Sequence record: MZ475897.1 | Reading direction: 5' to 3' (one strand) | Length of the DNA stretch: 64,000 nt | Part shown: positions 1 through 64,000 of the stretch, piece after piece | Position numbering within the stretch: the first letter of the stretch is position 1 | How the letters are laid out: every line of letters starts with the position of its first letter | Position numbers and translations under genes: made by a program | The notes under the pieces: model-generated | Seen by the model: only the letters and a program-made list of their open reading frames with translations | What the model was told of the DNA's origin: nothing | The model's database searches: none

Positions 1-78
1 ATAGGTGCTGCATAGCGGACTTGCGAATGTTTTCCTGTATAACAGCTCCAGCAGAAACGAATAGCATACAAGCTCCTA

Positions 79-119
79 AAACGAAAGAGGGCAGACACCT
101 TTCGATGCCCACCCTTTAG
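79..119 (-). terminator. Rho-independent terminator
   Basis: Minus strand GGGTGGGCATC-GAAA-GGTGTCTGCCC followed by TCTTTCGTTTT, directly after the stop of 121..702. Confidence 0.7.
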
Positions 120-120
120 A

Positions 121-702
121 TCACACGAGCAGGCGTCCTGCGATAGTGATCGCCACACCGTTAAGCGTAGTATCAGCAGTATCAGGCGCAACGATGCGAA
201 GCTGATCACCAGATACGAGAATGATTTCCTGATCTTGGTAAGCAGCAAGCGGAGCAAATACGCCAGATTTTGAACCAGCACCGAATGAGACGGTACCAAG
301 CTGGATAACAGCCGCAGTTGCAGAGTCATACGCGCTGATCTTAAAAGCAGAAGCAGCGGTAGCAGCAACGTCGGCAGTAGCCAGAGAACCTGCAAAGTTT
401 TTAGTGATAGCTGTTGTGCGCACAGAGAGGAAACGAGAAATCTCCTGGCCACCAGCGTAACGCTTGAGCACGTTCATGCCCAAGTCGTATGGGTTGTATG
501 ATTGTAGTTGATTAACCCACTTTGCTCGCACTTGGCTATACACGTATAAGCCAGGCTGGTTAGCACCAGACACAGCAGTCAGGTTCCACACGCGGCCGTT
601 AGTCGGGCTAGCAGGGAAAGTTGGGCCAGAAGAATTGGGATCACCTGGGGCGCGAACAATCTGAGAGTTCACACCTGCAAGCTGTAGACCGTAAGATAAC
701 AT
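121..702 (-). CDS. Putative virion fibre-associated protein
   Basis: 193-aa ORF, co-oriented, with an N-terminal FPASPTNGRVW motif and a beta-rich C-terminus; ends the fibre cluster. Confidence 0.6.
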   Translation of the reverse strand: MLSYGLQLAGVNSQIVRAPGDPNSSGPTFPASPTNGRVWNLTAVSGANQPGLYVYSQVRAKWVNQLQSYNPYDLGMNVLKRYAGGQEISRFLSVRTTAITKNFAGSLATADVAATAASAFKISAYDSATAAVIQLGTVSFGAGSKSGVFAPLAAYQDQEIILVSGDQLRIVAPDTADTTLNGVAITIAGRLLV

Positions 703-713
703 CAGTATTCTCC

Positions 714-935
714 TTAGGCGATTCGCACTTCACCAGTCACCGCGTACGGGAAGGTAATCTTAACAGTGTCCGAGTCAACGATGACTACATCCAGCGGCAG
801 CACTTGATGTAACTTACCATCAGGTTGCATAGTGCAAGTAGTCACGGCGACAGGACGCCCGAAGTTGTGCAGAATCGTCCATTCAGAAGCAGGCGTGTCT
901 TGCTTGAAGCTACGCCCCATCGAATAGTTGAGCAT
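714..935 (-). CDS. Small protein made of one W-x-(I/V)-x-H-N-(L/F)-G module
   Basis: GAGG SD 5 nt upstream; the module is also found in neighbouring ORFs. Confidence 0.7.
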   Translation of the reverse strand: MLNYSMGRSFKQDTPASEWTILHNFGRPVAVTTCTMQPDGKLHQVLPLDVVIVDSDTVKITFPYAVTGEVRIA

Positions 936-956
936 AAGAGCCTCGCGATTGTGGCG

Positions 957-1553
957 TTAGTACAGGATTACAGTGCCAGACTCAGGATTGTCGAAGGTAA
1001 TCGTCAACTGGCTGGTGCTGTCATGCACGATAGACTTAGGCTGTACTTCGTTCGCACCTTGATAGATACGCACCGCAGGGTTATAACCGAGATTATGCAC
1101 AACAACCCACGTAGCCAGATTCTCATAAGATGCAGTGAATGCAACGGTAGGAGTAGGCAGACCTGACTCAACGCCAGACAACAGTACAGCAGTACCGGCC
1201 ACGGCAGAAGGGAAGAGGACAACGATGTTGTTAGCATCATCAGCGTGAATTGAAGATGGCTGCACCACGTCACCATTCTCATCGTAGCACTGTACGATAG
1301 GCGTAGCGGTATTCATCTTGTGGTTAATCTCCCAACGAGACGAGGCAGTAGGTTGCGAGTAGCGAACCATAGTCATCTGTTGAGTTAATGGAACCCAGAC
1401 AGGAACATCTTCGATAGACACGCAGAACATCAGACGCTTGTCCATGAAGATAGCCATACCAGGCTTAGGGTTAAGAGGCCAGTCAGTCGCTACGTCAAAC
1501 GCGAAGTTAGCAAGTGAGCCAAACTCTAAATCAAGAGTCCCTAGGACTTTCAT
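957..1553 (-). CDS. Fibre-associated protein with two tandem HNLG-type modules
   Basis: WEINHKMN and WVVVHNLG repeats; N-terminus resembles that of 1617..3236. Confidence 0.7.
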   Translation of the reverse strand: MKVLGTLDLEFGSLANFAFDVATDWPLNPKPGMAIFMDKRLMFCVSIEDVPVWVPLTQQMTMVRYSQPTASSRWEINHKMNTATPIVQCYDENGDVVQPSSIHADDANNIVVLFPSAVAGTAVLLSGVESGLPTPTVAFTASYENLATWVVVHNLGYNPAVRIYQGANEVQPKSIVHDSTSQLTITFDNPESGTVILY

Positions 1554-1573
1554 AAATCTTTCTCCTGAGAGGT

Positions 1574-1603
1574 AAAAGGGGCAGGCAGAAGCCCACCCCT
1601 TTT
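1574..1603 (-). terminator. Rho-independent terminator, possibly bidirectional
   Basis: Minus strand AAAAGGGGTGGGC-TTCT-GCCTGCCCCTTTT. Confidence 0.75.
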
Positions 1604-1616
1604 GTTTGTGTCGTTA

Positions 1617-3236
1617 TTACTCAGCCGGAGTATAAGCGTTCGCACCAGTAACGAATGCGATTGCCACTTTCTTCTCGGTGGTCAGTTCAACACGCAGCGT
1701 GTTAGCGTCAACAAACACGACCTCATCAGGGATGATCTGATAGCCGGTATCATCAACGACGGTAACGGTACCGTATTTGACGCCTGCATTGTGTGCGAAG
1801 GTGTGAGTGGTATTAGCCACGTCACCGCTTGCAGTTTTGTCGTACTGGTACAGCTTAGCAGCAGAACCGCTTGAGCCAGCAGCAATCGCATCGTCAACAT
1901 ATTTCTTGCTGACAACAGACTCATCAACCAGCGCTTCGGTGCCGGTCAGAGTAAGGGCTTCGACAGCGCCGCCTTCACCAGCGATGAAACCAGCGCTTTT
2001 TAAGGCGTCTTGGTCCACGATGATTTTGCTGTTGGTAGTGTCCTGTTTCAGGCCAGTACCCAGAGCAGCGCCTGCGATCTGCGCATAACCAACGCCACCG
2101 TCAGTGATTGCCAGACCATCAGCAGTACGTGACAGAGTAGCGCCGTCCAGCTTAACGCGAGTAGCACCAGCGTTATCCTCCAGGCCACCAGCAGCGTCCA
2201 GCTTAGCAGTAACAGCGTTGCCTGTAATTTCGATACCAGCACCAGTAACCACGTTAACGACGTTAGCAGCTTTCTCCAAACCGTTACCGGCGTTGAAGTC
2301 AGAAGCGCCGCCGAAGGTAGTCCACTGAGTAGCGTCGAAGCGACGGTATTCTTTGATGCTCTTAACCCACGTTACAGCACCACCAGCTTCGCTGTCGGCT
2401 GGGTTGAATACAACAACGAACGCAGTGCCATTGTAACGCACGATAGCGTTATCAACCAGGCCGCTGATAGTACCGAAGTTCGGGTTAACAGTGTCTGCAT
2501 CGAGGATGATGTACTGCTTACCGTTCTCCAGCACAGGGTCGAGGGTGCCGTCAGTCTGAATGTCATCAGAATCGTGCAGCCAATCGATACCAGCGATAGC
2601 GTTGTCAATGTCGATCTTACGAGCGGCATCGTTCGCGTTTGCAGGCGCGGCCAGGTTGGTGATGGTGTTACCGTCAGCGTTCAGGTCACCAGTCAGAACA
2701 CCAGCGCCTGCGTCCAGCTTACCTGCCAGAGCAGTTTCGTTGGCGTCAGATTTGTTCTTGACTGCGGTGATCTGAGTCTGGATAGAAGAGGTAGCACCCT
2801 TCAAATAACCCAGTTCAGTTGCAGTAACATCGCTGGTTTCCAGAGTGCTGTCAGCGCCTGCAAACACAACGGCGTTTTCAGTCAGGCCAGACAGTTTATC
2901 CTGCTTACCACTGATAACGGTTTCAACGTGCTTCTTACTAACAGCAGCGTTATCTTCTGACGCGCTCTGGTCTGGACCAGACAGCAGCAGATCGGCAGTC
3001 ATGGCTACGGTACCGTCAGCGAGGATAACACCCTCTACAGAACCACCGCCTTCACCCAGCTCTTTGATTGCCGTACCGTCGAAGTATTTATACTTCTTGT
3101 CTGTGGTGTTATACCACATGCGCCCTTCCTGTGCGGCAACCAAGTCACCTACAGCAGGGTCAGCGGCAAGTTGTTCCGGGCGGAAGTTCTTGAGCTGGGC
3201 ACCTAACATCAGTTCAATATTACCAGTACGCATCAT
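1617..3236 (-). CDS. Putative tail or whisker fibre protein (YadA-neck-like motifs, coiled coil, C-terminal HNLG-type module)
   Basis: 539 aa; AAVSKKHVE, DAARKIDID and VVSKKYVD motifs; Gly/Ala-rich shaft; AGGAG SD. Confidence 0.7.
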   Translation of the reverse strand: MMRTGNIELMLGAQLKNFRPEQLAADPAVGDLVAAQEGRMWYNTTDKKYKYFDGTAIKELGEGGGSVEGVILADGTVAMTADLLLSGPDQSASEDNAAVSKKHVETVISGKQDKLSGLTENAVVFAGADSTLETSDVTATELGYLKGATSSIQTQITAVKNKSDANETALAGKLDAGAGVLTGDLNADGNTITNLAAPANANDAARKIDIDNAIAGIDWLHDSDDIQTDGTLDPVLENGKQYIILDADTVNPNFGTISGLVDNAIVRYNGTAFVVVFNPADSEAGGAVTWVKSIKEYRRFDATQWTTFGGASDFNAGNGLEKAANVVNVVTGAGIEITGNAVTAKLDAAGGLEDNAGATRVKLDGATLSRTADGLAITDGGVGYAQIAGAALGTGLKQDTTNSKIIVDQDALKSAGFIAGEGGAVEALTLTGTEALVDESVVSKKYVDDAIAAGSSGSAAKLYQYDKTASGDVANTTHTFAHNAGVKYGTVTVVDDTGYQIIPDEVVFVDANTLRVELTTEKKVAIAFVTGANAYTPAE

Positions 3237-3257
3237 GTTCTCCTAGTGCGTGGGGGA

Positions 3258-4001
3258 TTAGAAAAACTGACCGTCACATTCACCAAGACTGCAACGCAGT
3301 TCCTGGTATGCAGCGATCCGTTGTTCAATTACATTAATAAACTTGTCATCAATATCATACTTCACACGAAGCGGAGCATCATATCCTTCTAAGAGGCCGT
3401 GACGTCGATACGCATCTGCACGGAGCAGCGGTGCGCTAACGTGAGCACGTTCCATAATGCTTAAATCTATCTTATCGGCATAGATGAACGGCCGCTCTCG
3501 TTTACACAGAAGGTAATCGATCTCGTGTAAATTAAAGAGTGTGAAATTCATATAGCCAATAATGAACTCCGCAATCAAACGAAAACTATCTGCCATATCT
3601 GCACTCAGATTGTGAGCGAGTATGGGTTCTATGTGTGGTTGCAGTTCAGTACGCATGTCGTACCAAGCTTCACACAGAACAGCAGGGAAGTCTTCAGGGT
3701 GAGCGGCCATAAGACCCATCACCCCTTTCTCCATATCTGCGAATGAGCTTAAAAGATTAGCGGTATCTTCAGGTGTTTCAATACCGCGACCCGTTGAAAT
3801 GAACTGGCATTCAATTTCTCTCAACCAAGACTCGGACGCAGATAGGTATTGGAGAAGTGTCTCCCGCGCGCCAGCCGAAAACTCATGTCGGTCAGACTCA
3901 AGAGCCTGGTCCAACAAGAAGGCTTTAGCTTTGTAGAAGTCACTATAGCGTTCAGCGGTAAAGCGGCGGAACGCTATATTATTTCTCAAATAGCCTATCA
4001 T
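3258..4001 (-). CDS. Hypothetical alpha-helical protein
   Basis: 247-aa ORF coupled to the upstream gene by an ATGA overlap. Confidence 0.6.
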   Translation of the reverse strand: MIGYLRNNIAFRRFTAERYSDFYKAKAFLLDQALESDRHEFSAGARETLLQYLSASESWLREIECQFISTGRGIETPEDTANLLSSFADMEKGVMGLMAAHPEDFPAVLCEAWYDMRTELQPHIEPILAHNLSADMADSFRLIAEFIIGYMNFTLFNLHEIDYLLCKRERPFIYADKIDLSIMERAHVSAPLLRADAYRRHGLLEGYDAPLRVKYDIDDKFINVIEQRIAAYQELRCSLGECDGQFF

Positions 4002-4501
4002 CGCAATTTCCTCAGATCATTCGACTCCGAAGCGCCTAAGCCGGGCGGAGCCGTATACAACGAACTGGAGAGGCTCTGCAATCTTAGCCCTAGCTTCTCT
4101 AGCTCATGTTGATTACCATCAAGACGGCCTAACACTTCACGCATTAGGTCAACTGACTCCTGATGGTCACGGGACTGCTGTGATATAATCCGCTCAAACC
4201 GCTGAACTGCTCGAAGAACTGAGTTCAATCCCTCTTTAAGATCTATATTGTCGACCTGCGTGGTTTCCGAAAACTCATTAAGGGCTTTGAGGACCTGCGC
4301 TAGTTCTGCTTCTAGTGACTCACCATCGAGCACTACGGGATTTGCTTCTAACTCGGCTAACTTCTCTTTGACCCGTTCATAGTCCTGCATGTCGGGAATG
4401 ACTTTCCACCAGTAAAAGCCAGCTCCTGCAATGAGAAGAACTACTGACAGGACAGTTGCGAAGTTGGACGCAAGCACTTGTCCTAGTATTTCAGCCCACA
4501 T
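3998..4501 (-). CDS. Membrane-anchored coiled-coil protein (holin- or spanin-like architecture)
   Basis: Hydrophobic FATVLSVVLLIAGAGFYWW segment followed by a heptad-like helical region. Confidence 0.55.
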   Translation of the reverse strand: MWAEILGQVLASNFATVLSVVLLIAGAGFYWWKVIPDMQDYERVKEKLAELEANPVVLDGESLEAELAQVLKALNEFSETTQVDNIDLKEGLNSVLRAVQRFERIISQQSRDHQESVDLMREVLGRLDGNQHELEKLGLRLQSLSSSLYTAPPGLGASESNDLRKLR

Positions 4502-4506
4502 TTCTT

Positions 4507-4791
4507 CTAACCCTTACAGGCTCGGTCATTGAGTTCGATAATAACTCGCTGTGCGCCTGGTTCGTTTACATCAGTGGTTTTATACGTGTGCGCCATCTTT
4601 GGCTTGAACTCTAAGCAGCTCTGTCCGTATCGTCCGTCAACGACGCAGATAGCAGACAGGCAGCTCACATCTTCCTTGAGGATTCTCGATTCAGGATCTG
4701 GGTTGACACTTCTAACGGCCGTGACAATAAGCGACACAAAGGCCAAGGCAATGCCAACCAAAATCACAATCTTGATTTTCCCGGCGTTCAT
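4507..4791 (-). CDS. Small membrane-anchored protein with four Cys
   Basis: Basic N-terminus, TM segment IVILVGIALAFVSLIVTAV, Cys-containing C-terminal domain. Confidence 0.6.
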   Translation of the reverse strand: MNAGKIKIVILVGIALAFVSLIVTAVRSVNPDPESRILKEDVSCLSAICVVDGRYGQSCLEFKPKMAHTYKTTDVNEPGAQRVIIELNDRACKG

Positions 4792-4822
4792 TTCGCTCTA
4801 TCCAGTTGAATTTTGATAGGAG

Positions 4823-4830
4823 AAATTAGC
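4823..4830 (-). promoter_or_regulatory. GCTAATTT motif, candidate phage late promoter
   Basis: Intergenic, 31 nt upstream of the 4791 start; recurs at five other intergenic sites. Confidence 0.5.
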
Positions 4831-4852
4831 GACCGCGCAGATCCTAAACGGG

Positions 4853-5890
4853 TTATTCATCCAATACTCCACTTATATCTTGGAACATGTTTTTATACAC
4901 GAGGCTACCTCCAAGTTTGTCCAGTCGTTCAATCGAAACATACATGTGCGGTTCTGTATTCACCTGTGCCCACTTGTTGTCTGTACTCAGGTTTTCCAAA
5001 GAAGGAATAAGAACGATGCTCAAGTTATCAGAAGCCCTAACGAAAGCCACATCGATATGATTCTTATTGATTCGAATGATGTATCGGTTGATTGCGTCCA
5101 AACCAACCGTGCGATTGAACTCTACATCACTGACTGTATTCACCAAACTAATAAGGAAGCCTTTCGGGCGACTGTTTATGTCGAACAGCGAACTCTTCAA
5201 CTCAGAGAGGGTAGTAGCCGAGAAGTGTTGAACATCATGGCCCTTGCCTCTTAGACACTCACCCAAGATGCGACTCGATTCAATGTGCGCGGTGTTGTCA
5301 TCACGCATGATATAAATCGGTGCACCTCTGTTGTATGTGCGCTCGGTAATCTGCTGTATCAGGTCGCATGTAGGCTCCGTAACAGTAGACAGGCCTTTAT
5401 ACGCAATAACAAACTTGTCCTTGTACAGGTCGTAAATCTCAGGCGGCATGTACTTCATGTAATCATCATCAAGGCTCAAAATCAATCGAGGCTTAACGAG
5501 AGGAATCACAAGCTGCACAGACCGCAGAGCGTCCTTGTACTCCGTGTCCGATAGCACACGGTTTATAGGTAGGTACTGCACAGTCACATACGGGTCAGAG
5601 CCTGTATCGACGATAGAGCGAACGGCTGTGCTGCCTACATTAGGACCTGCGGAGAACTGAGTGATAATCATCAAACTGTTTTGGCCTAAGCCACCGCCAC
5701 CAGCAACTGTAGTAGCACTACCATCTGCATTCTGGACTGTCTTAGAGCGCGTCAGCGTTGGCGCTACTCGGTCGTCTCGTCCGTTATCGGCATATACATT
5801 AACTGCGCAACACCAGAGACAGCTTCCAAGAACGTAAGCAGCAATACGTTGTCGGGATCTGCGTCTGCCGGGTTGACGGTGTCCGGCCAT
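4853..5890 (-). CDS. Secreted protein resembling a periplasmic-binding or sensor domain
   Basis: AAGGAG SD 8 nt before the ATG; signal-peptide pattern ending VYA-D; VQYLPINR...PRLILSLDDD pattern recalls periplasmic sensor domains. Confidence 0.55.
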   Translation of the reverse strand: MAGHRQPGRRRSRQRIAAYVLGSCLWCCAVNVYADNGRDDRVAPTLTRSKTVQNADGSATTVAGGGGLGQNSLMIITQFSAGPNVGSTAVRSIVDTGSDPYVTVQYLPINRVLSDTEYKDALRSVQLVIPLVKPRLILSLDDDYMKYMPPEIYDLYKDKFVIAYKGLSTVTEPTCDLIQQITERTYNRGAPIYIMRDDNTAHIESSRILGECLRGKGHDVQHFSATTLSELKSSLFDINSRPKGFLISLVNTVSDVEFNRTVGLDAINRYIIRINKNHIDVAFVRASDNLSIVLIPSLENLSTDNKWAQVNTEPHMYVSIERLDKLGGSLVYKNMFQDISGVLDE

Positions 5891-6588
5891 AATACTTCTC
5901 CTTTCTCGTCAGTGACATAAGGAATACCGGCGCCTTTACCCAATCCATGACGTAAGGCCCATACGGTGTCGGCATTCTCTTGAACGAACACAAGACCATG
6001 CACCTGTGCTTTATCCCCTGTCTGCTCAAGCGCTGTCACACGACTATCGAGTAACTGCGTTTGCGATTGGAGAGCACGAATCGATGCAAGGTTGGAGTTA
6101 ACACGCGTGTTCATATTGTTGAACATGGTGAAGAAGCTGTTGTTCATCGCAGTACGGACGCTGTCCGTGTACGACTTAGGAATCAGCTCATTGCTGTCAA
6201 ACGTTGTTGCGCCCGGTCGAACGAATACCTTACCTTGAAGTGTACCGCCGCTCGCACTGATAATCTGAGGTGCAGGCAGATCAGCTGCATCCCAAGTCTG
6301 AACAGTGTTCATCACAGTAGCGTAGTCCGTTTCCTCCTGCCACGTATTCTTGTACGGGCTGGTGGCTGTTTTAGACTTGCGGCGTAACACTTTCTTGTAG
6401 CTGGCGTTGGCACCATCAGCAATGATCCAGAGACCGTTCAGAGGGAATGTATGCGTAACAGGTTCAGCAAACGCCAGTATGATAATGACGTCCGCTCCTA
6501 CCTTATACACAATATCATTCGACGCCGAAAGTCCCTGCTGTTGCGCAAGGCTTACGAGCGTGTCCACATAGTTAGTCAACTGGCTCAT
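5764..6588 (-). CDS. Fibre-associated protein with coiled coil and C-terminal HNLG-type module
   Basis: PKSYTD neck motif, heptad stretch, WALRHGLG module. Confidence 0.65.
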   Translation of the reverse strand: MSQLTNYVDTLVSLAQQQGLSASNDIVYKVGADVIIILAFAEPVTHTFPLNGLWIIADGANASYKKVLRRKSKTATSPYKNTWQEETDYATVMNTVQTWDAADLPAPQIISASGGTLQGKVFVRPGATTFDSNELIPKSYTDSVRTAMNNSFFTMFNNMNTRVNSNLASIRALQSQTQLLDSRVTALEQTGDKAQVHGLVFVQENADTVWALRHGLGKGAGIPYVTDEKGEVLWPDTVNPADADPDNVLLLTFLEAVSGVAQLMYMPITDETTE

Positions 6589-7048
6589 CCGAAACTCCTA
6601 AGGTTTTTAGAATTGAAGAACTTCTATCGGAGAAGGCTTTTGCAATTGACAGAGCAGCAGCCTTATCGATAACGATTGTGCTGATAACGCCTTTGGTGTT
6701 GCATACGATTGTTTGAGGAGCGTAGTCAACACAAGCTAAGGCGAATAGCAGATGATTACCGAGTTCACCACTGATACAAACGTCTACGTCGAGGTCAGGC
6801 ACGTAAACGTTCTGGTTAATCTCAGAAATAAACTGCGCCAGCGCAACGGGATCAAACTTAGGAGGCGCTGTATCGTATTCCGCAATCAAGTCAATCTGTT
6901 TGGTTGCGGGATCGTATTCAAATGCGTTAATGTCCGAGATGATACGACCAAAGAGTTCGTTGCTTACTTCAATGCAATACTCATCAGACTTCTCACGGAC
7001 GCGACCAACTACCTTGTTAGTCGCTGGGTTGATACGAATGATTGGCAT
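6572..7048 (-). CDS. Putative fibre assembly chaperone (DUF4376-like)
   Basis: 158 aa, downstream of a collagen fibre gene; architecture resemblance only. Confidence 0.4.
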   Translation of the reverse strand: MPIIRINPATNKVVGRVREKSDEYCIEVSNELFGRIISDINAFEYDPATKQIDLIAEYDTAPPKFDPVALAQFISEINQNVYVPDLDVDVCISGELGNHLLFALACVDYAPQTIVCNTKGVISTIVIDKAAALSIAKAFSDRSSSILKTLGVSDEPVD

Positions 7049-7050
7049 AA

Positions 7051-7872
7051 TTAGTCGCCCTCTGCACTATACCAGAAGTCCCAGCCGACAACGTTTGTGC
7101 CAGTAGACTTAATGGTGAAGCCACCCAACAGGGCGTTCTCGTTCATCGCACTTGTACCATCCAGATTATATAGCTGGAATGTCCGAGATTGATTGGTTGC
7201 AGTATTGACGAACGTGATTTGCACAGACACACAGCGGTTGATGAACGGGCTGTTGAAGATAACGTTAATCGTATCAGTAGTGGATGTATTCACCACACGA
7301 CCAAAGTTCTTCGTGTAACCAGTGTTCAGATCGCGGTCGCTACCAATCCATGCGTTAGGAATAGGCTGACCTGTGATAGGGTCAAGCGCTTGTGCTACGA
7401 GATACTCATTGATAGCAGCATCACGTCCTGCATTACCAGTAGGACCAGTTGGGCCTGTAGGACCCACACCGCCTGTGTTACCTGTAGCGCCGACAGGGCC
7501 TGTGTTACCAGTAGGACCTTGACGGCCACGCTGACCACGAGGGCCAGGACAACCGTCTTCACCATCAGCACCATCACGACCATCAGCACCAGGCAGGCCA
7601 CGTAGACCGTCTTTACCCTGCTTACCTTCCTTGCCTGACTTCAACTGGTCAGCAGTAGGCAGGCCAGGCACTGTGCTCTGACTGCCGTCTGGCCATACAA
7701 TAGTAAGCGTACCACTCACTGGGTCGAACTGTACGCCTTGTGATCCCGGAATGTTAGCTGCCTCTGTCGGGTCAATAAACGCAACAGAGTTCAGCGTTTG
7801 TTTGCCGAGAACTTTACCGACAGGAAATGCACCGCCATCGATTAGTCCCGGACTTATTTTCTGCAAAGACAT
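7051..7872 (-). CDS. Collagen-like fibre protein A
   Basis: Gly-X-Y run of about 25 triplets; FDPVSGTLTI...GLPT N-module; beta-rich C-terminal head. Confidence 0.85.
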   Translation of the reverse strand: MSLQKISPGLIDGGAFPVGKVLGKQTLNSVAFIDPTEAANIPGSQGVQFDPVSGTLTIVWPDGSQSTVPGLPTADQLKSGKEGKQGKDGLRGLPGADGRDGADGEDGCPGPRGQRGRQGPTGNTGPVGATGNTGGVGPTGPTGPTGNAGRDAAINEYLVAQALDPITGQPIPNAWIGSDRDLNTGYTKNFGRVVNTSTTDTINVIFNSPFINRCVSVQITFVNTATNQSRTFQLYNLDGTSAMNENALLGGFTIKSTGTNVVGWDFWYSAEGD

Positions 7873-7882
7873 GGGCTAGCTC

Positions 7883-8086
7883 CTAACCAGTCAGTGTTGT
7901 CCAATCAGGTTGGCCTGATTGACCCGCTTCGGGATTCTTAACTTTCGTGTTGTTGATTGTCATACGAATCCAACGCACAGTACCGTCAGAATCCTGCCAG
8001 CGAATCTTCGTTCCACCGTATGCTAAATTAGCTACCCATCTGTCTCTGCTAGGGTCTTTGAAAGCAAGACGTGCATAAGCAGGCAT
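7883..8086 (-). CDS. Small Trp-rich fibre adaptor-like protein
   Basis: 67 aa; resembles the N-terminal 55 aa of 11013..13034. Confidence 0.5.
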   Translation of the reverse strand: MPAYARLAFKDPSRDRWVANLAYGGTKIRWQDSDGTVRWIRMTINNTKVKNPEAGQSGQPDWTTLTG

Positions 8087-8095
8087 AAGTTCTCC

Positions 8096-10969
8096 TTAGA
8101 TTTCGTCAGGTTCCCAACACAGAATAGGACGGCGATACACTTGGAATACGCCAGTAGGTGCGTAGCTTGAGCTAAGGTATTCTTTAGCGTTTGTACTGAG
8201 GCTACGTTCTGACGTAAGCAACTGTTGCCTGTTGTGCGTCCACTGACAACGACCACAAGACTCTGCTTCGATACCCGCATCTGAGTCCCAACCAGGCACG
8301 TCGAATGTTTTGTTCCATCCGTTGAAGTGGTGAGTAGACACCGCTCCGTTGCCTGTTGCACACAGCACCATGTACTGATAGTCAGACTCGAAGTAGATAG
8401 GCACGTTACGGCCTGTAGGGATAGAAGGACCATTAGCGTTATACGTCAATTGCCAACCAGTACGGTCTGCTGAGCCTGTAGACATGAACAACGGTCTACG
8501 GATAATCATCATGATACCGTTCTGCGTTCCGTTGTCGCTAGTCTTGGTGCAGTACGCATTGCAGCGCAGCGCACGGTCAACAGTGAACAACGTACTGTTG
8601 GAGAAGTCAGCATTGTACAGGTTAGCCGCCCACTGAGGTAAGTTAGCAGCTTCTGGTACAATGAAGTGACGCTCTGCCAGTTCCAGATCACCGTAGCGGT
8701 CATAAGCAAACACGATATACTCGTAGCCTGCATCGATCTGAATGTTATGTCCTTGAGAACCCACGCCAGTCCACTTCCAAACAATCTGCCAGTCGTTAGT
8801 ATCACGTCCAGGCGTATCGTTTATCAGGCCGTACTTGCGTTCGTATATCTGCCACACACGGGAGCCGCCAGTCGCAGCAAAGTATAAGCTGCCTGGATTA
8901 GAGCGGTCACCACCACAACGAGTAAGATGGTCGGGTCCTGCTTCGTTGTAAGCACTGGCTCCGCCTACACCGTCAAACATTTCCCAGTTCATCATCAAGT
9001 GAGAGGTGCACAACTCATTCGGTCCGCTATCATCAGTTGTCGTAACGAGATATTCATACTGATCAGCAAACGGGTAGTAGACAGTCTCTGTTCCTGCCAT
9101 AGCGACACGCCGAACCCAATCGTGTGACTGCACTTTAGGTACAGGGAAGCAAGGGTTAGTCACAGACACGACGAAACTTTTAGTCTCGTACATCGGCAGC
9201 TTTTTGAATCGGTTATCACGAATCGTTACCGTGTGCTTCATGCCGTAAGTCTGTGCACCGTCCATACCGCCTAGCACTTTGTAGTAGCTGAGATGCGCAC
9301 TCTTGGTGCTCTCGTATAGCCCCGTGATGCCAAGCGACATTGCGCTGTTGCGGTCCGTACCACAGCAATACTGATTGCCGTAGCTGTCATACGCGAAGCC
9401 CACAGAGAAGTAGCTATCAGGGTCAGACGACTGAGGTCCGTAGTACATCTCAGTAGGCGCATTGCCCTCACCAACACCAGGCAGGCCAAAGCAGCAATAG
9501 CAACCGCGATACTGATACTGTCCGCCTTCGTACACGCGACGAGAAGCACCTATGCGATACATAGCACCAGCAAGTCCGCCTTGAGTACGGTTAACGTTCG
9601 CCGTGTCATAGGAAACGACATAAACAAAGTGGTCGGCGCCAATCGAGTTCAGGAACGCAGCCATGTTAGCAGCATTCGTTGTTCCTGGTGCAGTACCTTC
9701 GGCCGAAACGTGAATGTCATACGCTCTGCGATCTACGAGCACTTGGTCGGACTTGCGAATCTTGTACACGTTGAAGCCGCGAGAATCTCGGTAGTACACG
9801 CCATTCACATACGTGTAACCAACATCGCCTGTGTCAAGCGTGCGCTGATAACCTACGATGTGGCTGAACACGCTACTACGCGCTTGCAGACTCGCACCGT
9901 TATCGTTCGACCAGTTGACAGATACATCACCAGCAGCCATACGCGCAGCCCAATCATCAGGCTTGTATGGGTAAGTGGTCACGTCAAAGTTAACGCCATA
10001 CGCACTGCCTATTTCTACGCAGCACGGGTCACGATAGATGATCTCTGGGTCAAGAATAACATCGTCAGGAATATCGACTTGACCACAGTACATCTGACGC
10101 CACACACCAGCTTGACCGCCGATAGAACCCGGGCCAGCAGCACCTGCGCCAGAGTTGAACTGGTAAGCAGCAGACGCACGGTAGTTCTTTTGGTTGCTTA
10201 ACTGTGGAACGTTCAGCCAGCCTACGTGGTCACCAAAAGCATTGATGGACTTAGAACGCGCAGCCTGAGTAGCGACAACGTTAGCAGCACCATTGCTTGT
10301 GATACCAAGCGGACTAAAGATAGCGTTGAAGTTAACGTTACCCTCGTACGGACCTTTCTGGAGTACAATCAAGCTGACGCCGTTACGGTGTGCTTCACGC
10401 AAGGCATTAAGCATCGCAGTAGGCATCGACTGACCGCTAGACGACAGCAGCAACATAACGCAGGACCATTGCTGGAAATACTTGTAGGTTCCGTCGTAAC
10501 CGTAAGCACCAGCATTGATTTCATCCCACGTATGAGACAGCATATCAAGAGGCATACGCTCAAGATAGTGAACAAGCTGTCCCCATGACTCCATTGCAGA
10601 TTCATCATCCACAGAAGCGCCATCACTAATGACCAGCATCGTCGAGCCAGCAGTGATGTTAGAGTTATATGCACGCTCGGTCAGGAACTGGCGCAGCGCA
10701 CCCATGTTGTTAATTGTGGTATTGCGATAGTTACCCATCCAGCCGTAGCCGTCAGTAACCATTGGACTATCACTGCGAATGAAGCTACCGTTCATATACA
10801 CAGAACCGTAACCGCAAACATACGCGAGAGCATGACCATCAACAACAAAGGATGTGTAGCGATTGCTATCAACGCCCATCGCATCAACAGCAGCTACGGA
10901 GCCATCGCCCACACCGCCAGTAAAGACAGGAGTAATGCCTCGTGCATACAAGCAACTTTGTTGCAGCAT
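8096..10969 (-). CDS. Large Cys/Tyr-rich virion protein with an ILEI/FAM3 (GG-type lectin) domain
   Basis: RGFNVYKI...YD...AAFLNSI...VYVVSYD...MYRIG...YRGCYCCFG matches the ILEI pattern at about 9440-9790. Confidence 0.7.
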   Translation of the reverse strand: MLQQSCLYARGITPVFTGGVGDGSVAAVDAMGVDSNRYTSFVVDGHALAYVCGYGSVYMNGSFIRSDSPMVTDGYGWMGNYRNTTINNMGALRQFLTERAYNSNITAGSTMLVISDGASVDDESAMESWGQLVHYLERMPLDMLSHTWDEINAGAYGYDGTYKYFQQWSCVMLLLSSSGQSMPTAMLNALREAHRNGVSLIVLQKGPYEGNVNFNAIFSPLGITSNGAANVVATQAARSKSINAFGDHVGWLNVPQLSNQKNYRASAAYQFNSGAGAAGPGSIGGQAGVWRQMYCGQVDIPDDVILDPEIIYRDPCCVEIGSAYGVNFDVTTYPYKPDDWAARMAAGDVSVNWSNDNGASLQARSSVFSHIVGYQRTLDTGDVGYTYVNGVYYRDSRGFNVYKIRKSDQVLVDRRAYDIHVSAEGTAPGTTNAANMAAFLNSIGADHFVYVVSYDTANVNRTQGGLAGAMYRIGASRRVYEGGQYQYRGCYCCFGLPGVGEGNAPTEMYYGPQSSDPDSYFSVGFAYDSYGNQYCCGTDRNSAMSLGITGLYESTKSAHLSYYKVLGGMDGAQTYGMKHTVTIRDNRFKKLPMYETKSFVVSVTNPCFPVPKVQSHDWVRRVAMAGTETVYYPFADQYEYLVTTTDDSGPNELCTSHLMMNWEMFDGVGGASAYNEAGPDHLTRCGGDRSNPGSLYFAATGGSRVWQIYERKYGLINDTPGRDTNDWQIVWKWTGVGSQGHNIQIDAGYEYIVFAYDRYGDLELAERHFIVPEAANLPQWAANLYNADFSNSTLFTVDRALRCNAYCTKTSDNGTQNGIMMIIRRPLFMSTGSADRTGWQLTYNANGPSIPTGRNVPIYFESDYQYMVLCATGNGAVSTHHFNGWNKTFDVPGWDSDAGIEAESCGRCQWTHNRQQLLTSERSLSTNAKEYLSSSYAPTGVFQVYRRPILCWEPDEI

Positions 10970-10988
10970 ATTATGTCCTTAGATCGGC

Positions 10989-11008
10989 AAGAGGGGCCGA
11001 AGCCCCTT
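10989..11008 (-). terminator. UUCG-capped hairpin (weak terminator or stabiliser)
   Basis: Minus strand AAGGGGC-TTCG-GCCCCTC with a short T tail. Confidence 0.5.
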
Positions 11009-11012
11009 CCTG

Positions 11013-13034
11013 TTAGCCAAATACAATCTCAGTGATTGCAAGATACGTCACATCGTTTGAGTCACCACGGTCACCAGAACCGTAGGCCATCAACCAAATC
11101 TCTTCACCTGCAGGGATGTTAGTGTCGAATGTGATACGTTGCAGAACGTTAGCGCTTGAGTAGACACGCTGCGCTGCACCAGCACCTGCATAACGTTCGT
11201 AGATGGACATGTCGTGCCAGCTACCGTTATTACCATCAAACACCCAATCAAATGTGATTCGCTTGATAGGTCGAGTGAAGAAGTTATTCCACTTGAACCA
11301 ACCATTCGAGCCACCCCAGAAGTTCATATAGCTGCCGTCCCAAACTTTCAGGTTCTCAATGCCACCGCTGACTGTACGACCGCCAGTCTGTGTGAATGCA
11401 TAGCAGTACCATGGGAATGGATCTGAATCAGGCGGCTGTGAGTTACCACCAGCAACTGTGATGCAGCGATACGGAACTGTGAAGTCTCTGACGTTAATGT
11501 GCGGAGGCTGAATCGGGCAGTACACATAGTAAGACCAGTCACACCCGATAGGGCCTGTAACGCGCACTGTGATTTCAGAACGCAGAACATGCTCAGGGTA
11601 TTTCCAGAACTCAAGTGTACCGACAGAGCCTGCTACGACAATTGACGTATCAAGCAGATTCATATCACGGTCAAACACCTCGAACTTGGTATCGAATGAG
11701 TTAGCAACGCATACGACCAGCTCGGCTCGGATATCTGTCTGTGTGCCTAACGCAAAATTATCTTCTGTGGTTGGATGACCGGCAGAGTAAACGCTGTAGC
11801 TTTGGCACGGATGCATGAACTCACGCGCACCTCGCTCCGAAGGACAATAAAGGCTGTAGAAGAAGCTGTCAAGGGACTCGGCGTTTCCAAAGTCTTTAGA
11901 TACCACGCGCACCATAATGTCACACGCGATGTTCTTAGGGTCAAAGTAGAAATACAGATAACCCTCAAGTGTCTTCGCATCAAGCGTTGTTGCAATACGT
12001 CTACCGTTTTGATACACCTCAATGAAGTCGAGCGTTTCCCATGAGGTATAATCAAGGTACATCCAGCCTGCTGTCCAGCCCACAAAGTGATAATACTCGA
12101 ACGCGTTAGCATTCTGAATACGCTCTGCAATAGGCCACACTGAGGCATGACACGGAGCTGGGAATACTGGCGTGCCGATATAGTCAGGATTGATAACGTC
12201 AGGGTAATTGATAACGTCATATGCAGCTTGACTATCGAGCGCTAACCCACCACGGTCAGAAGGTGCAGAAAGCAGAGGAGGATAAACCATCATGCTCCAG
12301 CCATAGCCTTGAGTTGTGCGCACACGTATCATGATACGCATATCGGCAGCGTCAGGGTCAAACTGGAACTTGATGCGAGAACGTCCTGTTACTTTGCCGC
12401 AAGATGAAGCTACGCGCACGCCCATGTGATAGACGTCAATGCTTGCACCAGCAGGCGCATACGAAGCAAAGTTAACTTCGACGTAACCTTCAGTTGCAGG
12501 CAGCGCATAGATCGTTTCAGTGATAACAGCACCACGACCGTGAGTAGATGCATAAGGCACGTTTGGGTTAGCATACGTACCAAGACCTGCTCTCGATGCT
12601 ACACCTACAGGGTCATAAGACTCAAGCGTCTTAATGCCTGGACGATTGATACTGCGACCAGTTGGCGGTGCTGACGAGTTGACAACACCGAAGCCTGTAC
12701 GACCCGCATCAGGCAAGTCGAATCCTATTGGATAGCCGCCAAGAATCGTGTAGCTTTCACGACCACCACTGCCTATACCGTTACCGGAGCCTTTGGTTGT
12801 TGACGTAGGGCCACCGCCACATGCACCTGTTTCAAGATTCGAACAGGGATCATCATAGGTAGGGTCAAACGTGTCATCGATTAAATGCCAGCGCTTGCCC
12901 CACTGATTACGCACGCTGAACTTCTCAGGCGTTAGAGGAGTCCAGTCACCTTCCTTGGTGCGAACGTACATGGGCGTATCGACACAATCAAGCCAACCGT
13001 TATTCGCAGCATTACGAACGCGAAAACGTGACAT
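11013..13034 (-). CDS. Virion fibre protein with three tandem ~90-aa beta-sandwich repeats
   Basis: Repeats ending I-x-VRV...(W/F)-S/Y-x-x-V/L-Y-(C/P)P at three positions. Confidence 0.65.
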   Translation of the reverse strand: MSRFRVRNAANNGWLDCVDTPMYVRTKEGDWTPLTPEKFSVRNQWGKRWHLIDDTFDPTYDDPCSNLETGACGGGPTSTTKGSGNGIGSGGRESYTILGGYPIGFDLPDAGRTGFGVVNSSAPPTGRSINRPGIKTLESYDPVGVASRAGLGTYANPNVPYASTHGRGAVITETIYALPATEGYVEVNFASYAPAGASIDVYHMGVRVASSCGKVTGRSRIKFQFDPDAADMRIMIRVRTTQGYGWSMMVYPPLLSAPSDRGGLALDSQAAYDVINYPDVINPDYIGTPVFPAPCHASVWPIAERIQNANAFEYYHFVGWTAGWMYLDYTSWETLDFIEVYQNGRRIATTLDAKTLEGYLYFYFDPKNIACDIMVRVVSKDFGNAESLDSFFYSLYCPSERGAREFMHPCQSYSVYSAGHPTTEDNFALGTQTDIRAELVVCVANSFDTKFEVFDRDMNLLDTSIVVAGSVGTLEFWKYPEHVLRSEITVRVTGPIGCDWSYYVYCPIQPPHINVRDFTVPYRCITVAGGNSQPPDSDPFPWYCYAFTQTGGRTVSGGIENLKVWDGSYMNFWGGSNGWFKWNNFFTRPIKRITFDWVFDGNNGSWHDMSIYERYAGAGAAQRVYSSANVLQRITFDTNIPAGEEIWLMAYGSGDRGDSNDVTYLAITEIVFG

Positions 13035-13045
13035 GTACTATCTCC

Positions 13046-13537
13046 TTACGGTCTGACCCAGATAGCGCCTGCTGGAACTTCTTGATCTTGAGCAGGGTCA
13101 GTATCCTGGACGAAGACAGCTACCACACCTGGGTTTCCAGGAGCACCGGTCGGACCTGTAGCACCAGTAGGGCCCGCAGGACCACGAATACCAACATAGC
13201 CTTGCTTTCCTGGGAGACCATCGATACCGCGAGGACCAACACAGCCGTCAGTACCGCGCTTACCATCAGAACCCATTAAGCCATCGATACCGTCACGACC
13301 AGAAGCACCAACACCGCCTTCAGGACCATAGCCGATGCTGTAGATGGTAGGCAGGCCAGAGATAGCGAGCTTTCCGATACTCGGAATATTAATAGACAGC
13401 ACACCTGTCAGTTGATCGAAAGCGCCTTGCAGCGTTGTTTCGTCTTCGGCAACATCAACAGACACACCACCTTGAGTTGCTACTACCTTACCAGACGCAT
13501 TCGTCTTGAGTAGCGATATATCAACCTTTTCTACCAC
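13046..13537 (-). CDS. Collagen-like fibre protein B
   Basis: Gly-X-Y run; shared FDQLTGVLSI...GLPT module; C-terminal DTDP...GAIWVRP; GTG start with GGAG SD. Confidence 0.85.
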   Translation of the reverse strand: MVEKVDISLLKTNASGKVVATQGGVSVDVAEDETTLQGAFDQLTGVLSINIPSIGKLAISGLPTIYSIGYGPEGGVGASGRDGIDGLMGSDGKRGTDGCVGPRGIDGLPGKQGYVGIRGPAGPTGATGPTGAPGNPGVVAVFVQDTDPAQDQEVPAGAIWVRP

Positions 13538-13546
13538 GAGAACTCC

Positions 13547-14179
13547 TTATGGCCATGTGGTGCCTTGATCTTTAGTTGGGTCGACCCAGAGCGTACCTGC
13601 GGCTACAGCTCCCGGCTGGGTAGCGCTAACGATAATTGCAAGACGACCGGAAGGACCTGCAGGACCAGTTGGGCCAGTAGGACCAGTACCACCAGTAGAG
13701 CCAGTAGGACCAGTACCACCGCGAGGACCAGTAGGTCCAGTCGGCCCCATAGGTCCTTCACGACCTTCTCTGCCCGTAGGCCCAACATTACCGTCACGGC
13801 CATCACGGCCATCCGGGCCTGGTATGCCTTGCTCACCATCAGGGCCCACAGGACCTGTACAGCCTGGGCCGCCCGTTGCACCATCACGACCATCACGACC
13901 ATCTTTTCCGTCTGCACCTGTTTCACCTTTCTGACCTGTACGACCTGCTGGAATATCAGACGCAGTTGGGAAACCTGAGACTTTCAGACTACTGCCGTTA
14001 GCAAAGCGCAGAGTCAACACGCCCGCAGTAGCGTCATACGAGGAATCTGACGTGACTTCTGATGGAGCTTCGGACTCAGCACTGTTAACAACAAGTGTGC
14101 CGCCAGATGCTCGGACAGGTGTTGCAACAGAGCTTACGCCCGCAGCGATTAAACTTGTTTTTACCTTTATCAAACTCAT
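13547..14179 (-). CDS. Collagen-like fibre protein C
   Basis: About 35 Gly-X-Y triplets rich in GPT; shared N-module; C-terminal ATQP...GTLWVDP. Confidence 0.85.
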
Positions 14180-15615
14180 TACGTCTTCTCCGCCTGAGCA
14201 GTCATATCCGTGTTATGAGCCAGAACATCACCAACGAAATAGCAGTCGAAAGGTTCAACGTCTATGTCTACGGTATTAACGAGTTGGTCTATACGACGAC
14301 ATTCGTATACAGACACAGGACCTTTGCGCCCTCTGACTTGCATTCCTTGCTTAACTTCACGAGCAGGAACATAGCGCCATTGCTTATCATCATAGATCAG
14401 CACAGGATGTTCGTGCGTAAACTTCTGTCCATTAATGACGAAGTAGTGATCTTCCTGACCATACTTGAGTGCGCGCACAGCAGCATAGACATTCTTACCT
14501 TTCAGACTTGGTGAGGACCATTTACGGAACTCTTTAGGCTGATTGGAGAACGATGCAAGCATATCGCCTACAGACAAACGTTCAACAGGCACAGAGCCAG
14601 CGATTGTATGCACAGTAGAGCCGAACACGATACAGCCAGATGTTTTACTCACAGGGTTACGTGCCACTACGGTCAAAGCAGATTTCACAGTGACTGTAGG
14701 ACGAGACGGTTGCCCCATGTCTGTTACTAAACAACTGATGGTGCCTCTGATAGTACGGTCAGCACCGAGACCAAGACGCAGATAGAAGTTAACTATGCAT
14801 GTGTTAGTCTCTATGGCGTCAAGGTTAACGCCCTCAGTTGTTGTGATTGTCCACTTGTACTTGTATGGACCCACACCGCCACGCGCATTGACAGGCAGAT
14901 AAGCAAGCGAGGTGAATACGTCAGACCCTTGTACTGTGCGCGTGCCTACCATGTACAGACTAGACACAGAAGCAACAAGTGGGCTGATAGTAGGAAGAGG
15001 AGGTGCTGGCGATACGTTAGCAGTCGGGTACAGCCACACGAACACGTTAGATGCAGTGGGTTGCACATTAGACAGCACAGCAGTTTCGATAGGCGCAGGA
15101 CCTGTAGGACCCGTTGCACCTGCGATACAGCTTGGACCGTCATTGCCTCGTGGGCCGAGTATGCCAGTAGGACCCGTTGGACCGATTGGCCCTGTAGGTC
15201 CGTCTTTACCGTCAGGACCCGTGTCACCGTCAGGGCCAGTAGCGCCATCACGGCCAGGCTCACCCGCAGTGCCATTAAGACCTCTAGCACCAGGGAGACC
15301 ACCACAGCCGTCAGCACCAGTAGAGCCATCACGACCGTCACGACCGTCACGACCCGCAGCGCCTGGCGCACCTCTCTTACCTTGCTTACCTGAACCAAAC
15401 ATTGCACTCGTAGGCAGGCCGGGGATATTAACTAAATCCCCATTCTGTTTGATGAGTACGAGCACGCCGTTCTTACTGTCAAACTTTACGCTTGCGATCT
15501 GTGTCGTTGTCAACACATCGGAGGATTCGAATTGAATACCACCAGCAACAGCAACAACCGATTTACCTTCATCGTTGCCTGTTGTCTCGATTTGCGAAAG
15601 TTTTAAGTCTGTCAT
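14179..15615 (-). CDS. Collagen-like fibre protein D with Ig-like domain and C-terminal Hint domain
   Basis: Gly-X-Y run; Hint motifs C1 (CIVFGS), TxxH (THEH) and terminal HN followed by Thr. Confidence 0.85.
14212..14634 (-). other. Hint (intein-like) domain, 141 aa
   Basis: Cys codon 14632-14634, FTHEHP, His-Asn at 14212-14217, +1 Thr; no homing endonuclease. Confidence 0.8.
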
Positions 15616-17948
15616 TTAGGCTCGACCTTAATGCACAAGTTACCAATCAGCTTCGAACCGTAGCTCGTGATCTGGGCATTACTGATACGCACCTTAGCGA
15701 CAATATCAATAAAGCCTTGAGGTTGGTTCTCTGCTAACACAACAAGCATCTGGGTGATACTGACATTCGAATACGCGATGATCTCGGTCAGGTTTTCTGT
15801 AGAATCAACAACGTTGAAACCACTGCTACCCGTACCTTTCAGACCACGACCATATTCAGCCTCAGCAAGGCCAGGAGTCTTGTACGATAGAACGTACTCG
15901 ATATGCTCTTTGCCGCTGGTGGCTTTAAAGCCAGGACCCAATTGACACTGGAAGTCTGCAACACAGGTAAGCATGACACCTTTCTTGAACTCGATGCGCT
16001 GCGTAATCGTCAGCTCCTCTGAGTCCTCAACATCTTGGTGGATGTTGTACATGTTCTTAGGGTCAGCTTCTTCTGCAAGCGCTTGCGTGTTGCTGATGGT
16101 GATGTTCGGCCACTCACCGCTGATCTTAATACCTTCACCCTGAATGATTTCAGGAACGAACATAGGCACATCAATCGGCGAGAGTCCCTGACGCTTGAAC
16201 ATAAAGCCTGTTGGCGTAGGGATAACATCAATGATAACGCCATCAACAGAACTGTCTTTCGAGCCTACAGCCATCACGTTTTCGAAGATGGTGATTTCCA
16301 CCAGCGTGTCTGCTGGGATAGGCGATACAGTCTGCAACGAGTTACCAACAACGGTGAAGTCAGAAGGATGAATCGTCAGACCACCCATCGTTGCAACAAC
16401 GTGCGCTTTGTTCAGTGGGCTAGTCGGAAGAATGTATGTATCAGCATCATAAGGAAGACGATACTGAGAAACACGCATACGAGTAGACCAGTTGGCGCGT
16501 TCTTCATAGCGGGCAACATAGAAAGAATACTTCTGGCCAGAAGGAATTGCCTGCGTTAACGTAATCTTATTGCCGTTGTTGATCTTGTAGACTGTGGAGG
16601 GCTGCCACGTTGAGCCTACAACACAGAAGACCATATCGGCGCTTTCGATTACTTGACTACCCAGAGAGAACTGAGTTGTCTGACCGTCACCTACACCTTC
16701 GTACAGCTCAAACAGAACGACATGGCCTTGAGATGGTTCGATACGGAACTGTCTCAGGTCAAGCAGCATCTGTTGTTCAGGGTAGGATGAAAGCAGCAAC
16801 TGATCTTCCTGAACGGAGTATGCAGTGCGCGGCTGGAGAACGCCTGACGTGCCTACAAATAAATCAGTAGAGCTATCAAGAATCTCGGTCAGTTGGTAAC
16901 GCAGAGCATCAGGAGTAGCTGTGGTCACAACAGAACTAAACAGCATCTTGCCTGGTGGTACAAACAGGCTTGCAGTCGTCTGACGTGAGCCACCAACAGG
17001 ACCCCAATACGGTTCGTTGTCTGCACCACGCATCAATCCCCATGTGCTCGGCACATCGTTGTTAGCAGGCCACGGGATGCCAGCGCTCGGCGTAGTTGGG
17101 TTAGTGATTCGACGCCACACAGCGATAGACGTTTGCGCAGACACGAATGGAATAGCGCTGTCCAAGTTGACCAGCTGCTGGTTGGTGTATTTGAAGTGAC
17201 GACAAGCGCCTGCACCGGTACCTGCAATAGTCTGCACGAGGACGGTCTCACCTTCTTTGAGAGAAGTAAGACTTGGAATCTTAAACGTGTTAGCGTTAAT
17301 GAAACCAGTAGAGGTAATCTGGCCGCTGAACACACGGTCGTGCTCGCTGAAAGCCCAATAGTAAGAGCCTGCACCGTAGCGCGAAGCCTGACCAGGAGAT
17401 TTAGAGCCATCGCTGTTGATATGCATGTCCAACACAGACACAACGTTGAACACGTTATCGTTCAGGCTAGGCAAATTCTCCAGCGTTGCTACACTCGGGA
17501 TAGACGTGTAATCCGCCATCTCAACAGCAAGAATCTTCTGGACGTCCTGCGTCAAATGGATGAGCAAGCTAACGCGAGACACAGAATTTGGAACTGCAAT
17601 GATAGGCTCTTGCAGAACAACGTGACCGAAAGGACGGTTGTCTTTGAGCATGATCATCAACTCACCCACACGCTTCAATTGCTCACCAGCAGCGTAGGTC
17701 AGTTTTATATCAAAGATAAAGCGTGCGCTATTCTCAGAGAGAACCTGTACATAGGACAGAGCACCGGAAGCAAGCTCGTTGCCAAGTAACTGCTCTGGAA
17801 CCTCAGATGGGTTAGAGCCGATATAGTCACCTGCTTTGAACGAAACTGGCTGCACAGCAATGCCGCCTGCGTTAGCGTTCGCAACGGCCTGTTCTCCCTG
17901 AGGCGTTAAACGCAGAGCGTCAACGTAGATAGATTCATCAGCGGCCAT
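15612..17948 (-). CDS. Tail-collar or baseplate fibre protein (DUF3751-like N-terminus)
   Basis: [14 protein letters not shown]...FKAGD N-terminus; three QP..Y.(V/I)..N.(L/I) repeat modules. Confidence 0.65.
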
Positions 17949-17978
17949 CAAAAGAACTCCTTGAATATTTACGTTCTT

Positions 17979-17986
17979 AAATTAGC
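17979..17986 (-). promoter_or_regulatory. GCTAATTT motif, candidate phage late promoter
   Basis: Just downstream of a terminator, 30 nt upstream of ATG 17948. Confidence 0.55.
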
Positions 17987-17993
17987 AATAAAC

Positions 17994-18032
17994 AAAAAGG
18001 GAGCCAGGAACACGCAGCTCCAAGCTCCCTTT
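17994..18032 (-). terminator. Rho-independent terminator
   Basis: AAAGGGAGC/GCTCCCTTT stem with T-run on the minus strand, after the 18038 stop. Confidence 0.65.
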
Positions 18033-18037
18033 ATTTT

Positions 18038-21000
18038 CTACTGGTATCTGACGGTTAGCACAGAACTACCGAAGGCACGCGCATTGGTACGATAGATACA
18101 GACAATATCTGTCAGGTTATCGTAGACTCTGCGACCAACAATCGGTCCTGTTTTACCATCTGATCCCGTTACTGGCCACTGAGCACCATCAAAGCCTAAC
18201 CACGCACGATTCACGTTACCCGTAGCATCAGCAGCAGCGCTGAACACAGGCGTACCGTAATCTTGGCGCACAACAAAGTAACCATATTCCTCTGTCTTAG
18301 TTGACAGTACGAACTGGCCACCTGTGTTAGAACGCAAGCGCGTAGGCAGTTGATCGAGTGCAATGCTTATCGTTGTCAAACCGAATGGCGCAACACCGAA
18401 ACGAGGATAGGATGAATACGCTGTCATGAAGTGGGTCTGCGTCAAACGCTGTTGCCCTTCAATGTACAGTGCTTTCACACCAAACTTGGTATCGTTGAGC
18501 AACGTACCGATAACCAGCTTACCTGTCTGAGCGTTAATGCTGATACCTTGCACGTCTACAACGTCACCCTTCTCGTTTGTTATTTGCCACAAACATTTGG
18601 CGCTAACATCTTCCTTGTCAAACGTACCAGTACGACCGAGCAATGCGCTGATCTGCATCGCGCTATCATCGCGCACGTTAGTGTAACCACCCACAGATAA
18701 ATCTTGAGGGAAGCCAACGCCTGGACAAACGATTGTCTGTGTCAGGCTTATCGTGGTGCGCTGTTCCGTAATGATACATTCCACTTGAACTGTCTGTGGG
18801 TCCTTCGAAGCAGCAAAACTAAACGTACCGTCTTGCGCTAAGGTGAATCCAGTAGACGACTTAACAACGTTCCATTGGAATGACACAGAGTTAGCATCAG
18901 GCAGAACAGACGAGCCTGTCGCACCAGAACGGCGTTCATAGTATGCGATAAACTTGTAGTCTTTGTTCGGCTCAATGTTTGAAGCAGGGTTCTCGATGGC
19001 ACCACTAAGGATAGTGTTCAACGTTTGCAGATTAACAGTACGACTACTGGTAATCGTTTCGTCCACCAGCGAGTACGGGTTCTGCTTGGTAAACGTGGCG
19101 TTGATTGTAATCAGGCCATCAGACAACTGAGACTGACCGATATACAGATGACCGTTAAGCTGATCAATCGATACACCATCAACGTTGGTGCTTTCCCCAA
19201 TAGACCACAATGCGTCTGTTGTTGTCAGCTCATCATCAGGGTCGATAATGATACGCAGCGAGAACGGAACGAACCAGCGGCCATTCTCATACCCAACATC
19301 AGGGTTACGATCAGACACGTCCCACACAATATCAGGACCAACGATACCCATTTGACGCAGATACGTGTTAGCCTGTACGAGGAACACCGTAAGTGTCTTC
19401 TCAATCTGATATTGGTCACAGGTATAACGCGCACGCAACGTCACAGCACCATTAACGTTCTGGTTAGGCGTGATGTTACCTTCATCGTCAATCACTGCGA
19501 TTATATCATCGGTCGGCACAAGCACTGTCGTATTATTCGGACCTGCCTGTGTGTAATACTGACCAATGATAGCCCACTCGGCATACTGCTCAAGTTCGAA
19601 CGTGGTAGGCTTCTCTTCCAGATATGAACCATCAATCGTTCGCGCTACGCCGCCTGTTTGGTATGTGAGTACGAGCGCATAAGACTCGGACAGCACGCCA
19701 GCAGAAATCTGAGTAGCACCTTCAATGCGACTGTTGATCACATTGTTGATACTCTCTTTAGGCTTAGGCGAAACGATCAAATCAATCTTGTTGCTCACAC
19801 GGAAGAACGAGGCAATCACCTGAGTGTACGTCGGATAGAGACACTTGCCTGCTTGCAGTATCGCACCATCGTAGAACGTATTCTCCAAATCAGTCAGACT
19901 CGCAATGGAGTTGAACATAGGCAACTTGGAGACTTTCATCGCACGGAAGTCTTTGTACGACGCAGGCGTTGAGCCTTCTACGATTTCAACAACAGCCATA
20001 CCACTATAACGACCAGGCGAGAACTGTAGGACTTTGTAATCATCTGTGTCTTTATCCGGCCAGTTGCCAGACCACTGTGCGGCAGTAACGTATTCCTGAG
20101 TACCATCTGCATAGGTTGCGAGCAAACGCACAAAGGTACGTGTATTCGAATACAGGGTGTCAGGACATTCGATAGTGATTGAATCCACCAGCGCACGTAA
20201 CGGGATAAGCTGAATGTCTCGGTAGTTTACCAGCTCAGTGCCTTCGTACTCATAGTGCATCGTAATGCGTGCAGCACCATGCAAGTCACCTTGGAAGTAA
20301 AGCGAGTATTCATCAAACTGACGTTCCATAATCGGGTCATACACACTGTTGGACGAGGCCGATACGTTCAGCGTTACCCAGCGAGCATATTCAGGATTAT
20401 CTGGGTCATACTGCGTTGGGTCCTGACCTTGCTCGACAGCTTCCTGTTGCAGCTTGATGGTACGCTCACGCGCTTCTTCCTTGGCGCTCGCACTCGGCAC
20501 GTACTCAACGCTAACAGACGCAGCAGCCGCATACACTTGACCGTCGTTCCACAAACACACAGTCGGCAGCATCAACGTGTTGCCGTTACCGATAGATGAG
20601 GAGCTACGCAGATCCACCTGCTTAGGAATCATGATAGTATCATTGATCAAGAACAGGTTTTGGTATGTCTGTGTTGTACCTTCTGTGTAAGCAAAACACA
20701 GAGCATATCGCACAGCATCACCATCAACCAGAGGCGCAGTAAACTCACCGCTCTTCGGGTCAACATACGTGAGGGCGTGTGTATCGGTCGCTGTGTCTGC
20801 ACGACTGAACCAAACGCCTTGAACCTCTGTGTAAGCTACCACGATCGAGGGGTCACGCGCAGCAATTTGCTCAGGCGTTGCAGCAGCTAACACATACAGT
20901 GCCATAGCCTTAGGACGAATGATTGTGCGCTCAACGATGGTATCAGGAATAACAAGGTCAACAGTCGCAAGCGCAATCTCAGGCGCCTTCATCTTAATCT

Positions 21001-22564
21001 GACGCACAGCCTGAATAGGAGTGACGTCACCAAACTCAGCATACAGCGAGGTCATGTAATCCTGACGCATCACCTTAGACTTGAGTGTGGACTCTACAAT
21101 GTCAGTCCATTCAGATGTAGAGCGGCACTGTGCAGAGGAGACCTTAGACGTACCATCGTTGTATGTAACGACATACTTGATCGCTTGGTCCTGCCCTTGA
21201 GCAATCTCGTCATCAACAAGAATCTCCAGATTGACAGGCACAAGGTCCTTGACGCTGCGGTTGACAGCAAACTCTTTCGTCTGCGTCATATCAAACTGAC
21301 CCTGGAAGTCTACCGTGATATCCAGAGTGGTGTCAGCATCAACACTAGGCAGTACCAACGTAGAACCGTTGAACGTACCCAGAGTAGAACTCAGTTTGAC
21401 CATACCGCTATCAGTCAGGTCCTTTGTCTGGCCCGTAGTTTTATACAGACCGTACACTTTGACCTTAGCGCTTGAGTTACCGTACAGGCTGGACGTTTCG
21501 ATTGTCAGCTCATCTGGGTCAGGCTCAACGCCGATAGGATAGATGCGACTCTCCAGCACTTGGCTGGTGGTGTTATAGCGCAAAGTAAGGCTAATCGAAG
21601 TGATAGCAAGAGGCTCATTGAAACGCACAGCATTACCATCACGCTCTGCAATCCACGAACTGTCTTCTACCCACACTTCGACTGTTTGTTCTGTGTTGTC
21701 GCTGTAACTGATAACAGCACCGAACGTCATCCACTCGCCACCACGAATAAACTCAGGCTGAATGAATGAGATAGCAGACTGCAAAGGACTGCCTACAGTG
21801 AATCGGCGGATAGGCTCTACCACTGTATGTGCACCGATATAAATCTGCGCTGTCATGTTGATTGCAGCGTACACGCCTTCGAGAACTTCTTCGATAGGCG
21901 CCCACTGATAGAACAGCTCGGAGATGCGACGATAGAACATTGCACTACGCGCCGTGTATTGCTCAACATCGTTGTTCACAGGGTCAAAGCCAATGTGGTT
22001 GTTGAACCAGTCTTCGGCTTCTGTCTGCGTCAACCCTACTTGCTGTAGCGCATTCACAACATCGGTCTGCGCGTCTTTTGTGATCGTCAGGTCAAGGCCA
22101 CCGTCAATCAGATGTGCATCGACTTCAAGATTAACCTTGTTCGTCTTATACCACTGGCCACCATCTTGAATCAAAGCACCAAGAGGCGTAGGCAGGAATG
22201 TCTGATAGTCCGCTGTGTACAGGCGGTTAGTATCAAACTGGCCACCTAGCAACAGACCAACAAACTTGTTCCACTGTGTTGTTCCACTGACTTGCTGCCA
22301 ATCAGGCAAGCAATCGATAACACGCTTTAACGTAGGCAGACGCGCGCTCATCAGGTCACGCGTCAAGTTGATGCCTAACTGGCGAATGGATGCAGCCGCC
22401 AGTTCATCGTTAGAGTCAGCATTGATGCGACGAAGGTCTAACAGTTGTTGAATAGCTGCCAGGTTTTGTTCGTCGTTGTGATCATCAAAGATTTGGAACA
22501 ACTCAGCCCACGCTTCATTCGACTCAACAAAGTCGATGTTAAAGGCTATCGAGTTAGTCTTCAC
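18038..22564 (-). CDS. Large baseplate wedge protein (gp7-like N-terminus) with multiple Ig-like repeats
   Basis: 1508 aa; follows the gp6-like gene; repeated I.G...A.Y.DG...V..W Ig-like patterns. Confidence 0.65.
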   Translation of the reverse strand: MKTNSIAFNIDFVESNEAWAELFQIFDDHNDEQNLAAIQQLLDLRRINADSNDELAAASIRQLGINLTRDLMSARLPTLKRVIDCLPDWQQVSGTTQWNKFVGLLLGGQFDTNRLYTADYQTFLPTPLGALIQDGGQWYKTNKVNLEVDAHLIDGGLDLTITKDAQTDVVNALQQVGLTQTEAEDWFNNHIGFDPVNNDVEQYTARSAMFYRRISELFYQWAPIEEVLEGVYAAINMTAQIYIGAHTVVEPIRRFTVGSPLQSAISFIQPEFIRGGEWMTFGAVISYSDNTEQTVEVWVEDSSWIAERDGNAVRFNEPLAITSISLTLRYNTTSQVLESRIYPIGVEPDPDELTIETSSLYGNSSAKVKVYGLYKTTGQTKDLTDSGMVKLSSTLGTFNGSTLVLPSVDADTTLDITVDFQGQFDMTQTKEFAVNRSVKDLVPVNLEILVDDEIAQGQDQAIKYVVTYNDGTSKVSSAQCRSTSEWTDIVESTLKSKVMRQDYMTSLYAEFGDVTPIQAVRQIKMKAPEIALATVDLVIPDTIVERTIIRPKAMALYVLAAATPEQIAARDPSIVVAYTEVQGVWFSRADTATDTHALTYVDPKSGEFTAPLVDGDAVRYALCFAYTEGTTQTYQNLFLINDTIMIPKQVDLRSSSSIGNGNTLMLPTVCLWNDGQVYAAAASVSVEYVPSASAKEEARERTIKLQQEAVEQGQDPTQYDPDNPEYARWVTLNVSASSNSVYDPIMERQFDEYSLYFQGDLHGAARITMHYEYEGTELVNYRDIQLIPLRALVDSITIECPDTLYSNTRTFVRLLATYADGTQEYVTAAQWSGNWPDKDTDDYKVLQFSPGRYSGMAVVEIVEGSTPASYKDFRAMKVSKLPMFNSIASLTDLENTFYDGAILQAGKCLYPTYTQVIASFFRVSNKIDLIVSPKPKESINNVINSRIEGATQISAGVLSESYALVLTYQTGGVARTIDGSYLEEKPTTFELEQYAEWAIIGQYYTQAGPNNTTVLVPTDDIIAVIDDEGNITPNQNVNGAVTLRARYTCDQYQIEKTLTVFLVQANTYLRQMGIVGPDIVWDVSDRNPDVGYENGRWFVPFSLRIIIDPDDELTTTDALWSIGESTNVDGVSIDQLNGHLYIGQSQLSDGLITINATFTKQNPYSLVDETITSSRTVNLQTLNTILSGAIENPASNIEPNKDYKFIAYYERRSGATGSSVLPDANSVSFQWNVVKSSTGFTLAQDGTFSFAASKDPQTVQVECIITEQRTTISLTQTIVCPGVGFPQDLSVGGYTNVRDDSAMQISALLGRTGTFDKEDVSAKCLWQITNEKGDVVDVQGISINAQTGKLVIGTLLNDTKFGVKALYIEGQQRLTQTHFMTAYSSYPRFGVAPFGLTTISIALDQLPTRLRSNTGGQFVLSTKTEEYGYFVVRQDYGTPVFSAAADATGNVNRAWLGFDGAQWPVTGSDGKTGPIVGRRVYDNLTDIVCIYRTNARAFGSSVLTVRYQ

Positions 22565-24024
22565 TGATTCATCTTCCTTTCGCTATAAAGGATATTGACT
22601 CGCAGGTTACGCAGCGCAACATACTCAAGCACGGTGTTAGGAATGATATCCTGAACAGGACTTGGGATATTGCAGTAGTCCACTTCTGGGCGGCGCACTG
22701 GCTTGTCTGGGTCTGTCCAATCGTACAGCACACGGTCAGTAATGTCAGACAGCGCAAGACGTTTACCCAACATGCCCGGTCGGCGCTCAAACAACTTGAG
22801 GACAGACGCTTCCAGCACAGACTGATTCGACTCACGCGTGCCAGGAGCATCAGCATAAAGCGACACGTCCAGCACACAGTCAATCTGCAACTTGTCAGGG
22901 TTCCATGATTGAATATCAAGTGGGCTGCTGTACTGTGAAAGCCAGTTGAGGAACTTAGTCCACTGTGCAGACGAAGGGTTCGGGTTGATGCCGCCCCACG
23001 AGCTGGTGTTACGAGGTAGCACACAGATACGCACAACGCCTTGCCACTCTTTGTCGTTAGGTGCTATCTCTGCTTGCCCCTGAACAACAACGTCAGCAAC
23101 ATCAGGATAGAGCGCACACGCTGCCTTCCATTCATCACGACGAATCAGTTTCTTGCGGCTACGACCAACGATTGGACTGTAGTTGCGATAATACTCAGGA
23201 GGAGTTTCATCAGAACCACCAAGCGCGGCAGTAGTAGTCTTGCCTTGAAGCTGAGGGTTATCTAAGCACTGCACCTTCAGGCCCATGCTGTCAGTATTGC
23301 CCGCAGCGCCTACAGCTTTGATGCCCTGAACTTTCATCGTATAGCCAGCTGGTGGTTTGATTCCCCACTGCTCACCACCGAACTGAATCTCAACGTCACC
23401 GCTATCTGTTGTTACATCGAGGAAGATCTGTTGTCCAGCATACGCTTCAAACAAACACTTCTCATAGCGCTGATACTCAGTCTTGGTACCAGTAGGATGT
23501 TCGAACCAGACGCGTAGGTCAGACGTAAGCTCAAAGTTCTCGGTGCCTAAGGCAACAGTCATGTAATCATACGGGTTAGTGATAACTTGGCTGAACGTGA
23601 ACATGCTACCGATAATCAAATCAACTGTCTTGACTTCGCCTGGTGCCCATTGAGTTACTTCGGACAGGAGGGCTGAGCTATCGCCCACAGTGAATGCCGT
23701 ATACTTGTCATAACTGACTTTCACAGCACTCAGGTTAGCGATGGTAGCACTGACCGTAGACGTTGACTTGCGTCCAATATCCACACCCAGATAGCGGGCG
23801 TTAGCGAGGAGGCTTGTATTACGACGAGCAAGACGGCTGAACGCTTCACGCGCTGCAATCAGTGTAGCCCACGAGTTAGATACACCGATATCGCCAAGAG
23901 CATCGGCAAGGAGTGCAGTCAATGAACTGACTTGACTATCAGTCCAGTAAGAAGATTCGTTGATACGCTTGAGGAAGTCTTGTGCAAACTCCTCGTGCGT
24001 AGTATACGTGTTAAGCATGGACAT
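22561..24024 (-). CDS. Baseplate wedge protein (T4 gp6 / baseplate J-like)
   Basis: ARRNTSLLANARYLG motif, GGSDET, IRRDEWKA; downstream of the gp25-like gene. Confidence 0.8.
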   Translation of the reverse strand: MSMLNTYTTHEEFAQDFLKRINESSYWTDSQVSSLTALLADALGDIGVSNSWATLIAAREAFSRLARRNTSLLANARYLGVDIGRKSTSTVSATIANLSAVKVSYDKYTAFTVGDSSALLSEVTQWAPGEVKTVDLIIGSMFTFSQVITNPYDYMTVALGTENFELTSDLRVWFEHPTGTKTEYQRYEKCLFEAYAGQQIFLDVTTDSGDVEIQFGGEQWGIKPPAGYTMKVQGIKAVGAAGNTDSMGLKVQCLDNPQLQGKTTTAALGGSDETPPEYYRNYSPIVGRSRKKLIRRDEWKAACALYPDVADVVVQGQAEIAPNDKEWQGVVRICVLPRNTSSWGGINPNPSSAQWTKFLNWLSQYSSPLDIQSWNPDKLQIDCVLDVSLYADAPGTRESNQSVLEASVLKLFERRPGMLGKRLALSDITDRVLYDWTDPDKPVRRPEVDYCNIPSPVQDIIPNTVLEYVALRNLRVNILYSERKMNQ

Positions 24025-24443
24025 TATTGGGCCCTCATGGCAAACGTAACTGACTGCGTGTTTTCCAGTTTAGGACAACGCCAGTTGATAGTACATACAT
24101 AGGTCTGATCGTACTGAGCGCTCATACCACACGTTGTCCGTACATCGGTAACGTCATCAGTCAACCCGTTCGCTGGGTCTTCTAGTGCGATACGCATGTA
24201 GGTTGCAATCCACTGCGCGGTCTTATCATCAAACGGTTCGAACAGGTATTGATAGACGTCAGCACCAAACGCTTCACGCCATTTACGTGAACGCTTTCTC
24301 GTACCAACAACCATCAGAATCTTTTGGACGATGCTGTCCATGTTCTGGACGTTATCACGCGGCTCAAGATGAATCCATACGTTAACGTCACAGTAAACAC
24401 GCTCGGAGACAGGCACGTCAATCAAACGAATAGCGATAGCCAT
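24024..24443 (-). CDS. Baseplate wedge gp25-like protein
   Basis: GTRKRSRKWREAFGADVYQYLFEPFD is typical of the gp25/GPW family. Confidence 0.8.
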   Translation of the reverse strand: MAIAIRLIDVPVSERVYCDVNVWIHLEPRDNVQNMDSIVQKILMVVGTRKRSRKWREAFGADVYQYLFEPFDDKTAQWIATYMRIALEDPANGLTDDVTDVRTTCGMSAQYDQTYVCTINWRCPKLENTQSVTFAMRAQ

Positions 24444-24733
24444 TAGCCAAATCTCACGTTGTTGCTGCCATTGGATGCGGTGTCATTGCACGTATTAGGG
24501 TCACCATTGCGCTGAGCAGGCTTACCGTTAACACGCACAGTCGAACTGGAAATAGCGTAGCCCACATGCGGTGGTTTCTTAGGAGCTGAGTGCGGTTGAT
24601 ACGCATCTCCATGACGCACGCTCCCCTTACCATTGATCATGACATTAGCTGAGGCTTGTACTGCGACAACAGGGTAGAACCCGTTGTGTCCTGTGGACAG
24701 GTCTGCACCTAACCGAATTGCTTTCTGGCCCAT
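24443..24733 (-). CDS. PAAR-domain spike tip protein
   Basis: AIRLGADLSTGH, VRHGDAYQPH, AQRNGDPNTC; SNNVRFG end. Confidence 0.85.
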   Translation of the reverse strand: MGQKAIRLGADLSTGHNGFYPVVAVQASANVMINGKGSVRHGDAYQPHSAPKKPPHVGYAISSSTVRVNGKPAQRNGDPNTCNDTASNGSNNVRFG

Positions 24734-24756
24734 TGTTATTCTCCTCTGTTAGGCAC

Positions 24757-24764
24757 AAATTAGC
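24757..24764 (-). promoter_or_regulatory. GCTAATTT motif, candidate phage late promoter
   Basis: Between a terminator and the PAAR gene SD; 23 nt upstream of the ATG. Confidence 0.55.
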
Positions 24765-24780
24765 TTTATACGCGACAGAA

Positions 24781-24810
24781 ACAAAAACGGGCAGCCTAAT
24801 GGCCACCCGG
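24781..24810 (-). terminator. Rho-independent terminator
   Basis: Minus strand CGGGTGGCC-ATTA-GGCTGCCCG-TTTTTGT. Confidence 0.8.
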
Positions 24811-24832
24811 TTCTTGCGCTTGGATTTTGTCG

Positions 24833-24994
24833 CTATTCCCACATCCCTCGAACGTGTGCCACTGTGCCCTCAAGCACGTAGCCGGAATGAATAGAGGAAG
24901 GATAGACTGCCTGAGGTCCTTCCTGTAACGATAACAACCGACCAAGCATTGCGATTGCTATCAGCGACAATATGAGCAGTACAATCGTCATCAT
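24833..24994 (-). CDS. Small 53-aa membrane peptide (below the ORF-track cut-off)
   Basis: MMTIVLLILSLIAIAMLGRLL...; GAAGAG upstream; ends just before the terminator. Confidence 0.5.
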   Translation of the reverse strand: MMTIVLLILSLIAIAMLGRLLSLQEGPQAVYPSSIHSGYVLEGTVAHVRGMWE

Positions 24995-25039
24995 ATCGTC
25001 GTTACTCTTCTTTTGGCCGAACGGTATTGCATGGTTTGA

Positions 25040-26030
25040 TCAGATTACTCCGCTGCCTATCGTCCACGATCACTTAGGTTTCAGTTTCTTCATCTCTTTA
25101 CCGCCTGCGCTGCGGTCAAGCCGCACACCCTGCACACGAATCTAACACAAAGGGGCGGAAGAACCTTTATGCTCGAAACATGCACCTGGCGAAGGAGGCC
25201 ACGCATCGGTGATCTGCTGGTGTTAACACACTTTTAAGGCCTTTCTTTTGTGCACCATTCAAGAGACAGGGCCACCAGCTAGTGATCTCTTTAAGGTATC
25301 GCACTGACTTGTGAACAAGTCACGGGTTGAAAACTATACACTTCCATATGCGCATCGGGAGAAACGCATAAGGCTGATGCACAGCTTTGACTAAGAAGGA
25401 TTGCGCCCGTCGCCCGACTTCACTTGGGTATCGACAATCGTTCTCTCTTACTCCCTTGAGTACAGCGCAAGGAACACTGAGTCAATGAGTAGTCTGCGGG
25501 TGTTACTCACTAGAGGGTGAAAGCCTCTTAGATTCTCTATTCTGCACAGCACCTTAATGGACTTGAATCGCCCGCTGGAGTATCCAATAAGGCCCTCTCG
25601 GTTAGGCACCTTGCTGCACAGAAAACCCGGGGAGTACGTTACCATATAAAACGACTCTCCCCAATGCATACCAGAGCGACTTGATATGCATCAGGCAGTG
25701 AACGTTTGCAGAAGTTCAACTGCTTTGCTTCCCGCAGAACTAGAGCCACACCGTTGAGTATACGGTCCACAGTAGTTACATGCCTAGAGGATATTGCCTT
25801 GGAGTTTATGTCCTATGGAATAACCGGGCTCGTCGCGTCGGTGCCACAGCAATATTCTATCATGTGGTGCTGGGGTTGTTCCCCACATTATGCGATTGCT
25901 CGCAACCAGCTGGAGGTCTGCGTCCGATGAAAAGAATAACTAAGACGCAGATGAGCTTTTCAGAAAAAACGGCACACCAAGAAAATTGGCTAAACTCAGT
26001 GTGCGTATAGATATTACTATCTACAATTTT
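25040..26030. ncRNA. Candidate large structured non-coding RNA (strand uncertain, minus favoured)
   Basis: About 1 kb without a credible ORF in an otherwise gene-dense window; more than 12 hairpins and a multibranch helix seen by eye. Confidence 0.45.
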
Positions 26031-26051
26031 TATTTACAGATTTTTCTGAGA

Positions 26052-27815
26052 TTAGAATGCCTTACGTTCAACATTCGAATAATACGTTTCGTACGGCTCA
26101 GAATACAACTCAGGACCGCGCTGCGCACGCACAGTAACATAGCCTGTATGGCGATTCACTGCGGTGATTTCGATAGTAGGCTGTTTAGGCTTAATCGTGC
26201 CGTAGATAGGCGCGTTCATCGTTGGTGGGTCTGTCTGAATCTTGTTTACAGATTGCAGTGCAGCACCAGACAGCGTAGGGAACTTAAAGCGCAATTCAGC
26301 ACGCGTGCGCCCTGTAGCGATCTTGATACTACCCGCAGGCAGTTCAACGCCGCTCTGTTTCAAGTAAGCTGCGATGCGACGACCGATACCCGCCAATTGG
26401 TTCTTAGCGACAGGGTCCATCAGACCATCGAAACTAATAGCTGATTGCGGTTGATTCACTGACAGATGCATACCAGTGTTGAAGTAGCCTTCTGCGAGGA
26501 AGCGATACAACTGACGAACAATCTCAGGAGTGTTCTGTGCGATCACAGGTGTCAACAACTCAGGTGGGTTGGTCTTCATTGGGTCGCGGTATTCAACCTG
26601 ACCTTGCGAGTAACCCATGCTGATATGCTTAACACGAGGATAAGCAGACTGCAATGAACCAGTAGAGCGAATCAGGATAGAGCCAGACTTCGCTTGATCA
26701 TACAGTTCATCGCTGGTGGTTGTTGAGAACAGGAAGTAGTCGGTAGGCACAGCCATACGACCGATAGCTTCGATTGCTTTCGTCTGTACTTCTTTGATCG
26801 TCGAGCCGAACACTACACGACTGCGATTAGGCTGAGCGGTAGACACAGCAAAGAATGCACCGTACACCACCTTCTGGTCTTTGACGATAGGCGAAGCAGA
26901 CTTAACCTTTTGACCGCCTGGCAGTGGAGGTAGCTTAACGCCCACCAGCTTGCCTTTAGTGATTGCTTTGTTAGCAACAACAGGCTTCAAGGAAGACAGC
27001 AGCTTGTTCAACTCAGACCCGTCAAGAATCTTCTCCAGCGGAACAACGAGGTTCTGCGGCAGATAGTGTTTCTTGCGCAACGTATAGATAACGGTGTCTT
27101 TCTTGATCTGTAACGGAGTAGCCATGTTACGACCAGCTTGACCAACAGGCTGGAACGTATTCGCTTTGTCCTGACCAACAGAGCCGAACTCTTTGTCAAA
27201 CACAGACTGACCGATGATGTTCGCTGCACGCAGATGACCACGCACGTTGAACACAATCTTAGGTTCATCTTTCATGCGCAACTCATAGCGGTCACGCGTC
27301 AGATAGACCATACTGAACTTGTCGCCTTTCTCCAGCTCAAGGTCGTACTCATCGTTAGCGTCATCGATAACAACTTTCTTACCCTGATAGGTAGCGTACA
27401 CGCGAGCGGCAGCAGACTCCGAAGCAATCTTCAACGCTACGCCACAGTTAGACAGCGCGGTAGCATAGTTGGTTGCGTGGAACAGCGCGTCGTTCGATTC
27501 CGTGATAGCGACTTCTTTACCGCGTACGCCCAGCGCGAGGTGGATAGCGCTAGAGCTGGACATGAACACAGTGTGACCTGTATCTTCATGCTTACCAGCA
27601 AAGGACATACCACTAACACGCGACACAGACAGCGCATTCAGGTGCGGAGTAGTGAACGTATCACCCGCAGCAAAGTCAAAGATTTCACCTTGACGCCACG
27701 CGTAACCGATGTTGTTTGAACTCAAGCCAACAAACGCATCACCCACCTGTCGAATCGTAGTAGGGATAATGCTGAGATCGCGGACGATCTGATTTTGTTT
27801 CTGAATGATGGTCAT
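26052..27815 (-). CDS. Hypothetical basic protein with shared SH3-like module (putative head-internal protein)
   Basis: 587 aa; IASESAAA directly precedes the module at about 27200-27405. Confidence 0.65.
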   Translation of the reverse strand: MTIIQKQNQIVRDLSIIPTTIRQVGDAFVGLSSNNIGYAWRQGEIFDFAAGDTFTTPHLNALSVSRVSGMSFAGKHEDTGHTVFMSSSSAIHLALGVRGKEVAITESNDALFHATNYATALSNCGVALKIASESAAARVYATYQGKKVVIDDANDEYDLELEKGDKFSMVYLTRDRYELRMKDEPKIVFNVRGHLRAANIIGQSVFDKEFGSVGQDKANTFQPVGQAGRNMATPLQIKKDTVIYTLRKKHYLPQNLVVPLEKILDGSELNKLLSSLKPVVANKAITKGKLVGVKLPPLPGGQKVKSASPIVKDQKVVYGAFFAVSTAQPNRSRVVFGSTIKEVQTKAIEAIGRMAVPTDYFLFSTTTSDELYDQAKSGSILIRSTGSLQSAYPRVKHISMGYSQGQVEYRDPMKTNPPELLTPVIAQNTPEIVRQLYRFLAEGYFNTGMHLSVNQPQSAISFDGLMDPVAKNQLAGIGRRIAAYLKQSGVELPAGSIKIATGRTRAELRFKFPTLSGAALQSVNKIQTDPPTMNAPIYGTIKPKQPTIEITAVNRHTGYVTVRAQRGPELYSEPYETYYSNVERKAF

Positions 27816-27823
27816 ATTGATCC

Positions 27824-28258
27824 CTAATACGAAACAAGGCGGAAGGCATTCTTCTTGAGAAGATTCAAATTGCCTAACATGAGACTGTAGGCCATTGTGC
27901 CGTGCTCTTTAATAAGCTCGTCAGGCACAAGTGAACCGAAATAAATTGAGCGGTCTGGACGTGAGTTAATCTCAATGCCACTAGACTTCATTGCATTCGG
28001 TACGATGAAGCACCAAGGCTCTGCAACGTACTTACCTTTCACATACTGAACTCTATAGCCAACGGCAACGCGCTGGCCTTTCGGCGGGCTGTATGAAAAG
28101 ACATCCGTCTGCAATTCGAGGGCTTTCGATACGGAGAAAAGCGCCATAGTCAGAAAGCGTTGCTCGAATTGTGGAATGAATGCGTTGTCTTCGCATATCT
28201 TTTTCAGTACAGCCTCTTGCCGTGCTCGTGGGAACGAAGCGAAGAGGCTCAGGTTCAT
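27824..28258 (-). CDS. Hypothetical protein
   Basis: 144-aa ORF with ATGA coupling to tmk. Confidence 0.6.
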   Translation of the reverse strand: MNLSLFASFPRARQEAVLKKICEDNAFIPQFEQRFLTMALFSVSKALELQTDVFSYSPPKGQRVAVGYRVQYVKGKYVAEPWCFIVPNAMKSSGIEINSRPDRSIYFGSLVPDELIKEHGTMAYSLMLGNLNLLKKNAFRLVSY

Positions 28259-28869
28259 CCGAGACGCGCCAGAATTTGTCGAACAACCTCAGACACAGAT
28301 GCCGTTTCAGTATCGATAACAAGATCGAAACCACCAGGCACTTGCTTGTAGCGTTCGCTGTACTGCTCGAACACTTCTTTGGTCTGACGTTGTTCTATGC
28401 GGTCTTCACCACCAACGCGATGTTTACGGCGCTCTACCGAAGTCTCGTAAGAAACATTCAGCAGCACAGTAAGACGCTTCTCAGGTGCGAGCACTTCCCA
28501 CGTATGACGATAGATGCGATCATTGATATCCGAATCACCCGCTTGATAAACGAAGGTGGACGGGTAACCACGGTCAGCAATAATCATCGTGTTCGGTTCG
28601 TTAGCGAGAATACGCTCGTAGGAATTCATGGTCGATGAACGCGCGGCCAAGAACAGCAGCATTTCGGTGCGACTGTCCATATCTGTTGCGAGGCCGCCTC
28701 TGTCGTTAAGCAGAATATCACGCAGATGTTCTGACAAAGGAGTACCACCAGGCTCGCGCAGTCTCAGGACCTGAGAACCACGTTGTTGCAAAATTTCGGA
28801 GATTGCTGTGCAAACTGTAGATTTGCCAGAACCTTCGGGACCTTCTACTAAAAGATAAACAGAGTTCAT
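28255..28869 (-). CDS. tmk: Thymidylate kinase
   Basis: P-loop EGPEGSGKST, LREPGGT, ADR..S...YQ. Confidence 0.92.
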   Translation of the reverse strand: MNSVYLLVEGPEGSGKSTVCTAISEILQQRGSQVLRLREPGGTPLSEHLRDILLNDRGGLATDMDSRTEMLLFLAARSSTMNSYERILANEPNTMIIADRGYPSTFVYQAGDSDINDRIYRHTWEVLAPEKRLTVLLNVSYETSVERRKHRVGGEDRIEQRQTKEVFEQYSERYKQVPGGFDLVIDTETASVSEVVRQILARLG

Positions 28870-28878
28870 AGGGATTCC

Positions 28879-29370
28879 TTAGGCAAATCGCCCACCACGC
28901 CATGCGGCCTTGATGAGCAACTTAGCCACGATTTCGTTCTTCATTGTCTTTCGCTTCGCATTGCTACGGACAAATGCAGAGCCGAACTTATTCACGACAA
29001 TCAAACCAACACCGCTCACGCGTATGCGTTCGATTATTCTATCGCCGTGAGATTCAAACAGAGCCTCGTCTATGGCAAAGTACATACGCATACAAAACGG
29101 TAGATACTTGTGCCACTTCTTATCGGTATTGAAATCGGCCCAGCAACTCTTAACCTCAGTGATAATCATATCGCATTTGGTATTAAGGCAGAACACGTCT
29201 GCTCTTAGGTTGCCGTGCTTAATCAAACCCAGCTCAACATGACAGGAATAACGTTTGTCAATCCAATAACGCTGAGCTGCCTCAGTGATAAACATAGTCC
29301 TATCAGGACGACTCATTGAGGTAAAGACTGCCTGTGTTTGACGTTCAGCTTTGCGGCGCTTAAAGGCCAT
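28879..29370 (-). CDS. MmcB-like PD-(D/E)XK nuclease-fold protein
   Basis: LRADV...ITEVKSCWADFNTDKKWHKYLPFC..MYFA. Confidence 0.8.
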   Translation of the reverse strand: MAFKRRKAERQTQAVFTSMSRPDRTMFITEAAQRYWIDKRYSCHVELGLIKHGNLRADVFCLNTKCDMIITEVKSCWADFNTDKKWHKYLPFCMRMYFAIDEALFESHGDRIIERIRVSGVGLIVVNKFGSAFVRSNAKRKTMKNEIVAKLLIKAAWRGGRFA

Positions 29371-29815
29371 ACGAGTCGATAATGTCCAGCGCCTGAGCTA
29401 AAATTGGGCGGAGTTTCTTGTCCACCTTCTTTAGAGCTTTATCAGCACTGAACCACTTACGCTCACGCATGCCTGCTTCATCGTATTCAGTCAGTTCCTG
29501 CTTGACCTTCATGATGAACCATTCAACGTTCTGGGCGCGGCCGGTCTTGCCTTTAACATACTTCATAATGTCGATGAAGTCTTTAGGCTTACCGAGAATG
29601 CCGCCTTCTTCCATGGCTTCTTTAAGTGCGGAATCCAGTGGCGTCATACCTTTCTCAACGCCACCTTTAGGGAATCCCCAATTGTTTCCGTGTGTGGTGC
29701 GAATCAACAAGATCTGCACTTCACCTTTTTTCTTTTTGTATGGGACAACGCCTGACTGCTTACGCGCTTTCTTTTCAGAAGGCAGCTTAGCAGAGAGTGA
29801 CACATTCAGCATCAT
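29360..29815 (-). CDS. Nudix hydrolase
   Basis: WGFPKGG followed by the Nudix box variant GGVEKGMTPLDSALKEAMEEGGI. Confidence 0.9.
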   Translation of the reverse strand: MMLNVSLSAKLPSEKKARKQSGVVPYKKKKGEVQILLIRTTHGNNWGFPKGGVEKGMTPLDSALKEAMEEGGILGKPKDFIDIMKYVKGKTGRAQNVEWFIMKVKQELTEYDEAGMRERKWFSADKALKKVDKKLRPILAQALDIIDSYGL

Positions 29816-30312
29816 AGATAATCACTTCCACGAGGCATGTTCACTTCCCAGCGACCAGAGTTGTCTACCCACAGACCATTATCCTGCAGGCGCTTGTATG
29901 CATCATACAGAGAGCATGAGGCGAGCACTTGCAGTTCGGTACCGAAGTCCGACATTGAATAGCTGTAGATAGATTCAGGCAGGTACGACAGGCGCTGGCC
30001 TTCATACGAGTCGTGAACAATACAGCCATCAGCATCAGTAACAACAGCGTGAGATGCAACGAGGGTAGGCCCCAGAACAACGATACGATAGTCTGGGTGC
30101 TTGTTGTAGTTGCGCTGAATGAACAACGCAGCTTCTGCAAACGGACGTGCGACTTGCGCAGCGCGTGTGCAGTTTTGCTCAAACGCAGATTCAGACAAAG
30201 AGCGTGCACCAGTCAAATTCATGGCCGATGCAAAAATCATTGTTGTCAGATCGTTTGGTGCGATAGCTGTGGGGAAGAACTTCGTGCCCCACGCTTGATC
30301 TAAAGAAAGCAT
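29812..30312 (-). CDS. Hypothetical protein
   Basis: 166-aa ORF, ATGA-coupled to the Nudix gene, SD present. Confidence 0.6.
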   Translation of the reverse strand: MLSLDQAWGTKFFPTAIAPNDLTTMIFASAMNLTGARSLSESAFEQNCTRAAQVARPFAEAALFIQRNYNKHPDYRIVVLGPTLVASHAVVTDADGCIVHDSYEGQRLSYLPESIYSYSMSDFGTELQVLASCSLYDAYKRLQDNGLWVDNSGRWEVNMPRGSDYL

Positions 30313-30342
30313 GGACCGTCTCCTTATTCGATAGTCTAAACT

Positions 30343-30350
30343 AAATTAGC
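30343..30350 (-). promoter_or_regulatory. GCTAATTT motif, candidate phage late promoter
   Basis: Intergenic, 30 nt upstream of ATG 30312. Confidence 0.55.
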
Positions 30351-30351
30351 G

Positions 30352-30642
30352 TTAATCAGCAGGACAGATAAGGACTTGTCTGCGATTCTGCATAAAAGAC
30401 TTTGGAGCAGGGCCACCTATCACGATAGCGTATTTTAACAGGAAGCCGGGCTTCTTTGTCGCTACGTTACAGCCACCGTGTGAAAGAGCTGCTAGTGCTT
30501 GACTGCGAAAAGGACCGGTCAAGCACAGCGTATGAGCGAAGAAGGGTTTGCTCACCTTCTTCATTGTTCTGCTCATCAGAGCGCGGATAGCTTCGCATTG
30601 TTCCGCAGTAGGGTCAGCACCGCAATAAACATCGAAATGCAT
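30352..30642 (-). CDS. Hypothetical protein
   Basis: 96-aa ORF coupled by a TAATG overlap. Confidence 0.5.
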   Translation of the reverse strand: MHFDVYCGADPTAEQCEAIRALMSRTMKKVSKPFFAHTLCLTGPFRSQALAALSHGGCNVATKKPGFLLKYAIVIGGPAPKSFMQNRRQVLICPAD

Positions 30643-31343
30643 TATGCGCCCTTAATAGTCATCAGGCTCTTGTACAGGCCGAACTTCTTCGAGAAGTCAG
30701 CAAGCGCATAGCCAGCCATATCTGCGGAATCAATCTGCTTAGTGATCAGCTTGCAGTTGGATGCGCTCAGGTTGTTTGTTTTGTCTTCATACAGGACAAG
30801 CGTGTGGCCATCATAGCGCTTATCGTCCGTAAAGAACACACCAAACTCTTTCCACGAGCGAGTGCCGTACTCAAGGACGAACACCGATGCTTCATAGAAG
30901 CCAGTGCCCATCTCCTGACTGTTGTCGTTAAGGAAGTGCTGGTCAATGTGGTCAGCAGCAACAACGTCAATCGTAATAAACTCACACACCTCAGGACAGT
31001 TGCGCAACCACGAACGCATACTGCGATCAAAATACGCAGCCAGTGCGCAGCAGATGCAGCTACGATTGTTCGGGTCTTTATCGACGCGAGGGATAGCTGT
31101 CAGCAAACGATCATACACAGCCCACGAGATGAAATCTGTGTCCAGACGTCCATCCGAGTACTCGTATTCTTCGTCGTTGATAACGAACAGATTGTGGCGC
31201 TGCATGTTGATGTTGCCTAATACATGCTTAACGCGGTTCATCTGCCCGTAAGGGAATTGGAATAGAACCTCGGTATTGATAACACGAGGTACGCCATTTT
31301 CTAAGTAGGCAAACTCCATAGGGTGCCGTAATACAGAACGCAT
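30642..31343 (-). CDS. Hypothetical protein
   Basis: 233-aa ORF with SD. Confidence 0.65.
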   Translation of the reverse strand: MRSVLRHPMEFAYLENGVPRVINTEVLFQFPYGQMNRVKHVLGNINMQRHNLFVINDEEYEYSDGRLDTDFISWAVYDRLLTAIPRVDKDPNNRSCICCALAAYFDRSMRSWLRNCPEVCEFITIDVVAADHIDQHFLNDNSQEMGTGFYEASVFVLEYGTRSWKEFGVFFTDDKRYDGHTLVLYEDKTNNLSASNCKLITKQIDSADMAGYALADFSKKFGLYKSLMTIKGA

Positions 31344-31353
31344 TGTCTTTCCT

Positions 31354-32142
31354 TTAGTTTAGGTGGATTATCTGGCCATTAGCTGTAATGTCTTGACCTG
31401 CTTCAATTCCGACGCGGCCTTTGACGTCCAGAGTATCATCGCCCTTTATTGTGGTCTTGCGATTACCTTCAATCACAACTGTCTGATTGCCTGTAATCTT
31501 CGTGTACTGATTACCACCATCACCTTTCGCAACACCAGCAAACTTGATGCGCTTCTTAGGGTCAGGCTTGAGAGCTTTAGGCGTCATTGTAGGGTCATTC
31601 AAGATATAATCAGGAATGTCGTTCTTGCTGCCTGTGACGATAAGCTGTTGGTTGCCTACGATTGTCTGATTCACGTCACCCATGATCGTCATGTTGAAAT
31701 CACCAGACGTCACAAGGAAGTGTTCGTTAGTCAGACGGTCAATAATCAACTGCGTGCCTGTAGACAGACGGACGCCCACACGATGTGGATAGTTGATCAA
31801 GAACTCAGGCAGCTTATCAGCTTCTGTCATACGCACGTTGGTGCTGTATACGCCTTCGTGCAACTGACCAGTAGGGAATCTGACAGATACCTTAGCGCCC
31901 ATCATAGGAACGAACTGTGCACCGAATACAGTTCCAGTAGAGCCACCTTTGAGTCCTTCAAGATGACCGATGCCGGGACGAATCCACGGAATCATTTCAT
32001 CAGGAATATCATCGGTAAGGCCCATGATGCGTGCGCGTATCATCTGAATCTTCTTGGGGTCGGAGCTATCGATAACAATAGCCTCGTACTCCATTTGCGG
32101 GTCAATCCCTTTCTTTGAGTTTACAGCATTTAGAGGAATCAT
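31354..32142 (-). CDS. Baseplate central spike (gp5/gpV-like OB fold plus beta-helix)
   Basis: VIDSSDPKKIQMIRARI...PWIRP, VPMMGAKVSVRF; I.GNQ..V repeats. Confidence 0.85.
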   Translation of the reverse strand: MIPLNAVNSKKGIDPQMEYEAIVIDSSDPKKIQMIRARIMGLTDDIPDEMIPWIRPGIGHLEGLKGGSTGTVFGAQFVPMMGAKVSVRFPTGQLHEGVYSTNVRMTEADKLPEFLINYPHRVGVRLSTGTQLIIDRLTNEHFLVTSGDFNMTIMGDVNQTIVGNQQLIVTGSKNDIPDYILNDPTMTPKALKPDPKKRIKFAGVAKGDGGNQYTKITGNQTVVIEGNRKTTIKGDDTLDVKGRVGIEAGQDITANGQIIHLN

Positions 32143-34037
32143 TGTTTTACTCGCGGTAGGTACATCTCAAGTTTCTCACCGTCTGGCGTGCCTGTTTTAT
32201 TAGAGCCATCAACAGTGCCATCACCGAGAGAACACAGGAAGTTACGCAGGTCTTCTTCTGCCTGTCTGATCAACTGGCTCAAGTTAGTGCTCGGCCCCAT
32301 CAGCTTACTGATAGAGGAAGCATCGAGACACTTGTCAGGCAGAGAGTTGTCCAGCATCTTCTGCATATCATCAAGTTTGTTTGAGACGCAGCGCTGATTT
32401 ATCTGAGGACCATCAAGATACTCAGCAGGGATATCACCGTTAGCGATAAGGCCGTTAATATCGCCGGTCATACCGCCAAGCATATTCTCCATGCTATCCA
32501 GACGACCAGCAAGTCCATCGAGTATGCCTGTCTTATAGTTGATGGACAGGTCAACACTCATCTTCTGGAGTTTGTTGAGCGCAGCACACATACCCGTAAG
32601 CAGCTTAGCTAGGCTAAACTCCTGCATAAGACTGTTCAGGTAGTCAGCACCTTCACCATACTTAGCCGCCAGCTCTGGGAACTTGAACGCTTCGCTGTCT
32701 ACTTGGAACTGGTTGAGCATCACATCAAGTTTAAGGCTGTGTTGCTGTGCAATCCAATCGAGTGGGCTGGCGCCATCAAGCGCCTGTTTGATGTTCGCGT
32801 TAATCTGCATAGGGCGCAGAATGTTAGCGACAGTATCGAGAGGAGTAAGGATGATGTTCTTACCACCACCGATATTCGACGTGCCTTCAACAGGAGTGAA
32901 GTTACGGGCCAACAGGAATGCTTCGCTGTACATGTGCCCTGAGTAAACGCGAGTACGCCCGATGATAATCCACTTGCCTGACAGCTTCTCATCGAGAATC
33001 AGTTCACGGTTAGAAGACACCATGCCAGCAGTCACTTCGACAATATCAAACAGGTCAACCTCAGGACAGCCGCCCATGATGAGTGCGCGTGCAGTCTCTG
33101 TATACGTCATTGCCTGACGTTTGTTTGAATAGAACGCCTGCATGTATTTATCGTGCAGGTTAATGTCGTTCGAAGGTCTGGCGTAGGCTTTGCGTGCACC
33201 AACAATATCACCACGAGTATCGCTGTTGATGTTTAGAGGGTCACGGCCTTTGACAGTCACTGTGGACATTTCATTGACAGCGCCTTTGCTATCAGCCCAA
33301 AGCAGCTTGTCACCATAGTTCGACATACCGTTGAAGATACCGCTAAGCGATTTTGGACGAAACTCATGCACGTTGTACTCAGGACTACGACCTGTTGGCG
33401 TGTGGTTAAACGTCCAGTAAGCTACAGGGTCTTTGTCGAACTGCGCATTGAGGTCACGCACTATCATGCGCTTGTCTGCGCTGATAATCATCTTAGGTGC
33501 AGCTTCTTCCGATATCCAGATGTGCTGCTCAATCTCCGACGCAAACTTCTTAGGCGAACACGCAGCAGACACCCAACTCATAATGTCTTTGGTCTGCATA
33601 TCACCTGCATCAAGCGTAAGCCCACACGACTGTGCGACTGTGCGTAGCGCCTCAAGGCTGGTGGATCGCATTGCATAGGAGCGAGAGTCGAAGAGGAACT
33701 TTGGCGCATCGATAGCACACAGCACGTTCATCATATGGAAGCCACCCTCGTCGTACTCACGCACGGCGAACACACTAAACGTCAGTGTCGTGGACCTGTC
33801 AACTGAGGGACCAGTGGTTATCGTGATCTTTGTACCATCAACGATAGCATGGGAGCTACGCAGGATATTCGTGCGATCAGCTAGTACGAGAAGACAGGCA
33901 GGAACAGCGAAGGTGTTTTCATACGTGTGAACGTTGCGAACAAGGTTCGGTGCATCCGGAGGAGCTTTACCGTCAAGCAACAGACCAAAGTAGCCCTGAT
34001 TCTTGACGCCACCAGCGGAAGGATTTTCCATCGCCAT
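32139..34037 (-). CDS. Baseplate hub protein (gp27/gp44-like) with helical C-terminal extension
   Basis: Position directly upstream of the spike; LFDIVEV...SGKWIIIG OB-like end of the hub fold. Confidence 0.6.
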   Translation of the reverse strand: MAMENPSAGGVKNQGYFGLLLDGKAPPDAPNLVRNVHTYENTFAVPACLLVLADRTNILRSSHAIVDGTKITITTGPSVDRSTTLTFSVFAVREYDEGGFHMMNVLCAIDAPKFLFDSRSYAMRSTSLEALRTVAQSCGLTLDAGDMQTKDIMSWVSAACSPKKFASEIEQHIWISEEAAPKMIISADKRMIVRDLNAQFDKDPVAYWTFNHTPTGRSPEYNVHEFRPKSLSGIFNGMSNYGDKLLWADSKGAVNEMSTVTVKGRDPLNINSDTRGDIVGARKAYARPSNDINLHDKYMQAFYSNKRQAMTYTETARALIMGGCPEVDLFDIVEVTAGMVSSNRELILDEKLSGKWIIIGRTRVYSGHMYSEAFLLARNFTPVEGTSNIGGGKNIILTPLDTVANILRPMQINANIKQALDGASPLDWIAQQHSLKLDVMLNQFQVDSEAFKFPELAAKYGEGADYLNSLMQEFSLAKLLTGMCAALNKLQKMSVDLSINYKTGILDGLAGRLDSMENMLGGMTGDINGLIANGDIPAEYLDGPQINQRCVSNKLDDMQKMLDNSLPDKCLDASSISKLMGPSTNLSQLIRQAEEDLRNFLCSLGDGTVDGSNKTGTPDGEKLEMYLPRVKQ

Positions 34038-34040
34038 ATT

Positions 34041-34253
34041 TTACTCCAGAATGCGAAAAGGCCCGCTAACAAAGCGGATAGCTATGTTACTCAGGCCATG
34101 TTGTTTCAACAGTTTTGCACAGCAGTTGCAGCAAAGTCTTTTGTCAGTTGGATTGATTACGGACGAGGCGTATTCGCTTATCACGTAATTGTCGTACGGT
34201 TCATCGCAGAACTGACACAGCTCCTGCTTTTCGAGTGATACTCGGATGCGCAT
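34041..34253 (-). CDS. Small Cys-rich zinc-binding protein
   Basis: CQFC...CCNCC. Confidence 0.55.
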   Translation of the reverse strand: MRIRVSLEKQELCQFCDEPYDNYVISEYASSVINPTDKRLCCNCCAKLLKQHGLSNIAIRFVSGPFRILE

Positions 34254-34255
34254 GG

Positions 34256-34654
34256 TTAGCCCTCGGCGTCAAGCTCCAGCGCAATGGCTTTCAGTTTCGC
34301 AGCAAGCAACTTAATCTCAGAAGACTTGGCTTGCATGTTAAAGCCACCACGCCCTGGTTTTATTTCAGAGTCTTTCTTCGTGTTGTACCACTTGCGCACT
34401 TCTACGACACGGTTACCGGCATCATCGTTAGCGAGATCAACAGACAGGAAGGTGTTAGGTCCGATTGCAATGCGAAACAGCTCTGGCGCAGAAGTCTCTT
34501 TGCGAGTCTTCTTTGCTTTCTCTTTCACAGGCTCAGACTTTTTAGACTTCTTAGCAGGCTTCTCTGCCTCACGTTCAACAGGCTTAACCTTGCTCAGGGT
34601 CTTCTTGATCTTCTTCGCTTTCGCGCCAACGATTTTGCCGTTAACCATTGCCAT
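34256..34654 (-). CDS. PC4-like ssDNA-binding protein with Lys-rich N-tail
   Basis: FLSV...VVEVRKWY...IKPGRGGFNM matches the PC4 pattern. Confidence 0.75.
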   Translation of the reverse strand: MAMVNGKIVGAKAKKIKKTLSKVKPVEREAEKPAKKSKKSEPVKEKAKKTRKETSAPELFRIAIGPNTFLSVDLANDDAGNRVVEVRKWYNTKKDSEIKPGRGGFNMQAKSSEIKLLAAKLKAIALELDAEG

Positions 34655-34944
34655 TAGATTTGCGTCCTCTTAACTTGCTTTATTGCAGCACTAGGACGAG
34701 GCTGGGGAATAGCAACGAGTGCGCCTGCCAGCATCTCGGATGAGTGAACCCATCCGTTAGCTATCAGAATATTCCGCCAGTATGCGTTAGTGCTGAGTTC
34801 TTTGTACGACAGCAACTGAGGATTTCCCTCCATAGATGCGTCGATACGTTTGGTCGTGAACAACGATCTGTCCACGTCATCGAATACAGAAACAGACAGC
34901 GGGTCAATTCCCCACTTGTCTATGTTAGCGATAGTTTCAGCCAT
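34654..34944 (-). CDS. Baseplate LysM-like protein (gp53/tail X-like)
   Basis: PQLLSYKELSTNAYWRNILIANG...LAGALVAIP. Confidence 0.7.
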   Translation of the reverse strand: MAETIANIDKWGIDPLSVSVFDDVDRSLFTTKRIDASMEGNPQLLSYKELSTNAYWRNILIANGWVHSSEMLAGALVAIPQPRPSAAIKQVKRTQI

Positions 34945-35663
34945 TTTTTCAGATCCTCACGAGTCACGGCAAAGTAACTGCTTACCTGCAGGACGAAGTC
35001 AACGGAGATTGGATTTCCTGTACCATCTTCCCACACGTTGTCGAAGTTAGCACTGACGCTATCAACAACGCAAGGTGTCATAGAGAAGAAATTACCAATA
35101 TCAACTGAAAACGCCTCGTCATCAGAAAACTCTATGTTCTGTCCCGCTTGAGCAGCAGCCGCATTAGCGATTGCTTTAGCAGGGCTTGGGCCTGGCGCAA
35201 CAAGTATACCGCCTACCTCAGACGGAGCACACAGGCTCAACAGATTATAGGTTGTCTCGACGACTTCACTGCGCGTGTCATCGTAAGCATCAACGAAGAT
35301 AGGGAGGTCAAGCGTAAAGTAACTTGGTCCTCCCCACATCTTGAAGCTGGCCAACTTGTGAATGGAGCTGGCACCACCGAGCTTTAACGCAGAGTCAGCA
35401 GTGCCTGCGAGTCTACCCAACATACCGCCAGACCTATCAGAGATCCCCTGACCGATTGAAGTGTCCCCGAAAGGAGCACTCCAACCGCTTGACAGAGAGA
35501 ACGTAAAGTCGGGTGGCACGAATCCGGTAAACTTGATGGTACCGCTTTTGTTGTAGATCTGAACACGGTACATGTTATCGACGCTTATCACGTCACCACG
35601 TTGTCGTGCAGTACCCACAGCAGTGGCGGTATTACCATCAGCAGGAATCAGATAGTTAGCCAC
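34920..35663 (-). CDS. Tail tube initiator-like protein (gp48/gp54-like)
   Basis: Position after the tape-measure-like gene; VDSVSANFD...PISVDFVLQVS pattern. Confidence 0.55.
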   Translation of the reverse strand: MANYLIPADGNTATAVGTARQRGDVISVDNMYRVQIYNKSGTIKFTGFVPPDFTFSLSSGWSAPFGDTSIGQGISDRSGGMLGRLAGTADSALKLGGASSIHKLASFKMWGGPSYFTLDLPIFVDAYDDTRSEVVETTYNLLSLCAPSEVGGILVAPGPSPAKAIANAAAAQAGQNIEFSDDEAFSVDIGNFFSMTPCVVDSVSANFDNVWEDGTGNPISVDFVLQVSSYFAVTREDLKKWLKLSLT

Positions 35664-35674
35664 AGATAGTCCTC

Positions 35675-38440
35675 TTACATATAATCCATAGTAATCATGT
35701 TCGTCATAGGGTCGTTCATGAATACTGGGATACCATCCAATGAATGTGCATTGCCTGGGCGACCTTGAGCAGGAACAGGACCTTGCTGAGGAGTAGCAGC
35801 ACCTGTAACTTTAGCCGTATCTGTCGGAGCAGGAGGCGGCGCTACAGGCTCAGGTACTTCGGTACGAGCAACATCCCCTACAGACACTAGAGGCTGGTGA
35901 TCGACTTCGGGCTGAGGTTGCTGTTTAGGCTCAATGCGTGATACTTGGTCCTGTACTTCTTTAGGCTGTAGTCCACCAGCTTGCTCATCGTTGACACGCT
36001 TACGCGCAGCAGGCAGCTCTTTGCCTTGACCAGAAGCAACGAGGTCTTGCATCTTACGGTCGTAGTCTGCTTGAGACTGCTTAGGCGTGACAGCACCTTT
36101 GCCAGTCAAGTCTGGGACGTTTTTGTTTGCATCCACTTGCGTGTTCGCATAGTCCTCAGGCTTACCAGTGCCTTTCTTCAACTCAGGGAACTTCTCTGCA
36201 ATTCGGCGATCTTCATCGGACATATCTGTCAGCTTAGGCATCTTTACAGACTTATTTAGGTCTGCCTCAGATACTTTGAGCAACACGTCCTTTTCGTTTT
36301 GAGCACGGTTCGCTACTGATTGTTGCGTCTGTGCTGAACTCGATTTGAAGTAACGATCGGTTGTCGCAGCTTTGTAGTCCTGAATGGTCTTAATCATATC
36401 CGCATCGGACATGGAGTTAACGTCTTTGCCTTTAAGAGCATTGGCAATAACGCTAGTACCCGCACCATACTGAACTGCCGTACTGTACATCAGCTCCTTG
36501 ACACCAGCACCACGCTTCGTCAAGTCCACACCAACATCGTTCTGCACTTTAGCAGCAAGTGGTGCGTAGTGAGTACGCGTAATGTAATCACCCTGTGCTT
36601 TATCGAACTCTTCTCCTTGAGTGTTAGCAACGTCCTTGTACACAGAGTTGAACTGTGCTGTGCCAGGAGCAAGGCCACCGAAACGAGCGAGGAATGGTTT
36701 GCCTTCAGGACTGTTCAGGAAGTTAGTCATACTGCCTGTGTTGGTAGCAAGCTGGTGCTTACCGTAGCTTACACCACCAGCATCACCTGCGCCCGTAGAC
36801 ACAGTACCAACACCACGACCGCCTGATTCGAATTGCTCTGACACTGAACCAAGACCGCCCTCAGCAATAGCCTTGTTAGCGATATCGGTTACTTGCTTGC
36901 TGTCCATACGACGAGAAGGCTGTGCACGGAACGGGCCTTGATACTGACCAGCACCAGAGCCAGGAATACCACCAGCAAGAGCGCCTAAGTTAAACGGTAC
37001 AACAACAGGTGCAGGAGTCTTAGACTTGTCCAAGTTCTCAAGCGTTGTGTCGTTGTATTCATCCATCTTCTCTTGGCGATCTTTCTCACCATCAGCAATC
37101 ATCTTGTCAGAGGTGTCGGTAATCTTGTCAGACACGTACTCACCAACAGAGCTACCGAAGTAGTCACCTAGGATGCCGCCAATAGTAGCACCAAGAGCAG
37201 CGCCAGCAGCAGTCCCCGCTACAGGTACGACAGACCCCAATATGCCACCAATCCAACCGCCAGCCACTGCGCCGATAGAGCCACCAGCAGTGCCACCAAT
37301 GGCCGAGCCAGCAGCCTTCTTTTTAGCTCCAGCTTTCTCAGCATCTGTCATGTCCTGATCAGCATCGATGTGTTGAACATCATTTGCGTATGAAAGGCCA
37401 TTACCTAACGCTGGACCGATTACAGGGATGCGCTTAGAAGCACCCATAAGCAGTGCGCTGGTTCCCGCAACTGCAACGTCCTGAACAGCGGAAGGTGCAG
37501 TTGGTGTCTTAGCAGCGATAGTCTGTGCAGCACTATCGTCAGCTTGTGTTGTGTCTTGTTGTGCAACGGATGGATTAACCGCAGCAGGAACAATGTCAGG
37601 CTTACCTGCACCTTCGTTGCTTGCGTTATCATCAACAGAATCCGTGTCAGTCTTATCCTTGAGCCAGTTACCTACACCCAGACCAGCAGCGGCAGTAAGA
37701 GCAACAGCAGCAAACGATCCCCACTTACCGAGCTTACCCAGACGAGGGAAGCGTTCACGTAGAGGTCTACGACGATTAGGCAAGTCACGACCTGGACCAC
37801 GACGTTCACCACGATTGCGTCCATAGCGTCTACCACGTCTGCGACCTCTTCTGCGATCTGGCCCATCAAGGTCTATGCCTGGACCGTCATCCGCTGGTGG
37901 TGGACCATCGTCATTAGCAGACTTACCGCCTTCGCCATTCTGTTGTCCATATGGGTCAGACTTGGCTTTGTTCTTAGCGCGGAATGCTTCTGACTTCTCC
38001 CACGCTAACCATTCTTCCAGTGCTTTCTGCGTCTTCTGATTGACTAACGTACCGTCACGAATAGCATCAACGATTTCATCACTGGAGCGCTCGCCTGAGA
38101 TGAACAGGTCTTCAAGCGCAGACTCAACCTGTTTAGGATTCGGCACGGTAGCACGCGGCGATGGGTCCTGACTCAGGTTGATATTGATTGCACGTTCTTT
38201 CTCACGGGCAGCTTTACGCTCACGCACAGCACGGTTCTTAGCACGCGAACCTGGGCCAACATAATACTCGTCTTCATCATCCACGAGGTCATCGTCGTGC
38301 ATGTTAAACGAGAAGTCAGGACCTTTCTTCCGCGCTTTGCGTCCTTTAGGCATACCCGCTACAAAGGAGCCTAAGCCATCAGCGTGCTCGATCATTAGTT
38401 CGAGTGCAGACAGCTCTTTCTCTTGAGGCTTAGCCATCAT
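35675..38440 (-). CDS. Tape-measure-like hub protein with glycine-zipper segments and a VgrG3-type peptidoglycan hydrolase domain
   Basis: SEQFESGGRGVGTVSTGAGDAGGVSYGKHQL...STAVQYG at about 36290-36860; GxxxG-rich hydrophobic helices. Confidence 0.75.
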   Translation of the reverse strand: MMAKPQEKELSALELMIEHADGLGSFVAGMPKGRKARKKGPDFSFNMHDDDLVDDEDEYYVGPGSRAKNRAVRERKAAREKERAININLSQDPSPRATVPNPKQVESALEDLFISGERSSDEIVDAIRDGTLVNQKTQKALEEWLAWEKSEAFRAKNKAKSDPYGQQNGEGGKSANDDGPPPADDGPGIDLDGPDRRRGRRRGRRYGRNRGERRGPGRDLPNRRRPLRERFPRLGKLGKWGSFAAVALTAAAGLGVGNWLKDKTDTDSVDDNASNEGAGKPDIVPAAVNPSVAQQDTTQADDSAAQTIAAKTPTAPSAVQDVAVAGTSALLMGASKRIPVIGPALGNGLSYANDVQHIDADQDMTDAEKAGAKKKAAGSAIGGTAGGSIGAVAGGWIGGILGSVVPVAGTAAGAALGATIGGILGDYFGSSVGEYVSDKITDTSDKMIADGEKDRQEKMDEYNDTTLENLDKSKTPAPVVVPFNLGALAGGIPGSGAGQYQGPFRAQPSRRMDSKQVTDIANKAIAEGGLGSVSEQFESGGRGVGTVSTGAGDAGGVSYGKHQLATNTGSMTNFLNSPEGKPFLARFGGLAPGTAQFNSVYKDVANTQGEEFDKAQGDYITRTHYAPLAAKVQNDVGVDLTKRGAGVKELMYSTAVQYGAGTSVIANALKGKDVNSMSDADMIKTIQDYKAATTDRYFKSSSAQTQQSVANRAQNEKDVLLKVSEADLNKSVKMPKLTDMSDEDRRIAEKFPELKKGTGKPEDYANTQVDANKNVPDLTGKGAVTPKQSQADYDRKMQDLVASGQGKELPAARKRVNDEQAGGLQPKEVQDQVSRIEPKQQPQPEVDHQPLVSVGDVARTEVPEPVAPPPAPTDTAKVTGAATPQQGPVPAQGRPGNAHSLDGIPVFMNDPMTNMITMDYM

Positions 38441-39276
38441 TTACTCCTATTGCGCTTCGATTTCTCCAGCGCTCGGGCTTCTTCTGCTTTGTTCTTATCG
38501 TGAACGTAAGCACTATGCCAGTAGAGCAGTTTGTTTATATTGATGTTGTCTGGCACGTAAATGTTCTTGGCCGAGGCAAGGTCCAACGTCATGTTGTTCA
38601 TTGACGTATCGGAGTACACACGCAAGTAACCCAAGATATTGATAGGGCTTTTGTGTTTGTACGTGCGGAAGCAGCGGTTACACTTGTGGGTTGTTTCCAA
38701 CTCGCAGCTAATGTACTCGTAGCTTCCTGCATTAAGCAGCTCGGCAGGATCCGTGTACAGGATGGTATCTTCCAGTGACAAGTCGCTGTCCACGTAAAGC
38801 GCATTCATTACCTGTGTGCGTTCATACGTCTCTGCCAACAACTCGGCTTCAATCCAACGCTGCACTGTAGGGTGACGAACACCAGCAGGTACATCATACC
38901 ACTTGTGCTCGATGATGCGTTGCTTACTCACTTCCTCTGTGTTAAGCATATCACAAGGCACTTCAACAAACTTGCGGCCACGTGGTCTATCGTAATGACG
39001 TTCACCACGCATATCAACAAAGAACGATTGCACACAGCGCCACTCATACAGACGGTGGGACTGAGGCCAACTGTTTCTGTCGAACATCGCAAGCATATAG
39101 CGGAAGTCTTCCAAATACATATCGCGGACACGCACGTTGGTGAAACGTTGCAGCGTATCGACAAAGAGGTCAGGCAGTTTATACTTCTGCGCGTTGTACA
39201 GGCTAGACATAGCATCAGCCGTCACCTGTTGAATACGCACATCGGTCCTGCCTGAGGGCAGATATATCTCTAACAT
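38437..39276 (-). CDS. Baseplate hub assembly or tail chaperone (gp26/gp51-like)
   Basis: EIYLPSG start, HKCNRC knuckle; paralogous in design to 39276..39959. Confidence 0.55.
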   Translation of the reverse strand: MLEIYLPSGRTDVRIQQVTADAMSSLYNAQKYKLPDLFVDTLQRFTNVRVRDMYLEDFRYMLAMFDRNSWPQSHRLYEWRCVQSFFVDMRGERHYDRPRGRKFVEVPCDMLNTEEVSKQRIIEHKWYDVPAGVRHPTVQRWIEAELLAETYERTQVMNALYVDSDLSLEDTILYTDPAELLNAGSYEYISCELETTHKCNRCFRTYKHKSPINILGYLRVYSDTSMNNMTLDLASAKNIYVPDNININKLLYWHSAYVHDKNKAEEARALEKSKRNRSK

Positions 39277-39959
39277 TAGCTGATAAAGATCTGAGGTGTC
39301 ATTCCCCAGCGACGAGTCGAGTGACGGCCACAGGAAGGACAGAGCAGTTCAATATCATTTAGCACACCATGACGAGAAGCAAGCACCCACTCAGACAATT
39401 CAGTCCACAGCTTGAGGTCTTGTTGATCTTCTAAGCGTGCCATGTTGCGATCAAAGTTAGGACCAAGATGCGCTACGTGCCAGTTGAAAATATCTTCTGA
39501 CGCGCGTTCGTAATCGCGCATACGAGGCAGGTCGAAGTGTTCATGCTCAGCAGTCAGCACCGCGATTGTCATAGACGAATCGTCGATGATACCAACGTTA
39601 CGGCTGGCGCACGGGAAGGTGTTGATAACGCCTGCGTCCGTACGTAATTCGTTGACGATACCATCAGAATATTCAAACAGAGGTTTCTTACACTGCCAGT
39701 ATGTGCGCAGCGGCACAACAGGCGACATGAACATGCGTTGCTGGAATACAAGTGCGTGCGCATCAGGTATTGTCAGCTCATCCAGACTGACGTTCAGGCA
39801 AGGGGCTAGAGCATCAAGCAAGATGTAGCGCATATCTTTTGTTTCAACTGCTTTGGCGATAGCACGGTTCTGTCTGCCGCTAAAGTGTGTCATCTCAAAC
39901 GACTCAGGCAGGTTAGCCTTGTAGCCGTGTGAAGGTAAGCTCGCTGTTTGAATTTCCAT
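39276..39959 (-). CDS. Baseplate hub assembly chaperone (gp26-like)
   Basis: LPSHG start motif, CPSCG knuckle; start moved to ATG 39959, just after the upstream stop. Confidence 0.6.
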   Translation of the reverse strand: MEIQTASLPSHGYKANLPESFEMTHFSGRQNRAIAKAVETKDMRYILLDALAPCLNVSLDELTIPDAHALVFQQRMFMSPVVPLRTYWQCKKPLFEYSDGIVNELRTDAGVINTFPCASRNVGIIDDSSMTIAVLTAEHEHFDLPRMRDYERASEDIFNWHVAHLGPNFDRNMARLEDQQDLKLWTELSEWVLASRHGVLNDIELLCPSCGRHSTRRWGMTPQIFIS

Positions 39960-39966
39960 AATGATC

Positions 39967-40482
39967 TCAACTAAATTCAGGGATTTGGGCATCAAGCTGC
40001 ATTTGCACTGACCATACACCACGGCCGCCTGTGCCGTTAAGTTGTATGCCTTGCCCACCCACTGGCCAACAGTTACGAAGCTGCATAGCGGCAACCATTT
40101 TTCCTTGGTTGTCGTACAGTTCAATGAACATATTCTTTTTATAAGCTGACGGTAAACGCATACCGCCTGTGTACGGATTCTGAATCAGGTTCTGCCACGC
40201 TGTGAAATACTTCATTACAGCAAGACGTTGGTCGATACCGAACATCAGATTGAATCCGTCAATGCTGGAACCATGTGGCCAGTTGATTGCTACAGAAGCC
40301 ACTTCTTTTGATTTAGACTGAAAGACAGAGAACGGCAAATCGACTTCTTCACACGCAAAAGGACTGAGTGACACACCGCCCATTGTAGGAAACTCACGGA
40401 TGCGCCACTTGTCCAGCATGAAGGGATCGTCTAAGCCAGGTGCAGATGTGTCTTGCAGGTCAGCAAGCGTCGGCAGCGGCAT
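39967..40482 (-). CDS. Tail tube protein paralogue (gp19-like)
   Basis: WQNLI...Y...IELYD...L.NCWP pattern. Confidence 0.75.
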   Translation of the reverse strand: MPLPTLADLQDTSAPGLDDPFMLDKWRIREFPTMGGVSLSPFACEEVDLPFSVFQSKSKEVASVAINWPHGSSIDGFNLMFGIDQRLAVMKYFTAWQNLIQNPYTGGMRLPSAYKKNMFIELYDNQGKMVAAMQLRNCWPVGGQGIQLNGTGGRGVWSVQMQLDAQIPEFS

Positions 40483-40484
40483 GA

Positions 40485-41162
40485 TCAGTCCTCTACAATA
40501 ATAAGCACAGGTCTAACAGCATCATCGAACTTGATGAACGCAGCGCCAACAAGATAGCCACCCTTCTCTACTTGTTTCACGACGGCCTTTTCAAGATCTG
40601 TTTCCCACTTATCGCGCTGTGCGGGTTTGTAAGAAGCAAACGTCTCAGAAGCATCGTAGTAGTTATAGGTACCACCAGTAGGCATTGGGATACGTGCAAG
40701 GAACTCTAAGCGACTACAGTTCTTGAACGGGGTCTTGCGCAGCTCTTGCGTCAGCTTGGTGTTCTCTGATTTAGAGCCAGGCACAGCGGTGAATACTTTC
40801 TTAGGCTGAGGCTCACGAGGAGCAGCAGGCATCTTCTCACGCGCTGGCGTATTCTTGTCGCTGGCTTTCTTAACACGAATACCAGAAACAGTCCCTGTGA
40901 ATGGACGACTGCGACCAAGCAACGAACGTGCGGCCGTAGCGTCAACAACAAACACAACAGACGGGTCATCACGGTGCAGCACATAGAACTTGTTACGTGC
41001 AGCGGCCTTGATACCGAATACGTCTTTGTCCTCAATATCCGCTTCGTGTTCTTTGTTCTCGATACTGACCTTGCGCTTACCTTCAAAGCGATACCAGTCG
41101 CAGTCATTGATAGACACGATAGGTGTTTTGCGTGAAGCACTCTCGCTCAGAAAAATAAGCAT
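40485..41162 (-). CDS. Protein with LSESAS N-terminus and shared SH3-like module
   Basis: 225 aa; module at about 40900-41100; Pro/Lys linker. Confidence 0.65.
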   Translation of the reverse strand: MLIFLSESASRKTPIVSINDCDWYRFEGKRKVSIENKEHEADIEDKDVFGIKAAARNKFYVLHRDDPSVVFVVDATAARSLLGRSRPFTGTVSGIRVKKASDKNTPAREKMPAAPREPQPKKVFTAVPGSKSENTKLTQELRKTPFKNCSRLEFLARIPMPTGGTYNYYDASETFASYKPAQRDKWETDLEKAVVKQVEKGGYLVGAAFIKFDDAVRPVLIIVED

Positions 41163-41182
41163 GGTATCTCCAGGAAACGAGA

Positions 41183-41205
41183 AAGGGCCAAAACATCTGG
41201 CCCTT
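41183..41205 (-). terminator. Rho-independent terminator
   Basis: AAGGGCCA/TGGCCCTT stem followed by TCTCGTTT on the minus strand, after the tube gene. Confidence 0.6.
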
Positions 41206-41210
41206 AGTTA

Positions 41211-41723
41211 TTACGATGCGAGTTCAACGTAGTCGAAGGACCATTCGATTGAGATCGGTACAGCCTGTGCAGCACCAGAGAAGCTCAGGTCAGGAACCTG
41301 CTTCGGCCACACACCGAACACGTTGTATTCTGCAACCACAGAACCATCCATATCAAAGATACGGAAGATAGCTTTGGTTGAGTAGTCCGCTTTCTTCGCA
41401 CCCAACTGAGTCTGCGTAGCACGAACGAGTTCATGCCATGCTTCCAGTTGTTTGTACACAGCCATCTCTGAGTTTTCATTGTACTCAGTGGAGATTGTGT
41501 GCGAGAAGGTTTTACGACCCGCGTAGTTAAGCTGGTGGCCGAACGCTTCTTTCAATACTTCTTCCAGCGTTGAGCCAGGCTTAACGCCAGTCTTACAGAA
41601 GATACGCAGAGTACGCGCATAGTCTGTACCACCAACTGGCGGGTTCGGAATCAGGAACTCGAAGTTGTCATCGAGTAACGGATCGAGCGTAGACGAAAAT
41701 TCGTCAAGAGTTACCTTTGGCAT
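41211..41723 (-). CDS. Major tail tube protein (gp19-like)
   Basis: NYAGRKTF, AWHELV, VFGVWPKQVPDLSF, WSFDY; directly after the sheath gene. Confidence 0.88.
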   Translation of the reverse strand: MPKVTLDEFSSTLDPLLDDNFEFLIPNPPVGGTDYARTLRIFCKTGVKPGSTLEEVLKEAFGHQLNYAGRKTFSHTISTEYNENSEMAVYKQLEAWHELVRATQTQLGAKKADYSTKAIFRIFDMDGSVVAEYNVFGVWPKQVPDLSFSGAAQAVPISIEWSFDYVELAS

Positions 41724-41733
41724 CTAAAGCTCC

Positions 41734-43419
41734 TTAGATTGCGCCAGACTGGATGAGTTGCAGCGCGTACTGGATATCGCCAACAGGTGGCACGATAGCA
41801 GTTACGTGAATGCGTTTAGTGTAGCGAGTCGGGTCAAGGAAAATATCGATGATCAGATCGCCACGCGCTTCGTCTTCTGCGGTGTTGTTGGTATAGTCAC
41901 AAGTAACTGCATACCAACGCAGGCCACGACCGGTCTTAATCGGTTCGAGGATTGCTTCCATCGCAGACTTCTGGCGCTGCTTCAGGATGTCATCGTTCGG
42001 CTCAAACACGGCGCTAAGGTTGTTAGCACGCGCAGATGCATGAAGCATCGCAAGCAGACGACGTACACCGATATCCTGAAGAGGAGACTTCGTGGTGTAA
42101 GTGGTATCAGCACCCCACATAAAGATGCCTTCACCTTCGAAGATAGCAATCGGGTTGATTTGGTTCTCAACCAGAATATCGCGATCACCGAGTTTGAAGC
42201 GATAGCGCACATCAGTAGCGAAGTCCAGTTTACCACGTTGCAGACCACCAGGAGCAAGCCATGAAGCAACTTGGTCAGCAGTCAACATGCAGTAAGCAGA
42301 ACACACAGACGCAGGCACATAGAAGTCGCGTGCGTTGTCGTTGTCGCGTGCTTTAACATCGGAGTTAGCCAGAGAAGACCAAGAACCCGTGATAGAGAAC
42401 TCAGCGTTCTGGTACTCTTTGTTGCCACGACGATACGCAACAGCGTTGTCACGACCTTGCAGCAGCACAGGGATACCGTGCGTTGCAATACAGTCCATGC
42501 GAGACTCGGCCAGGGTGTCAATCTTGTCGGCAATCACTGGATGCTCAAGACCACCAGAGCACAGGATGCCAGCTTGAATGTCTTCCCAATCGCGGTAGTT
42601 ATCCCACGCACTGACGACAGCGCTCAGACTCTGGTTCGCTATAGTTGCATCGGAGTGATCGACGTCAATAACAGCACCATCAGAACCGCCAGTAAACTGA
42701 CCGTTAACTGCATCAGGGTCCGTAGGATCAGCTGGCCCACCACCGATAGCATTGATGACCACATAGTTTGGGTCCTCCAGCAATTTGTAGTGATCGGTAT
42801 TCAGCTTGACACGGATATACTTGGACGCTGTGTTGATAACGTCTTCAATATAGAACTGATTGCCAGCTTCGTCTTTGTAGTAACGAGTAGTCACCACGTG
42901 GGTTTCGAGTGCTGTCAGGTAACCTGTCTGATACACTTTGATGATGGACTTAATGCCCAGTGCATCAGTCACGTCAGGCTCAAACGTGATGTACAGGTTG
43001 TTCGCCGCTGCATACTGAGACAAGGAATAAATCAGGCAAATGTCGCGGGTAGAGAAAGCGACTTGCTCTGGGTCATCTAATCCAGCATCACCCAGAGGGC
43101 GGCAGGTGGCGAAGTTGTTATAAGTTGTGAGGAACACACCTGCGTACTTGACAGAGAGAGCGACACGCGTAATGTTCAGCTTGGTCGCCTTCGTCATCAG
43201 AATCTTAGCGATCTGAACGTTGTTGGCATACTGACCGGTCGCTGGACCAAACAGGGCATCAATCTCGTCTTTGCTTGTCACAGTTGTGTTAACGCCAACA
43301 GGACCTCGTGGGAACGGCAGCACAAGAGTACACATGCCAAAAGTGACAAGTGACGCTTGGTTACTGCGGTCGTTCTCCATCGAGTAAACCCCAGGAGAGG
43401 GGTGATTCGGAATTAACAT
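41734..43419 (-). CDS. Tail sheath protein
   Basis: SPGVYSMENDRS start; WLAPGG..RG; INPI...GIFMWG; VRRLL; FEPND. Confidence 0.93.
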   Translation of the reverse strand: MLIPNHPSPGVYSMENDRSNQASLVTFGMCTLVLPFPRGPVGVNTTVTSKDEIDALFGPATGQYANNVQIAKILMTKATKLNITRVALSVKYAGVFLTTYNNFATCRPLGDAGLDDPEQVAFSTRDICLIYSLSQYAAANNLYITFEPDVTDALGIKSIIKVYQTGYLTALETHVVTTRYYKDEAGNQFYIEDVINTASKYIRVKLNTDHYKLLEDPNYVVINAIGGGPADPTDPDAVNGQFTGGSDGAVIDVDHSDATIANQSLSAVVSAWDNYRDWEDIQAGILCSGGLEHPVIADKIDTLAESRMDCIATHGIPVLLQGRDNAVAYRRGNKEYQNAEFSITGSWSSLANSDVKARDNDNARDFYVPASVCSAYCMLTADQVASWLAPGGLQRGKLDFATDVRYRFKLGDRDILVENQINPIAIFEGEGIFMWGADTTYTTKSPLQDIGVRRLLAMLHASARANNLSAVFEPNDDILKQRQKSAMEAILEPIKTGRGLRWYAVTCDYTNNTAEDEARGDLIIDIFLDPTRYTKRIHVTAIVPPVGDIQYALQLIQSGAI

Positions 43420-43461
43420 CGTGAATCTCCATAAGAGAGGGTATCGTGCAACGACTGGTGT

Positions 43462-43469
43462 AAATTAGC
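43462..43469 (-). promoter_or_regulatory. GCTAATTT motif, candidate phage late promoter
   Basis: Intergenic, 42 nt upstream of the sheath ATG. Confidence 0.55.
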
Positions 43470-43475
43470 GTGTTG

Positions 43476-43820
43476 TCAGTAGCAAATCACATTAACACGC
43501 TGATCAACGTCACTTACCAGAACACTTTTATCCATAGAGCCAGTAAGAGTAAACTGACCTTCGATAATCATCTGGCCTCCAGCGAATTGCAGAATAATAG
43601 GCTCAGCAGTATCAATATACAACAAGCCTACAACAGCAGGCAGTTGATAGCCCGTAGGCCCTACAATAACAGACTGCATCTGATACAGGCCATCAAGAGG
43701 AATACCTACTGCATGAGACTGACGCTTGAGCACTTCGTTTTGATTAGAAGTAACTGAACGCACACGGCTGTCAATGACAAGCGTACGGTCGAGCTTACGA
43801 TACTTTTGGCGCGTATACAT
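43476..43820 (-). CDS. Hypothetical (probably structural) protein
   Basis: 114 aa, TAATG-coupled, between the neck-like and sheath genes. Confidence 0.6.
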   Translation of the reverse strand: MYTRQKYRKLDRTLVIDSRVRSVTSNQNEVLKRQSHAVGIPLDGLYQMQSVIVGPTGYQLPAVVGLLYIDTAEPIILQFAGGQMIIEGQFTLTGSMDKSVLVSDVDQRVNVICY

Positions 43821-44491
43821 TACTCTTCCTCTTCGTCGTCAGGCAGCCCCAAGTCCATATCGATCTCAACGTTCTCGGAGACTTCACCGTAGTTGTTGAT
43901 TTTCGCTTGTTCGAGGTTAAAGCCAATCTTTGTTTTAATCGAGAACGGGATTTCAAGTTCAAAGCTGCCAGGCGTTGAGCCTTCATCAAGGTTATCGATA
44001 GCAGGCATTGGGATGCTGTCGCCGTCAAGCAACACACGCACAGTCCAGGCGGACGTAGGCATCTCAATCTTAAAGCTGAGCAGTTCCGTGATAGACGCAA
44101 TCAACAGTTGCTGCGTGAACAACAGCGCTTGGTCGATATCCATGAACTTGATGAAGAAGCTACCACTCATCGTTACAGGGAAGTAGTAGTTGGTGACGAC
44201 AATAGCGTTGGTGTCGTCTTTGCCCATCGCCCAGCCAGAACCAAAGCGAGCAACATTCTTAGGGTTGCCCAGCAGTTCGCGGTCGAATGCGATAGTGGAC
44301 AACTTGAACCAACCGTAAGGATATTCTGTGCTCTGATTGTTATTGGCACGAATACCTTGCTTAGGGTTGTTGTGTACAGACCACACAAAGCGCTTTAGAC
44401 CAAAGCCTCGGCATAGTTGTCGCTGTACTCCGAAAATCGAGGTGCGCAATGAAGTAGAGTTCTTCATCAGACCTGTAATGTTTACCGTCAT
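43820..44491 (-). CDS. Putative neck or tail-completion protein
   Basis: Position between the capsid and sheath genes; beta-rich. Confidence 0.5.
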   Translation of the reverse strand: MTVNITGLMKNSTSLRTSIFGVQRQLCRGFGLKRFVWSVHNNPKQGIRANNNQSTEYPYGWFKLSTIAFDRELLGNPKNVARFGSGWAMGKDDTNAIVVTNYYFPVTMSGSFFIKFMDIDQALLFTQQLLIASITELLSFKIEMPTSAWTVRVLLDGDSIPMPAIDNLDEGSTPGSFELEIPFSIKTKIGFNLEQAKINNYGEVSENVEIDMDLGLPDDEEEE

Positions 44492-44510
44492 TTGTGGTAC
44501 CCCAGATACG

Positions 44511-44537
44511 AAAAAGGGCAGCCGAAGCCACCCTTTT
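44511..44537 (-). terminator. Rho-independent terminator
   Basis: Minus strand AAAAGGGTGGC-TTCG-GCTGCCCTTTTT. Confidence 0.85.
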
Positions 44538-44556
44538 GGTTACCCGTAATCGGGTG

Positions 44557-44961
44557 CTAGTCGAGACGCAAGCGAATCAGCGAGCTAGACTCAGAATCAA
44601 CAACGGTAACGTCATCTTCATCGTCCAGGTCTTCTTCGTCTTCAACATCATCCGCAGAATCATCTTCGGAGGTATTGAGACTAACTACTTCATCGTCATA
44701 CAACGACTCGGCCCTTTCTTCCTCGGCAGTAAGCGCTAAGGCCGCAGACAGAGCAGTAACCGAATCAGCCATGCTTGACGCACTACTCACGGAGTTAACG
44801 AGGCAATTAGCTTCGAAGTTATCAGTGAGTTCGCATTCAAGGAACTGATCAGCATCTGGCGCAACCGCAGCTTGAGTTAACAAGCGAGCTACGTCCAACC
44901 ACTGTCCGTCACGCGCGGCGACAATTGCCAGTGCAGCTAAGGAACCAGATAAGGTCTTCAT
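44557..44961 (-). CDS. Small protein with acidic C-terminal tract
   Basis: 134 aa with SD; follows the major capsid gene. Confidence 0.65.
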   Translation of the reverse strand: MKTLSGSLAALAIVAARDGQWLDVARLLTQAAVAPDADQFLECELTDNFEANCLVNSVSSASSMADSVTALSAALALTAEEERAESLYDDEVVSLNTSEDDSADDVEDEEDLDDEDDVTVVDSESSSLIRLRLD

Positions 44962-44978
44962 GTTTGGTCCTCAGTGAA

Positions 44979-45000
44979 GAGGGTAGCTTATGCCACCCTC
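44979..45000 (-). terminator. Hairpin after the major capsid gene (partial terminator)
   Basis: Minus strand GAGGGTGGC-ATAA-GCTACCCTC-TTC. Confidence 0.55.
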
Positions 45001-45016
45001 AGATTGCACAACAATT

Positions 45017-46117
45017 TTATCCACGAACCGCTTTTGCGACTGAACGCACGTTCGCCAGAGTGAAGGAGAAGGTGCTTGACAGCAACCAGCCGCGGTCAGT
45101 GTTACCCTGGTTAGCGCCAGAGGTAGGAGTAGACTGCGTACCGCCACGAGTGGTGTACACTGCATGGTAGTCCTGGTCAGCCAGAACATACAGCTCGCCC
45201 TGTTTCAGAACGATGTGCTCTGGAGCACGCATACCATCGGTAACCAGTTCCATACCCAGCAGGGTACCCAGACGACCGGTGATCAGCAAATCATACTTAG
45301 ACACTGGGTCCAGAGCAGAAGAGAACTGATCGTTACCGATAATGTCGTTCCAGTAGTCCCACGCCATCACGGCGGTAGAGGTCGGCAGCGGCCATGAAGC
45401 AACGCTGTTTTTCAGGGTAGACAGCAGACGCGGAGTCAGGTCGCCGTGAACGTAGGTGATTGGGTTAGCGATACCAACAGCTTCGTCACACGCTTGTTTC
45501 CACAGACGGTCTTCTGCAACCATGATAGAAGACAGGCCATCTTGCTGCGCACGGTCCAGCAGGTCGCCGTTGATCTGGTCCAGATCCATTTTGCTTACGC
45601 GGATGTTGGATTTCAGTTCGAACTCAGCCGGCTGGTAGGTACGGCCGCGGAACTGGCGGTAACCGAAATCGGTAGGACCAGTTGCGATGATTGCTTCTGC
45701 CTGGTGAATTTTCAGTTCGATACGAGCAATGTCGCCCTGACGAACGGTAGCACCCTTACAGACTTTACGCAGCAGACCAGCACGCTCAGCACGGTCTTCG
45801 ATAGATGCAACGATAGAAGCACCCAGCGAGTCCCACTTAGCGCCAGAGGTATCAGCAGCAGCTTCGGCAAACAGTTCAATCTTCTCAGCTTCTGACAGAC
45901 CGTTAGAAGCGTTAGACTGTGAATGAACCAGCTCACCATTTTGGAACGCGTTAGCCAGACGGCTGATCTGAGAGATCAGGTCTTTCTGGCTTGATGCGTT
46001 AATCTCACCAGTGCTTTGGCTCAGAGCTAATTCATTGCTCTTGCCGAAACGCAGGTCTTCAATCGGGGCGCCATTACGCAGAGTTACTTTCGCGCCGCGC
46101 ATTAAGGAATTAGTCAT
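45017..46117 (-). CDS. Major capsid protein (HK97 fold)
   Basis: 366 aa, strongly biased codons, GGAG SD; EDRLWKQA, GRLGTLLGMELVTD; follows scaffold and decoration genes. Confidence 0.85.
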   Translation of the reverse strand: MTNSLMRGAKVTLRNGAPIEDLRFGKSNELALSQSTGEINASSQKDLISQISRLANAFQNGELVHSQSNASNGLSEAEKIELFAEAAADTSGAKWDSLGASIVASIEDRAERAGLLRKVCKGATVRQGDIARIELKIHQAEAIIATGPTDFGYRQFRGRTYQPAEFELKSNIRVSKMDLDQINGDLLDRAQQDGLSSIMVAEDRLWKQACDEAVGIANPITYVHGDLTPRLLSTLKNSVASWPLPTSTAVMAWDYWNDIIGNDQFSSALDPVSKYDLLITGRLGTLLGMELVTDGMRAPEHIVLKQGELYVLADQDYHAVYTTRGGTQSTPTSGANQGNTDRGWLLSSTFSFTLANVRSVAKAVRG

Positions 46118-46180
46118 TGCTTTGCTCCTGAGATTTTAATCTCGTAGTTTCAGTTTCTAACAGTTACGGTGCGCGACGAA

Positions 46181-46888
46181 TTAGGCGCCGTAAGAGGAAG
46201 ACATTTCGATGATCAGGTAACCTTTATCAGAGGTCGGCGAGTGCTTGATGATGCAGCCGGTCAGCTCAGTGCCGGTACCGCCGATAGTCAGCATACCGTT
46301 CGGGCCCAGGGTAGGATGCAGCACATTGTCAGCAGACCAGTCAACAGACGGGTCGAACATTGACGTTGCGATGTTACCCAGCTTGATGTAGCCGATACGG
46401 CCAACAACGTTTGACGCCAGACCACCGATAGGAGCATCAGCAGTATAAGAACGCGCTTCGGTAACGGTCAGCTCGTATGCGTACTGAACGTACACAGTTT
46501 TGCCAACGTCATCAGCGTGGAAGTACAGGTCAGCGCCATCAACACCAACGGTACCTTTAGCAGACGCTTCGGTGTCTGCTTCCTGGTCAGCTTTTTTGCC
46601 GTCGATTTTGACGAACAGCTTACCAGCATCAGGTACGCGAGAAGCGGTGAACTTTTTGGTAGCGTCGATGGTGAAGGTTTCAACGCGGTTCATGTGCGCC
46701 GGCGGCATGTTACGAGCCAGAGCGAAACCAGCGAACACTTCGTTAGCAGCACCGGTAGACAGACGCAGGAATGATTGACCGTTTTCACGGGCCCATACCA
46801 GCGCAACGCCTTCTTCGTGGATTACTTCGCCCGGCAGCAGGTCAGCTTCCTGGGTCTGTACAATGTCAGTAGCATTCTGATACAACAT
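46181..46888 (-). CDS. Capsid decoration or cement protein
   Basis: Between scaffold and capsid genes with the same codon bias; ATG 46888 has a GGAG SD. Confidence 0.6.
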   Translation of the reverse strand: MLYQNATDIVQTQEADLLPGEVIHEEGVALVWARENGQSFLRLSTGAANEVFAGFALARNMPPAHMNRVETFTIDATKKFTASRVPDAGKLFVKIDGKKADQEADTEASAKGTVGVDGADLYFHADDVGKTVYVQYAYELTVTEARSYTADAPIGGLASNVVGRIGYIKLGNIATSMFDPSVDWSADNVLHPTLGPNGMLTIGGTGTELTGCIIKHSPTSDKGYLIIEMSSSYGA

Positions 46889-46938
46889 AATTGGAATCTC
46901 CAATAAGAGAGTAAAGTTTAACTAGCGTAAGGTCGCTC

Positions 46939-49029
46939 TTATGAGCAGCGCAGACGGGCCAGTTTATCTTCGAACGAGTCAGTGGAAGCTGAACTCTGTG
47001 ATTGAATAGGTGCACTATCTTCGTCACCCAGAAGCTGCGCTGCAACGCTTGGTTGCTGCGGCTTAACAGGTGCGGTGACCTGCTGTTGAACTACAGGCTG
47101 AGCCTGCTGCACGGTACCGGCTGCGGCTTCGATTGACTGTGCAACTTCGTTCTGTGCAGTTTCAGACATAGACATAAGAGTCTGTGCTTTTGCCAGAGAA
47201 GTTGTCAGGAAATCTTTTCCATGCGCGATAAACGCGTTTTGAATCAGCGCGTTCGGGTCTTTGATGCCTGCGGCAGACAGAGAGCGAACGAGAGAATCAA
47301 CTATCGGGTTACGCACTTCACCCCAGTAGTTTTTGGTGATACCCAGCTGAGCAGAAGACAGGGCAGCAATCAAACGTTCCTGATGGGAAGCAACAGTGTC
47401 GTTGATGGTAGACGATACGCTGGTAGTGGCTTCGTTGATGCGAGCATCAGATTCAGCAACCAGCAACTTGTCTACAGGCATTTCGATTTGATACGGCATA
47501 AAGCCATACGCTTCGACTGTACCTACAACACCGCTTTGAACCAGGCTGTGTGAAACGGCACGGATGAAATTATCAGTTGCGAAAGATTTACGCGCAACTT
47601 CTTCACCAACAACGTTAGACACAGAGTTGAACGTGGCGCGAGCAACTGGCTGGCCGTCGTAGTACATGTGTACCGATTCGACTTTACCGCCGTTAGAACG
47701 GCTGAGGCTTACCAGGGTCGGGTCCAGTTCGCCGTACTGAGCTTGTACGGTAGACAGGCTGTCGAAGGTGCGATTAACGACTTTAGATTCAGAATCGAAG
47801 TCTTCATCGTCGAGGTCGAGATCATCTTCTTCCAGATCTTCGTCCTCGTCGAGGTCTTCGTCCTCGTCGAGGTCTTCGTCTTCATCAGCGCCAGACTCAG
47901 AATCGAAATCTTCGTCTTCGTCTTCGTCGTCGAGGTCCAGATCGTCTTCATCCAGACCTTCGTCGTCGTCGCCTGCACCAGATTCGGAGTCGAAGTCTTC
48001 GTCATCTTCGAGGTCTTCCTCGTCTTCGTCGTCCAGATCATCTTCATCCAGATCTTCGTTGTCGAGGTCATCCTCTTCGTCTTCCTCTTCCTCTTCGTCT
48101 TCGTCGAAGTCATCTTCATCGAAGTCGTCTTCATCTTCATCACCATCAGATGATTCAGAATCAAAGTCGTCGTCAGAATCTTCGTCTTCGTCGTCGAGGT
48201 CCAGATCGTCTTCGTCCAGGATATCAATGTCGCTGTCGCTATCATCGTCACCGGAGTTAGATTCAATCGGCTCGTCGACCAGCGCCGCAGAGCAATGCGC
48301 ACAGAAGACAGGCTCTTCATCGGAGCTTACAGTAAACGGCTGTTCGCATTTAGCGGAGCAGCTATAGATGTGAGCTTCGACGGTACCGTCAGCGGCAGCA
48401 GAAGACAGAGCAGTAACAGCTTCAGGAGCGTCCTGAGCATCACAGCTATCAACAGCCTGGCCGGTGTACGGGTCGAATTTGGCAACAGTAGCAGCGTTGA
48501 AGCTACCAGTGTTGGACAGCGCTGTGAACGTTTGAGCACCAGACAGGGCCTGCGCGAAGTTGCGTTGAGCTTCTTCGGCAGTCTCGCCAGTAGCGATCAG
48601 GCTCGCGTGTTCAATCTGTTCATCAGCGTTTGCGCTCTCAGCAAGGAACTGTGATACGCGTTCATCAGTGATTTCTGACAGGTCAGCAGAGCACGACGGG
48701 CAGCAGCCCTGAACGAGCGAAGCACTGTCGCTGATAACGTGGCTACCACAACCATCCAGACAGATAGTGTAATGCGCCTTCACGTCACCAGCAGAAGACT
48801 GAGACTGAACTTCGGCTTTCTCAACCAAATCAGGATGCTCATCCAGCAGTTCGTTACCGCCGGTTGGGTTGTAGAGGTCAGCGCCACTTTGCGAAGCAAA
48901 GCCCACACCGTCAGAAGAACCATAAATCATTAAGTTCTGGCCTAACGCAGTGCGACGAAAGTTCTCTACTGCCTGATTATGGTTTTTACCGACACACAGG
49001 ATACCCGCGAGTTGGGTAATCTTTGGCAT
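46939..49029 (-). CDS. Prohead scaffold or core protein with CxxC motifs and a ~155-aa Asp/Glu tract
   Basis: C..C pairs, acidic tract at about 47790-48260; GAGG SD supports ATG 49029. Confidence 0.65.
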   Translation of the reverse strand: MPKITQLAGILCVGKNHNQAVENFRRTALGQNLMIYGSSDGVGFASQSGADLYNPTGGNELLDEHPDLVEKAEVQSQSSAGDVKAHYTICLDGCGSHVISDSASLVQGCCPSCSADLSEITDERVSQFLAESANADEQIEHASLIATGETAEEAQRNFAQALSGAQTFTALSNTGSFNAATVAKFDPYTGQAVDSCDAQDAPEAVTALSSAAADGTVEAHIYSCSAKCEQPFTVSSDEEPVFCAHCSAALVDEPIESNSGDDDSDSDIDILDEDDLDLDDEDEDSDDDFDSESSDGDEDEDDFDEDDFDEDEEEEEDEEDDLDNEDLDEDDLDDEDEEDLEDDEDFDSESGAGDDDEGLDEDDLDLDDEDEDEDFDSESGADEDEDLDEDEDLDEDEDLEEDDLDLDDEDFDSESKVVNRTFDSLSTVQAQYGELDPTLVSLSRSNGGKVESVHMYYDGQPVARATFNSVSNVVGEEVARKSFATDNFIRAVSHSLVQSGVVGTVEAYGFMPYQIEMPVDKLLVAESDARINEATTSVSSTINDTVASHQERLIAALSSAQLGITKNYWGEVRNPIVDSLVRSLSAAGIKDPNALIQNAFIAHGKDFLTTSLAKAQTLMSMSETAQNEVAQSIEAAAGTVQQAQPVVQQQVTAPVKPQQPSVAAQLLGDEDSAPIQSQSSASTDSFEDKLARLRCS
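47790..48260 (-). repeat. Low-complexity acidic tract with (D/E)DLD(E/L) and FDSES repeats
   Basis: TCGTCTTC-rich DNA; four FDSES copies. Confidence 0.9.
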
Positions 49030-49074
49030 GGTTAAAACCCTCATAAGGAATGAAGTCGTTGAATCGACAGGTTG

Positions 49075-49082
49075 AAATTAAC
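49075..49082 (-). promoter_or_regulatory. GTTAATTT, one-mismatch variant of the late motif
   Basis: Intergenic, 45 nt upstream of the scaffold ATG. Confidence 0.4.
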
Positions 49083-49107
49083 GAAAGCAGAAAAATTTAA
49101 GGTATTT

Positions 49108-50238
49108 TTAGACTTTTCTGCTATCAATATCTGACTGAGGAATATAGCGATTTTCGAAGTATTTATTCACTACTTCGACACCGTTTAGCGTATAAACGTT
49201 ACGCAAACTATCTCCCCATACCATTAGTTCTGCCAGCGTTGCAAAGTGCTCCGTAGGCACGGATTTAATGGTCAGTGCATTGTTCGAATCAGGATGGATT
49301 CGCTTACCACGAATGGCCTGATCAAACTTCATACGGTCTACGTTACGTAGCATAGTATGGTCCACAAAGTGAGCCAATTCATGCGTCATAACGTGGGCCA
49401 TACTTTTGCTGTTATATCCACCCAGCAGACGAACAAGCTGTTGTGGACTAATAGCGATAACACCGTACATAAAGCCACGAATCATGTACGTGCTAATGTG
49501 AGAACCGCCTACATCGTTACCTTCCTGACCACCCAGAATAGAAACGTACAGACGCTTAAACGGCAGATTAACGTTCAGCCCTACAGCAGGCATTACGTTG
49601 TCCTGGATATCCTTTAGCACGAATGCTGGTGGGCTAACACCGTTGACTGAGATGTTTAGGCCAGGGATATTCAGTTCATCTGCACCACGCACTTCGAGAT
49701 GTACCGTACCACATTTAGGCAGTGGTTGAATTGCGTAGTTGTTTGGCGTACCACCAGCATAAGCAATATCAGAGTATTGCAGAGGCGTGAATTTACCGAA
49801 CTGAGGCCTGTCAAGTTCTCGACGTTGACGCGCTTCTTTGGACGCACGATCATCATCGATAGGAGTATCAACAGGAGGTTTTGGCTCGGGTTCAGGCGGT
49901 GGGATTGGCACTTCGGCAGCGGCAGGTTTTGGAACTTTCGCAGGCTTAGGCACTTTGACAGGCTTAGGCTTAGCAGACTTCTCCTCGTACGGAGTAAAGT
50001 CAAAGCCATCAAACAACGCATCAGGCTGAGCAGCAAAAGGTCTGCTATTAGCCAGTATCATTCCAGCGCTCTCCCCGCTGATTGCAACAGCTTGAGGGTA
50101 CTTAGGGTGAGCGATGTAATAGAGGTCATCGTTAACTTGATGGAGACCTACGACCTCGCGCGGCTGCATACGCACACCATTTGAAATCATAGTATCTCCA
50201 CCTAAGTAACGGACGAATTTGTAGTCCGTTATATCCAT
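49108..50238 (-). CDS. SH3-like module, Pro/Lys linker and HExxH zinc-metallopeptidase-like domain
   Basis: THELAHFVDH plus downstream EHFATLAE; start at ATG 50238 by TAATG coupling. Confidence 0.7.
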   Translation of the reverse strand: MDITDYKFVRYLGGDTMISNGVRMQPREVVGLHQVNDDLYYIAHPKYPQAVAISGESAGMILANSRPFAAQPDALFDGFDFTPYEEKSAKPKPVKVPKPAKVPKPAAAEVPIPPPEPEPKPPVDTPIDDDRASKEARQRRELDRPQFGKFTPLQYSDIAYAGGTPNNYAIQPLPKCGTVHLEVRGADELNIPGLNISVNGVSPPAFVLKDIQDNVMPAVGLNVNLPFKRLYVSILGGQEGNDVGGSHISTYMIRGFMYGVIAISPQQLVRLLGGYNSKSMAHVMTHELAHFVDHTMLRNVDRMKFDQAIRGKRIHPDSNNALTIKSVPTEHFATLAELMVWGDSLRNVYTLNGVEVVNKYFENRYIPQSDIDSRKV

Positions 50239-51017
50239 TAACGCATCCGCAGCAGGTGTTCTTTGTACGTTGCAGCACAAGCAAACGCTGGGTCATCCAC
50301 AGAGCTACACTCGAAACCAGTGAGACCCTTACAGTCACGATACACCAGGCGGCCTGTACGTGCATCCAAATACGTAGGCTTGTTGAACGCTGTGTGCGAA
50401 CAGAAGTTACGATTCTTCGGCGTTACCATCTGACCACAGATACTGCATTTATAAGCACGGTAGGTTGTGCCCTTGCTGTACGTGTTCAGTTCACCGCTGA
50501 GAATACGGTCACAACGTTCCTTACAGCGCGTGCGGTCAAACGCCAGCAACAGAGTCAGACGCGCATGATTGCCACGGAAGTTTTTCAGCTTAGACAGGTT
50601 TGAGTCAAAGATCATGCCCATTGCTTGGCGATAGTCTTTGTTGTTGTGCTCGATAAACGTCGGCTTACCAACGAACGTCTGATACGCAAGGCGTCCTTGA
50701 TCAGGGTTAAACGTCAACCATTCCTGTAAGCTGAATGCATCACCGTTAGTGTTCGGCAGCTCCGTGATGTTTACCACAACAGGCGCAATGATATAGTCAC
50801 GGATATCACGCGAGGTGTTGTACATCTCAGCAGCTTTAGGCAGCCACACGTTAACGTCGAGGTTAAAAGATCCCGTCTCAATACCGAAACGCGAAGCATC
50901 AACACGAATAGACTTAGCGTTTCGGCTAACATCTTCTTTGTGCATATCAATCGCGTTCAGTCCGACGAGGCCCATGTCTGAGGTATCAAACGACTCAGAC
51001 TTGATGAGCTGGGTCAT
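50238..51017 (-). CDS. Prohead maturation protease (herpes/HK97-type fold)
   Basis: PNTNGDAF, TFVGKPTFIEH, YSKG...CSICG...CSH, FECSSVDDPA; upstream of scaffold and capsid genes. Confidence 0.75.
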   Translation of the reverse strand: MTQLIKSESFDTSDMGLVGLNAIDMHKEDVSRNAKSIRVDASRFGIETGSFNLDVNVWLPKAAEMYNTSRDIRDYIIAPVVVNITELPNTNGDAFSLQEWLTFNPDQGRLAYQTFVGKPTFIEHNNKDYRQAMGMIFDSNLSKLKNFRGNHARLTLLLAFDRTRCKERCDRILSGELNTYSKGTTYRAYKCSICGQMVTPKNRNFCSHTAFNKPTYLDARTGRLVYRDCKGLTGFECSSVDDPAFACAATYKEHLLRMR

Positions 51018-51027
51018 CGTGTTCTCC

Positions 51028-51444
51028 CTATTGGAAATTGTTTATGTTATCAAGGCCGCAATTGGCTAGACGCACATGCGACTCAGGCACCTCGAAGATT
51101 TGAGAGCAACCCAAGTCGGTCAGTTGATATATCAATCGTCCATTAGAAATTATTGCGTTTTCAACATAGGCAGCAACTTCTGTACCATCTTCTTGCTTGA
51201 CCATAACTTCAACGCCAGGATAGAATACGTCGAAACTCTTGGAGCTAAAGATAGGTCGAACAATGTCGGTCTCTGCAACAGGATGCTGGGCATAGCGCGT
51301 TTGAATCATATACAGCGCACAGTCACCGCTGATCAGGATAGTATTGATTGTGCCACGCAGATTGTACGGAGCACCCTGAGCAGTAGTGCCAGCAACGAAC
51401 GTGACAATATCACCGATGTTATACGCAAACGAGAACTGAGCCAT
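51028..51444 (-). CDS. Small protein with two tandem SH3/KOW-like barrels
   Basis: YNIGDIV... and FYPGVEV... repeats; GAGG SD at ATG 51444. Confidence 0.6.
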   Translation of the reverse strand: MAQFSFAYNIGDIVTFVAGTTAQGAPYNLRGTINTILISGDCALYMIQTRYAQHPVAETDIVRPIFSSKSFDVFYPGVEVMVKQEDGTEVAAYVENAIISNGRLIYQLTDLGCSQIFEVPESHVRLANCGLDNINNFQ

Positions 51445-51445
51445 G

Positions 51446-52300
51446 TTAACCTCGAAGTGCACCACGCGCCCAAGACTTAGCGAGAGCCAGAGTCATACGG
51501 CTAGGGTTCTGGAGTTTGACTTCACCCCGATGAACAGCAGTGAATGGTTCATTAGGGTTCTCGCTGCGTCCAGAACGATACGCAGATTCATTGAAGCCAT
51601 CAAACAAAGTAACCAGCCAGCCAGTTGACTTGTCCGAGCATTCGCCGCACTTGTTGTCCCAGCTAATCTTACCGCATGTACGGCCACCAGCATTGATAGC
51701 GTATGACACACGGTCTTTGTCTGAGTAAACGTCCTTAGCACGAATGGTCTTGAACGTCACACGAGACGAGGACTCGGAGCGTGGCATCATGCGTGCTTTA
51801 ATCGCTTCTGTATCAATAGAGGACCAGAATGATTCAAACAGCATACCCAGCTTCTGATCGATAGGCAGCTTGAGTCCATTGATTTGCGCAATGGTACTGG
51901 AGCTGTCATTGATAACGCGATTCAGGAAGTAGCCACCAATGATTATCGGCAGCTGTGTTCCCTGTGAGCCTACAGTGATACCAGATTGCTTGCAGTAGAT
52001 CTCAGACAGACCGATAGCAAGACGCGCAAGAACCTTGAACGTCTCTTTCTCTGTCGTGTTTGCGATTTCAGTATACAGACGCGCGGCAATATTCGGCACG
52101 ACTGTACGCTTGGCAACGCTGGCAATATCTTCGGCTGTGATAGTCTGACCAAGTTTCTTCTTGGCCGCTAACGCAAAGGCGTTATACAGGCTGGCTTTGT
52201 TCTCCGACGTCAGGGCCTCGTTCAGCTTGCTGATCGTCGTCTCCGCGCTGCTTTTCAGACTCGGAGTTTGAACTGTTTTGAGTCTCGCAACTTTCGGCAT
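51446..52300 (-). CDS. Hypothetical protein
   Basis: 284 aa with GGAG SD; overlaps the 3' end of the GT gene by 119 nt. Confidence 0.65.
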   Translation of the reverse strand: MPKVARLKTVQTPSLKSSAETTISKLNEALTSENKASLYNAFALAAKKKLGQTITAEDIASVAKRTVVPNIAARLYTEIANTTEKETFKVLARLAIGLSEIYCKQSGITVGSQGTQLPIIIGGYFLNRVINDSSSTIAQINGLKLPIDQKLGMLFESFWSSIDTEAIKARMMPRSESSSRVTFKTIRAKDVYSDKDRVSYAINAGGRTCGKISWDNKCGECSDKSTGWLVTLFDGFNESAYRSGRSENPNEPFTAVHRGEVKLQNPSRMTLALAKSWARGALRG

Positions 52301-53414
52301 TGGAGTTTTTCTCCTGGTTGAGGGCTTGCTTTGCTAAAATACCAAGCAGGCCAGAGGCTTTGATTTCTGTCTCAACGTCAAGCCCACGATGCAGACTGAG
52401 TTGAGCTAAATAGTTCAATGCAGGTTCGACCATATTAAGATTACGACAACCCCAATAGGCGCATTCGTAACATAAGTCTAAATTAACAGAGGTCTGGTCA
52501 AACAAGAAACTTTTTGGATTCTGTTGCGCAACAGACAGTCCCTGTATAGCCATGCCCACAGAGTTGATCATATCGTCACGGCGATAGAAAATATCAGACA
52601 GCATCGCGTAGCACTCAATACGATCAGAGCGGGCTGCAATAGCACGGTAGCAGCAGTTAACGGCTTCCTGAATAAAGCCCTGCTTGAACGTTGCTTTTGA
52701 CAGTTCCAGATTAGCCACAGCAACATAGTCAGACCACGTTGCGAGTTTGGTGAGACGTGCCACTTCGGCGCGTGCATCATCAAGCAGGTCAGCACGGTCA
52801 TAGTAAGCAACCGAATAGCACAGTTCACGCGCATAATAGAACGAGCAGCGCTGGTCACGAGGCCAATCGCCCGCATCACGCGCCAGCTCCATGAGATAAC
52901 CACGAGGCTTAGTGTGATCTGGGAAATGGTCAGTAGCGAACTCAGCACGCACAGTATGCGGTGGGTTACCTTCACGAATACGCATCAATACTTCATGCGC
53001 ACGGTAGCGCCACGTATACGCTCGGCTCTTGTATGCTTTCATCTGGTCATACTGGCTATCGCCGTTACGCATCAGAATCCAAACACCATCAGCCTGTTCA
53101 ATGTCAGGCATCTGACGTAACTTCTCAACCCAATCTGGATCGTCGAAGCGTTCATCAATGTCCAGCCAAACGATTAAATCATCTTCATGGAATGGCGCAG
53201 CGGCCAGGTCGCGACTAGCACCCAGATTGCGTTCTTCGGAGATGTCCGTAGAGTGATACAGCGCTGGGTGCGCGAACTCGGAAACAATCTGAGTCGTTGC
53301 ATCAATGCTGCCTGTGTCCACGATACTGATAGCATCAGCAGCAGACACATGCTTCAACCACTCGGCCATATTCTTTTCTTCATCACGGCAAATAGCCGCT
53401 ACGCAAATTCTCAT
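52182..53414 (-). CDS. Glycosyltransferase family 2 with TPR-like C-terminus
   Basis: ICRDEEK, IVDTGSIDAT, WLDIDE (DxD), YRAHE, YYARE; helical repeats. Confidence 0.88.
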   Translation of the reverse strand: MRICVAAICRDEEKNMAEWLKHVSAADAISIVDTGSIDATTQIVSEFAHPALYHSTDISEERNLGASRDLAAAPFHEDDLIVWLDIDERFDDPDWVEKLRQMPDIEQADGVWILMRNGDSQYDQMKAYKSRAYTWRYRAHEVLMRIREGNPPHTVRAEFATDHFPDHTKPRGYLMELARDAGDWPRDQRCSFYYARELCYSVAYYDRADLLDDARAEVARLTKLATWSDYVAVANLELSKATFKQGFIQEAVNCCYRAIAARSDRIECYAMLSDIFYRRDDMINSVGMAIQGLSVAQQNPKSFLFDQTSVNLDLCYECAYWGCRNLNMVEPALNYLAQLSLHRGLDVETEIKASGLLGILAKQALNQEKNSNAESCETQNSSNSESEKQRGDDDQQAERGPDVGEQSQPV

Positions 53415-53425
53415 GAGTGCCTCTT

Positions 53426-54328
53426 TTATACAAGAACGTTACCGCTATCCCACCACTTCTTGCCATAGATTTCAGACAGGCGGTAGTCAAGCACGATTGG
53501 TTGGTCAAGATCGACCTGAAGGATATCGCGACCTAGTGCAGCGCTATAAACTGTTTTCTCCTCAGTGTATACGCGTATCTCTAGTTCCATGTCGCCTTGC
53601 GAATACTTGGGAACGAACGGCACATTCAGATCGCCATTGAACCCCTGACCGAGCGTATCGTCAAAGTAAGTAGACATACGAATCTCGGTACCCTGATTGA
53701 TAATGGTGGGTGCATACACCATGCGATTGTTATACGCCGTGTAGTCGGCCACCGTGGACTGTTGAATCAGGCGGCGCTTATAGATGCGCGTTACGCCTTT
53801 GTCATCCACTACCGTACGATACTGATTGTAGAACCAGTTGATCTCATAGAACTTAACTGGCTTGAGGCCAGCAGATGAAACCAACGAGGCAGTCATACGG
53901 TGATAGGTCTTCTCCGTATTCAGACGATAGAGCAGAATCTTAAACGCGTACCATTGGTAAACGTCTAACGTGATTGAGCCTGCATCTGATTGCTGAGTAC
54001 CGTTAGTGAGGATATACGAGAAGCAATCGCCACCAACGTAACCGCTACGGGGATCGTAAATGAACGCATCACTAAAGCTATTCAGTTCGACAGTACCCAA
54101 CAGTGGGTCGCTCACTTTGATTGCAGCAAGGCGCCAACCACGCTGGGCTGGAACCTTGTCGAGAACGCCTTCTGTGGGACTGTGACCTGTTAGCTCGTCG
54201 CGTGCGCCTTGCAGAATCTGATCGATAGTGATTTCAGTTTTACCTGAGTTCTTCACACGTATCGTTCTGTTTGGTGCTATTGGCTTATAGTTGCGCCAGT
54301 AGTCAAACGTACAAGGCAAAGAGAGCAT
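53426..54328 (-). CDS. Virion protein with N-terminal cadherin/Ig-like domain
   Basis: LGTVELN...FIYDPRSGYVGGDCFSY..TNG pattern. Confidence 0.65.
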   Translation of the reverse strand: MLSLPCTFDYWRNYKPIAPNRTIRVKNSGKTEITIDQILQGARDELTGHSPTEGVLDKVPAQRGWRLAAIKVSDPLLGTVELNSFSDAFIYDPRSGYVGGDCFSYILTNGTQQSDAGSITLDVYQWYAFKILLYRLNTEKTYHRMTASLVSSAGLKPVKFYEINWFYNQYRTVVDDKGVTRIYKRRLIQQSTVADYTAYNNRMVYAPTIINQGTEIRMSTYFDDTLGQGFNGDLNVPFVPKYSQGDMELEIRVYTEEKTVYSAALGRDILQVDLDQPIVLDYRLSEIYGKKWWDSGNVLV

Positions 54329-54330
54329 AG

Positions 54331-56301
54331 TCACTCCAACTTATATTTACGTCGGAACTCTGCTAGACCCATGACAGGAATGCCTTTGTCCATGGCCTTC
54401 TGGAGTTTCGCAGAACCCGAGCCTGGGTCTTTGGCGATAAGAATGGTTGTATCTGCTTTCATGCTATCTGAGGCAGTACCACCAAGCTCAACGATACGCT
54501 GCATCAGTTCACGATCACGAATGCCTGTGAATGCAACGTTAACGCCTTTCAGCTTAGAACTCTTCACCTGAACACGTTTCGGTGCAACCAGCTTAACACC
54601 GATTTCATTTGCAAGCTGATACGCAGAAACACACGCAAGAGCAATATCAGGCGATTTTGTTTTGATGCCGTGAATATCCGAGATAGCTTTAGCGAGCGCC
54701 AGAGGATTCTGTTTGCGCACTAGCTTGTCAAGGTCAGGCACGCTATCGACCACTTTATCAAACGTAGTGTTAGCGCCACGCATGAAGTAAGGCGAGCACG
54801 CTTTGAGCCACGTATTGACAGCAACGCCTGAGCGTAATGCTTTGAGGTCTTTCGCAAGCTGAGCGCCACGCGAGTCACCAACCACTTCACGCAGCACACC
54901 GATAGTTGCAGCGAACAAACGGGCAGGTGTATCAATGCCAGACTCTACGAGCAGCTTCGACGTACTCGGTCCTGTGTTAGCAACGTCCAATCCTTTGAGG
55001 AATGAACTGAGCAGTCGAGTAGTGCCTACCTCAGTCTTGGTATTGATAACGAACTCAACGCCATTGACTTTGTAAGGCACATCAGGCAGCTTTGGCTTCT
55101 TCGCAGGCTTGAGAATCTCCATGATGTATGGGATTACCTTACCGCTACGAATCAGCTTGACCGTAGCACCTGGGCCAAGAGGCTTCTTAGCATGAGGCGC
55201 AGTCGCTTTGCCTTTAGGCTTGAGGTAGCCGTGCTCAACATAGAATCCATTGTGACCATTAGCACGCTGCACAGTGACGCCACCAGTCATCAACGTTGGT
55301 GGGAAGATAACAACAGGCTGCAAGATACCGTACTTGGTTTCTTGATAGATAACATCCTCTACCTTAACGATCACTGTGTCAGCTTCTGCATTCATCTTAA
55401 ACTTGAATGCGTGCTTTGGATTGGATGCAGTCGCTTTAGGGCTGGGTACATCTTCCGTGAGTACAACACCATCCAGCTCGTAGATAGCTTTAGACAGACG
55501 GCGCTCCAAGAACGCGATCAACTCATCTTCTGAATTGAAGCGCTTTGGTGGCGTATGCCTAACGACTTCGAATCCCCAGCGCTCTAGCAGGGCGAACTGC
55601 TTAGACTGTTTGAGCGTAGCACCGTCACCGCCGATGATAGAGAAGCACACCATGCGGACGTACTTGAACTCGGACGCTGTTTCAAAGTTACGCACAAGTC
55701 CAGACGCAGCGTTACGCGCAGCCTTGAAGCGACCACCAGCAGACTCATGCATCTTAGCCATGAATGTCTTTTGAGGAATGAGTGCCTCGAAGCGCAACAC
55801 CGTCTGACCTCTGACTGGAATCTTTTTAGGGATTTTCATCGCAGGGATATGATGGGATACGTCTTTACCGTGAGTAGCATCACCACGGGTATAAGCCTTT
55901 ACAGGCACACCGTCTTGATACACAATCTCAAGGCTCAAGCCATCGAGCTTGTCGGTTGCAACGTAGTCCACATCTTTCGACAGTGCTTTGGCAATCTGCT
56001 TCGAGCCTGCCTGAAACTGATTGAGACTTGCCATAGGTACAGGCAGCTTAACATCAGCATCATCACGCTGACCAATCTTACGAGCCAGCTTCGACTTAGG
56101 CCATTTAGCGTCGATGTAGTTACGGATTGAATCGTACACTGCATCGCTCACCAGACCTTCATCATCCGTATGATATGCGTTGTCCAGAGCGGTTATTAAG
56201 TTACGCACTTGCGTCTGGTTCAAGGTGTCCAAGACCTTTTGAGGGTTCTTGGACAGTTGCTTGAGACTAACAGAGGCAGAAATAGAAAGCCTTACTTTCA
56301 T
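54331..56301 (-). CDS. ligA: NAD+-dependent DNA ligase
   Basis: Domain Ia (AYH...VSDAVYD), KLDG, TRGD, ARNAASG, LDGVV, AFKFK, OB fold, C-terminal BRCT. Confidence 0.92.
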   Translation of the reverse strand: MKVRLSISASVSLKQLSKNPQKVLDTLNQTQVRNLITALDNAYHTDDEGLVSDAVYDSIRNYIDAKWPKSKLARKIGQRDDADVKLPVPMASLNQFQAGSKQIAKALSKDVDYVATDKLDGLSLEIVYQDGVPVKAYTRGDATHGKDVSHHIPAMKIPKKIPVRGQTVLRFEALIPQKTFMAKMHESAGGRFKAARNAASGLVRNFETASEFKYVRMVCFSIIGGDGATLKQSKQFALLERWGFEVVRHTPPKRFNSEDELIAFLERRLSKAIYELDGVVLTEDVPSPKATASNPKHAFKFKMNAEADTVIVKVEDVIYQETKYGILQPVVIFPPTLMTGGVTVQRANGHNGFYVEHGYLKPKGKATAPHAKKPLGPGATVKLIRSGKVIPYIMEILKPAKKPKLPDVPYKVNGVEFVINTKTEVGTTRLLSSFLKGLDVANTGPSTSKLLVESGIDTPARLFAATIGVLREVVGDSRGAQLAKDLKALRSGVAVNTWLKACSPYFMRGANTTFDKVVDSVPDLDKLVRKQNPLALAKAISDIHGIKTKSPDIALACVSAYQLANEIGVKLVAPKRVQVKSSKLKGVNVAFTGIRDRELMQRIVELGGTASDSMKADTTILIAKDPGSGSAKLQKAMDKGIPVMGLAEFRRKYKLE

Positions 56302-56340
56302 GCTTTTCTCCGATCGACATTAACACTCTTGTTTACAGTG

Positions 56341-58287
56341 TTATGATGCGATAGGGTCCTTGTTGACCTCGTAATCTTCCGCCATGTCGTACACGCGATT
56401 GAACAGCTTAGGCGCCATATCTTTCACATGCTCGGCATAGTCAAACAGGTTCTGTTTACGCGCACGATTGACACGCACCTGACGTACTTCGTCTGGGCTA
56501 TTCGTAATGTCGTACAGCGTATACACAACGATGTTATCGGAGGAGTTATGAGTGCTTACCTTGAGGACTACCCAATCGCGTTGCAGTTTAGCATCAGCCT
56601 TGAAGCGGAGGACGTCACCTTCTTCGGCTTCATCTGCACGCGCATCAGGAGTAGACTTGTTAGTTGCGGCAATCTTCTTCGCAGTCTCGGCAGCTTCTTT
56701 CTCTGCCTCAGCCACATCAGAATCTTGGTCTTCATCCGCTTCTGTTTCGTCTACGGCGTCAGAGGTATCGTCATCGGAGTCGTCGTCTTCTTCGTCGTCA
56801 TCTCCAGACGTATCTTCCTCGTCATCTCCTCCGTCGTCGGCATCATCGGGGTCCACATCGGAGTCGTCATCTGAATCGTCGGAGCTATCATCCCCATCCT
56901 CATCATCAGACTCTGAATCGCTATCGTCAGCATCTTCTTCTGCATCTGGATCGTCCTCTTCCGTTTCGTCGTCTGGGTCAACGTCACCGCCTTCAGGGTC
57001 ATCCTCTTCCAGCTCGGAGTCGTCGTCGAGGCTATCCTCTTCTGAGTCGTCTGGCTCATCATCCTTGGTTGAGTTCTTAGCAGAGCCGCCTTTCTTGCGT
57101 ACCTTAGACTTAGGAGCAACTTCCTCTTCGTCATCATCTGGTTCATCAATGTCAGACAGGTCAAGCTCGGAATCGACTTCGTTGTCTGCGCTATCATCAC
57201 CGCCGAACATAGAACTAACGGTGTCCTCCAGGCTGAATACATCACCTGCAAACGGGCTACGTTGAAGAATGTCTTCAAGGCGTTGCTCATCTAGGTCCTG
57301 CTCAAGGTCCAGATGTTCTTCGATAGCATCCTCGAGGTTTTCATGCTCAATGACTTTAGGCAGACGACGACGATCATTCAGGCCAGGGTCATCAGAGTAG
57401 ATGGTACGCTGTGGTCCTGTAGGCGCTTCAATCTCACCGTCACGCACTTTGCGTCTGAGGTCACGCATCTCTGCGCTACGCTCACGCGCTTTCTTGCGTG
57501 CTTCCTGTGCGAGTTCCTTGCGCTGTTGTTTACGCTCAAGGGAAGATGCCTCACGACCTAAACGTTCAGCTTCCTCAAGTTCACGGCCTTCGCGATGGCG
57601 AGCGCGGCGAACCATACGACGATACTGTTTGATAGTATCAACATCAACACTACCAACAGGCCAGTCATTAAGAGGCAGAATGTTTGTGTCATGCACAATC
57701 AGATCGTACTGAGCATCATCAACTTTCAGGAACAGGCCTTCTGTGTTGATAACGATACCGCCTTTACCTTGACGCAAGAAACGCACGCCAATCATATCGT
57801 TGCGGTACATCTTATAAATACCCTTGGTAGTCTTCACAGGATATTCATTGCCGGGCACCATGCGCCATTGATAGTTGGCAAAGTCAACGCCGTACACAGC
57901 TTCTGACTTAACCGATTTCGGCATAAAGCGAGGAGCATCAAACAGGGTGCGATTGATCTTACGCTCAAGGCTCTTAGCGCCAGCAACGCGTGCAGTAGTA
58001 CCAGCCTCACGTTTAACCACAGCTGGTGGCTTACGCAACTTAGAGCTACGTTCAATGAGGAACAGACCTGTCGTTTTGTCGAGAGGGAAATCGACGTGCG
58101 GCATGTCTGGGAAAATCAGTGTATAACGACCACCATTCCTGAGTGGCAGAATACCAAAAGTGTCGCCATTACGAATCATACGTTTGTGTGATCGCTGCGT
58201 CACCTCTCGCCCACGTGAACCAGTAAACTGCATCCACGCGTACTTCGATACGGCATCTTCATATGATGCGGATTCGGAGAGTACCAT
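56341..58287 (-). CDS. Protein with LSESAS N-terminus, two SH3-like modules, charged coiled coil and long acidic tract
   Basis: 648 aa; acidic tract at about 56690-57210. Confidence 0.7.
   Translation of the reverse strand: MVLSESASYEDAVSKYAWMQFTGSRGREVTQRSHKRMIRNGDTFGILPLRNGGRYTLIFPDMPHVDFPLDKTTGLFLIERSSKLRKPPAVVKREAGTTARVAGAKSLERKINRTLFDAPRFMPKSVKSEAVYGVDFANYQWRMVPGNEYPVKTTKGIYKMYRNDMIGVRFLRQGKGGIVINTEGLFLKVDDAQYDLIVHDTNILPLNDWPVGSVDVDTIKQYRRMVRRARHREGRELEEAERLGREASSLERKQQRKELAQEARKKARERSAEMRDLRRKVRDGEIEAPTGPQRTIYSDDPGLNDRRRLPKVIEHENLEDAIEEHLDLEQDLDEQRLEDILQRSPFAGDVFSLEDTVSSMFGGDDSADNEVDSELDLSDIDEPDDDEEEVAPKSKVRKKGGSAKNSTKDDEPDDSEEDSLDDDSELEEDDPEGGDVDPDDETEEDDPDAEEDADDSDSESDDEDGDDSSDDSDDDSDVDPDDADDGGDDEEDTSGDDDEEDDDSDDDTSDAVDETEADEDQDSDVAEAEKEAAETAKKIAATNKSTPDARADEAEEGDVLRFKADAKLQRDWVVLKVSTHNSSDNIVVYTLYDITNSPDEVRQVRVNRARKQNLFDYAEHVKDMAPKLFNRVYDMAEDYEVNKDPIAS
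56690..57210 (-). repeat. Low-complexity Asp/Glu/Ser tract
   Basis: About 170 codons dominated by GAC/GAT/GAA. Confidence 0.9.
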
Positions 58288-58320
58288 GTTATTGTCTCTT
58301 TGTTATACGAACGCTCATTG

Positions 58321-58328
58321 AAATTAGC
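58321..58328 (-). promoter_or_regulatory. GCTAATTT motif, candidate phage late promoter
   Basis: Downstream of the 58341-58360 hairpin, 33 nt upstream of ATG 58287. Confidence 0.55.
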
Positions 58329-58340
58329 TTTTTGAGGGAA

Positions 58341-58360
58341 AGCGGGGATTATCCCCCGCT
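58341..58360 (-). terminator. GC-rich hairpin overlapping a stop codon
   Basis: AGCGGGG/CCCCGCT stem with weak T tail. Confidence 0.5.
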
Positions 58361-61300
58361 CATATAACCTCGTGCGGAACAAGACATAGAACCACATGCA
58401 GAATCACACACGGTTACCTGTGCCCACGTCCATGCACCATTAGGCTGCTCGATAGCATACACAGCAGACGCATCGAATCCCCAAACCTGAGTAGCATTTT
58501 GCAGCGCCTCCAGCTCAGTAGCGAAGTAACCCTCTTTGAGCGGTTCATCTCGCGTACCATGATTAGGAGTTGCAGTCCACGTTTCAAACACAGGACCTTT
58601 GACACGCACAGCACTGTTGGACGTAGCTTTACGCGCAGTAGGCACTTTAGCACGAACAACAGGACGAGCGGTAGTCTTAGGCGCACTTACCTTAGCACGA
58701 ACAGCATTAGCACTCACGACCTTGATAGGCGGTGCTGCTTCTGGATGCCCGATAGCCGCAGTAGGAACGTGTTTGATTCCCTCGTTTGAAGCCAGGTACG
58801 CAGGCGCGGTAGCTTTGAACGCAATGCTATGCGGAACTACTGAATCAGCCACCAGCTTCAATTGATAGAACTGAGGACGTGATGGGTCAATCAGATATTT
58901 CTGCGGGGCTTTCTGCCAATCAGACGCAGCAGGGCCTACGTGGTAGTAGACAGGGTTCGTGTGGAAACGAACGAACGGTATCTCAGGCATAAAGATTACT
59001 GCCGGATGATATACCGGATCTACATACTTACCGACGACAGCCTTGACCTGATACGTCACTACCGAAGGCATCCACTGCGGACGTGCTGGGTCGATGTGAT
59101 ACGTTGTCGATGTAGACACATATACAGGCAGTGCAGTATCAGCCGCGTACAGTCCAGGCTGTTTGACGTACTGCGGTCGTGCACCTTCAACGACGACATA
59201 AGAGTGATCGACTTTGCGGCCAGGCGCAGCAGGAACATGATGCAGGCCCGGCTCAGGACGATACTTACCTTCTGTCTTAGGTGCTACAGCCAGAGTCTGC
59301 TTGACGTAACGCGGCGCAGCAATCTCGAATGAATCCCATGCAGCTTCGAGGCTAAAGTGCGCATCGAACTCAGGAACAAACGCATCAGCTACTGCCTTAC
59401 TGCCTTGCGTCATCTCAAACAGCGGGAACTCTGCAACAGAGTCCTTTTGTCCAAGTGTTGCTTCGAACAGAGGCATATCTGTGACTGTGTGTTCTGTGCC
59501 TTGCGTCAGTTCGAATAGCGGCATGTCCGTTACTGCGTGCTCGGTGCCCTGAGTCATTTCAAACAGATCGAACTCAGTTACACCATTAGAGCCTACAACT
59601 GCTTCAGGTTTCATCAAAGGAGTTGTTTCGACAACATCCTTCTTACCTTCCACCAGCTCAAACAAAGGCATGTCCGTTACTGCTTTCTCTGTGCCTTCCA
59701 CAAGTTCGAACAGGTCGAAATCGGTAACAACAATATCCGAACGAGCAATAAGATCTGCCATGCGGAAGTTATCAACAAAGTCTTTCTGACCTGTATCAAA
59801 CGCAGGACCTGCAACAGTTTCCGCATCGAACGCAGGCGCTACGAAGTTGCGAACAAGAGGCTCTGCGAGAGTAACAGATGCATCCTCAAACTCAAACAGG
59901 TCAATGTAGTTAGCACTGTCTGTCTTAGTCGCGTACTCAACCTCGATCGAGGTAACGTTCTCCGTGTGTGCTGCAATGTAGTGCTGGTCAACGAACTGTG
60001 CTGTCTGCTCGCCCCACTCGTAAGTAGGGTCAACCGTCATGTCGTACAGCCAAGGCAGTGGTGCATTACCCAGCATTAGCGTATGTGGTTGATCGTGCGA
60101 TGGCAGGCCGTAGATTTTCAGCATCGTGTCTGCGCATTCGAATGGACCTACAACGAGTCCTTGATTCTTATACACACCACGTACGTCCAGCTCTTGGACA
60201 ACACGATTGCCGTCAACATCAAGCAGCAAACCTGCAGGCACTGTGATATACGTCCAGAAGTTATCTGGGATGTTATCAAAGAAAATGTCACCGCTATCTG
60301 CCATGACGTAACGTTCGGCACGTTTTGTCTGAGGCACATCACCAAGCCATACCTTGTCAGCCCACACGTACCATTCGTAGTCGTGCTGCTCCGTGCTGAA
60401 CTTGACAGTGTATTGAATATTCTCTGTAGGCGTGAACTCAATCTGAGCCGTACCATTAGCAGGAACAGTTACTGTCTTACCGCCTGACACAAACTTAGCA
60501 TCGGTGTCAGTGATTGTCAGGACAAGAGCACTGGTGCCTGTGTTGCGAATAACATCAGAACGTACAGGCTTACCAATAGGTGCGTATGCCCAGTGACGTC
60601 CTATATCCAGCACAGGTTCAATGATGGTGTACACACCAAACGAGGAGCTTGTCTTGCCTACTTCAACGCTAATCTTTGTCGTGTTGTTTTGTTGCAGCAC
60701 TTCGAAGCCAAGCGTCTGACCATTACGAATAACAGCAGGCTGGGCAGTCTCTACACCATCAACAAAGATCTTAACACGTTCATCAGTTGCTTCTTCACCA
60801 TCCACCAGCACTGCGATAGGAACGGTAACGTTGATGCCGCTGATTGTCACATCTTCGGTACGTGTCCACGTATCGTTCTCAACACCAACAATGTTCTCCC
60901 ACTTGAAAGCGTTAGGAGTATCATCGATCTTGGTTTCGAACTGATATACGGTACGACCAATCGCTACAGGGAATGACGTACCTGTAATGTACGCATGAGA
61001 CAGCGTGACAGTAACTTCATCACCGTTAAACACACGCGTTACAGGCTTACCACCAACAGTTGCTGATACAGACACACCTGCAGGCGCTGAGATAGCGAGA
61101 GGTAAGTCTGGGTCTTCTGCCTGAACTGTCAACGTGAAACTAACAGTCGGACCAAGCTCAACATCAGCCAGATTAGGCCAGACAGTGTTGTAGTTGCGAT
61201 AGTCAATGTGCTTCAGGTTGTTTGTAGGACGCGCTGCGTAATAGAACAGACGGTCATACTGGTCTGCATCTGTATACGGAGCATTGAACAAAGACAGCAC

Positions 61301-62542
61301 AGGCCAGCCGTTACGCGTAGGCGTAGCAACATCAGAGCCACGAAGCGAACTGACAAGAGCATCCGTACCATCAGTACACATACCCTTAGACATATAACCA
61401 GCATCAGTCCAAGCACCGTCAGACCAGTAGAACAGTCTGTCACCATTATTGCTGTTACGGCTGCCGGTACCCGCAAACGACCAACGTATCTCTAATGCAC
61501 GGGCACTGTCAGGAAATGACTCCGAGCGTGCAACATCATAACCAAGAACAGCAGTTGAACCAGTAGGGAACTGGAACCACAATACATTAGATGGCGGGAC
61601 ATAGCTACCGTTATCTGATACGAACCCGATAAGCTCACCAGAAGCAGTGGCGAGCATGTCTGTACCATCAGAGGCGTTGACGTAGAACTTGTCCGTCAGT
61701 ACCTTAGTCTGGTTGAAAGACGCATCGAGGTAATGGGCAGCACCATCACGGTCAAACACCACATAGCTATCAGCAGTACCATTAAGCGCGAAGTTAGCGC
61801 GACGATACACAACACGGTTGACCTTATACCCTAGTTGTATAGGGTCTGCCGTAGACGTCAGGGCTTCATCGAGAATATCGATATGACCATCACGATGAAT
61901 CAGCACCAGACCTGTGCGCTTACCAGTAGAGTCAAAAGTCACATGGTAGTGTGCAAGGTCAACGTCAGTCAGTGCGCTGAAGATCTTCGTGTTAGCCACA
62001 GCACCGTTAGTGTATAAACAGTACAGGGTTTTAGCTTGGCGATCATATACGAACGACACACGCTTGGTAAGGTCAAACGGTGCGTATGCGAGATCACTGA
62101 TTTTAACTACAGGCGATTGCTGCAATTCAGCCTGAGTAGGATTGCGTACACCACCACCAATAACAAGACCGTTGTACGTCGGGTTTAGGGACGCACCAAG
62201 CGGCATTGCATCAACGCCTTGCGTGAAGAAGCGATAGTCCAGCGTCTTCTTGCGAGGTACGGTGAAGATACGAGAAGCTGAATGAACCAGCATCCAGTTG
62301 TCACCGTCTTTGTAATAGACGACTACAGGCTGGGTTGTTGTCTCATCAACAGTGATAGTTGCCTTGAGGGATAGTGCATACACAGAACCCGTTGGCGTAA
62401 TGTCCATCTGAGATGTGTTGTTGCTAAACGTACCACCAGCAACACGAAACGTCAGGACGTCGGTATGACCAGAAATCGTTACGCTATCTGACCACGTAAC
62501 TGGACCGCTGGCCTGCTCGACTACAGGAATCAATTCAGCCAT
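58349..62542 (-). CDS. Large virion fibre-like protein with Ig-like domains and 16-aa repeats
   Basis: 1397 aa; (F/L)FE(L/M)xxG...VTDMP repeats; Cys-rich C-terminus. Confidence 0.7.
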   Translation of the reverse strand: MAELIPVVEQASGPVTWSDSVTISGHTDVLTFRVAGGTFSNNTSQMDITPTGSVYALSLKATITVDETTTQPVVVYYKDGDNWMLVHSASRIFTVPRKKTLDYRFFTQGVDAMPLGASLNPTYNGLVIGGGVRNPTQAELQQSPVVKISDLAYAPFDLTKRVSFVYDRQAKTLYCLYTNGAVANTKIFSALTDVDLAHYHVTFDSTGKRTGLVLIHRDGHIDILDEALTSTADPIQLGYKVNRVVYRRANFALNGTADSYVVFDRDGAAHYLDASFNQTKVLTDKFYVNASDGTDMLATASGELIGFVSDNGSYVPPSNVLWFQFPTGSTAVLGYDVARSESFPDSARALEIRWSFAGTGSRNSNNGDRLFYWSDGAWTDAGYMSKGMCTDGTDALVSSLRGSDVATPTRNGWPVLSLFNAPYTDADQYDRLFYYAARPTNNLKHIDYRNYNTVWPNLADVELGPTVSFTLTVQAEDPDLPLAISAPAGVSVSATVGGKPVTRVFNGDEVTVTLSHAYITGTSFPVAIGRTVYQFETKIDDTPNAFKWENIVGVENDTWTRTEDVTISGINVTVPIAVLVDGEEATDERVKIFVDGVETAQPAVIRNGQTLGFEVLQQNNTTKISVEVGKTSSSFGVYTIIEPVLDIGRHWAYAPIGKPVRSDVIRNTGTSALVLTITDTDAKFVSGGKTVTVPANGTAQIEFTPTENIQYTVKFSTEQHDYEWYVWADKVWLGDVPQTKRAERYVMADSGDIFFDNIPDNFWTYITVPAGLLLDVDGNRVVQELDVRGVYKNQGLVVGPFECADTMLKIYGLPSHDQPHTLMLGNAPLPWLYDMTVDPTYEWGEQTAQFVDQHYIAAHTENVTSIEVEYATKTDSANYIDLFEFEDASVTLAEPLVRNFVAPAFDAETVAGPAFDTGQKDFVDNFRMADLIARSDIVVTDFDLFELVEGTEKAVTDMPLFELVEGKKDVVETTPLMKPEAVVGSNGVTEFDLFEMTQGTEHAVTDMPLFELTQGTEHTVTDMPLFEATLGQKDSVAEFPLFEMTQGSKAVADAFVPEFDAHFSLEAAWDSFEIAAPRYVKQTLAVAPKTEGKYRPEPGLHHVPAAPGRKVDHSYVVVEGARPQYVKQPGLYAADTALPVYVSTSTTYHIDPARPQWMPSVVTYQVKAVVGKYVDPVYHPAVIFMPEIPFVRFHTNPVYYHVGPAASDWQKAPQKYLIDPSRPQFYQLKLVADSVVPHSIAFKATAPAYLASNEGIKHVPTAAIGHPEAAPPIKVVSANAVRAKVSAPKTTARPVVRAKVPTARKATSNSAVRVKGPVFETWTATPNHGTRDEPLKEGYFATELEALQNATQVWGFDASAVYAIEQPNGAWTWAQVTVCDSACGSMSCSARGYMSGG
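59400..59725 (-). repeat. Imperfect 48-nt (16-aa) tandem repeat
   Basis: LFELVEGTEKAVTDMP / LFEMTQGTEHAVTDMP / LFELTQGTEHTVTDMP and further copies, about six in total. Confidence 0.85.
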
Positions 62543-62567
62543 TGCTTTTCCTCACGATGTAGAAACT

Positions 62568-62591
62568 AAAAAGGGCGGCCGAAGCCACCCT
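62568..62591 (-). terminator. Rho-independent terminator
   Basis: Minus strand AGGGTGGC-TTCG-GCCGCCC-TTTTT. Confidence 0.85.
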
Positions 62592-62604
62592 GTGAGGAAT
62601 AGGC

Positions 62605-63777
62605 TTAGGCGCCTGAAGTTGGAGCTGGGTCTGCCGCTTTGTAGCCACGCAGGAAGAAGACACGCATACCGGTGTTGTTCGGACTGTTAGCAGTCAGAGC
62701 TTTATAGGTACGCTTCTTCGGCGTAGTGCCATCGCTTTCCATCTCGTTGTACACCTGCACGTCGAGGTCGGTACCGTTCGATACAACGTCAGCAGACGCG
62801 TAACCAACAATATCCATCTCGTACGGGTAGCTGTAGCGCTGCGTGTTGAAGCCAGCAGGCAGACGGAAGTCGAAGTGGTTATCCTCAGAGAATGGAACCA
62901 TCTGATATGGGTTGATAACCGCTGAGCAGTCAGCACTGTGCAGATGCGCAGGAGCTGGAGCAGTCGGCGCATTCACATCAGATTCACGCACGGTAAAGCG
63001 CATGAGCTGGTACGAACCTGGGCTGTACGTGATAGGACGCACTTCGGTGTTGTTATCCGCAGCGCCGCCACCGTTAACGGTGAACATACAGAACAGAGGA
63101 GCTTTACCATCGACAACCACAGTACCATCGCTGTTGATAGCACGCTGAACAACGAACCACGCAGCACGGCAGCCATCAGAGTCATGGCCTTCTGCCTGAA
63201 TGTGAACAGCGAAGCCGTGCTCAGTCAGAGAGATGTGGTAAGTGAACGGCGTAGCTTCTGGGTCAGCGAAGATCAGACTGTCTGGGTTAGTCTGAGTTGG
63301 CGTGGTAACGTTCTGTGGGAACGCCATAGTGCCGCTGTAGTACACGCTGTTTTGGTTAGCACCAGCAATACCACGATGCCAGAAGCATACTTCGGTATCA
63401 CCAGTTGCACCCTGAGTACCAGTGAAGCGAGCACCAATCTGACCTGAATACTCAGGCATAGAGTTGGAGGTGGTACCAGTAGTGCCTGTCTTAGACACAG
63501 TGCCCGTGTCAGAGATCTGCGTAGGCGAAGCAACATAAAGCTGCGTGCGCTTATCAGTTCCCTTCATGGCCACACGCCATTTCTGCGTAGCAGCCAGCGG
63601 ATCAATGGTATCAGTCGCTTCGATTACGAAGGACGACAGGTCGGTAGAAGGCACAGTGGTTGCTGCCGTACCGTTGAAGCTGATCAGCTTAAAGCCATTA
63701 GCCAACAAATCATTCAGAATGTCTTTCCACATCTTCAGGTTGTTGGTGTAGCCTGATTTAACAATCAGTTTGTTCAT
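62605..63777 (-). CDS. Abundant virion structural protein (paralogue family)
   Basis: 390 aa, strongly biased codons, own terminator; NTQRY...GY.SADV motif shared with the upstream gene. Confidence 0.65.
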   Translation of the reverse strand: MNKLIVKSGYTNNLKMWKDILNDLLANGFKLISFNGTAATTVPSTDLSSFVIEATDTIDPLAATQKWRVAMKGTDKRTQLYVASPTQISDTGTVSKTGTTGTTSNSMPEYSGQIGARFTGTQGATGDTEVCFWHRGIAGANQNSVYYSGTMAFPQNVTTPTQTNPDSLIFADPEATPFTYHISLTEHGFAVHIQAEGHDSDGCRAAWFVVQRAINSDGTVVVDGKAPLFCMFTVNGGGAADNNTEVRPITYSPGSYQLMRFTVRESDVNAPTAPAPAHLHSADCSAVINPYQMVPFSEDNHFDFRLPAGFNTQRYSYPYEMDIVGYASADVVSNGTDLDVQVYNEMESDGTTPKKRTYKALTANSPNNTGMRVFFLRGYKAADPAPTSGA

Positions 63778-63795
63778 GTTTCAAATCCCCTAAGA

Positions 63796-64000
63796 TTAAG
63801 CTGAATCGCCGGCAGCAACAGGAAGCATCAGACGCATACCACGGTTGTCTTTACCGTTAGCGTTCATACCCTGATACACGGTCTTATCAGCAGCTTTCAG
63901 CGGGTTCAGTTGCACCTGAGAGCCAGAAGACAGCACGTCGGCAGAGGTGTAGCCCAGCATGTCCAGTGTAGCGAAGTACACGTAACGCTGAGTGTTAATC
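63796..64000 (-). CDS. 3' end of a paralogous virion protein (truncated by the window edge)
   Basis: INTQRYVYFATLDMLGYTSADVLS...GMRLML aligns with the C-terminus of 62605..63777. Confidence 0.75.
   Translation of the reverse strand, partial: INTQRYVYFATLDMLGYTSADVLSSGSQVQLNPLKAADKTVYQGMNANGKDNRGMRLMLPVAAGDSA

Follow-up and report, generated by a model that had tools for sequence, protein, structure and literature searches.

Why does a collagen-like phage fibre protein carry a Hint domain followed by only ten residues, and what might this domain do to the fibre? The question is raised by a gene of Erwinia phage pEa_SNUABM_21, a "hairy" jumbo myophage of 265 kb, located in the 64,000-nucleotide stretch of sequence record MZ475897.1 analysed in this work (hereinafter, the window). 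The answer bears on how the hairs/fibres of "hairy" jumbo phages are built, the proteins behind the hairs having been stated to be unknown (PMC6143709). The segment 14179-14634, which the first-pass annotation had described as a catalytically intact Hint domain with a short C-extein at the end of a collagen fibre, has as its exact limits the Cys328 codon (14634-14632) and the stop codon (14181-14179), and the elements listed there, i.e., Cys1, the TxxH motif, the terminal His-Asn followed by Thr, and the 10-residue tail before the stop codon, can all be read in the translation (a junction in which TSG is followed by C328-IVFG; block B, T400-H-E-H403; the end, H467-N468, then T469).

The observation of a collagen fibre ending in a Hint domain is confirmed, with a correction as to the arrangement of the domains. 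The collagen-like region is real, with 29 unbroken G-X-Y triplets (residues 76-162), a three-residue break (C163-I-A) and three more triplets; however, a β-sandwich and a seven-residue linker intervene between this region and the Hint domain (Table 1). The β-sandwich is all-β in the AlphaFold2 (AF2) two-domain model, with pLDDT values mostly >85, and represents the distal domain, which varies from fibre to fibre: in a metagenomic relative a Calx-beta domain is found in its place and, in the relatives as a whole, the domain preceding the Hint may be Ig-like, Calx-beta, fn3 or PASTA. The linker is also variable, with a dN/dS from about 0.4 to >1. The whole product (residues 1-478) is matched by phrog_38766, whose description as "virion structural protein" is, for this gene product, an annotation only. 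Orthologs are found in the phages Y3 (gp110), Alexandra, AD1 and Yoloswag (gp103). The domain C328-N468 is the sole Hint domain of the window.

Table 1. Coordinates, within the window, of the fibre gene, its domains and catalytic codons, and the two downstream paralogs.
Feature	Coordinates	Strand	Details and basis
Collagen-like fibre protein with C-terminal Hint domain, whole gene	14179..15615	-	478 aa + stop; ORF list; 100% identity to MZ475897.1
N-terminal domain, residues 1-73	15397..15615	-	Common to the two downstream collagen-like paralogs (alignment); PHROG tail-fibre matches
Collagen-like G-X-Y region, residues 76-174	15094..15390	-	Pfam Collagen E 1e-13; scripted triplet count
Middle β-sandwich (Ig-like) domain, residues 176-320, ~145 aa	14656..15090	-	AF2 two-domain model
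Flexible linker PVSKTSG, residues 321-327, 7 aa, ending in Gly-1	14635..14655	-	pLDDT <50 at model residues 148-150
Hint (BIL-type) domain, C328 to N468, 141 aa	14212..14634	-	AF2, Foldseek, PDB phmmer, conservation
Catalytic codons	Cys1 14632-14634; TxxH (T400-H403) 14407-14418; His-Asn (H467-N468) 14212-14217	-	Translation
Post-Hint tail T469-T478, 10 aa, with Thr+1, Asp+2 and Lys+9 (Lys477)	14182..14211	-	Translation
GGAG Shine-Dalgarno site of the downstream gene, inside tail codons A475-E476	14188..14191	-	Sequence
Downstream collagen-like paralog, 210 aa, without Hint domain	13547..14179	-	ORF list, Pfam, alignment
Second collagen-like paralog, 163 aa, without Hint domain	13046..13537	-	ORF list, Pfam, alignment

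The Hint fold was established via relatives and structure, because the curated profiles remained below threshold on the window protein itself (in Pfam, Hint_2 reached about 21 bits, i.e., 21.3 against a cut-off of 28.4, and PT-HINT 16.7 against 27.7); NCBIfam gave no match on this protein. The AlphaFold2 model of residues 322-478 has a pLDDT of 93.5, and Foldseek ranks the bacterial intein-like (BIL) domain 2LWY first among its matches (E 1.9e-8, TM 0.71/0.80), followed by BUBL BIL2 (second best, E 4e-8), and then by mini-inteins and Hedgehog (1AT0). The structure search returned 56 PDB matches at E<=1e-3, and all of the 50 matches listed are BILs, inteins or Hedgehog. The best sequence match in the PDB, obtained by phmmer, is again 2LWY (E 0.02, with an end-to-end alignment), while the phmmer search of 1.84 billion representatives retrieved 264 relatives at E<=1e-3. 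Many relatives pass the Pfam thresholds for PT-HINT, Intein_splicing or Hint, PT-HINT being the best Pfam family for 36 of 73 relatives, with E-values as low as 6.6e-34. Judging from the model and from these relatives, the Hint assignment of C328-N468 is not a chance motif match. The domain has the size of a mini-intein and a continuous Hint fold without any insert; since it comprises only 141 residues, there is no room for an endonuclease, the absence of which had been noted in the first reading of the sequence.

The alignment of seven phage orthologs, down to 31% identity, revealed that C328, T400, H403, H467 and N468 are invariant. The same pattern emerges from the top 150 representatives, in which Cys1 is conserved in 120/120 cases, the Thr and the His of block B in 161/169 and 159/168, the penultimate His in 160/161 and the terminal Asn in 159/160, while the rest of the Hint domain drifts to 25-30% identity. 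The dN/dS of the Hint domain is 0.09-0.16, and the catalytic residues are kept under purifying selection; no residue that the N-S acyl shift or the cyclisation of Asn requires is missing, and the domain may well be catalytically intact, as first supposed. At -1, a Gly is found in 70 out of 111 relatives. Relatives lie in phage tail modules, and terminal Hint domains with tails of 1-15 residues recur on phage tail proteins, this placement being the usual one: among the domains aligned from Cys1 through Asn, 56 out of 106 end 1-15 residues before the C-terminus.

The Thr at +1, which gives the domain the look of an intein, did not prove to be conserved. It is kept in four aligned Erwinia-phage orthologs (pEa_SNUABM_21, SNUABM_2, Y3 and Yoloswag), but A, V, S, M or L are found elsewhere among the orthologs (31-57% identity), and only 11 of the 92 short-tail relatives have S, T or C at this position. 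Thus, the domain behaves as a BIL, not as an intein. The presence of the Hint domain also differs between sister phages. Indeed, the ortholog of Dickeya phage JA11, which is 43% identical in the middle β-sandwich, ends directly after it (at ...ARNPK, 6 residues short of the junction) and lacks the tail as well as the Hint domain. Therefore, the functional end of the fibre lies at or before Gly327, and a working fibre can do without both of them; on this comparison, the module is dispensable in lineages that lost or never had it. A true intein as the conserved mechanism was rejected, given the variable +1 residue and a Hint-less ortholog devoid of the C-extein. The dispensability observed in JA11 would fit a neutral passenger without a role as well.

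Different Hint-containing systems can be compared with the fibre domain. A-type BILs are defined by Cys1 and a conserved C-terminal His-Asn, with a C-flank that often lacks a nucleophile, and a mostly non-nucleophilic +1 residue, as seen in the relatives, is their reported hallmark (PMC7765530). The domain resembles the A-type BIL of Clostridium thermocellum (2LWY) in the catalytic set (Cys1, TxxH, terminal His-Asn), in a +1 position that does not have to be nucleophilic and in the lack of an endonuclease, as well as in its home, since A-type BILs reside in variable regions of non-conserved, non-housekeeping proteins (surface or secreted ones) and this one at a phage fibre tip; it differs in lying at the very C-terminal end, with a tail of 10 residues only and, in pEa_SNUABM_21, a Thr at +1. 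The A-type-specific BIL sequence blocks reportedly come from Amitai et al. 2003. In BUBL BIL2, the C-terminus of the N-extein is joined to a Lys ε-amine as an isopeptide, without ATP (PMC8616854). What may be shared with this domain of the Tetrahymena BUBL (BIL-ubiquitin-like) locus (6Y75/6TMM) is a Lys following the domain, as in pEa_SNUABM_21 (K477) and 89 out of 92 relatives; the fibre domain has no ubiquitin-like flanks, and an isopeptide product would here be hypothetical. Hedgehog (1AT0) shares the Hint fold, the C-terminal location in the precursor, the Gly-Cys cleavage site and the (here putative) detachment of the domain from an N-terminal portion that carries the function; however, it possesses a sterol-recognition region after the Hint and no terminal His-Asn, whereas the fibre domain has a 10-residue tail and an invariant His-Asn, and membership in the Hedgehog group was discarded for these reasons. 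The terminal position, as the first-pass annotation had pointed out, is that of Hedgehog and of S74-type maturation modules. Peptidase S74 domains, such as those of the K1F endosialidase and of the T5 L-shaped fibre, are self-cleaving C-terminal modules carried by trimeric phage fibres and absent from the mature particle. The likeness to these chaperones is a functional analogy only, fold and chemistry being unrelated (S74 relies on a Ser-Lys dyad), and no Pfam match to Peptidase_S74 was obtained in the fibre protein. Lastly, the PT-HINT domains of polymorphic toxins stand directly ahead of a toxin domain, which they release (PMC3482391). The fibre protein has, like them, a Hint peptidase near the C-terminus, but only 10 residues follow it, and the next gene encodes a collagen-like paralog rather than an immunity protein; with no domain after the Hint, a polymorphic-toxin identity was rejected.

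A new lead comes from the composition of the tails. Lys occurs in 89 of the 92 short tails of the relatives, compared with 29±4 in length-matched control C-termini, for which no more than 113 ORFs, all from related phages, were available. In the short tails Lys is enriched 3.9-fold, there is less Arg (0.54) and Gly (0.69) than in the controls and Asn is not enriched; tails of one residue consist of Lys, and every short-tail domain keeps at least one residue after the Asn. Internal domains have Lys at +1 in 38 of 67 cases. The increase in Lys together with the decrease in Arg and Gly argues for the amine, rather than for charge or Shine-Dalgarno codons. Since the His-Asn is kept in ~100% of cases, with at least one residue always following the Asn and with this frequency of Lys, it seems that the tail participates in the chemistry, and the lysine rule favours a putative reaction in which the tail is involved. 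In its A-E-K portion, the conservation of the tail falls on the Shine-Dalgarno site of the following gene, whose ATG lies at 14179-14177: across five diverged phages the GGAG region of the tail, GCGGAGAA, does not vary, even at synonymous positions, and dS is 0.6-0.7 in the tail vs. 1.4-2.7 in the Hint domain. In the phage group of pEa_SNUABM_21 the Lys codon adjoins this GGAG, and in this particular tail Lys477 could be a by-product of the site. As the full cause of tail Lys throughout the family, Shine-Dalgarno or A-rich codons were rejected, in view of the depletion of Gly and Arg, the lack of Asn enrichment and the one-residue tails made of Lys. The position of the Lys ranges from +1 to +12, clustering at the last two residues, a spread which would be unusual for a strictly positioned nucleophile.

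We suggest that the last 151 residues probably constitute a BIL (A-type-like) Hint autoprocessing domain with a short tail, that is, a self-removing module and not a true intein; the A-type-like assignment is supported indirectly, by a BIL as the closest solved structure, Pfam, NCBIfam and PHROGs holding no BIL-specific profile. The chemical steps are all those that we infer from the Hint family. Once the protein has folded, Cys328 would attack the carbonyl of Gly327 (N-S acyl shift), placing the fibre on a thioester, which would then be resolved by a nucleophile of the tail. In pEa_SNUABM_21, Thr469 might do this by the classical route; in the family as a whole, the likelier candidate would be the ε-amine of a tail Lys (here Lys477) or the α-amine freed by the third step, in which the cyclisation of Asn468 would sever the tail from the domain. 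The outcome would be a mature fibre of ~36 kDa (52.6 kDa before processing) ending at Gly327, plus at most a 10-residue peptide, and a free Hint domain of 15.5 kDa left outside the finished fibre. Such a domain might temporarily cap the C-terminus, or help assembly, at the distal Ig-like domain, which probably faces the receptor; this role would be functionally analogous to that of the self-cleaving S74 chaperones known from other phage fibres. A literature search did not find any functional study of a Hint, intein or BIL domain in connection with a tail fibre, and the AD1/JA and PaBG papers contain no peptide-level data on the fibre protein. We can also speculate, much more tentatively and with some doubt, that the module is an ATP-free, isopeptide-forming excision module, widespread on phage tail proteins, which links Gly327 to the ε-amine of a lysine through a ubiquitin-like Gly-Lys bond. 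Either the tail peptide or, more boldly, another protein of the virion or of the host surface might supply the lysine; the near-universal Lys after His-Asn, together with the scarcity of Arg, would then mark out a lysine-directed branch of the Hint superfamily, of which the ciliate BUBL locus is to date the only documented case.

Other explanations have to be weighed against that of a self-removing BIL-type module with a participating tail, including the three outcomes put forward in the first-pass annotation (the release of a chaperone, the splicing of the short tail to the fibre and a covalent linkage to another molecule). The thioester at Gly327 might simply be hydrolysed, in the style of S74 chaperones or of the non-cholesterol side reaction of Hedgehog, the Hint leaving with or without the tail; the tail and its Lys would be chemically idle and the module would serve as an intramolecular aid to folding or trimerisation. 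The terminal position, the Gly-1 preceding Cys1, the end of the JA11 ortholog near the junction with nothing added, and the reported cleavage of BIL domains at either end (PMC7765530) all agree with this view, and the Shine-Dalgarno site explains the tail conservation in this clade. However, the near-complete retention of the His-Asn, the constant presence of a residue after the Asn and the abundance of Lys with depletion of Arg are left unexplained, so that we regard hydrolysis alone as unlikely, without being negligible. It appears improbable, instead, that the domain is a class-1 mini-intein, in which Thr469 attacks the thioester and the 10-residue tail is spliced to the fibre by a normal peptide bond. 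Even though Cys1, TxxH, His-Asn and Thr+1 are all present, and the Thr is shared by the four Erwinia-phage orthologs, the +1 residue changes to V, A, S, M or L in the more distant ones, the domain is not inserted where both the site and the protein are conserved, the C-extein has no counterpart in JA11, an endonuclease is lacking and the nearest structures are those of BILs.

An attack on the Gly327 thioester by a Lys of another virion protein or of a host-surface molecule, which would anchor the fibre covalently, recalls BUBL BIL2, which conjugates its N-extein to the lysines of other proteins and is the second-best structural match; moreover, the Gly-rich or Gly-1 linker ahead of Cys1 resembles the C-terminus of ubiquitin. 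Yet there is no signal of a partner, the built-in tail Lys makes an intramolecular reaction more likely, the thioester would need to last in the particle and JA11 does without the module; we consider such a transfer very improbable. Hardly any credit can be given to the absence of processing, with the Hint fold staying at the tip for good and serving there for structure or for receptor binding: the full-length annotation as a virion structural protein speaks for it, but it is exactly the catalytic residues that are invariant across very divergent relatives in which the rest of the domain drifts.

An intein-type domain in these proteins has been noted before, "contains intein domain" being already reported in GenBank for phages Y3 and NCTB, and a mere passenger domain would be an ordinary annotation detail of this kind. 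If excision does occur, it would represent a second class of self-removing C-terminal maturation modules on phage fibres, chemically unlike the S74 chaperones, and one that appears common in metagenomic phage tail proteins. If the lysine rule is mechanistic, ATP-free lysine-directed ligation, known from one ciliate locus, would extend to a large viral family, which would offer small natural Hint domains working with non-nucleophilic junctions. The label "Large intein domain protein", borne by homologs of the product of the window ORF 11013-13034, was not accepted for that product: among these proteins, the 1304-aa one of NCTB alone contains a Hint domain, which is absent both from the 673-aa protein of the window and from the labelled Afa-NA1 protein. 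Lastly, the fibre gene overlaps the upstream gene through ATGA and the downstream one through TAATG, and these overlaps indicate translational coupling to both neighbours.

The window carries, at 13000-18000, a sequence 100% identical to that of Erwinia phage pEa_SNUABM_21 (MZ475897.1), a 265-kb jumbo myophage of the genus Snuvirus whose host is Erwinia amylovora. This phage belongs to the “hairy Myoviridae” or “Lupandier” group, together with Y3, Alexandra, Yoloswag, Dickeya AD1/JA11, PaBG, Lu11, and NCTB (PMC6143709; PMC7412058). The fibre gene and its locus are intact, without breaks, within a densely packed tail module; indeed, its start codon overlaps the stop of the 779-aa gene lying upstream (ATGA), and the start codon of the following gene overlaps its own stop (TAATG).

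Features of the tail module in the window and of related loci (L-numbers) in other phages, the latter in their own coordinates
Feature	Position	Strand	Length	Remark
Fibre ORF	14179..15615	minus	478 aa	Contains the Hint feature of the first-pass annotation
Three tandem collagen-like paralogs	13046-15615	minus	478, 210, 163 aa	
ILEI-domain protein	8096-10969	minus	957 aa	
673-aa protein	11013-13034		673 aa	
Its homologs in Afa-NA1 and Yoloswag	L006:5619-6845; L004:5530-6456			Labelled “putative large intein domain protein”
Yoloswag HNH endonuclease gene	L004:4663-5520			Free-standing
NCTB terminal Hint domains	L007:4483-4944; L015:2420-6334			Three in one module
Ruminococcus phage NatCom_3870 protein	L008:4001-4798		265 aa	

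The three collagen-like paralogs have in common the N-terminal domain, a conserved Cys within the collagen region (C104 in the 478-aa one) and, C-terminal to it, a Q-P...W..P motif; the Ig-like and Hint domains are found only in the first. The ILEI domain (Interleukin-like EMT inducer, PF15711) of the 957-aa protein, unusual for a phage tail gene, scores above threshold (E 4.3e-7), and its JA11 counterpart likewise carries the annotation “ILEI domain-containing protein”. The Yoloswag HNH gene is flanked by the 163-aa collagen paralog on one side and the 673-aa homolog on the other, and is absent from the corresponding place in the window.

The first-pass annotation had described a collagen fibre ending in a Hint domain. 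The collagen is real, with 29 uninterrupted G-X-Y triplets (residues 76-162), a break and then 3 more (Pfam Collagen, E 1e-13), but it is not directly joined to the Hint domain: an all-β domain of about 145 aa (residues 176-320) and a 7-aa linker, the latter modelled with low confidence, are interposed. The Hint segment itself was correctly delimited, since its two ends coincide with the Cys328 codon and the stop codon, and the translation confirms Cys1, TxxH, and the terminal His-Asn followed by Thr (...TSG/C328, T400-x-x-H403, and H467-N468/T469), as well as the 10-aa C-terminal tail. The absence of an endonuclease also holds, the 141-aa domain being too small to contain one.

The profile scores of the fibre protein are weak (Hint_2 21 bits, PT-HINT 16.7 bits, both below threshold), its NCBIfam scan gave no match, and the top sequence match among solved structures, the Clostridium thermocellum bacterial intein-like (BIL) domain 2LWY, aligned from just past Cys1 to the terminal His-Asn, has an E of only 0.02. 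Searched with HMMER, a set of 1.84 billion representatives yielded 264 relatives at E<=1e-3; among the 73 scanned, 36 passed PT-HINT (best E 6.6e-34), 24 Intein_splicing, and 13 Hint. The AlphaFold2 model, built from an alignment of 46 of the 264 relatives, reached a pLDDT of 93.5 for the Hint domain, and the 50 Foldseek matches listed against the PDB were exclusively Hint-fold proteins, 2LWY being the best (E 1.9e-8, TM 0.71/0.80), followed by BIL2 of the Tetrahymena BUBL locus (6Y75/6TMM), mini-inteins, and Hedgehog (1AT0/6TYY). On the basis of the relatives' profile matches, the model and the structural matches, the Hint fold of the terminal domain is secure.

C328, T400, H403, H467, and N468 are invariant in 7 phage orthologs, with identity as low as 31%. 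Among the best 150 of the 264 relatives, the aligned positions retain Cys in 120/120, Thr in 161/169, His in 159/168, the penultimate His in 160/161, and Asn in 159/160, and Gly precedes Cys1 in 70/111. Pairwise dN/dS of the Hint segment is 0.09-0.16, like the remainder of the gene, these values being approximate as dS is saturated. Judging from the sequence data, the domain is apparently being kept functional.

As for the type of Hint domain, Thr+1 is kept in all four aligned Erwinia-phage orthologs; elsewhere it gives way to V (Yersinia phage fHe-Yen9-02), M (Afa-NA1), A (NCTB), or, among metagenomic orthologs, A, S, L, or R, and S, T, or C occur in only 11 of 92 short-tail relatives. The Dickeya phage JA11 ortholog (equivalent position, 49% identity, 324 aa) has no Hint domain: it stops at ...ARNPK, 6 residues ahead of the Gly327/Cys328 junction, and nothing similar to the tail was found in it, so that no conserved protein is interrupted by the domain. 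The variable +1 residue and the absence of such an interrupted protein set it apart from a classical intein. A Hedgehog-type domain is ruled out by the lack of a sterol-recognition region after it, and a pretoxin one by the lack of a downstream toxin domain, the next gene being a collagen-like paralog. The features of the fibre domain are in agreement with those reported for A-type BIL domains, which have Cys1 and a conserved terminal His-Asn, do not need a +1 nucleophile, and reside in the variable parts of proteins that are not conserved (PMC7765530).

By analogy with the Hint family, an N-S acyl shift at Gly327-Cys328 would form a thioester; on its resolution and the cyclisation of Asn468, a 15.5-kDa domain would depart, leaving a fibre of about 36 kDa ending at Gly327. 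The thioester might be resolved by the tail, through the ε-amine of Lys477, the freed α-amine, or, in this particular phage, Thr469; BIL2 of BUBL is a precedent for the Lys ε-amine (PMC8616854). Plain hydrolysis is less likely, and resolution by the tail is favoured, because His-Asn, the tail, and its Lys are all retained. The module may cap the distal Ig-like domain transiently or aid in assembly there, a role comparable to that of S74 chaperone domains. Since the JA11 ortholog does without it, the module is dispensable, and it might conceivably be a nearly neutral passenger.

In this phage group, the next gene has its Shine-Dalgarno site (GGAG) within the A475-E476-K477 codons. Five diverged phages share the octamer GCGGAGAA without any change, synonymous sites included, and dS is 0.6-0.7 in the tail (on ten codons only) versus 1.4-2.7 in the Hint domain; thus, tail conservation is partly at the nucleotide level. 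Across the family, Lys occurs in 89/92 tails of 1-15 aa, versus 29±4 (maximum 44, 2000 draws) in length-matched C-termini of 113 phage ORFs, a small and phylogenetically narrow control set. The share of Lys is 15.2% in the tails versus 3.9% in the remainder of the same proteins, a 3.9-fold enrichment; Arg is depleted to 0.54-fold and Gly to 0.69-fold, Asn is unchanged, and tails of one residue are Lys. This composition is not the one expected from Shine-Dalgarno codons, and the fact that Lys is enriched whereas Arg is not speaks for an amine rather than for charge. After internal or tandem Hint domains, Lys lies within +1 to +10 in 56/67 cases (random 10-mers, 25±4), and at +1 in 38/67. This lysine rule is a strong pattern with a putative meaning, a cautious grading due to the limited controls and to the variable position of Lys, which clusters at the last two residues.

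The Hint-bearing fibre occurs in all Snuvirus and Alexandravirus genomes, Y3, Yoloswag, pEa_SNUABM_5, Dickeya AD1, and Yersinia fHe-Yen9-02, with remoter copies in Afa-NA1/Sen-NF, NCTB, and metagenomic phages. Among the best 150 of the 264 relatives, 106 domains have an alignment that covers Cys1 to Asn, of which 56 end 1-15 aa from the C-terminus of the protein, and 17 proteins have collagen repeats. In one metagenomic relative (P0010) a Calx-beta domain replaces the Ig-like one in an equivalent module, and another (P0029) is located after an NlpC/P60 tail gene, a position read as lambda-J-like. Among the BFVD matches are phage proteins that bear the names fibronectin type III, PASTA, or tip attachment protein J; in some of them, Ig-like and Hint parts are paired as in the window fibre. 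Given this terminal placement and the varied tail-protein contexts, the Hint domain with its very short tail recurs as a movable appendage on phage tail proteins. Existing annotations of such fibres already mention the domain (Y3 gp110, “putative phage tail protein, contains intein domain”; NCTB BN7874_136, named likewise), and BIL domains are already known; in the searchable literature we found no study on the function of terminal Hint domains in phage fibres and no mention of the Hint-less allele or the lysine rule.

Of the three NCTB Hint proteins, one is the fibre ortholog, of 506 aa; the second, of 153 aa, is a stand-alone Hint domain with a 7-aa leader ahead of Cys and KVD as its 3-aa tail; the third, of 1304 aa, carries its Hint domain at the C-terminus, followed by a 7-aa tail. 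The large-intein label seems to have been carried over from this last homolog, which does have a Hint domain; scanning detected none in the window 673-aa protein or its Afa-NA1 homolog. The module of Alcaligenes phage Afa-NA1 (PV550095.1, 78 kb) and that of Salmonella phage Sen-NF (PV359490.1, 108 kb) gave equal tblastn values (34.0%, 2e-22, 98 bits) despite very different stated hosts; the segment may be identical or reflect an assembly or record issue. Tandem BIL arrays of 2 or 3 Hint domains, with Lys at +1 after every domain, occur in five metagenomic proteins (P0004, P0039, P0042, P0059, and P0093), one of which has 3399 aa. Lastly, the NatCom_3870 protein has PT-HINT at residues 5-145 (E 3e-36) followed by 120 aa, with the Hint first and the cargo after, the reverse of the fibre proteins.

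Follow-up and report, generated by a model that had tools for sequence, protein, structure and literature searches.

A small-x-small peptide motif in the Erwinia jumbo phage pEa_SNUABM_21 most likely marks capsid-maturation cuts and proteins loaded into the head

Motif carriers of the head-gene region

The 64-kb stretch of DNA analyzed here (the window) comes from the Erwinia jumbo phage pEa_SNUABM_21 of the PaBG/Lu11 clade. PaBG, Lu11 and the Erwinia and Dickeya phages of this clade lie phylogenetically apart from the phiKZ/SPN3US/201phi2-1 group (PMC7412058). A first-pass annotation had drawn attention to short Ser-x-Ser (S-x-S) strings shared by head proteins and enzymes, and a check against the window located every string that it quoted. 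These are the N-termini MVLSESAS (p648), MLIFLSESAS (p225), MKVRLSISAS (DNA ligase), MMLNVSLSAK (Nudix hydrolase) and MTQLIKSESF (prohead protease), and the internal copies LALSQST (capsid protein, residues 30–36), IASESAAA (p587, residues 130–137, 6 residues ahead of its KMPT-N domain), LSESAF (a 166-aa protein) and DFDSES (four times), VQSQS, IESNS and IQSQS (a 701-aa protein). The carriers and sites are listed in Table 1.

Table 1. Proteins and motif sites considered here, in window coordinates unless marked as record coordinates.
Feature	Position	Strand	Basis or remark
587-aa KMPT-N protein (p587)	26052..27815	-	Pfam PF20294 at residues 139–201
p587 internal site A-S-E-S-A-A, residues 131–136	27408..27425	-	directly before KMPT-N domain
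Nudix hydrolase, 151 aa	29360..29815	-	Pfam NUDIX
Nudix tag M-M-L-N-V-S-L-S-A	29789..29815	-	N-terminus
166-aa protein, LSESAF at residues 39–44	29812..30312	-	sequence string
225-aa KMPT-N protein (p225)	40485..41162	-	Pfam PF20294 at residues 21–85
p225 tag M-L-I-F-L-S-E-S-A	41136..41162	-	N-terminus
Major capsid protein, 366 aa	45017..46117	-	phrog_2522 major head protein, aligned from residue 27; RefSeq annotation of close relative
Capsid site 2 H-S-Q-S-N, residues 65–69	45911..45925	-	sequence conservation
Capsid site 1 L-S-Q-S-T, residues 32–36	46010..46024	-	sequence conservation
701-aa protein, acidic (25% D+E), Ser-rich, 22 S-x-S	46939..49044	-	candidate scaffold/core protein cut into peptides
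Untagged 376-aa KMPT-N paralog (p390)	49108..50238	-	Pfam PF20294 at residues 6–65, E 2e-20
Prohead maturation protease, 259 aa	50238..51017	-	phrog_18299 'head maturation protease'
Protease S-E-S-F, residues 7–10	50988..50999	-	candidate autoprocessing site, flexible N-terminal tail
NAD-dependent DNA ligase, 656 aa	54331..56301	-	Pfam ligase domains
Ligase tag M-K-V-R-L-S-I-S-A	56275..56301	-	N-terminus
648-aa KMPT-N protein (p648)	56341..58287	-	Pfam PF20294 at residues 16–81, E 3e-17
p648 tag M-V-L-S-E-S-A-S	58264..58287	-	N-terminus
Second 'peptidase'	record 179332..180306		phrog_17197

In the capsid protein, site 1 is invariant as L-S-x-S-T-G-E across 7 lineages including PaBG, with Q, S, E or K at the middle position. 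Site 2 reads HSQS, HSTS, HSES or VSES in 6 lineages; the PaBG protein lacks S-x-S at this position and has A-P-S-A nearby, which counts against reading it as a site. A cut at site 2 would shorten the protein by about 19%, and in PaBG, where virion proteins are proteolytically processed, the mature capsid protein is about 20% lighter (PMC7412058). Since site 1 falls within a longer invariant block with an invariant Glu, L-S-x-S-T-G-E-I-N-A, a Glu-directed cut is also possible there.

The AlphaFold2 model of the protease (pLDDT 85, pTM 0.83) has the fold of the T4 gp21 and HK97 prohead serine proteases. T4 gp21 (5JBL) is its sole significant match in the PDB (probability 0.99), and many prohead proteases are matched in BFVD. 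Residues H124 and S181, both invariant in the alignment, form a candidate catalytic pair. The S-x-S-F near the N-terminus lies within residues 1–20, which have low pLDDT, and is conserved in 6 relatives and in most of 69 homologs down to roughly 40% identity; variants in the family are A-H-S-F, A-V-S-F, S-Q-C-F and C-Q-A-F. In T4 gp21 the enzyme's own motif ends at residue 9 (PMC9026906), to be compared with residues 7–9 here.

Two proteins carry the motif many times. The 701-aa protein is what the first-pass annotation had called the scaffold; it stands as a candidate scaffold or core protein. PHROGs labels it 'ATPase', and it is not the 240-aa neighbor of the capsid gene. In 6 of 7 relatives eleven of its S-x-S sites are retained, and PaBG shows A-x-A in several of these alignment columns. 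Next to the connector gene, which lies outside the window, a 266-aa protein (_00187) has six conserved S-x-S. The genome-wide rate would predict about 0.3 where these two proteins hold 11 and 6.

Four proteins of the window contain the Pfam domain PF20294, KMPT-N; we found no paper that uses the name. In relatives the p648 tag reads LSESAS, LSVSAS, HSLSAT, LSQSAT or HSLSAS. The p225 tag is present in 32 of 32 ortholog clusters, with S6, S8 and A9 invariant and E, T, V, A or L between the two serines, and residues 1–13 are disordered in the AlphaFold2 model (low pLDDT). The internal p587 site appears in relatives as ASESAA, ASTSAA, ASMSAA or SSESAA, and the first ~130 residues of this protein may be a propeptide. 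Because p648, p225 and p587 are paralogs, they are not independent instances of the motif. The fourth paralog, p390, serves as an internal control: no relative compared has an S-x-S before the KMPT-N domain, so S-x-S-A is not part of that domain. The ATG of p390 overlaps the stop codon of the protease gene.

Among the enzymes, the Nudix tag VSLSA[KR] is present in phages Alexandra and Yoloswag and absent from JA11; many of the closest metagenomic relatives have tag-like N-termini and others are untagged. The ligase tag occurs in 8 of 26 ortholog clusters and is absent from 18. Tagged ligases are 656–657 aa long, whereas close untagged orthologs measure 647–650 aa and mostly start MQISLKRL. Judging from these alignments, the ligase tag is a lineage-specific add-on, and the length difference together with the mixed Nudix relatives suggests that the tag is modular. 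The 1944-aa SNF2 helicase of pEa_SNUABM_21 is tagged as well; the Erwinia and Dickeya phages have IISTSA, LISTSK or IFSTSA in this protein, and its PaBG ortholog, with S-L-S-A at residues 9–12, is virion band 1 (PMC7412058 Table 1). Other tagged proteins of pEa_SNUABM_21 are _00208, which matches the T4 Alt family ADP-ribosyltransferase phrog_832 (E 4e-13), and several small proteins with no assigned function. LSESAF in the 166-aa protein is present as quoted but is probably not a functional site: relatives do not retain it, Yoloswag having VIEQA and JA11 IIEDA.

Definition, enrichment and conservation of the motif

Of the four N-termini, just one matches the register first proposed, (L/I/V)-x-S-x-S-A, and phi-S-x-S-(A/T/F) replaces it. 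The middle residue can be E, V, L, T, Q, A, H, K or I. Likening the motif to the Glu-containing sites of known proteases was therefore misleading, as Glu is dispensable at x. Both serines are invariant around a variable middle residue in orthologs of p648, p225, p587, the capsid protein, the protease, _00207, _00251, _00252 and _00179, and PaBG orthologs have A-x-A in their place (for example MLMIAEAK and MQLLIAMAS). The general rule would be small-x-small, where small means Ser, Ala or, rarely, Cys, and the motif usually follows a hydrophobic residue and precedes A, T, G or F. We consider this rule, taken jointly with the mechanism set out below, probable. This rule excludes a phosphorylation or glycosylation site, given Ala-x-Ala in PaBG. 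The Ser codons are a mixture of AGY and TCN, and their swapping rules out a motif at the nucleotide level. Selection on the motif, as read from these orthologs, is at the peptide level.

At N-termini the motif ends a portable tag of 8–9 residues, with the consensus M-(E/K)-phi-phi-(V/I/L)-S-x-S-(A), found in disordered segments of otherwise unrelated proteins. Carriers of the motif belong to at least eight unrelated families, and its occurrence on unrelated folds, together with untagged p390, means that the tag does not belong to a domain.

Enrichment near N-termini, which the first-pass annotation had proposed as a check, lies far beyond chance. Within the window, 4 proteins have an S.SA that begins in their first 12 residues where 0.32 would be expected, and none of 1000 shuffles reaches this count. 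Genome-wide, M-x3-[VIL]-S-x-S at the start of a protein occurs 7 times with automatic start calling and 10 times with manual calling, where 0.61 would be expected; the definition of the motif was drawn from these data, a concern that the controls lessen without removing. Any other amino acid at the X-x-X positions gives at most one case, and the spacings SS and S..S each give none. The count is replicated in Yoloswag (10, 1.0 expected) and JA11 (10, 1.1 expected). For plain S.S within the first 15 residues the excess is no more than modest (52 versus 37), and the signal resides in the specific tag. In addition, the first 40 residues hold 29% of conserved S-x-S versus 11% of alignment columns, making it the most concentrated X-x-X type.

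A candidate recognition motif for the prohead protease

The placement of the motif, in the N-terminal region of the capsid protein, at the protease N-terminus and in two multi-site proteins, is typical of a maturation protease. Its role as a prohead-protease site in this clade is well supported, albeit indirectly, and we regard it as probable that the same motif ends an N-terminal capsid-targeting tag in a T4-like system. The protease would read small-x-small, trim the N-terminal region of the capsid protein, cut the 701-aa protein and _00187 to short peptides and probably process its own N-terminus. The cleaved bond may be the one after the second small residue, which is a guess. By analogy with the T4 capsid-targeting sequence and the Alt propeptide, the tag would take its carriers into the prohead core and then be clipped off, and the remaining cargo would be ejected with the DNA. 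This cargo would comprise KMPT-N proteins, the Alt-like ADP-ribosyltransferase, the SNF2 helicase, the Nudix hydrolase, small proteins and, in this lineage, the NAD-ligase. The earlier proposal is partly supported. Its core, that S-x-S(-A) is a protease site doubling as an enzyme propeptide, gains strong indirect support from conservation, placement and the Alt-like and helicase tags, without its comparison to Glu motifs and without LSESAF. Packaging of the ligase and Nudix hydrolase is plausible, and both may be injected.

In T4, too, a gp21-fold protease acts on a short motif found in the capsid propeptide, in core and scaffold proteins cut to peptides and near the protease N-terminus (PMC9026906). 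There, non-structural cargo carries N-terminal propeptides of 7–10 residues, 10 in the capsid-targeting sequence of the internal proteins IPI-III and 7 in Alt, an ADP-ribosyltransferase of the family seen here, and cargo sets likewise differ between relatives (PMC9026906). In T4 the motif reads L/I-x-E, Glu occupying P1, whereas here two small residues (S/A) are invariant. The consensus M-E-phi-phi-V-S-L-S-A has no sequence relation to the T4 targeting sequence, and the putative cargo is different, namely Nudix, SNF2 helicase, NAD-ligase and KMPT-N proteins. The proteases phiKZ gp175 and SPN3US gp245 and that of 201phi2-1 also belong to jumbo myoviruses. There, numerous head and ejection proteins, frequently members of paralog families, are trimmed of an N-terminal propeptide, and the short motif at which this happens has a small residue at P3; in SPN3US, Val is preferred at P4 and Ser at P1'. 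Their motifs nevertheless end in Glu (S/A/G-x-E, A-x-E), and their propeptides are mostly long (20–254 residues), compared with the 8–9 residues of the tags. All gp21-type giant-phage proteases so far characterized cut after Glu (PMC9026906), so a small-x-small site would be a departure, which counts against the proposed mechanism; if true, it would represent a new version of the T4-type cleavage and targeting system. For phages of this clade, we found no paper that defines the S-x-S motif, and the literature gave neither a mature N-terminus nor a semi-tryptic peptide nor cleavage in vitro.

Small residues with a hydrophobic residue upstream are also read by herpesvirus assemblin, whose fold is of the same family as that of phage prohead proteases and whose maturation sites are phi-x-A|S, and by type I signal peptidase under its A-x-A rule. 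The motif has no sequence relationship to either and the tags are not signal peptides; this is a mechanistic analogy only.

Alternative readings of the motif

A cleavage site without targeting, in which S-x-S serves the protease in head proteins and similar enzyme N-termini stay unprocessed or are processed in the cytoplasm (activation, late turnover) rather than injected, seems unlikely to us. The only virion proteome, that of PaBG, whose 14 Coomassie bands represent abundant proteins and leave low-copy cargo below reach, lists no ligase, Nudix hydrolase or p648-type KMPT-N protein (PMC7412058). The ligase tag is lineage-specific and a replication ligase has a cytoplasmic role, and in SPN3US most head proteins are uncleaved, so that a motif match alone is no proof of cleavage. 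Against this, M-E/K-phi-phi-V/I/L at a fixed offset before S-x-S is longer than a bare cleavage site needs, and it resembles the T4 capsid-targeting sequence, whose upstream residues do the targeting (PMC9026906). Moreover, the helicase, the sole tagged enzyme with proteomic data, is in virions, and the tagged proteins include an enzyme of the Alt family.

It is quite unlikely that the motif is non-proteolytic, acting as a docking peptide for scaffold, portal, chaperone or AAA+ translocase or as a degron for a host protease. Conserved motifs in disordered tails are typical of docking sites and giant phages have candidate genes for chaperones or translocases (PMC7824862), but the 6 and 11 regularly spaced copies in the scaffold-like proteins and the copy at the protease's own N-terminus fit fragmentation better. 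Small side chains at two alternate positions are the classic signature of protease S1 and S3 pockets, and processing of virion proteins is documented for PaBG (PMC7412058).

Reading of the motif by another protease is very unlikely. The second phage 'peptidase' is conserved in Yoloswag and JA11 and has no Pfam match, and a host small-x-small enzyme such as signal peptidase I would follow A-x-A-like rules. The tags nevertheless lack signal-peptide architecture, having no basic n-region and a hydrophobic stretch of only 3–4 residues, and their carriers, such as the ligase, helicase and capsid protein, belong to the cytoplasm or the virion. Moreover, it is in proteins of the head module and in the gp21-fold protease itself that the motif is concentrated.

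Finally, chance, composition, paralogy or a DNA- or RNA-level signal at gene starts is highly improbable: three carriers are KMPT-N paralogs, Ser is frequent near N-termini with plain S.S only modestly enriched, and LSESAF is not conserved, but the shuffle and residue controls, the replicate genomes, the unrelated carrier families, untagged p390 and the switching between AGY and TCN codons all contradict it.

Distribution of the S-x-S motif

The S-x-S pattern is real and far wider than the first-pass annotation saw. Every motif string quoted there was found in the sequence, but the register it gave, (L/I/V)-x-S-x-S-A, was not borne out; the actual register is phi-S-x-S-A (phi, hydrophobic; x, any residue). 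N-terminal enrichment, which that annotation had offered as a check, was assessed by scanning all proteins, with the rest of the genome added to the window as separate pieces. S.SA starts in the first 12 residues of four window proteins against 0.32 expected, a count reached in none of 1000 shuffles, and with automatic start calls M-x3-[VIL]-S-x-S occurs seven times against 0.61 expected. Genome-wide, this pattern opens ten annotated proteins, namely p225, the NAD-dependent DNA ligase and the Nudix hydrolase in the window together with the 1944-aa SNF2 helicase _00182, _00199, _00207, _00208, _00209, _00242 and _00251. In p648, _00252, _00181, _00179, _00197 and _00198 the motif lies at a slightly shifted N-terminal offset.

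With the same automatic start calls, none of the 19 alternatives to Ser gave more than one case, and the altered spacings SS and S..S gave none. Two related genomes replicated the excess (Yoloswag, 10 against 1.0 expected; JA11, 10 against 1.1). Because plain S.S shows no more than mild enrichment near N-termini, the signal is that of a specific tag, with the consensus M-(E/K)-(L/I/M)-phi-(V/L/I)-S-(L)-S-(A); plain S.S was too weak to serve as the sole statistic and was dropped. Among conserved X-x-X patterns, S-x-S shows the strongest bias to the first 40 residues (29%, versus 11% of alignment columns). JA11 also has an excess of M-x2-4-[VIL]-T-x-T N-termini (5 against 0.8 expected), perhaps a form of the tag in its lineage with Thr in place of Ser. 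Two copies were set aside as not conserved: LSESAF of 29812..30312, put forward by the first-pass annotation, and MSCSA at the C-terminus of a 1397-aa protein, treated as chance.

The window is identical to record positions 62001-126000 of the Erwinia phage pEa_SNUABM_21 genome (265 kb); every gene in it is on the minus strand, and it contains no tRNA genes. The relatives compared are Erwinia phages of the Snuvirus, Alexandra, Y3 and Yoloswag groups, Dickeya phages JA11 and AD1, Yersinia phage fHe-Yen9-02 (the actual Yersinia relative; phiR1-37, considered as one with proteomic data, was dropped) and, more distantly, Pseudomonas phages PaBG and Lu11 and phage NCTB. The clade is the one treated in PMC7412058 and is distinct from the phiKZ and T4 groups.

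Coordinates of the features discussed, with motif forms in relatives where compared
Feature	Window	MZ475897.1	Strand	Motif or content
~1.2-kb stretch	24842..26052			Very short ORFs only
p587 (KMPT-N)	26052..27815		minus	ASESAA, ASTSAA, ASMSAA
Nudix hydrolase	29360..29815		minus	N-terminal tag
p225 (KMPT-N)	40485..41162		minus	S-x-S-A in 32/32 ortholog clusters; x = E, T, V, A or L
Capsid protein, 366 aa	45017..46117		minus	LSQST, LSSST, LSEST, LSKST
701-aa protein	46939..49044		minus	22 S-x-S
p390 (KMPT-N), 376 aa	49108..50238		minus	No tag
Protease, 259 aa	50238..51017		minus	SESF, SHSF, SKSF
Protease residues 191-208	50394..50447		minus	C191, C194, C206, H208
Beta-1,4-glycosyltransferase	52182..53414		minus	
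NAD-dependent DNA ligase	54331..56301		minus	N-terminal tag
p648 (KMPT-N)	56341..58287		minus	LSESAS, LSVSAS, HSLSAT, LSQSAT
1397-aa protein	58349..62542		minus	MSCSA, treated as chance
_00187, 266 aa		157193..157993 (L011:33193-33993)	minus	Six conserved S-x-S; beside head-tail connector gene
Three small genes		173941..175611 (L012:3941-5611)	minus	M-E-L-x-(V/I)-S-L-S starts
Second peptidase		179332..180306 (L012:9332-10306)	minus	phrog_17197

Selection on the peptide

Orthologs keep both Ser without exception but vary freely in the residue between them, and the motifs of _00207, _00251, _00252 and _00179 are conserved in the same manner as those listed in the table. A Glu-directed motif would resemble those of known prohead proteases. 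The middle residue is Glu in some lineages only, with V, L, T, Q, A, H, K or I in orthologs, and the tags have no conserved Glu adjoining. Since this residue changes freely while both Ser are held, Glu is dispensable in the motif. The capsid motif, however, sits within a longer invariant block that does include a Glu, and for this reason the reading of S-x-S itself as the recognized element stays short of certain.

A site of Ser phosphorylation or O-glycosylation can be excluded because Ser, Ala and Cys interchange at the two alternate positions. In PaBG the N-terminus of the KMPT-N protein reads MLMIAEAK and that of the _00207 ortholog MQLLIAMAS, and the 701-aa protein has A-x-A at several S-x-S columns. 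Among 69 protease homologs the N-terminal S-x-S-F is kept down to ~40% identity, with A-H-S-F, A-V-S-F, S-Q-C-F and C-Q-A-F as exceptions. Such interchange of small residues is the pattern that would be expected from protease S1 and S3 pockets taking small side chains. A beta-1,4-glycosyltransferase gene lies within the head block, between the protease and ligase genes, a placement kept in all relatives, PaBG included; from the Ser/Ala interchange we argue that S-x-S is not its substrate.

A Sec signal peptide for signal peptidase I should have a basic n-region and a hydrophobic core of ~7-15 residues followed by A-x-A. The hydrophobic stretch here is only 3-4 residues long and position 2 is often acidic, and carriers such as the ligase, the helicase and the capsid protein also disfavor this explanation. 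A DNA-level motif is ruled out by the Ser codons, which alternate between AGY and TCN from tag to tag at both positions.

Nor is the motif part of the KMPT-N domain. Three carriers named by the first-pass annotation, p648, p225 and p587, do have the motif, but they are paralogs with Pfam KMPT-N (PF20294) just after it (62.9, 68.4 and 71.2 bits; gathering cut-off, 28.9). The fourth paralog in the window, p390 (73.0 bits), has the domain from residue 6 without a tag, and tags also occur on unrelated folds. The p225 model shows disorder over residues 1-13 and a fold from about residue 20; S6, S8 and A9 are nonetheless invariant. With its start corrected to the ATG at 50238, the p390 gene overlaps the stop codon of the protease gene, an arrangement suggestive of translational coupling. 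In the RefSeq record of pEa_SNUABM_7 this start lies 22 codons further on, so that the KMPT-N domain is truncated.

The protease and the head proteins

The putative protease of the head module gave no Pfam match and only noise in a sequence search of the PDB. Its AF2 model, built with 40 homologs (pLDDT 85, pTM 0.83), has T4 gp21 (5JBL) as its sole significant match in the PDB (probability 0.99), with further matches to many HK97-type prohead proteases in BFVD and to homologs in PaBG, phiRSL1 and phage G. On the modeled fold, the head module encodes a prohead protease of the gp21/HK97/assemblin type. H124 and S181 are invariant, and we infer that they form the Ser-His catalytic pair. Residues 1-20, which include the protease's own motif, are of low confidence in the model. 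The protease also has an invariant Cys/His cluster (C191, C194, C206 and H208) with weak zinc-finger matches; a Zn-ribbon-like insert would be unusual among prohead proteases.

All seven lineages share an invariant site 1 (residues 33-35) of the capsid protein, and six have site 2 (residues 66-68). Cleavage at site 2 would shorten the protein by 19%; on maturation its PaBG counterpart loses ~20% (PMC7412058). What the first-pass annotation called the scaffold is the 701-aa protein, which is 25% D+E and has 11 of its S-x-S conserved in six relatives. It is Ser-rich, with conserved Cys pairs (CPSCS, YSCSA); its phrog_20988 "ATPase" label is doubtful, and the matches that its repeat region gives at the DNA level, to Asp-rich proteins from many actinophages, are probably due to low-complexity similarity. 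Outside the window, _00187 has six conserved S-x-S where ~0.3 would be expected from the genome-wide rate (35 conserved S-x-S in 27,970 columns), and is a candidate second scaffold or core protein. The motif therefore recurs in the capsid protein (one or two sites), the protease (residues 7-9), the 701-aa protein (11) and _00187 (six).

This distribution, known here from sequence alone, is that of the T4 gp21 substrates, which comprise the capsid propeptide, scaffold and core proteins that are broken down into peptides, the protease itself, whose own motif ends at residue 9, and short N-terminal propeptides of internal proteins (PMC9026906). The searchable literature on gp21-type prohead proteases describes Glu-ending motifs only: L/I-x-E in T4, S/A/G-x-E in phiKZ and A-x-E in SPN3US, whereas the pEa_SNUABM_21 clade appears to have no Glu requirement. 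Papers on PaBG, on Dickeya phages and on jumbo phages in overview define no cleavage motif and do not mention KMPT-N, and the Y3 GenBank record carries no MS flags. The S-x-S motif is probably the prohead-protease site, and maturation and targeting as in T4, with a small-x-small motif in place of phi-x-E, is the likeliest mechanism. This reading stays short of certain because some orthologs of the ligase and of the Nudix hydrolase lack the tag and because a second peptidase exists. The latter, conserved in pEa_SNUABM_21, Yoloswag and JA11, has no Pfam match.

Tagged enzymes and predicted cargo

The ligase has the tag in eight of 26 ortholog clusters, which form two groups (SNU21-like and JA11-like). 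Tagged ligases are 656-657 aa long, versus 647-650 aa for close untagged orthologs; the latter mostly begin MQISLKRL, where the sequence of tagged ones goes on as S-V-S-L-K-Q-L. By this comparison the ligase tag is a module of 8-9 residues added to the protein, and taking it off would restore the untagged N-terminus. Alexandra and Yoloswag keep the Nudix tag, and JA11 has lost it. Many of the closest metagenomic Nudix representatives are tagged (MMINVSLSAK, MKLMISTSAR, MEISISG, MEISISK, MFISISK), one in A-x-A form (MTKMTIALAAG); other metagenomic relatives start right at the catalytic core.

By homology, tagged _00208 would be an Alt-like ADP-ribosyltransferase and thus a host-takeover enzyme, as it matches the T4 Alt family (phrog_832, "RNA polymerase ADP-ribosylase", E 4e-13). 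Its gene is one of three neighboring small genes with tagged starts, a cluster that recalls the clustered internal-protein genes of T4. The tagged SNF2 helicase corresponds to PaBG gp202, which is band 1 (221 kDa) of the PaBG virion (PMC7412058) and has the N-terminus MGSLFTLNSLSAA. As a virion protein that carries the motif, the PaBG helicase is the only link between tag and virion location. PaBG gp83 resembles the MSLIKINL...SESAK family at its N-terminus only, with no BLAST homology, and was set aside as a weak link.

It is a little short of an even chance that the tags load the Nudix hydrolase, the ADP-ribosyltransferase, the helicase and, in the SNU21 lineage, the ligase into the capsid for injection. 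Our fuller proposal is tentative: a gp21-fold protease may have shifted to S-x-S/A-x-A specificity, and a portable M-E-phi-phi-V-S-L-S|A tag, 8-9 residues long, may load at least 10 changeable cargo proteins for co-injection. Cargo would then include the Nudix hydrolase, the Alt-like ADP-ribosyltransferase, the 220-kDa SNF2 helicase and, in some lineages, the NAD-dependent DNA ligase, and lineages would gain or lose cargo by adding or dropping the tag.

If confirmed, this would supply a maturation-cleavage rule for a barely studied jumbo-phage clade (PaBG, Lu11 and Erwinia, Dickeya and Yersinia phages) and would mean that Glu at P1 is not obligatory for gp21-type proteases. The injected proteome of the clade, with its candidate anti-defense or takeover enzymes (Nudix, ADP-ribosyltransferase, SNF2 helicase, ligase), would become predictable from sequence, and phages would change their injected cargo through gain or loss of nine codons. 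The tag would also offer a very short means of putting reporter proteins in large capsids, like the T4 capsid-targeting sequence.

Two further observations concern gene order and related records. The ~1.2-kb stretch that separates the upstream gene block from the p587 gene may be regulatory. PV359490.1 (108 kb), named Salmonella phage Sen-NF, contains a head module and a p648 homolog of the pEa_SNUABM_21 jumbo-phage clade and may be a partial genome.

Follow-up and report, generated by a model that had tools for sequence, protein, structure and literature searches.

In phage T4, the internal proteins IPI–III and Alt carry an N-terminal targeting sequence (CTS), which the gp21 prohead protease cuts off at L/I-x-E. 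The head and inner-body proteins of the jumbo phages phiKZ and SPN3US are processed at S/A/G-x-E. A further close description is a database entry, Pfam PF20294, listed in InterPro as the "KTSC and Metallopeptidase-like N-terminal fusion domain" (KMPT-N), to which no function is assigned there.

The window analysed here comprises 64,000 nucleotides of sequence record MZ475897.1, the source of which is the Erwinia jumbo phage pEa_SNUABM_21 (genus Snuvirus). As with the T4 CTS, short N-terminal leaders that end in a small conserved motif are found on unrelated proteins, and a head maturation protease is present. However, the motif is S-x-S-A without a conserved Glu, so that the leaders do not end in the L/I-x-E that is cut after Glu in T4, and they can be as short as 3–5 residues. 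Moreover, the leader is followed by a folded domain of 65 residues, which would remain on the mature protein, and packaging is proposed rather than established. Like phiKZ and SPN3US, pEa_SNUABM_21 is a jumbo phage and has paralogous head-protein families and extensive maturation proteolysis, but it belongs to another clade (with a 366-aa HK97-type major head protein), uses another motif and has no sequence relation to them. Four proteins of the window fall into the PF20294 family (63–73 bits), whereas the entry includes neither the S-x-S-A leader nor the set of four paralogues nor the likely diverged second copy in a 648-aa protein.

Four paralogous KMPT-N proteins among virion genes

The module of about 65 residues had been described in an earlier note as unrecognised. 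This description is wrong, because the module matches PF20294: the four window proteins score 71.2, 68.4, 72.8 and 62.9 bits against a curated gathering cut-off of 28.9 bits, and relatives in UniProt and BFVD, including the orthologs of sister phages, are named KMPT-N. The identification is practically certain. As the domain is already in Pfam and UniProt, KMPT-N itself adds nothing new. The coordinates and reading frames given earlier for the four genes proved correct. The proteins, their KMPT-N copies and their S-x-S-A motifs, all on the minus strand, are as follows.

26052–27815, minus: 587-aa protein (ORF; PHROG 32352; orthologs in 57 phage records; alignment)
27213–27401, minus: KMPT-N copy 1, residues 139–201 of the 587-aa protein (PF20294, E 7.9e-20, 71.2 bits)
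27411–27422, minus: S-x-S-A (SESA), residues 132–135 of the 587-aa protein, within the protein behind a variable linker (S-(E/M/I)-S-A, six genera)
40485–41162, minus: 225-aa protein (ORF; Pfam; PHROG; gene context)
40908–41102, minus: KMPT-N copy 2, residues 21–85 of the 225-aa protein (PF20294, E 6e-19; hhalign 97.9% to the module of the 648-aa family)
41136–41147, minus: S-x-S-A, residues 6–9 of the 225-aa protein (S, S and A invariant in 29/29 family members)
49108–50238, minus: 376-aa KMPT-N protein with predicted zincin metallopeptidase (ORF; PHROG alignment; AlphaFold pLDDT 84)
50044–50223, minus: KMPT-N copy 3, residues 20–79 of the 390-aa frame (PF20294, E 2.6e-20; VIA Z 5.3 to an SH3 domain, rmsd 2.1, 60 aligned)
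56341–58287, minus: 648-aa protein (ORF; Pfam; AlphaFold)
58045–58242, minus: KMPT-N copy 4, residues 16–81 of the 648-aa protein (PF20294, E 3.1e-17)
58267–58278, minus: S-x-S-A, residues 4–7 of the 648-aa protein (invariant in 42/42 family members; residues 1–8 at pLDDT < 50)

Judged from their sequences, the four copies are true paralogues, as had been claimed, and Pfam, profile searches and profile–profile alignment agree on this. When one family was left out of the HMM, it was recovered each time as the next-best match among the 66 ORFs of the window (E 3e-9, 2e-16, 4.5e-3 and 2.2e-3), and hhalign between the ortholog profiles gave probabilities of 98%, 96% and 74%. KMPT-N occurs as a single copy in each of the four proteins, which are ancient paralogues. 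All four are kept at fixed positions of the virion region in a clade comprising Snuvirus, Alexandravirus, Yoloswagvirus, Sasquatchvirus, Salmondvirus, Yersinia phage fHe-Yen9-02, NCTB, PaBG and Lu11, and genomes of distant genera carry 3–5 KMPT-N genes each. NCBIfam gave no match for any of the four proteins, a sequence search of solved structures found none for KMPT-N proteins, the ESM Atlas held no usable match for the module or for the C-terminal part of the 587-aa protein, and no paper mentioning KMPT-N was found in a literature search.

In every member, KMPT-N sits N-terminally and is joined by a linker to differing cargo. The fusions to different C-terminal parts reported earlier, an HExxH peptidase and an acidic tract among them, were confirmed. 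The 587-aa protein consists of an N-terminal domain of ~130 aa, S-x-S-A, KMPT-N and a part of ~380 aa, and the 225-aa protein of a 5-residue leader, S-x-S-A, KMPT-N and a C-terminal part of ~130 aa that matched no family. In the 648-aa protein, S-x-S-A and KMPT-N are followed by a second SH3-like domain, a basic coiled-coil-like stretch, an acidic tract of ~245 aa (56653–57387, 113 D+E) and a C-terminal domain of ~100 aa. The N-terminal position and the fusions that gave PF20294 its name were found both in the window, in the protein with the HExxH core, and in PaBG, where PaBG_00089 joins KMPT-N to a SprT-like peptidase and PaBG_00107 joins it to KTSC.

The four genes are placed among virion genes. 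The zincin gene is translationally coupled, by a stop/start overlap, to the gene of the head maturation protease:

50238–51017, minus: head maturation protease (PHROG 18299, E 1e-125; stop/start overlap with the KMPT-N zincin)

This protease matched no Pfam family. The zincin gene is followed by genes for a 701-aa ATPase, for a "virion structural protein" and for the major head protein; the ATPase occupies the position of the large terminase of PaBG and is not identified as a terminase in pEa_SNUABM_21. The gene of the 225-aa protein is flanked by two tail-tube paralogues rather than by head genes, and the KTSC member of PaBG is located between portal and terminase. The three KMPT-N proteins of PaBG were not among the 14 identified virion bands, which covered Coomassie-visible bands only (PMC7412058). 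No virion proteome of the Erwinia and Dickeya members was found in the literature.

The S-x-S-A tag

The earlier note had seen SESA close to the module in three proteins. All three sites are present, but the real motif is S-x-S-A: V, T, L, I, A or M replaces the Glu in orthologs, and S, S and A are kept without exception in 71/71 orthologs of two families, amid varying flanking residues. S-x-S-A is also kept in the 587-aa family, where it is internal rather than N-terminal as in the other tagged families, and in the NCTB orthologs. A T4-type L-x-E cleavage at SESA was excluded because the Glu is not conserved. Prp-type cleavage, as of ribosomal protein L27, was considered because one NCTB leader presumably resembles the L27 extension; it was rejected, as no Peptidase_Prp was found in the nearest genome.

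Among the first 15 residues of the proteins of pEa_SNUABM_7, the genome of which is nearly identical to that of pEa_SNUABM_21, S-x-S-A is about 4-fold enriched (12 observed, 3.1 expected, p 9e-5), a p-value that is optimistic because the motif was picked after being seen. An extended motif occurs 6 times at these N-termini against 0.5 expected. The enrichment is weak in PaBG (8 observed, 2.75 expected). The tag also occurs on proteins that have no KMPT-N, one of which is encoded in the window:

56275–56286, minus: tag LSISAS at the N-terminus of an NAD-dependent DNA ligase (gene 54331–56301), with the same S-x-S-A

The ligase tag is present in Snuvirus and JA29 and absent in Yoloswag, fHe-Yen9-02, NCTB and PaBG. 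A giant SNF2 helicase is headed by S-x-S-A in 5/6 genera. Its PaBG ortholog, gp202, which bears the tag as well, was detected in virions by mass spectrometry (PMC7412058, Table 1), and proteolytic processing has been seen for PaBG virion proteins (PMC7412058). The tag shared with this helicase is the only experimental link to packaging, and it is an indirect one.

The motif might instead be conserved as a structural cap or as an interaction strand and carry no cleavage or targeting signal, its N-terminal enrichment being a post hoc impression. S-x-S-A is indeed low in information, S-x-S being common, the pattern was picked once the sequences had been inspected, and K replaces A in the helicase of two genera. 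On the other hand, a cap would hardly be expected to lie at differing distances from the domain (4, 11 and 14 residues), to sit inside the protein in one family and at the N-terminus in others, to occur on unrelated proteins or to stay invariant while its neighbours vary. The low confidence with which the leader is modelled suggests that it is probably disordered, which likewise argues against a cap. We regard the cap as rather unlikely, and the chances that S-x-S-A is a putative processing or targeting site as evenly balanced; the head maturation protease is a candidate enzyme for such a site. The idea of such a tag is new and lends itself to testing.

Predicted fold of KMPT-N and a proposed docking role

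The AlphaFold models reach a pLDDT of 79 and 84 (the latter for the 376-aa protein) and of 85–93 over the KMPT-N domain, which is predicted to be an SH3-like small barrel followed by a helix. The SH3-like fold proposed earlier agrees with this prediction, and SH3, SH3b, FeoA, DtxR-SH3 or Tudor domains make up nearly all of the top structural matches. These matches are weak, at Z 3.3–5.9, where the tool warns that Z 4–6 may mean no more than a common arrangement, and Foldseek gave no PDB match at E < 1e-3. Predicted fold and strand order agree with those of the SH3b domain of an NlpC/P60 protein (2evr), FeoA, the DtxR C-terminal domain, eukaryotic SH3 and the TraI translocation-signal domain (4l0j), with VIA Z 4–5.9 and rmsd 2.1–3.5 Å over 55–71 residues, but there is no sequence similarity to any of them, and KMPT-N has the extra C-terminal helix. 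Such low Z-scores establish neither common descent nor shared function.

Nucleic-acid binding is frequent among SH3-like barrels. KMPT-N could accordingly be a small barrel of the Sso7d, integrase C-terminal domain, KOW or Tudor type that tethers DNA or RNA enzymes to the phage or host genome, unrelated to packaging. The PaBG partners would suit this, the SprT-like peptidase belonging to a family of DNA-dependent proteases and KTSC being predicted to bind RNA (Iyer et al. 2021, PMC7824862), as would the DNA ligase gene that adjoins the gene of the 648-aa protein in both pEa_SNUABM_21 and PaBG. However, the module is basic only in the 648-aa family (mean net charge +5.8) and neutral to acidic in the other three (+0.4, −1.2 and −0.5), its conserved positions lie mostly in the hydrophobic core, and both the tag and the placement among virion genes would be left unexplained. 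We consider a nucleic-acid tether unlikely.

Among the best structural matches are also SH3b domains from NlpC/P60 peptidases and from phage endolysins (2evr at Z 5.9, 4krt and 1xov), which would suit a cell-wall-binding domain in lytic or penetration proteins associated with the virion. Eukaryotic SH3, FeoA and Tudor domains match equally well, though, and the matches are weak throughout. No cell-wall hydrolases are known among HExxH zincins of this type, the acidic and KTSC partners would make no sense on a cell wall, and the proteins all lack a signal peptide. Cell-wall binding appears highly improbable.

The reading we favour, with a probability of roughly 40–45%, is that KMPT-N is a shared docking domain which, together with a processing tag, serves virion-incorporated proteins. 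The earlier note had likewise proposed a docking or targeting domain, for a family of head-internal or ejected proteins. KMPT-N would be a common adaptor that brings unrelated cargo to one shared partner during particle assembly. In pEa_SNUABM_21, the zincin peptidase, the coiled-coil/acidic protein and two further domains would be built into the virion in this way; in PaBG, the same adaptor would carry a SprT-like peptidase or a KTSC domain. S-x-S-A would be a separate linear signal in the leader, 4–14 residues upstream of KMPT-N, at which the head maturation protease would most likely trim the tagged proteins. The tag is also present apart from KMPT-N, heading the SNF2 helicase and, in two genera, the DNA ligase.

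More doubtful is the wider proposal that the PaBG/Lu11/Alexandra-like jumbo phages load and process their virion cargo by an undescribed system, which tag and domain form together. Enzymes would then be committed to the capsid by the SH3-like docking domain and by a short tag, at which the maturation protease would cut, and they would be delivered together with the DNA. The cargo set would comprise the zincin peptidase, the SprT-like peptidase, the 220-kDa SNF2 helicase, the acidic protein (DNA-mimic-like) and, for some of the genera, the DNA ligase. If this is true, a little-studied clade of jumbo phages marks its particle-bound proteins by S-x-S-A and an SH3-like adaptor, and KMPT-N would receive its first function. 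Injected proteins (helicase, peptidases, sometimes ligase) would become predictable from sequence, and, like the T4 targeting sequence, the signals could be used to load capsids with foreign proteins.

Candidate second copies in the zincin and the 648-aa protein

The true start of the zincin is the ATG at 50238, which overlaps the stop codon of the protease (TAATG) and makes a protein of 376 aa rather than the 390-aa frame; this is supported by the PHROG alignment of the longer frame, which begins at residue 15. The 376-aa protein has no S-x-S-A leader and is the sole paralogue of the four without a tag. Two of its stretches bear on the domain count:

49228–49383, minus: zincin catalytic core (HELAH at 49369–49383; downstream Glu-containing helix at 49228–49251)
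49429–49623, minus: sub-threshold second KMPT-N match (Pfam 26.4 bits, E 8e-6, below the 28.9 cut-off)

An alignment of 28 sequences showed H286, E287 and H290 to be invariant, together with the EHFATLAELMVWG block, and the downstream E-containing helix to be kept. Residues 178–376 of the model match the folds of lugdulysin, YbeY, selecase, PPEP, the lethal-factor catalytic domain and SprT/Wss1 (Z 3.9–5.6). With HExxH, the third-ligand helix and a sheet-helix N-subdomain, the C-terminal part is a predicted zincin; it could be placed in no specific MEROPS family.

KMPT-N might also be an appendage of the peptidase, a pro-domain or exosite that regulates it or selects its substrates. The paralogues without a peptidase would then be substrates or decoys, and the zincin, not the head protease, would cut S-x-S-A. 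The domain is named after its metallopeptidase fusion, the zincin gene is coupled to that of the maturation protease and its product alone lacks the tag, and the Pfam model matches the sub-domain before HExxH, at 26 bits here and at 56.5 bits in the same region of Yoloswag. Against this, only one of the four paralogues carries a peptidase, the model places ~60 residues of low confidence between the N-terminal module and the catalytic domain, and our own KMPT-N profiles share just 13 columns with the pre-HExxH region. An appendage is improbable. The second Pfam stretch was likewise rejected as a true fifth copy: because the model puts it within the zincin fold, it is probably the sheet-plus-helix N-subdomain.

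Five copies had been claimed in the earlier note. Four of them stand (PF20294 E 3e-17 to 3e-20, HMMs and profile–profile alignment), whereas the fifth is weaker:

57667–57909, minus: proposed fifth copy, residues 127–207 of the 648-aa protein (pooled-profile hhalign; AlphaFold; SH3-like fold matches)

It gave no Pfam match even at E 10 and nothing significant in hhalign against single-family profiles. Against the pooled profile of the four families, it aligned end to end over 69 columns (P 8e-4, probability 24.5%). In the AlphaFold model, its secondary-structure elements follow the same order as those of the first domain, and both halves of the N-terminal region match SH3-like folds (Z 3.3–5.9). 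This second SH3-like domain, conserved as far as PaBG and NCTB, is probably a diverged KMPT-N duplicate.

KMPT-N domain and its carriers

By megablast, the interval 40000-50500 is 100% identical to Erwinia phage pEa_SNUABM_21 (MZ475897.1), whose genome comprises 265 kb. In this comparison, its close kin are phages of the genus Snuvirus, while Alexandravirus and Dickeya phage AD1 are remoter kin with about 80% DNA identity. All genes under discussion lie on the minus strand of the window. The following four encode proteins with an N-terminal module of predicted SH3-like fold:

26052-27815, minus strand, 587-aa protein
40485-41162, minus strand, 225-aa protein
49108-50280, minus strand, zincin (390-aa frame; true start at ATG 50238, giving 376 aa)
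56341-58287, minus strand, 648-aa protein

The earlier note regarded this module as unrecognised. It is real but already catalogued, because Pfam PF20294 matches all four proteins at the places first noted (E 3e-17 to 3e-20; scores of 63 to 73 bits, where the cut-off is 28.9), and the claim of novelty therefore fails. PF20294 is the KTSC and Metallopeptidase N-terminal fusion domain (KMPT-N), a name that UniProt already gives to the sister-phage orthologs. It derives from the partners of the domain in phage PaBG, a SprT-like peptidase and a KTSC domain.

The relationship of the four families also holds independently of Pfam. Ortholog sets were taken from the protein collection for three families and from phage records for the fourth. 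Profile-profile comparison between families gave probabilities of 97.9% (E 3e-13), 96.3% (E 1.5e-9) and 74% (E 2.8e-5). With leave-one-family-out HMMs, the omitted family was always the next-best match among the 66 window ORFs (E 3e-9, 2e-16, 4.5e-3 and 2.2e-3). The mutual similarity expected of the copies is thus borne out for four of the five claimed; the fifth is plausible only. Each of the 57-59 clade phage records has all four protein families, and a genome carries three to five module-bearing genes, which are a conserved core and not fast-evolving accessory genes.

The C-terminal fusions differ, as had been proposed. That of the 376-aa protein is a zincin in which H-E-x-x-H is invariant and a helix bearing Glu is conserved. 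Lugdulysin, YbeY, selecase, Pro-Pro endopeptidases, the lethal-factor catalytic domain and SprT/Wss1 match its fold at Z 3.9-5.6. A role of KMPT-N as a regulatory appendage of the peptidase is less likely than the functions weighed below. In the 648-aa protein, the N-terminal part is followed by a basic coiled-coil-like stretch, an acidic tract with 113 Asp and Glu in 245 residues, and a C-terminal domain of about 100 residues. The C-terminal parts of the 587-aa and 225-aa proteins had no match in family searches.

Candidates for a fifth copy

For residues 127-207 of the 648-aa protein, Pfam gave no match up to E 10, and nothing significant was obtained with single-family profiles. A profile built from 105 pooled modules aligns with them over 69 columns, nearly their whole length (P 8e-4, probability 24.5%). 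As modelled by AlphaFold (residues 1-215, pLDDT 79), both halves have the same order of elements: a short helix, six strands, a helix and a strand. Searched against the whole PDB, residues 13-86 and 127-207 each retrieved SH3b, FeoA, DtxR-SH3, eukaryotic SH3 and Tudor folds, with Z values of only 3.3-5.9, which can reflect a mere common arrangement. The best PDB matches of the model in Foldseek are tandem-SH3 proteins, and the second domain is kept out to PaBG and NCTB. Residues 127-207 are therefore probably a diverged KMPT-N duplicate. Cell-wall binding, another function conceivable for KMPT-N, is among the less likely ones.

The zincin stretch directly N-terminal of HExxH gave a sub-threshold PF20294 match (26.4 bits, E 8e-6). 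It is not counted as a copy, since it lies inside the predicted zincin fold as its helix-plus-sheet N-subdomain (model pLDDT 84) and the ortholog profiles align with it over 13 columns only. The corresponding sheet sub-domain of Yoloswag (KY448244.1, 103584-103769) scores 56.5 bits against the KMPT-N model, which may reflect either kinship between KMPT-N and the zincin N-subdomain or a contaminated Pfam model.

S-x-S-A tag

An SESA motif had been noted upstream of the module. Its location is correct; its Glu is not conserved, and the true pattern is S-x-S-A. Across 42 orthologs of the 648-aa protein and 29 orthologs of the 225-aa one, both serines and the alanine are invariant, position x is occupied by E, V, T, L, I or A, and the flanks are variable. 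The 587-aa family has S-(E/M/I)-S-A at residue 132, behind a variable linker, and the NCTB orthologs have LSISA, ISLSA and LSESA. Because the motif stands 4, 11 or 14 residues from the domain, in a leader modelled at low confidence (pLDDT below 50), it is a linear motif outside the fold. A T4-type L-x-E site is excluded, as Glu is required there, whereas this position is variable here. The NCTB ortholog of the 648-aa protein (LT598654.1, near 194800, minus strand) starts with MLKLNL..SISA, reminiscent of the extension that the Prp protease cleaves from the N-terminus of ribosomal protein L27 in Firmicutes. A search for a Prp homolog in pEa_SNUABM_7 found none.

Among the 352 ORFs of pEa_SNUABM_7, whose genome is nearly identical, S-x-S-A occurs within the first 15 residues 12 times against 3.1 expected (p 9e-5, optimistic because the pattern was picked after inspection), and an extended form 6 times against 0.5. 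PaBG shows a weaker enrichment (8 against 2.75). Carriers of the tag without KMPT-N, and a further pair, are:

54331-56301, minus strand, NAD-dependent DNA ligase with an N-terminal extension of about 20 residues opening with LS-x-SAS
pEa_SNUABM_7 148774-154608 (outside the window) and PaBG 148541-154450, SNF2-type helicase of about 1950 aa
pEa_SNUABM_7 166356-167477 and 167488-168489 (outside the window), adjacent paralogues of 373 and 333 aa without a family, V-S-E-S-A at residue 13 in both

The ligase tag is confined to Snuvirus and Dickeya phage JA29, being absent in Yoloswag, fHe-Yen9-02, NCTB and PaBG. The helicase carries an N-terminal S-x-S-A in five of six genera. The PaBG helicase (gp202) opens with this motif too, and was identified by MALDI as virion proteome band 1 (PMC7412058). 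This is the sole experimental link, and an indirect one; no band among the 14 identified in PaBG virions corresponds to any of the three KMPT-N proteins of this phage (PMC7412058). PaBG virion proteins are proteolytically processed, the major capsid protein losing about 20% (PMC7412058).

A block L-S-x-S-T-G-E-I-N-A is conserved around residue 33 of the major head protein (45017-46117, minus strand), and S-x-S stands near residue 70 in four of six genera, about where the PaBG loss would fall. Directly downstream of its gene, a 134-aa protein (44557-44961, minus strand), a candidate scaffold or core protein, bears L-S-G-S-L-A at its N-terminus as well as other clusters of S-x-S, and ends in a strongly acidic tail.

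Gene neighbourhood and proposed function

The docking or targeting role first suggested for the module is reasonable, if unproven. The most economical reading assigns separate roles to domain and motif. KMPT-N would be a common adaptor bringing different cargo to one partner during particle assembly, and S-x-S-A would be a processing or targeting tag in its own right, on which the maturation protease would probably act. We give the adaptor or packaging function of KMPT-N a probability of roughly 0.4-0.45. The new element is the invariant tag, common to KMPT-N proteins and a known virion helicase.

The main rival is that KMPT-N binds nucleic acid. The SprT-like and KTSC partners speak for it, as does the association with a ligase neighbour, the 648-aa gene adjoining the ligase gene in the window phage and PaBG alike. 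However, the module is neutral or acidic in three of the four families, which argues against shared electrostatic binding of nucleic acid.

Two other members, and the KTSC member of PaBG, whose gene lies between portal and terminase, have head or tail genes as neighbours. The 225-aa gene lies downstream of the sheath gene, between two tail-tube paralogues (PHROG 45):

39967-40482, minus strand, tail-tube paralogue
41211-41723, minus strand, tail-tube paralogue
41734-43419, sheath gene, upstream of the 225-aa gene

The zincin gene precedes those for a 701-aa ATPase, a 240-aa 'virion structural protein' and the major head protein. Classed by PHROG as 'ATPase' and without a Pfam family, the 701-aa protein corresponds to the large terminase of PaBG by position only. 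The head maturation protease gene ends in a stop codon that overlaps the zincin ATG (TAATG, 50236-50240), and this overlap suggests translational coupling of the two. The RefSeq start of the pEa_SNUABM_7 zincin ortholog is about 20 codons late and cuts into the domain.
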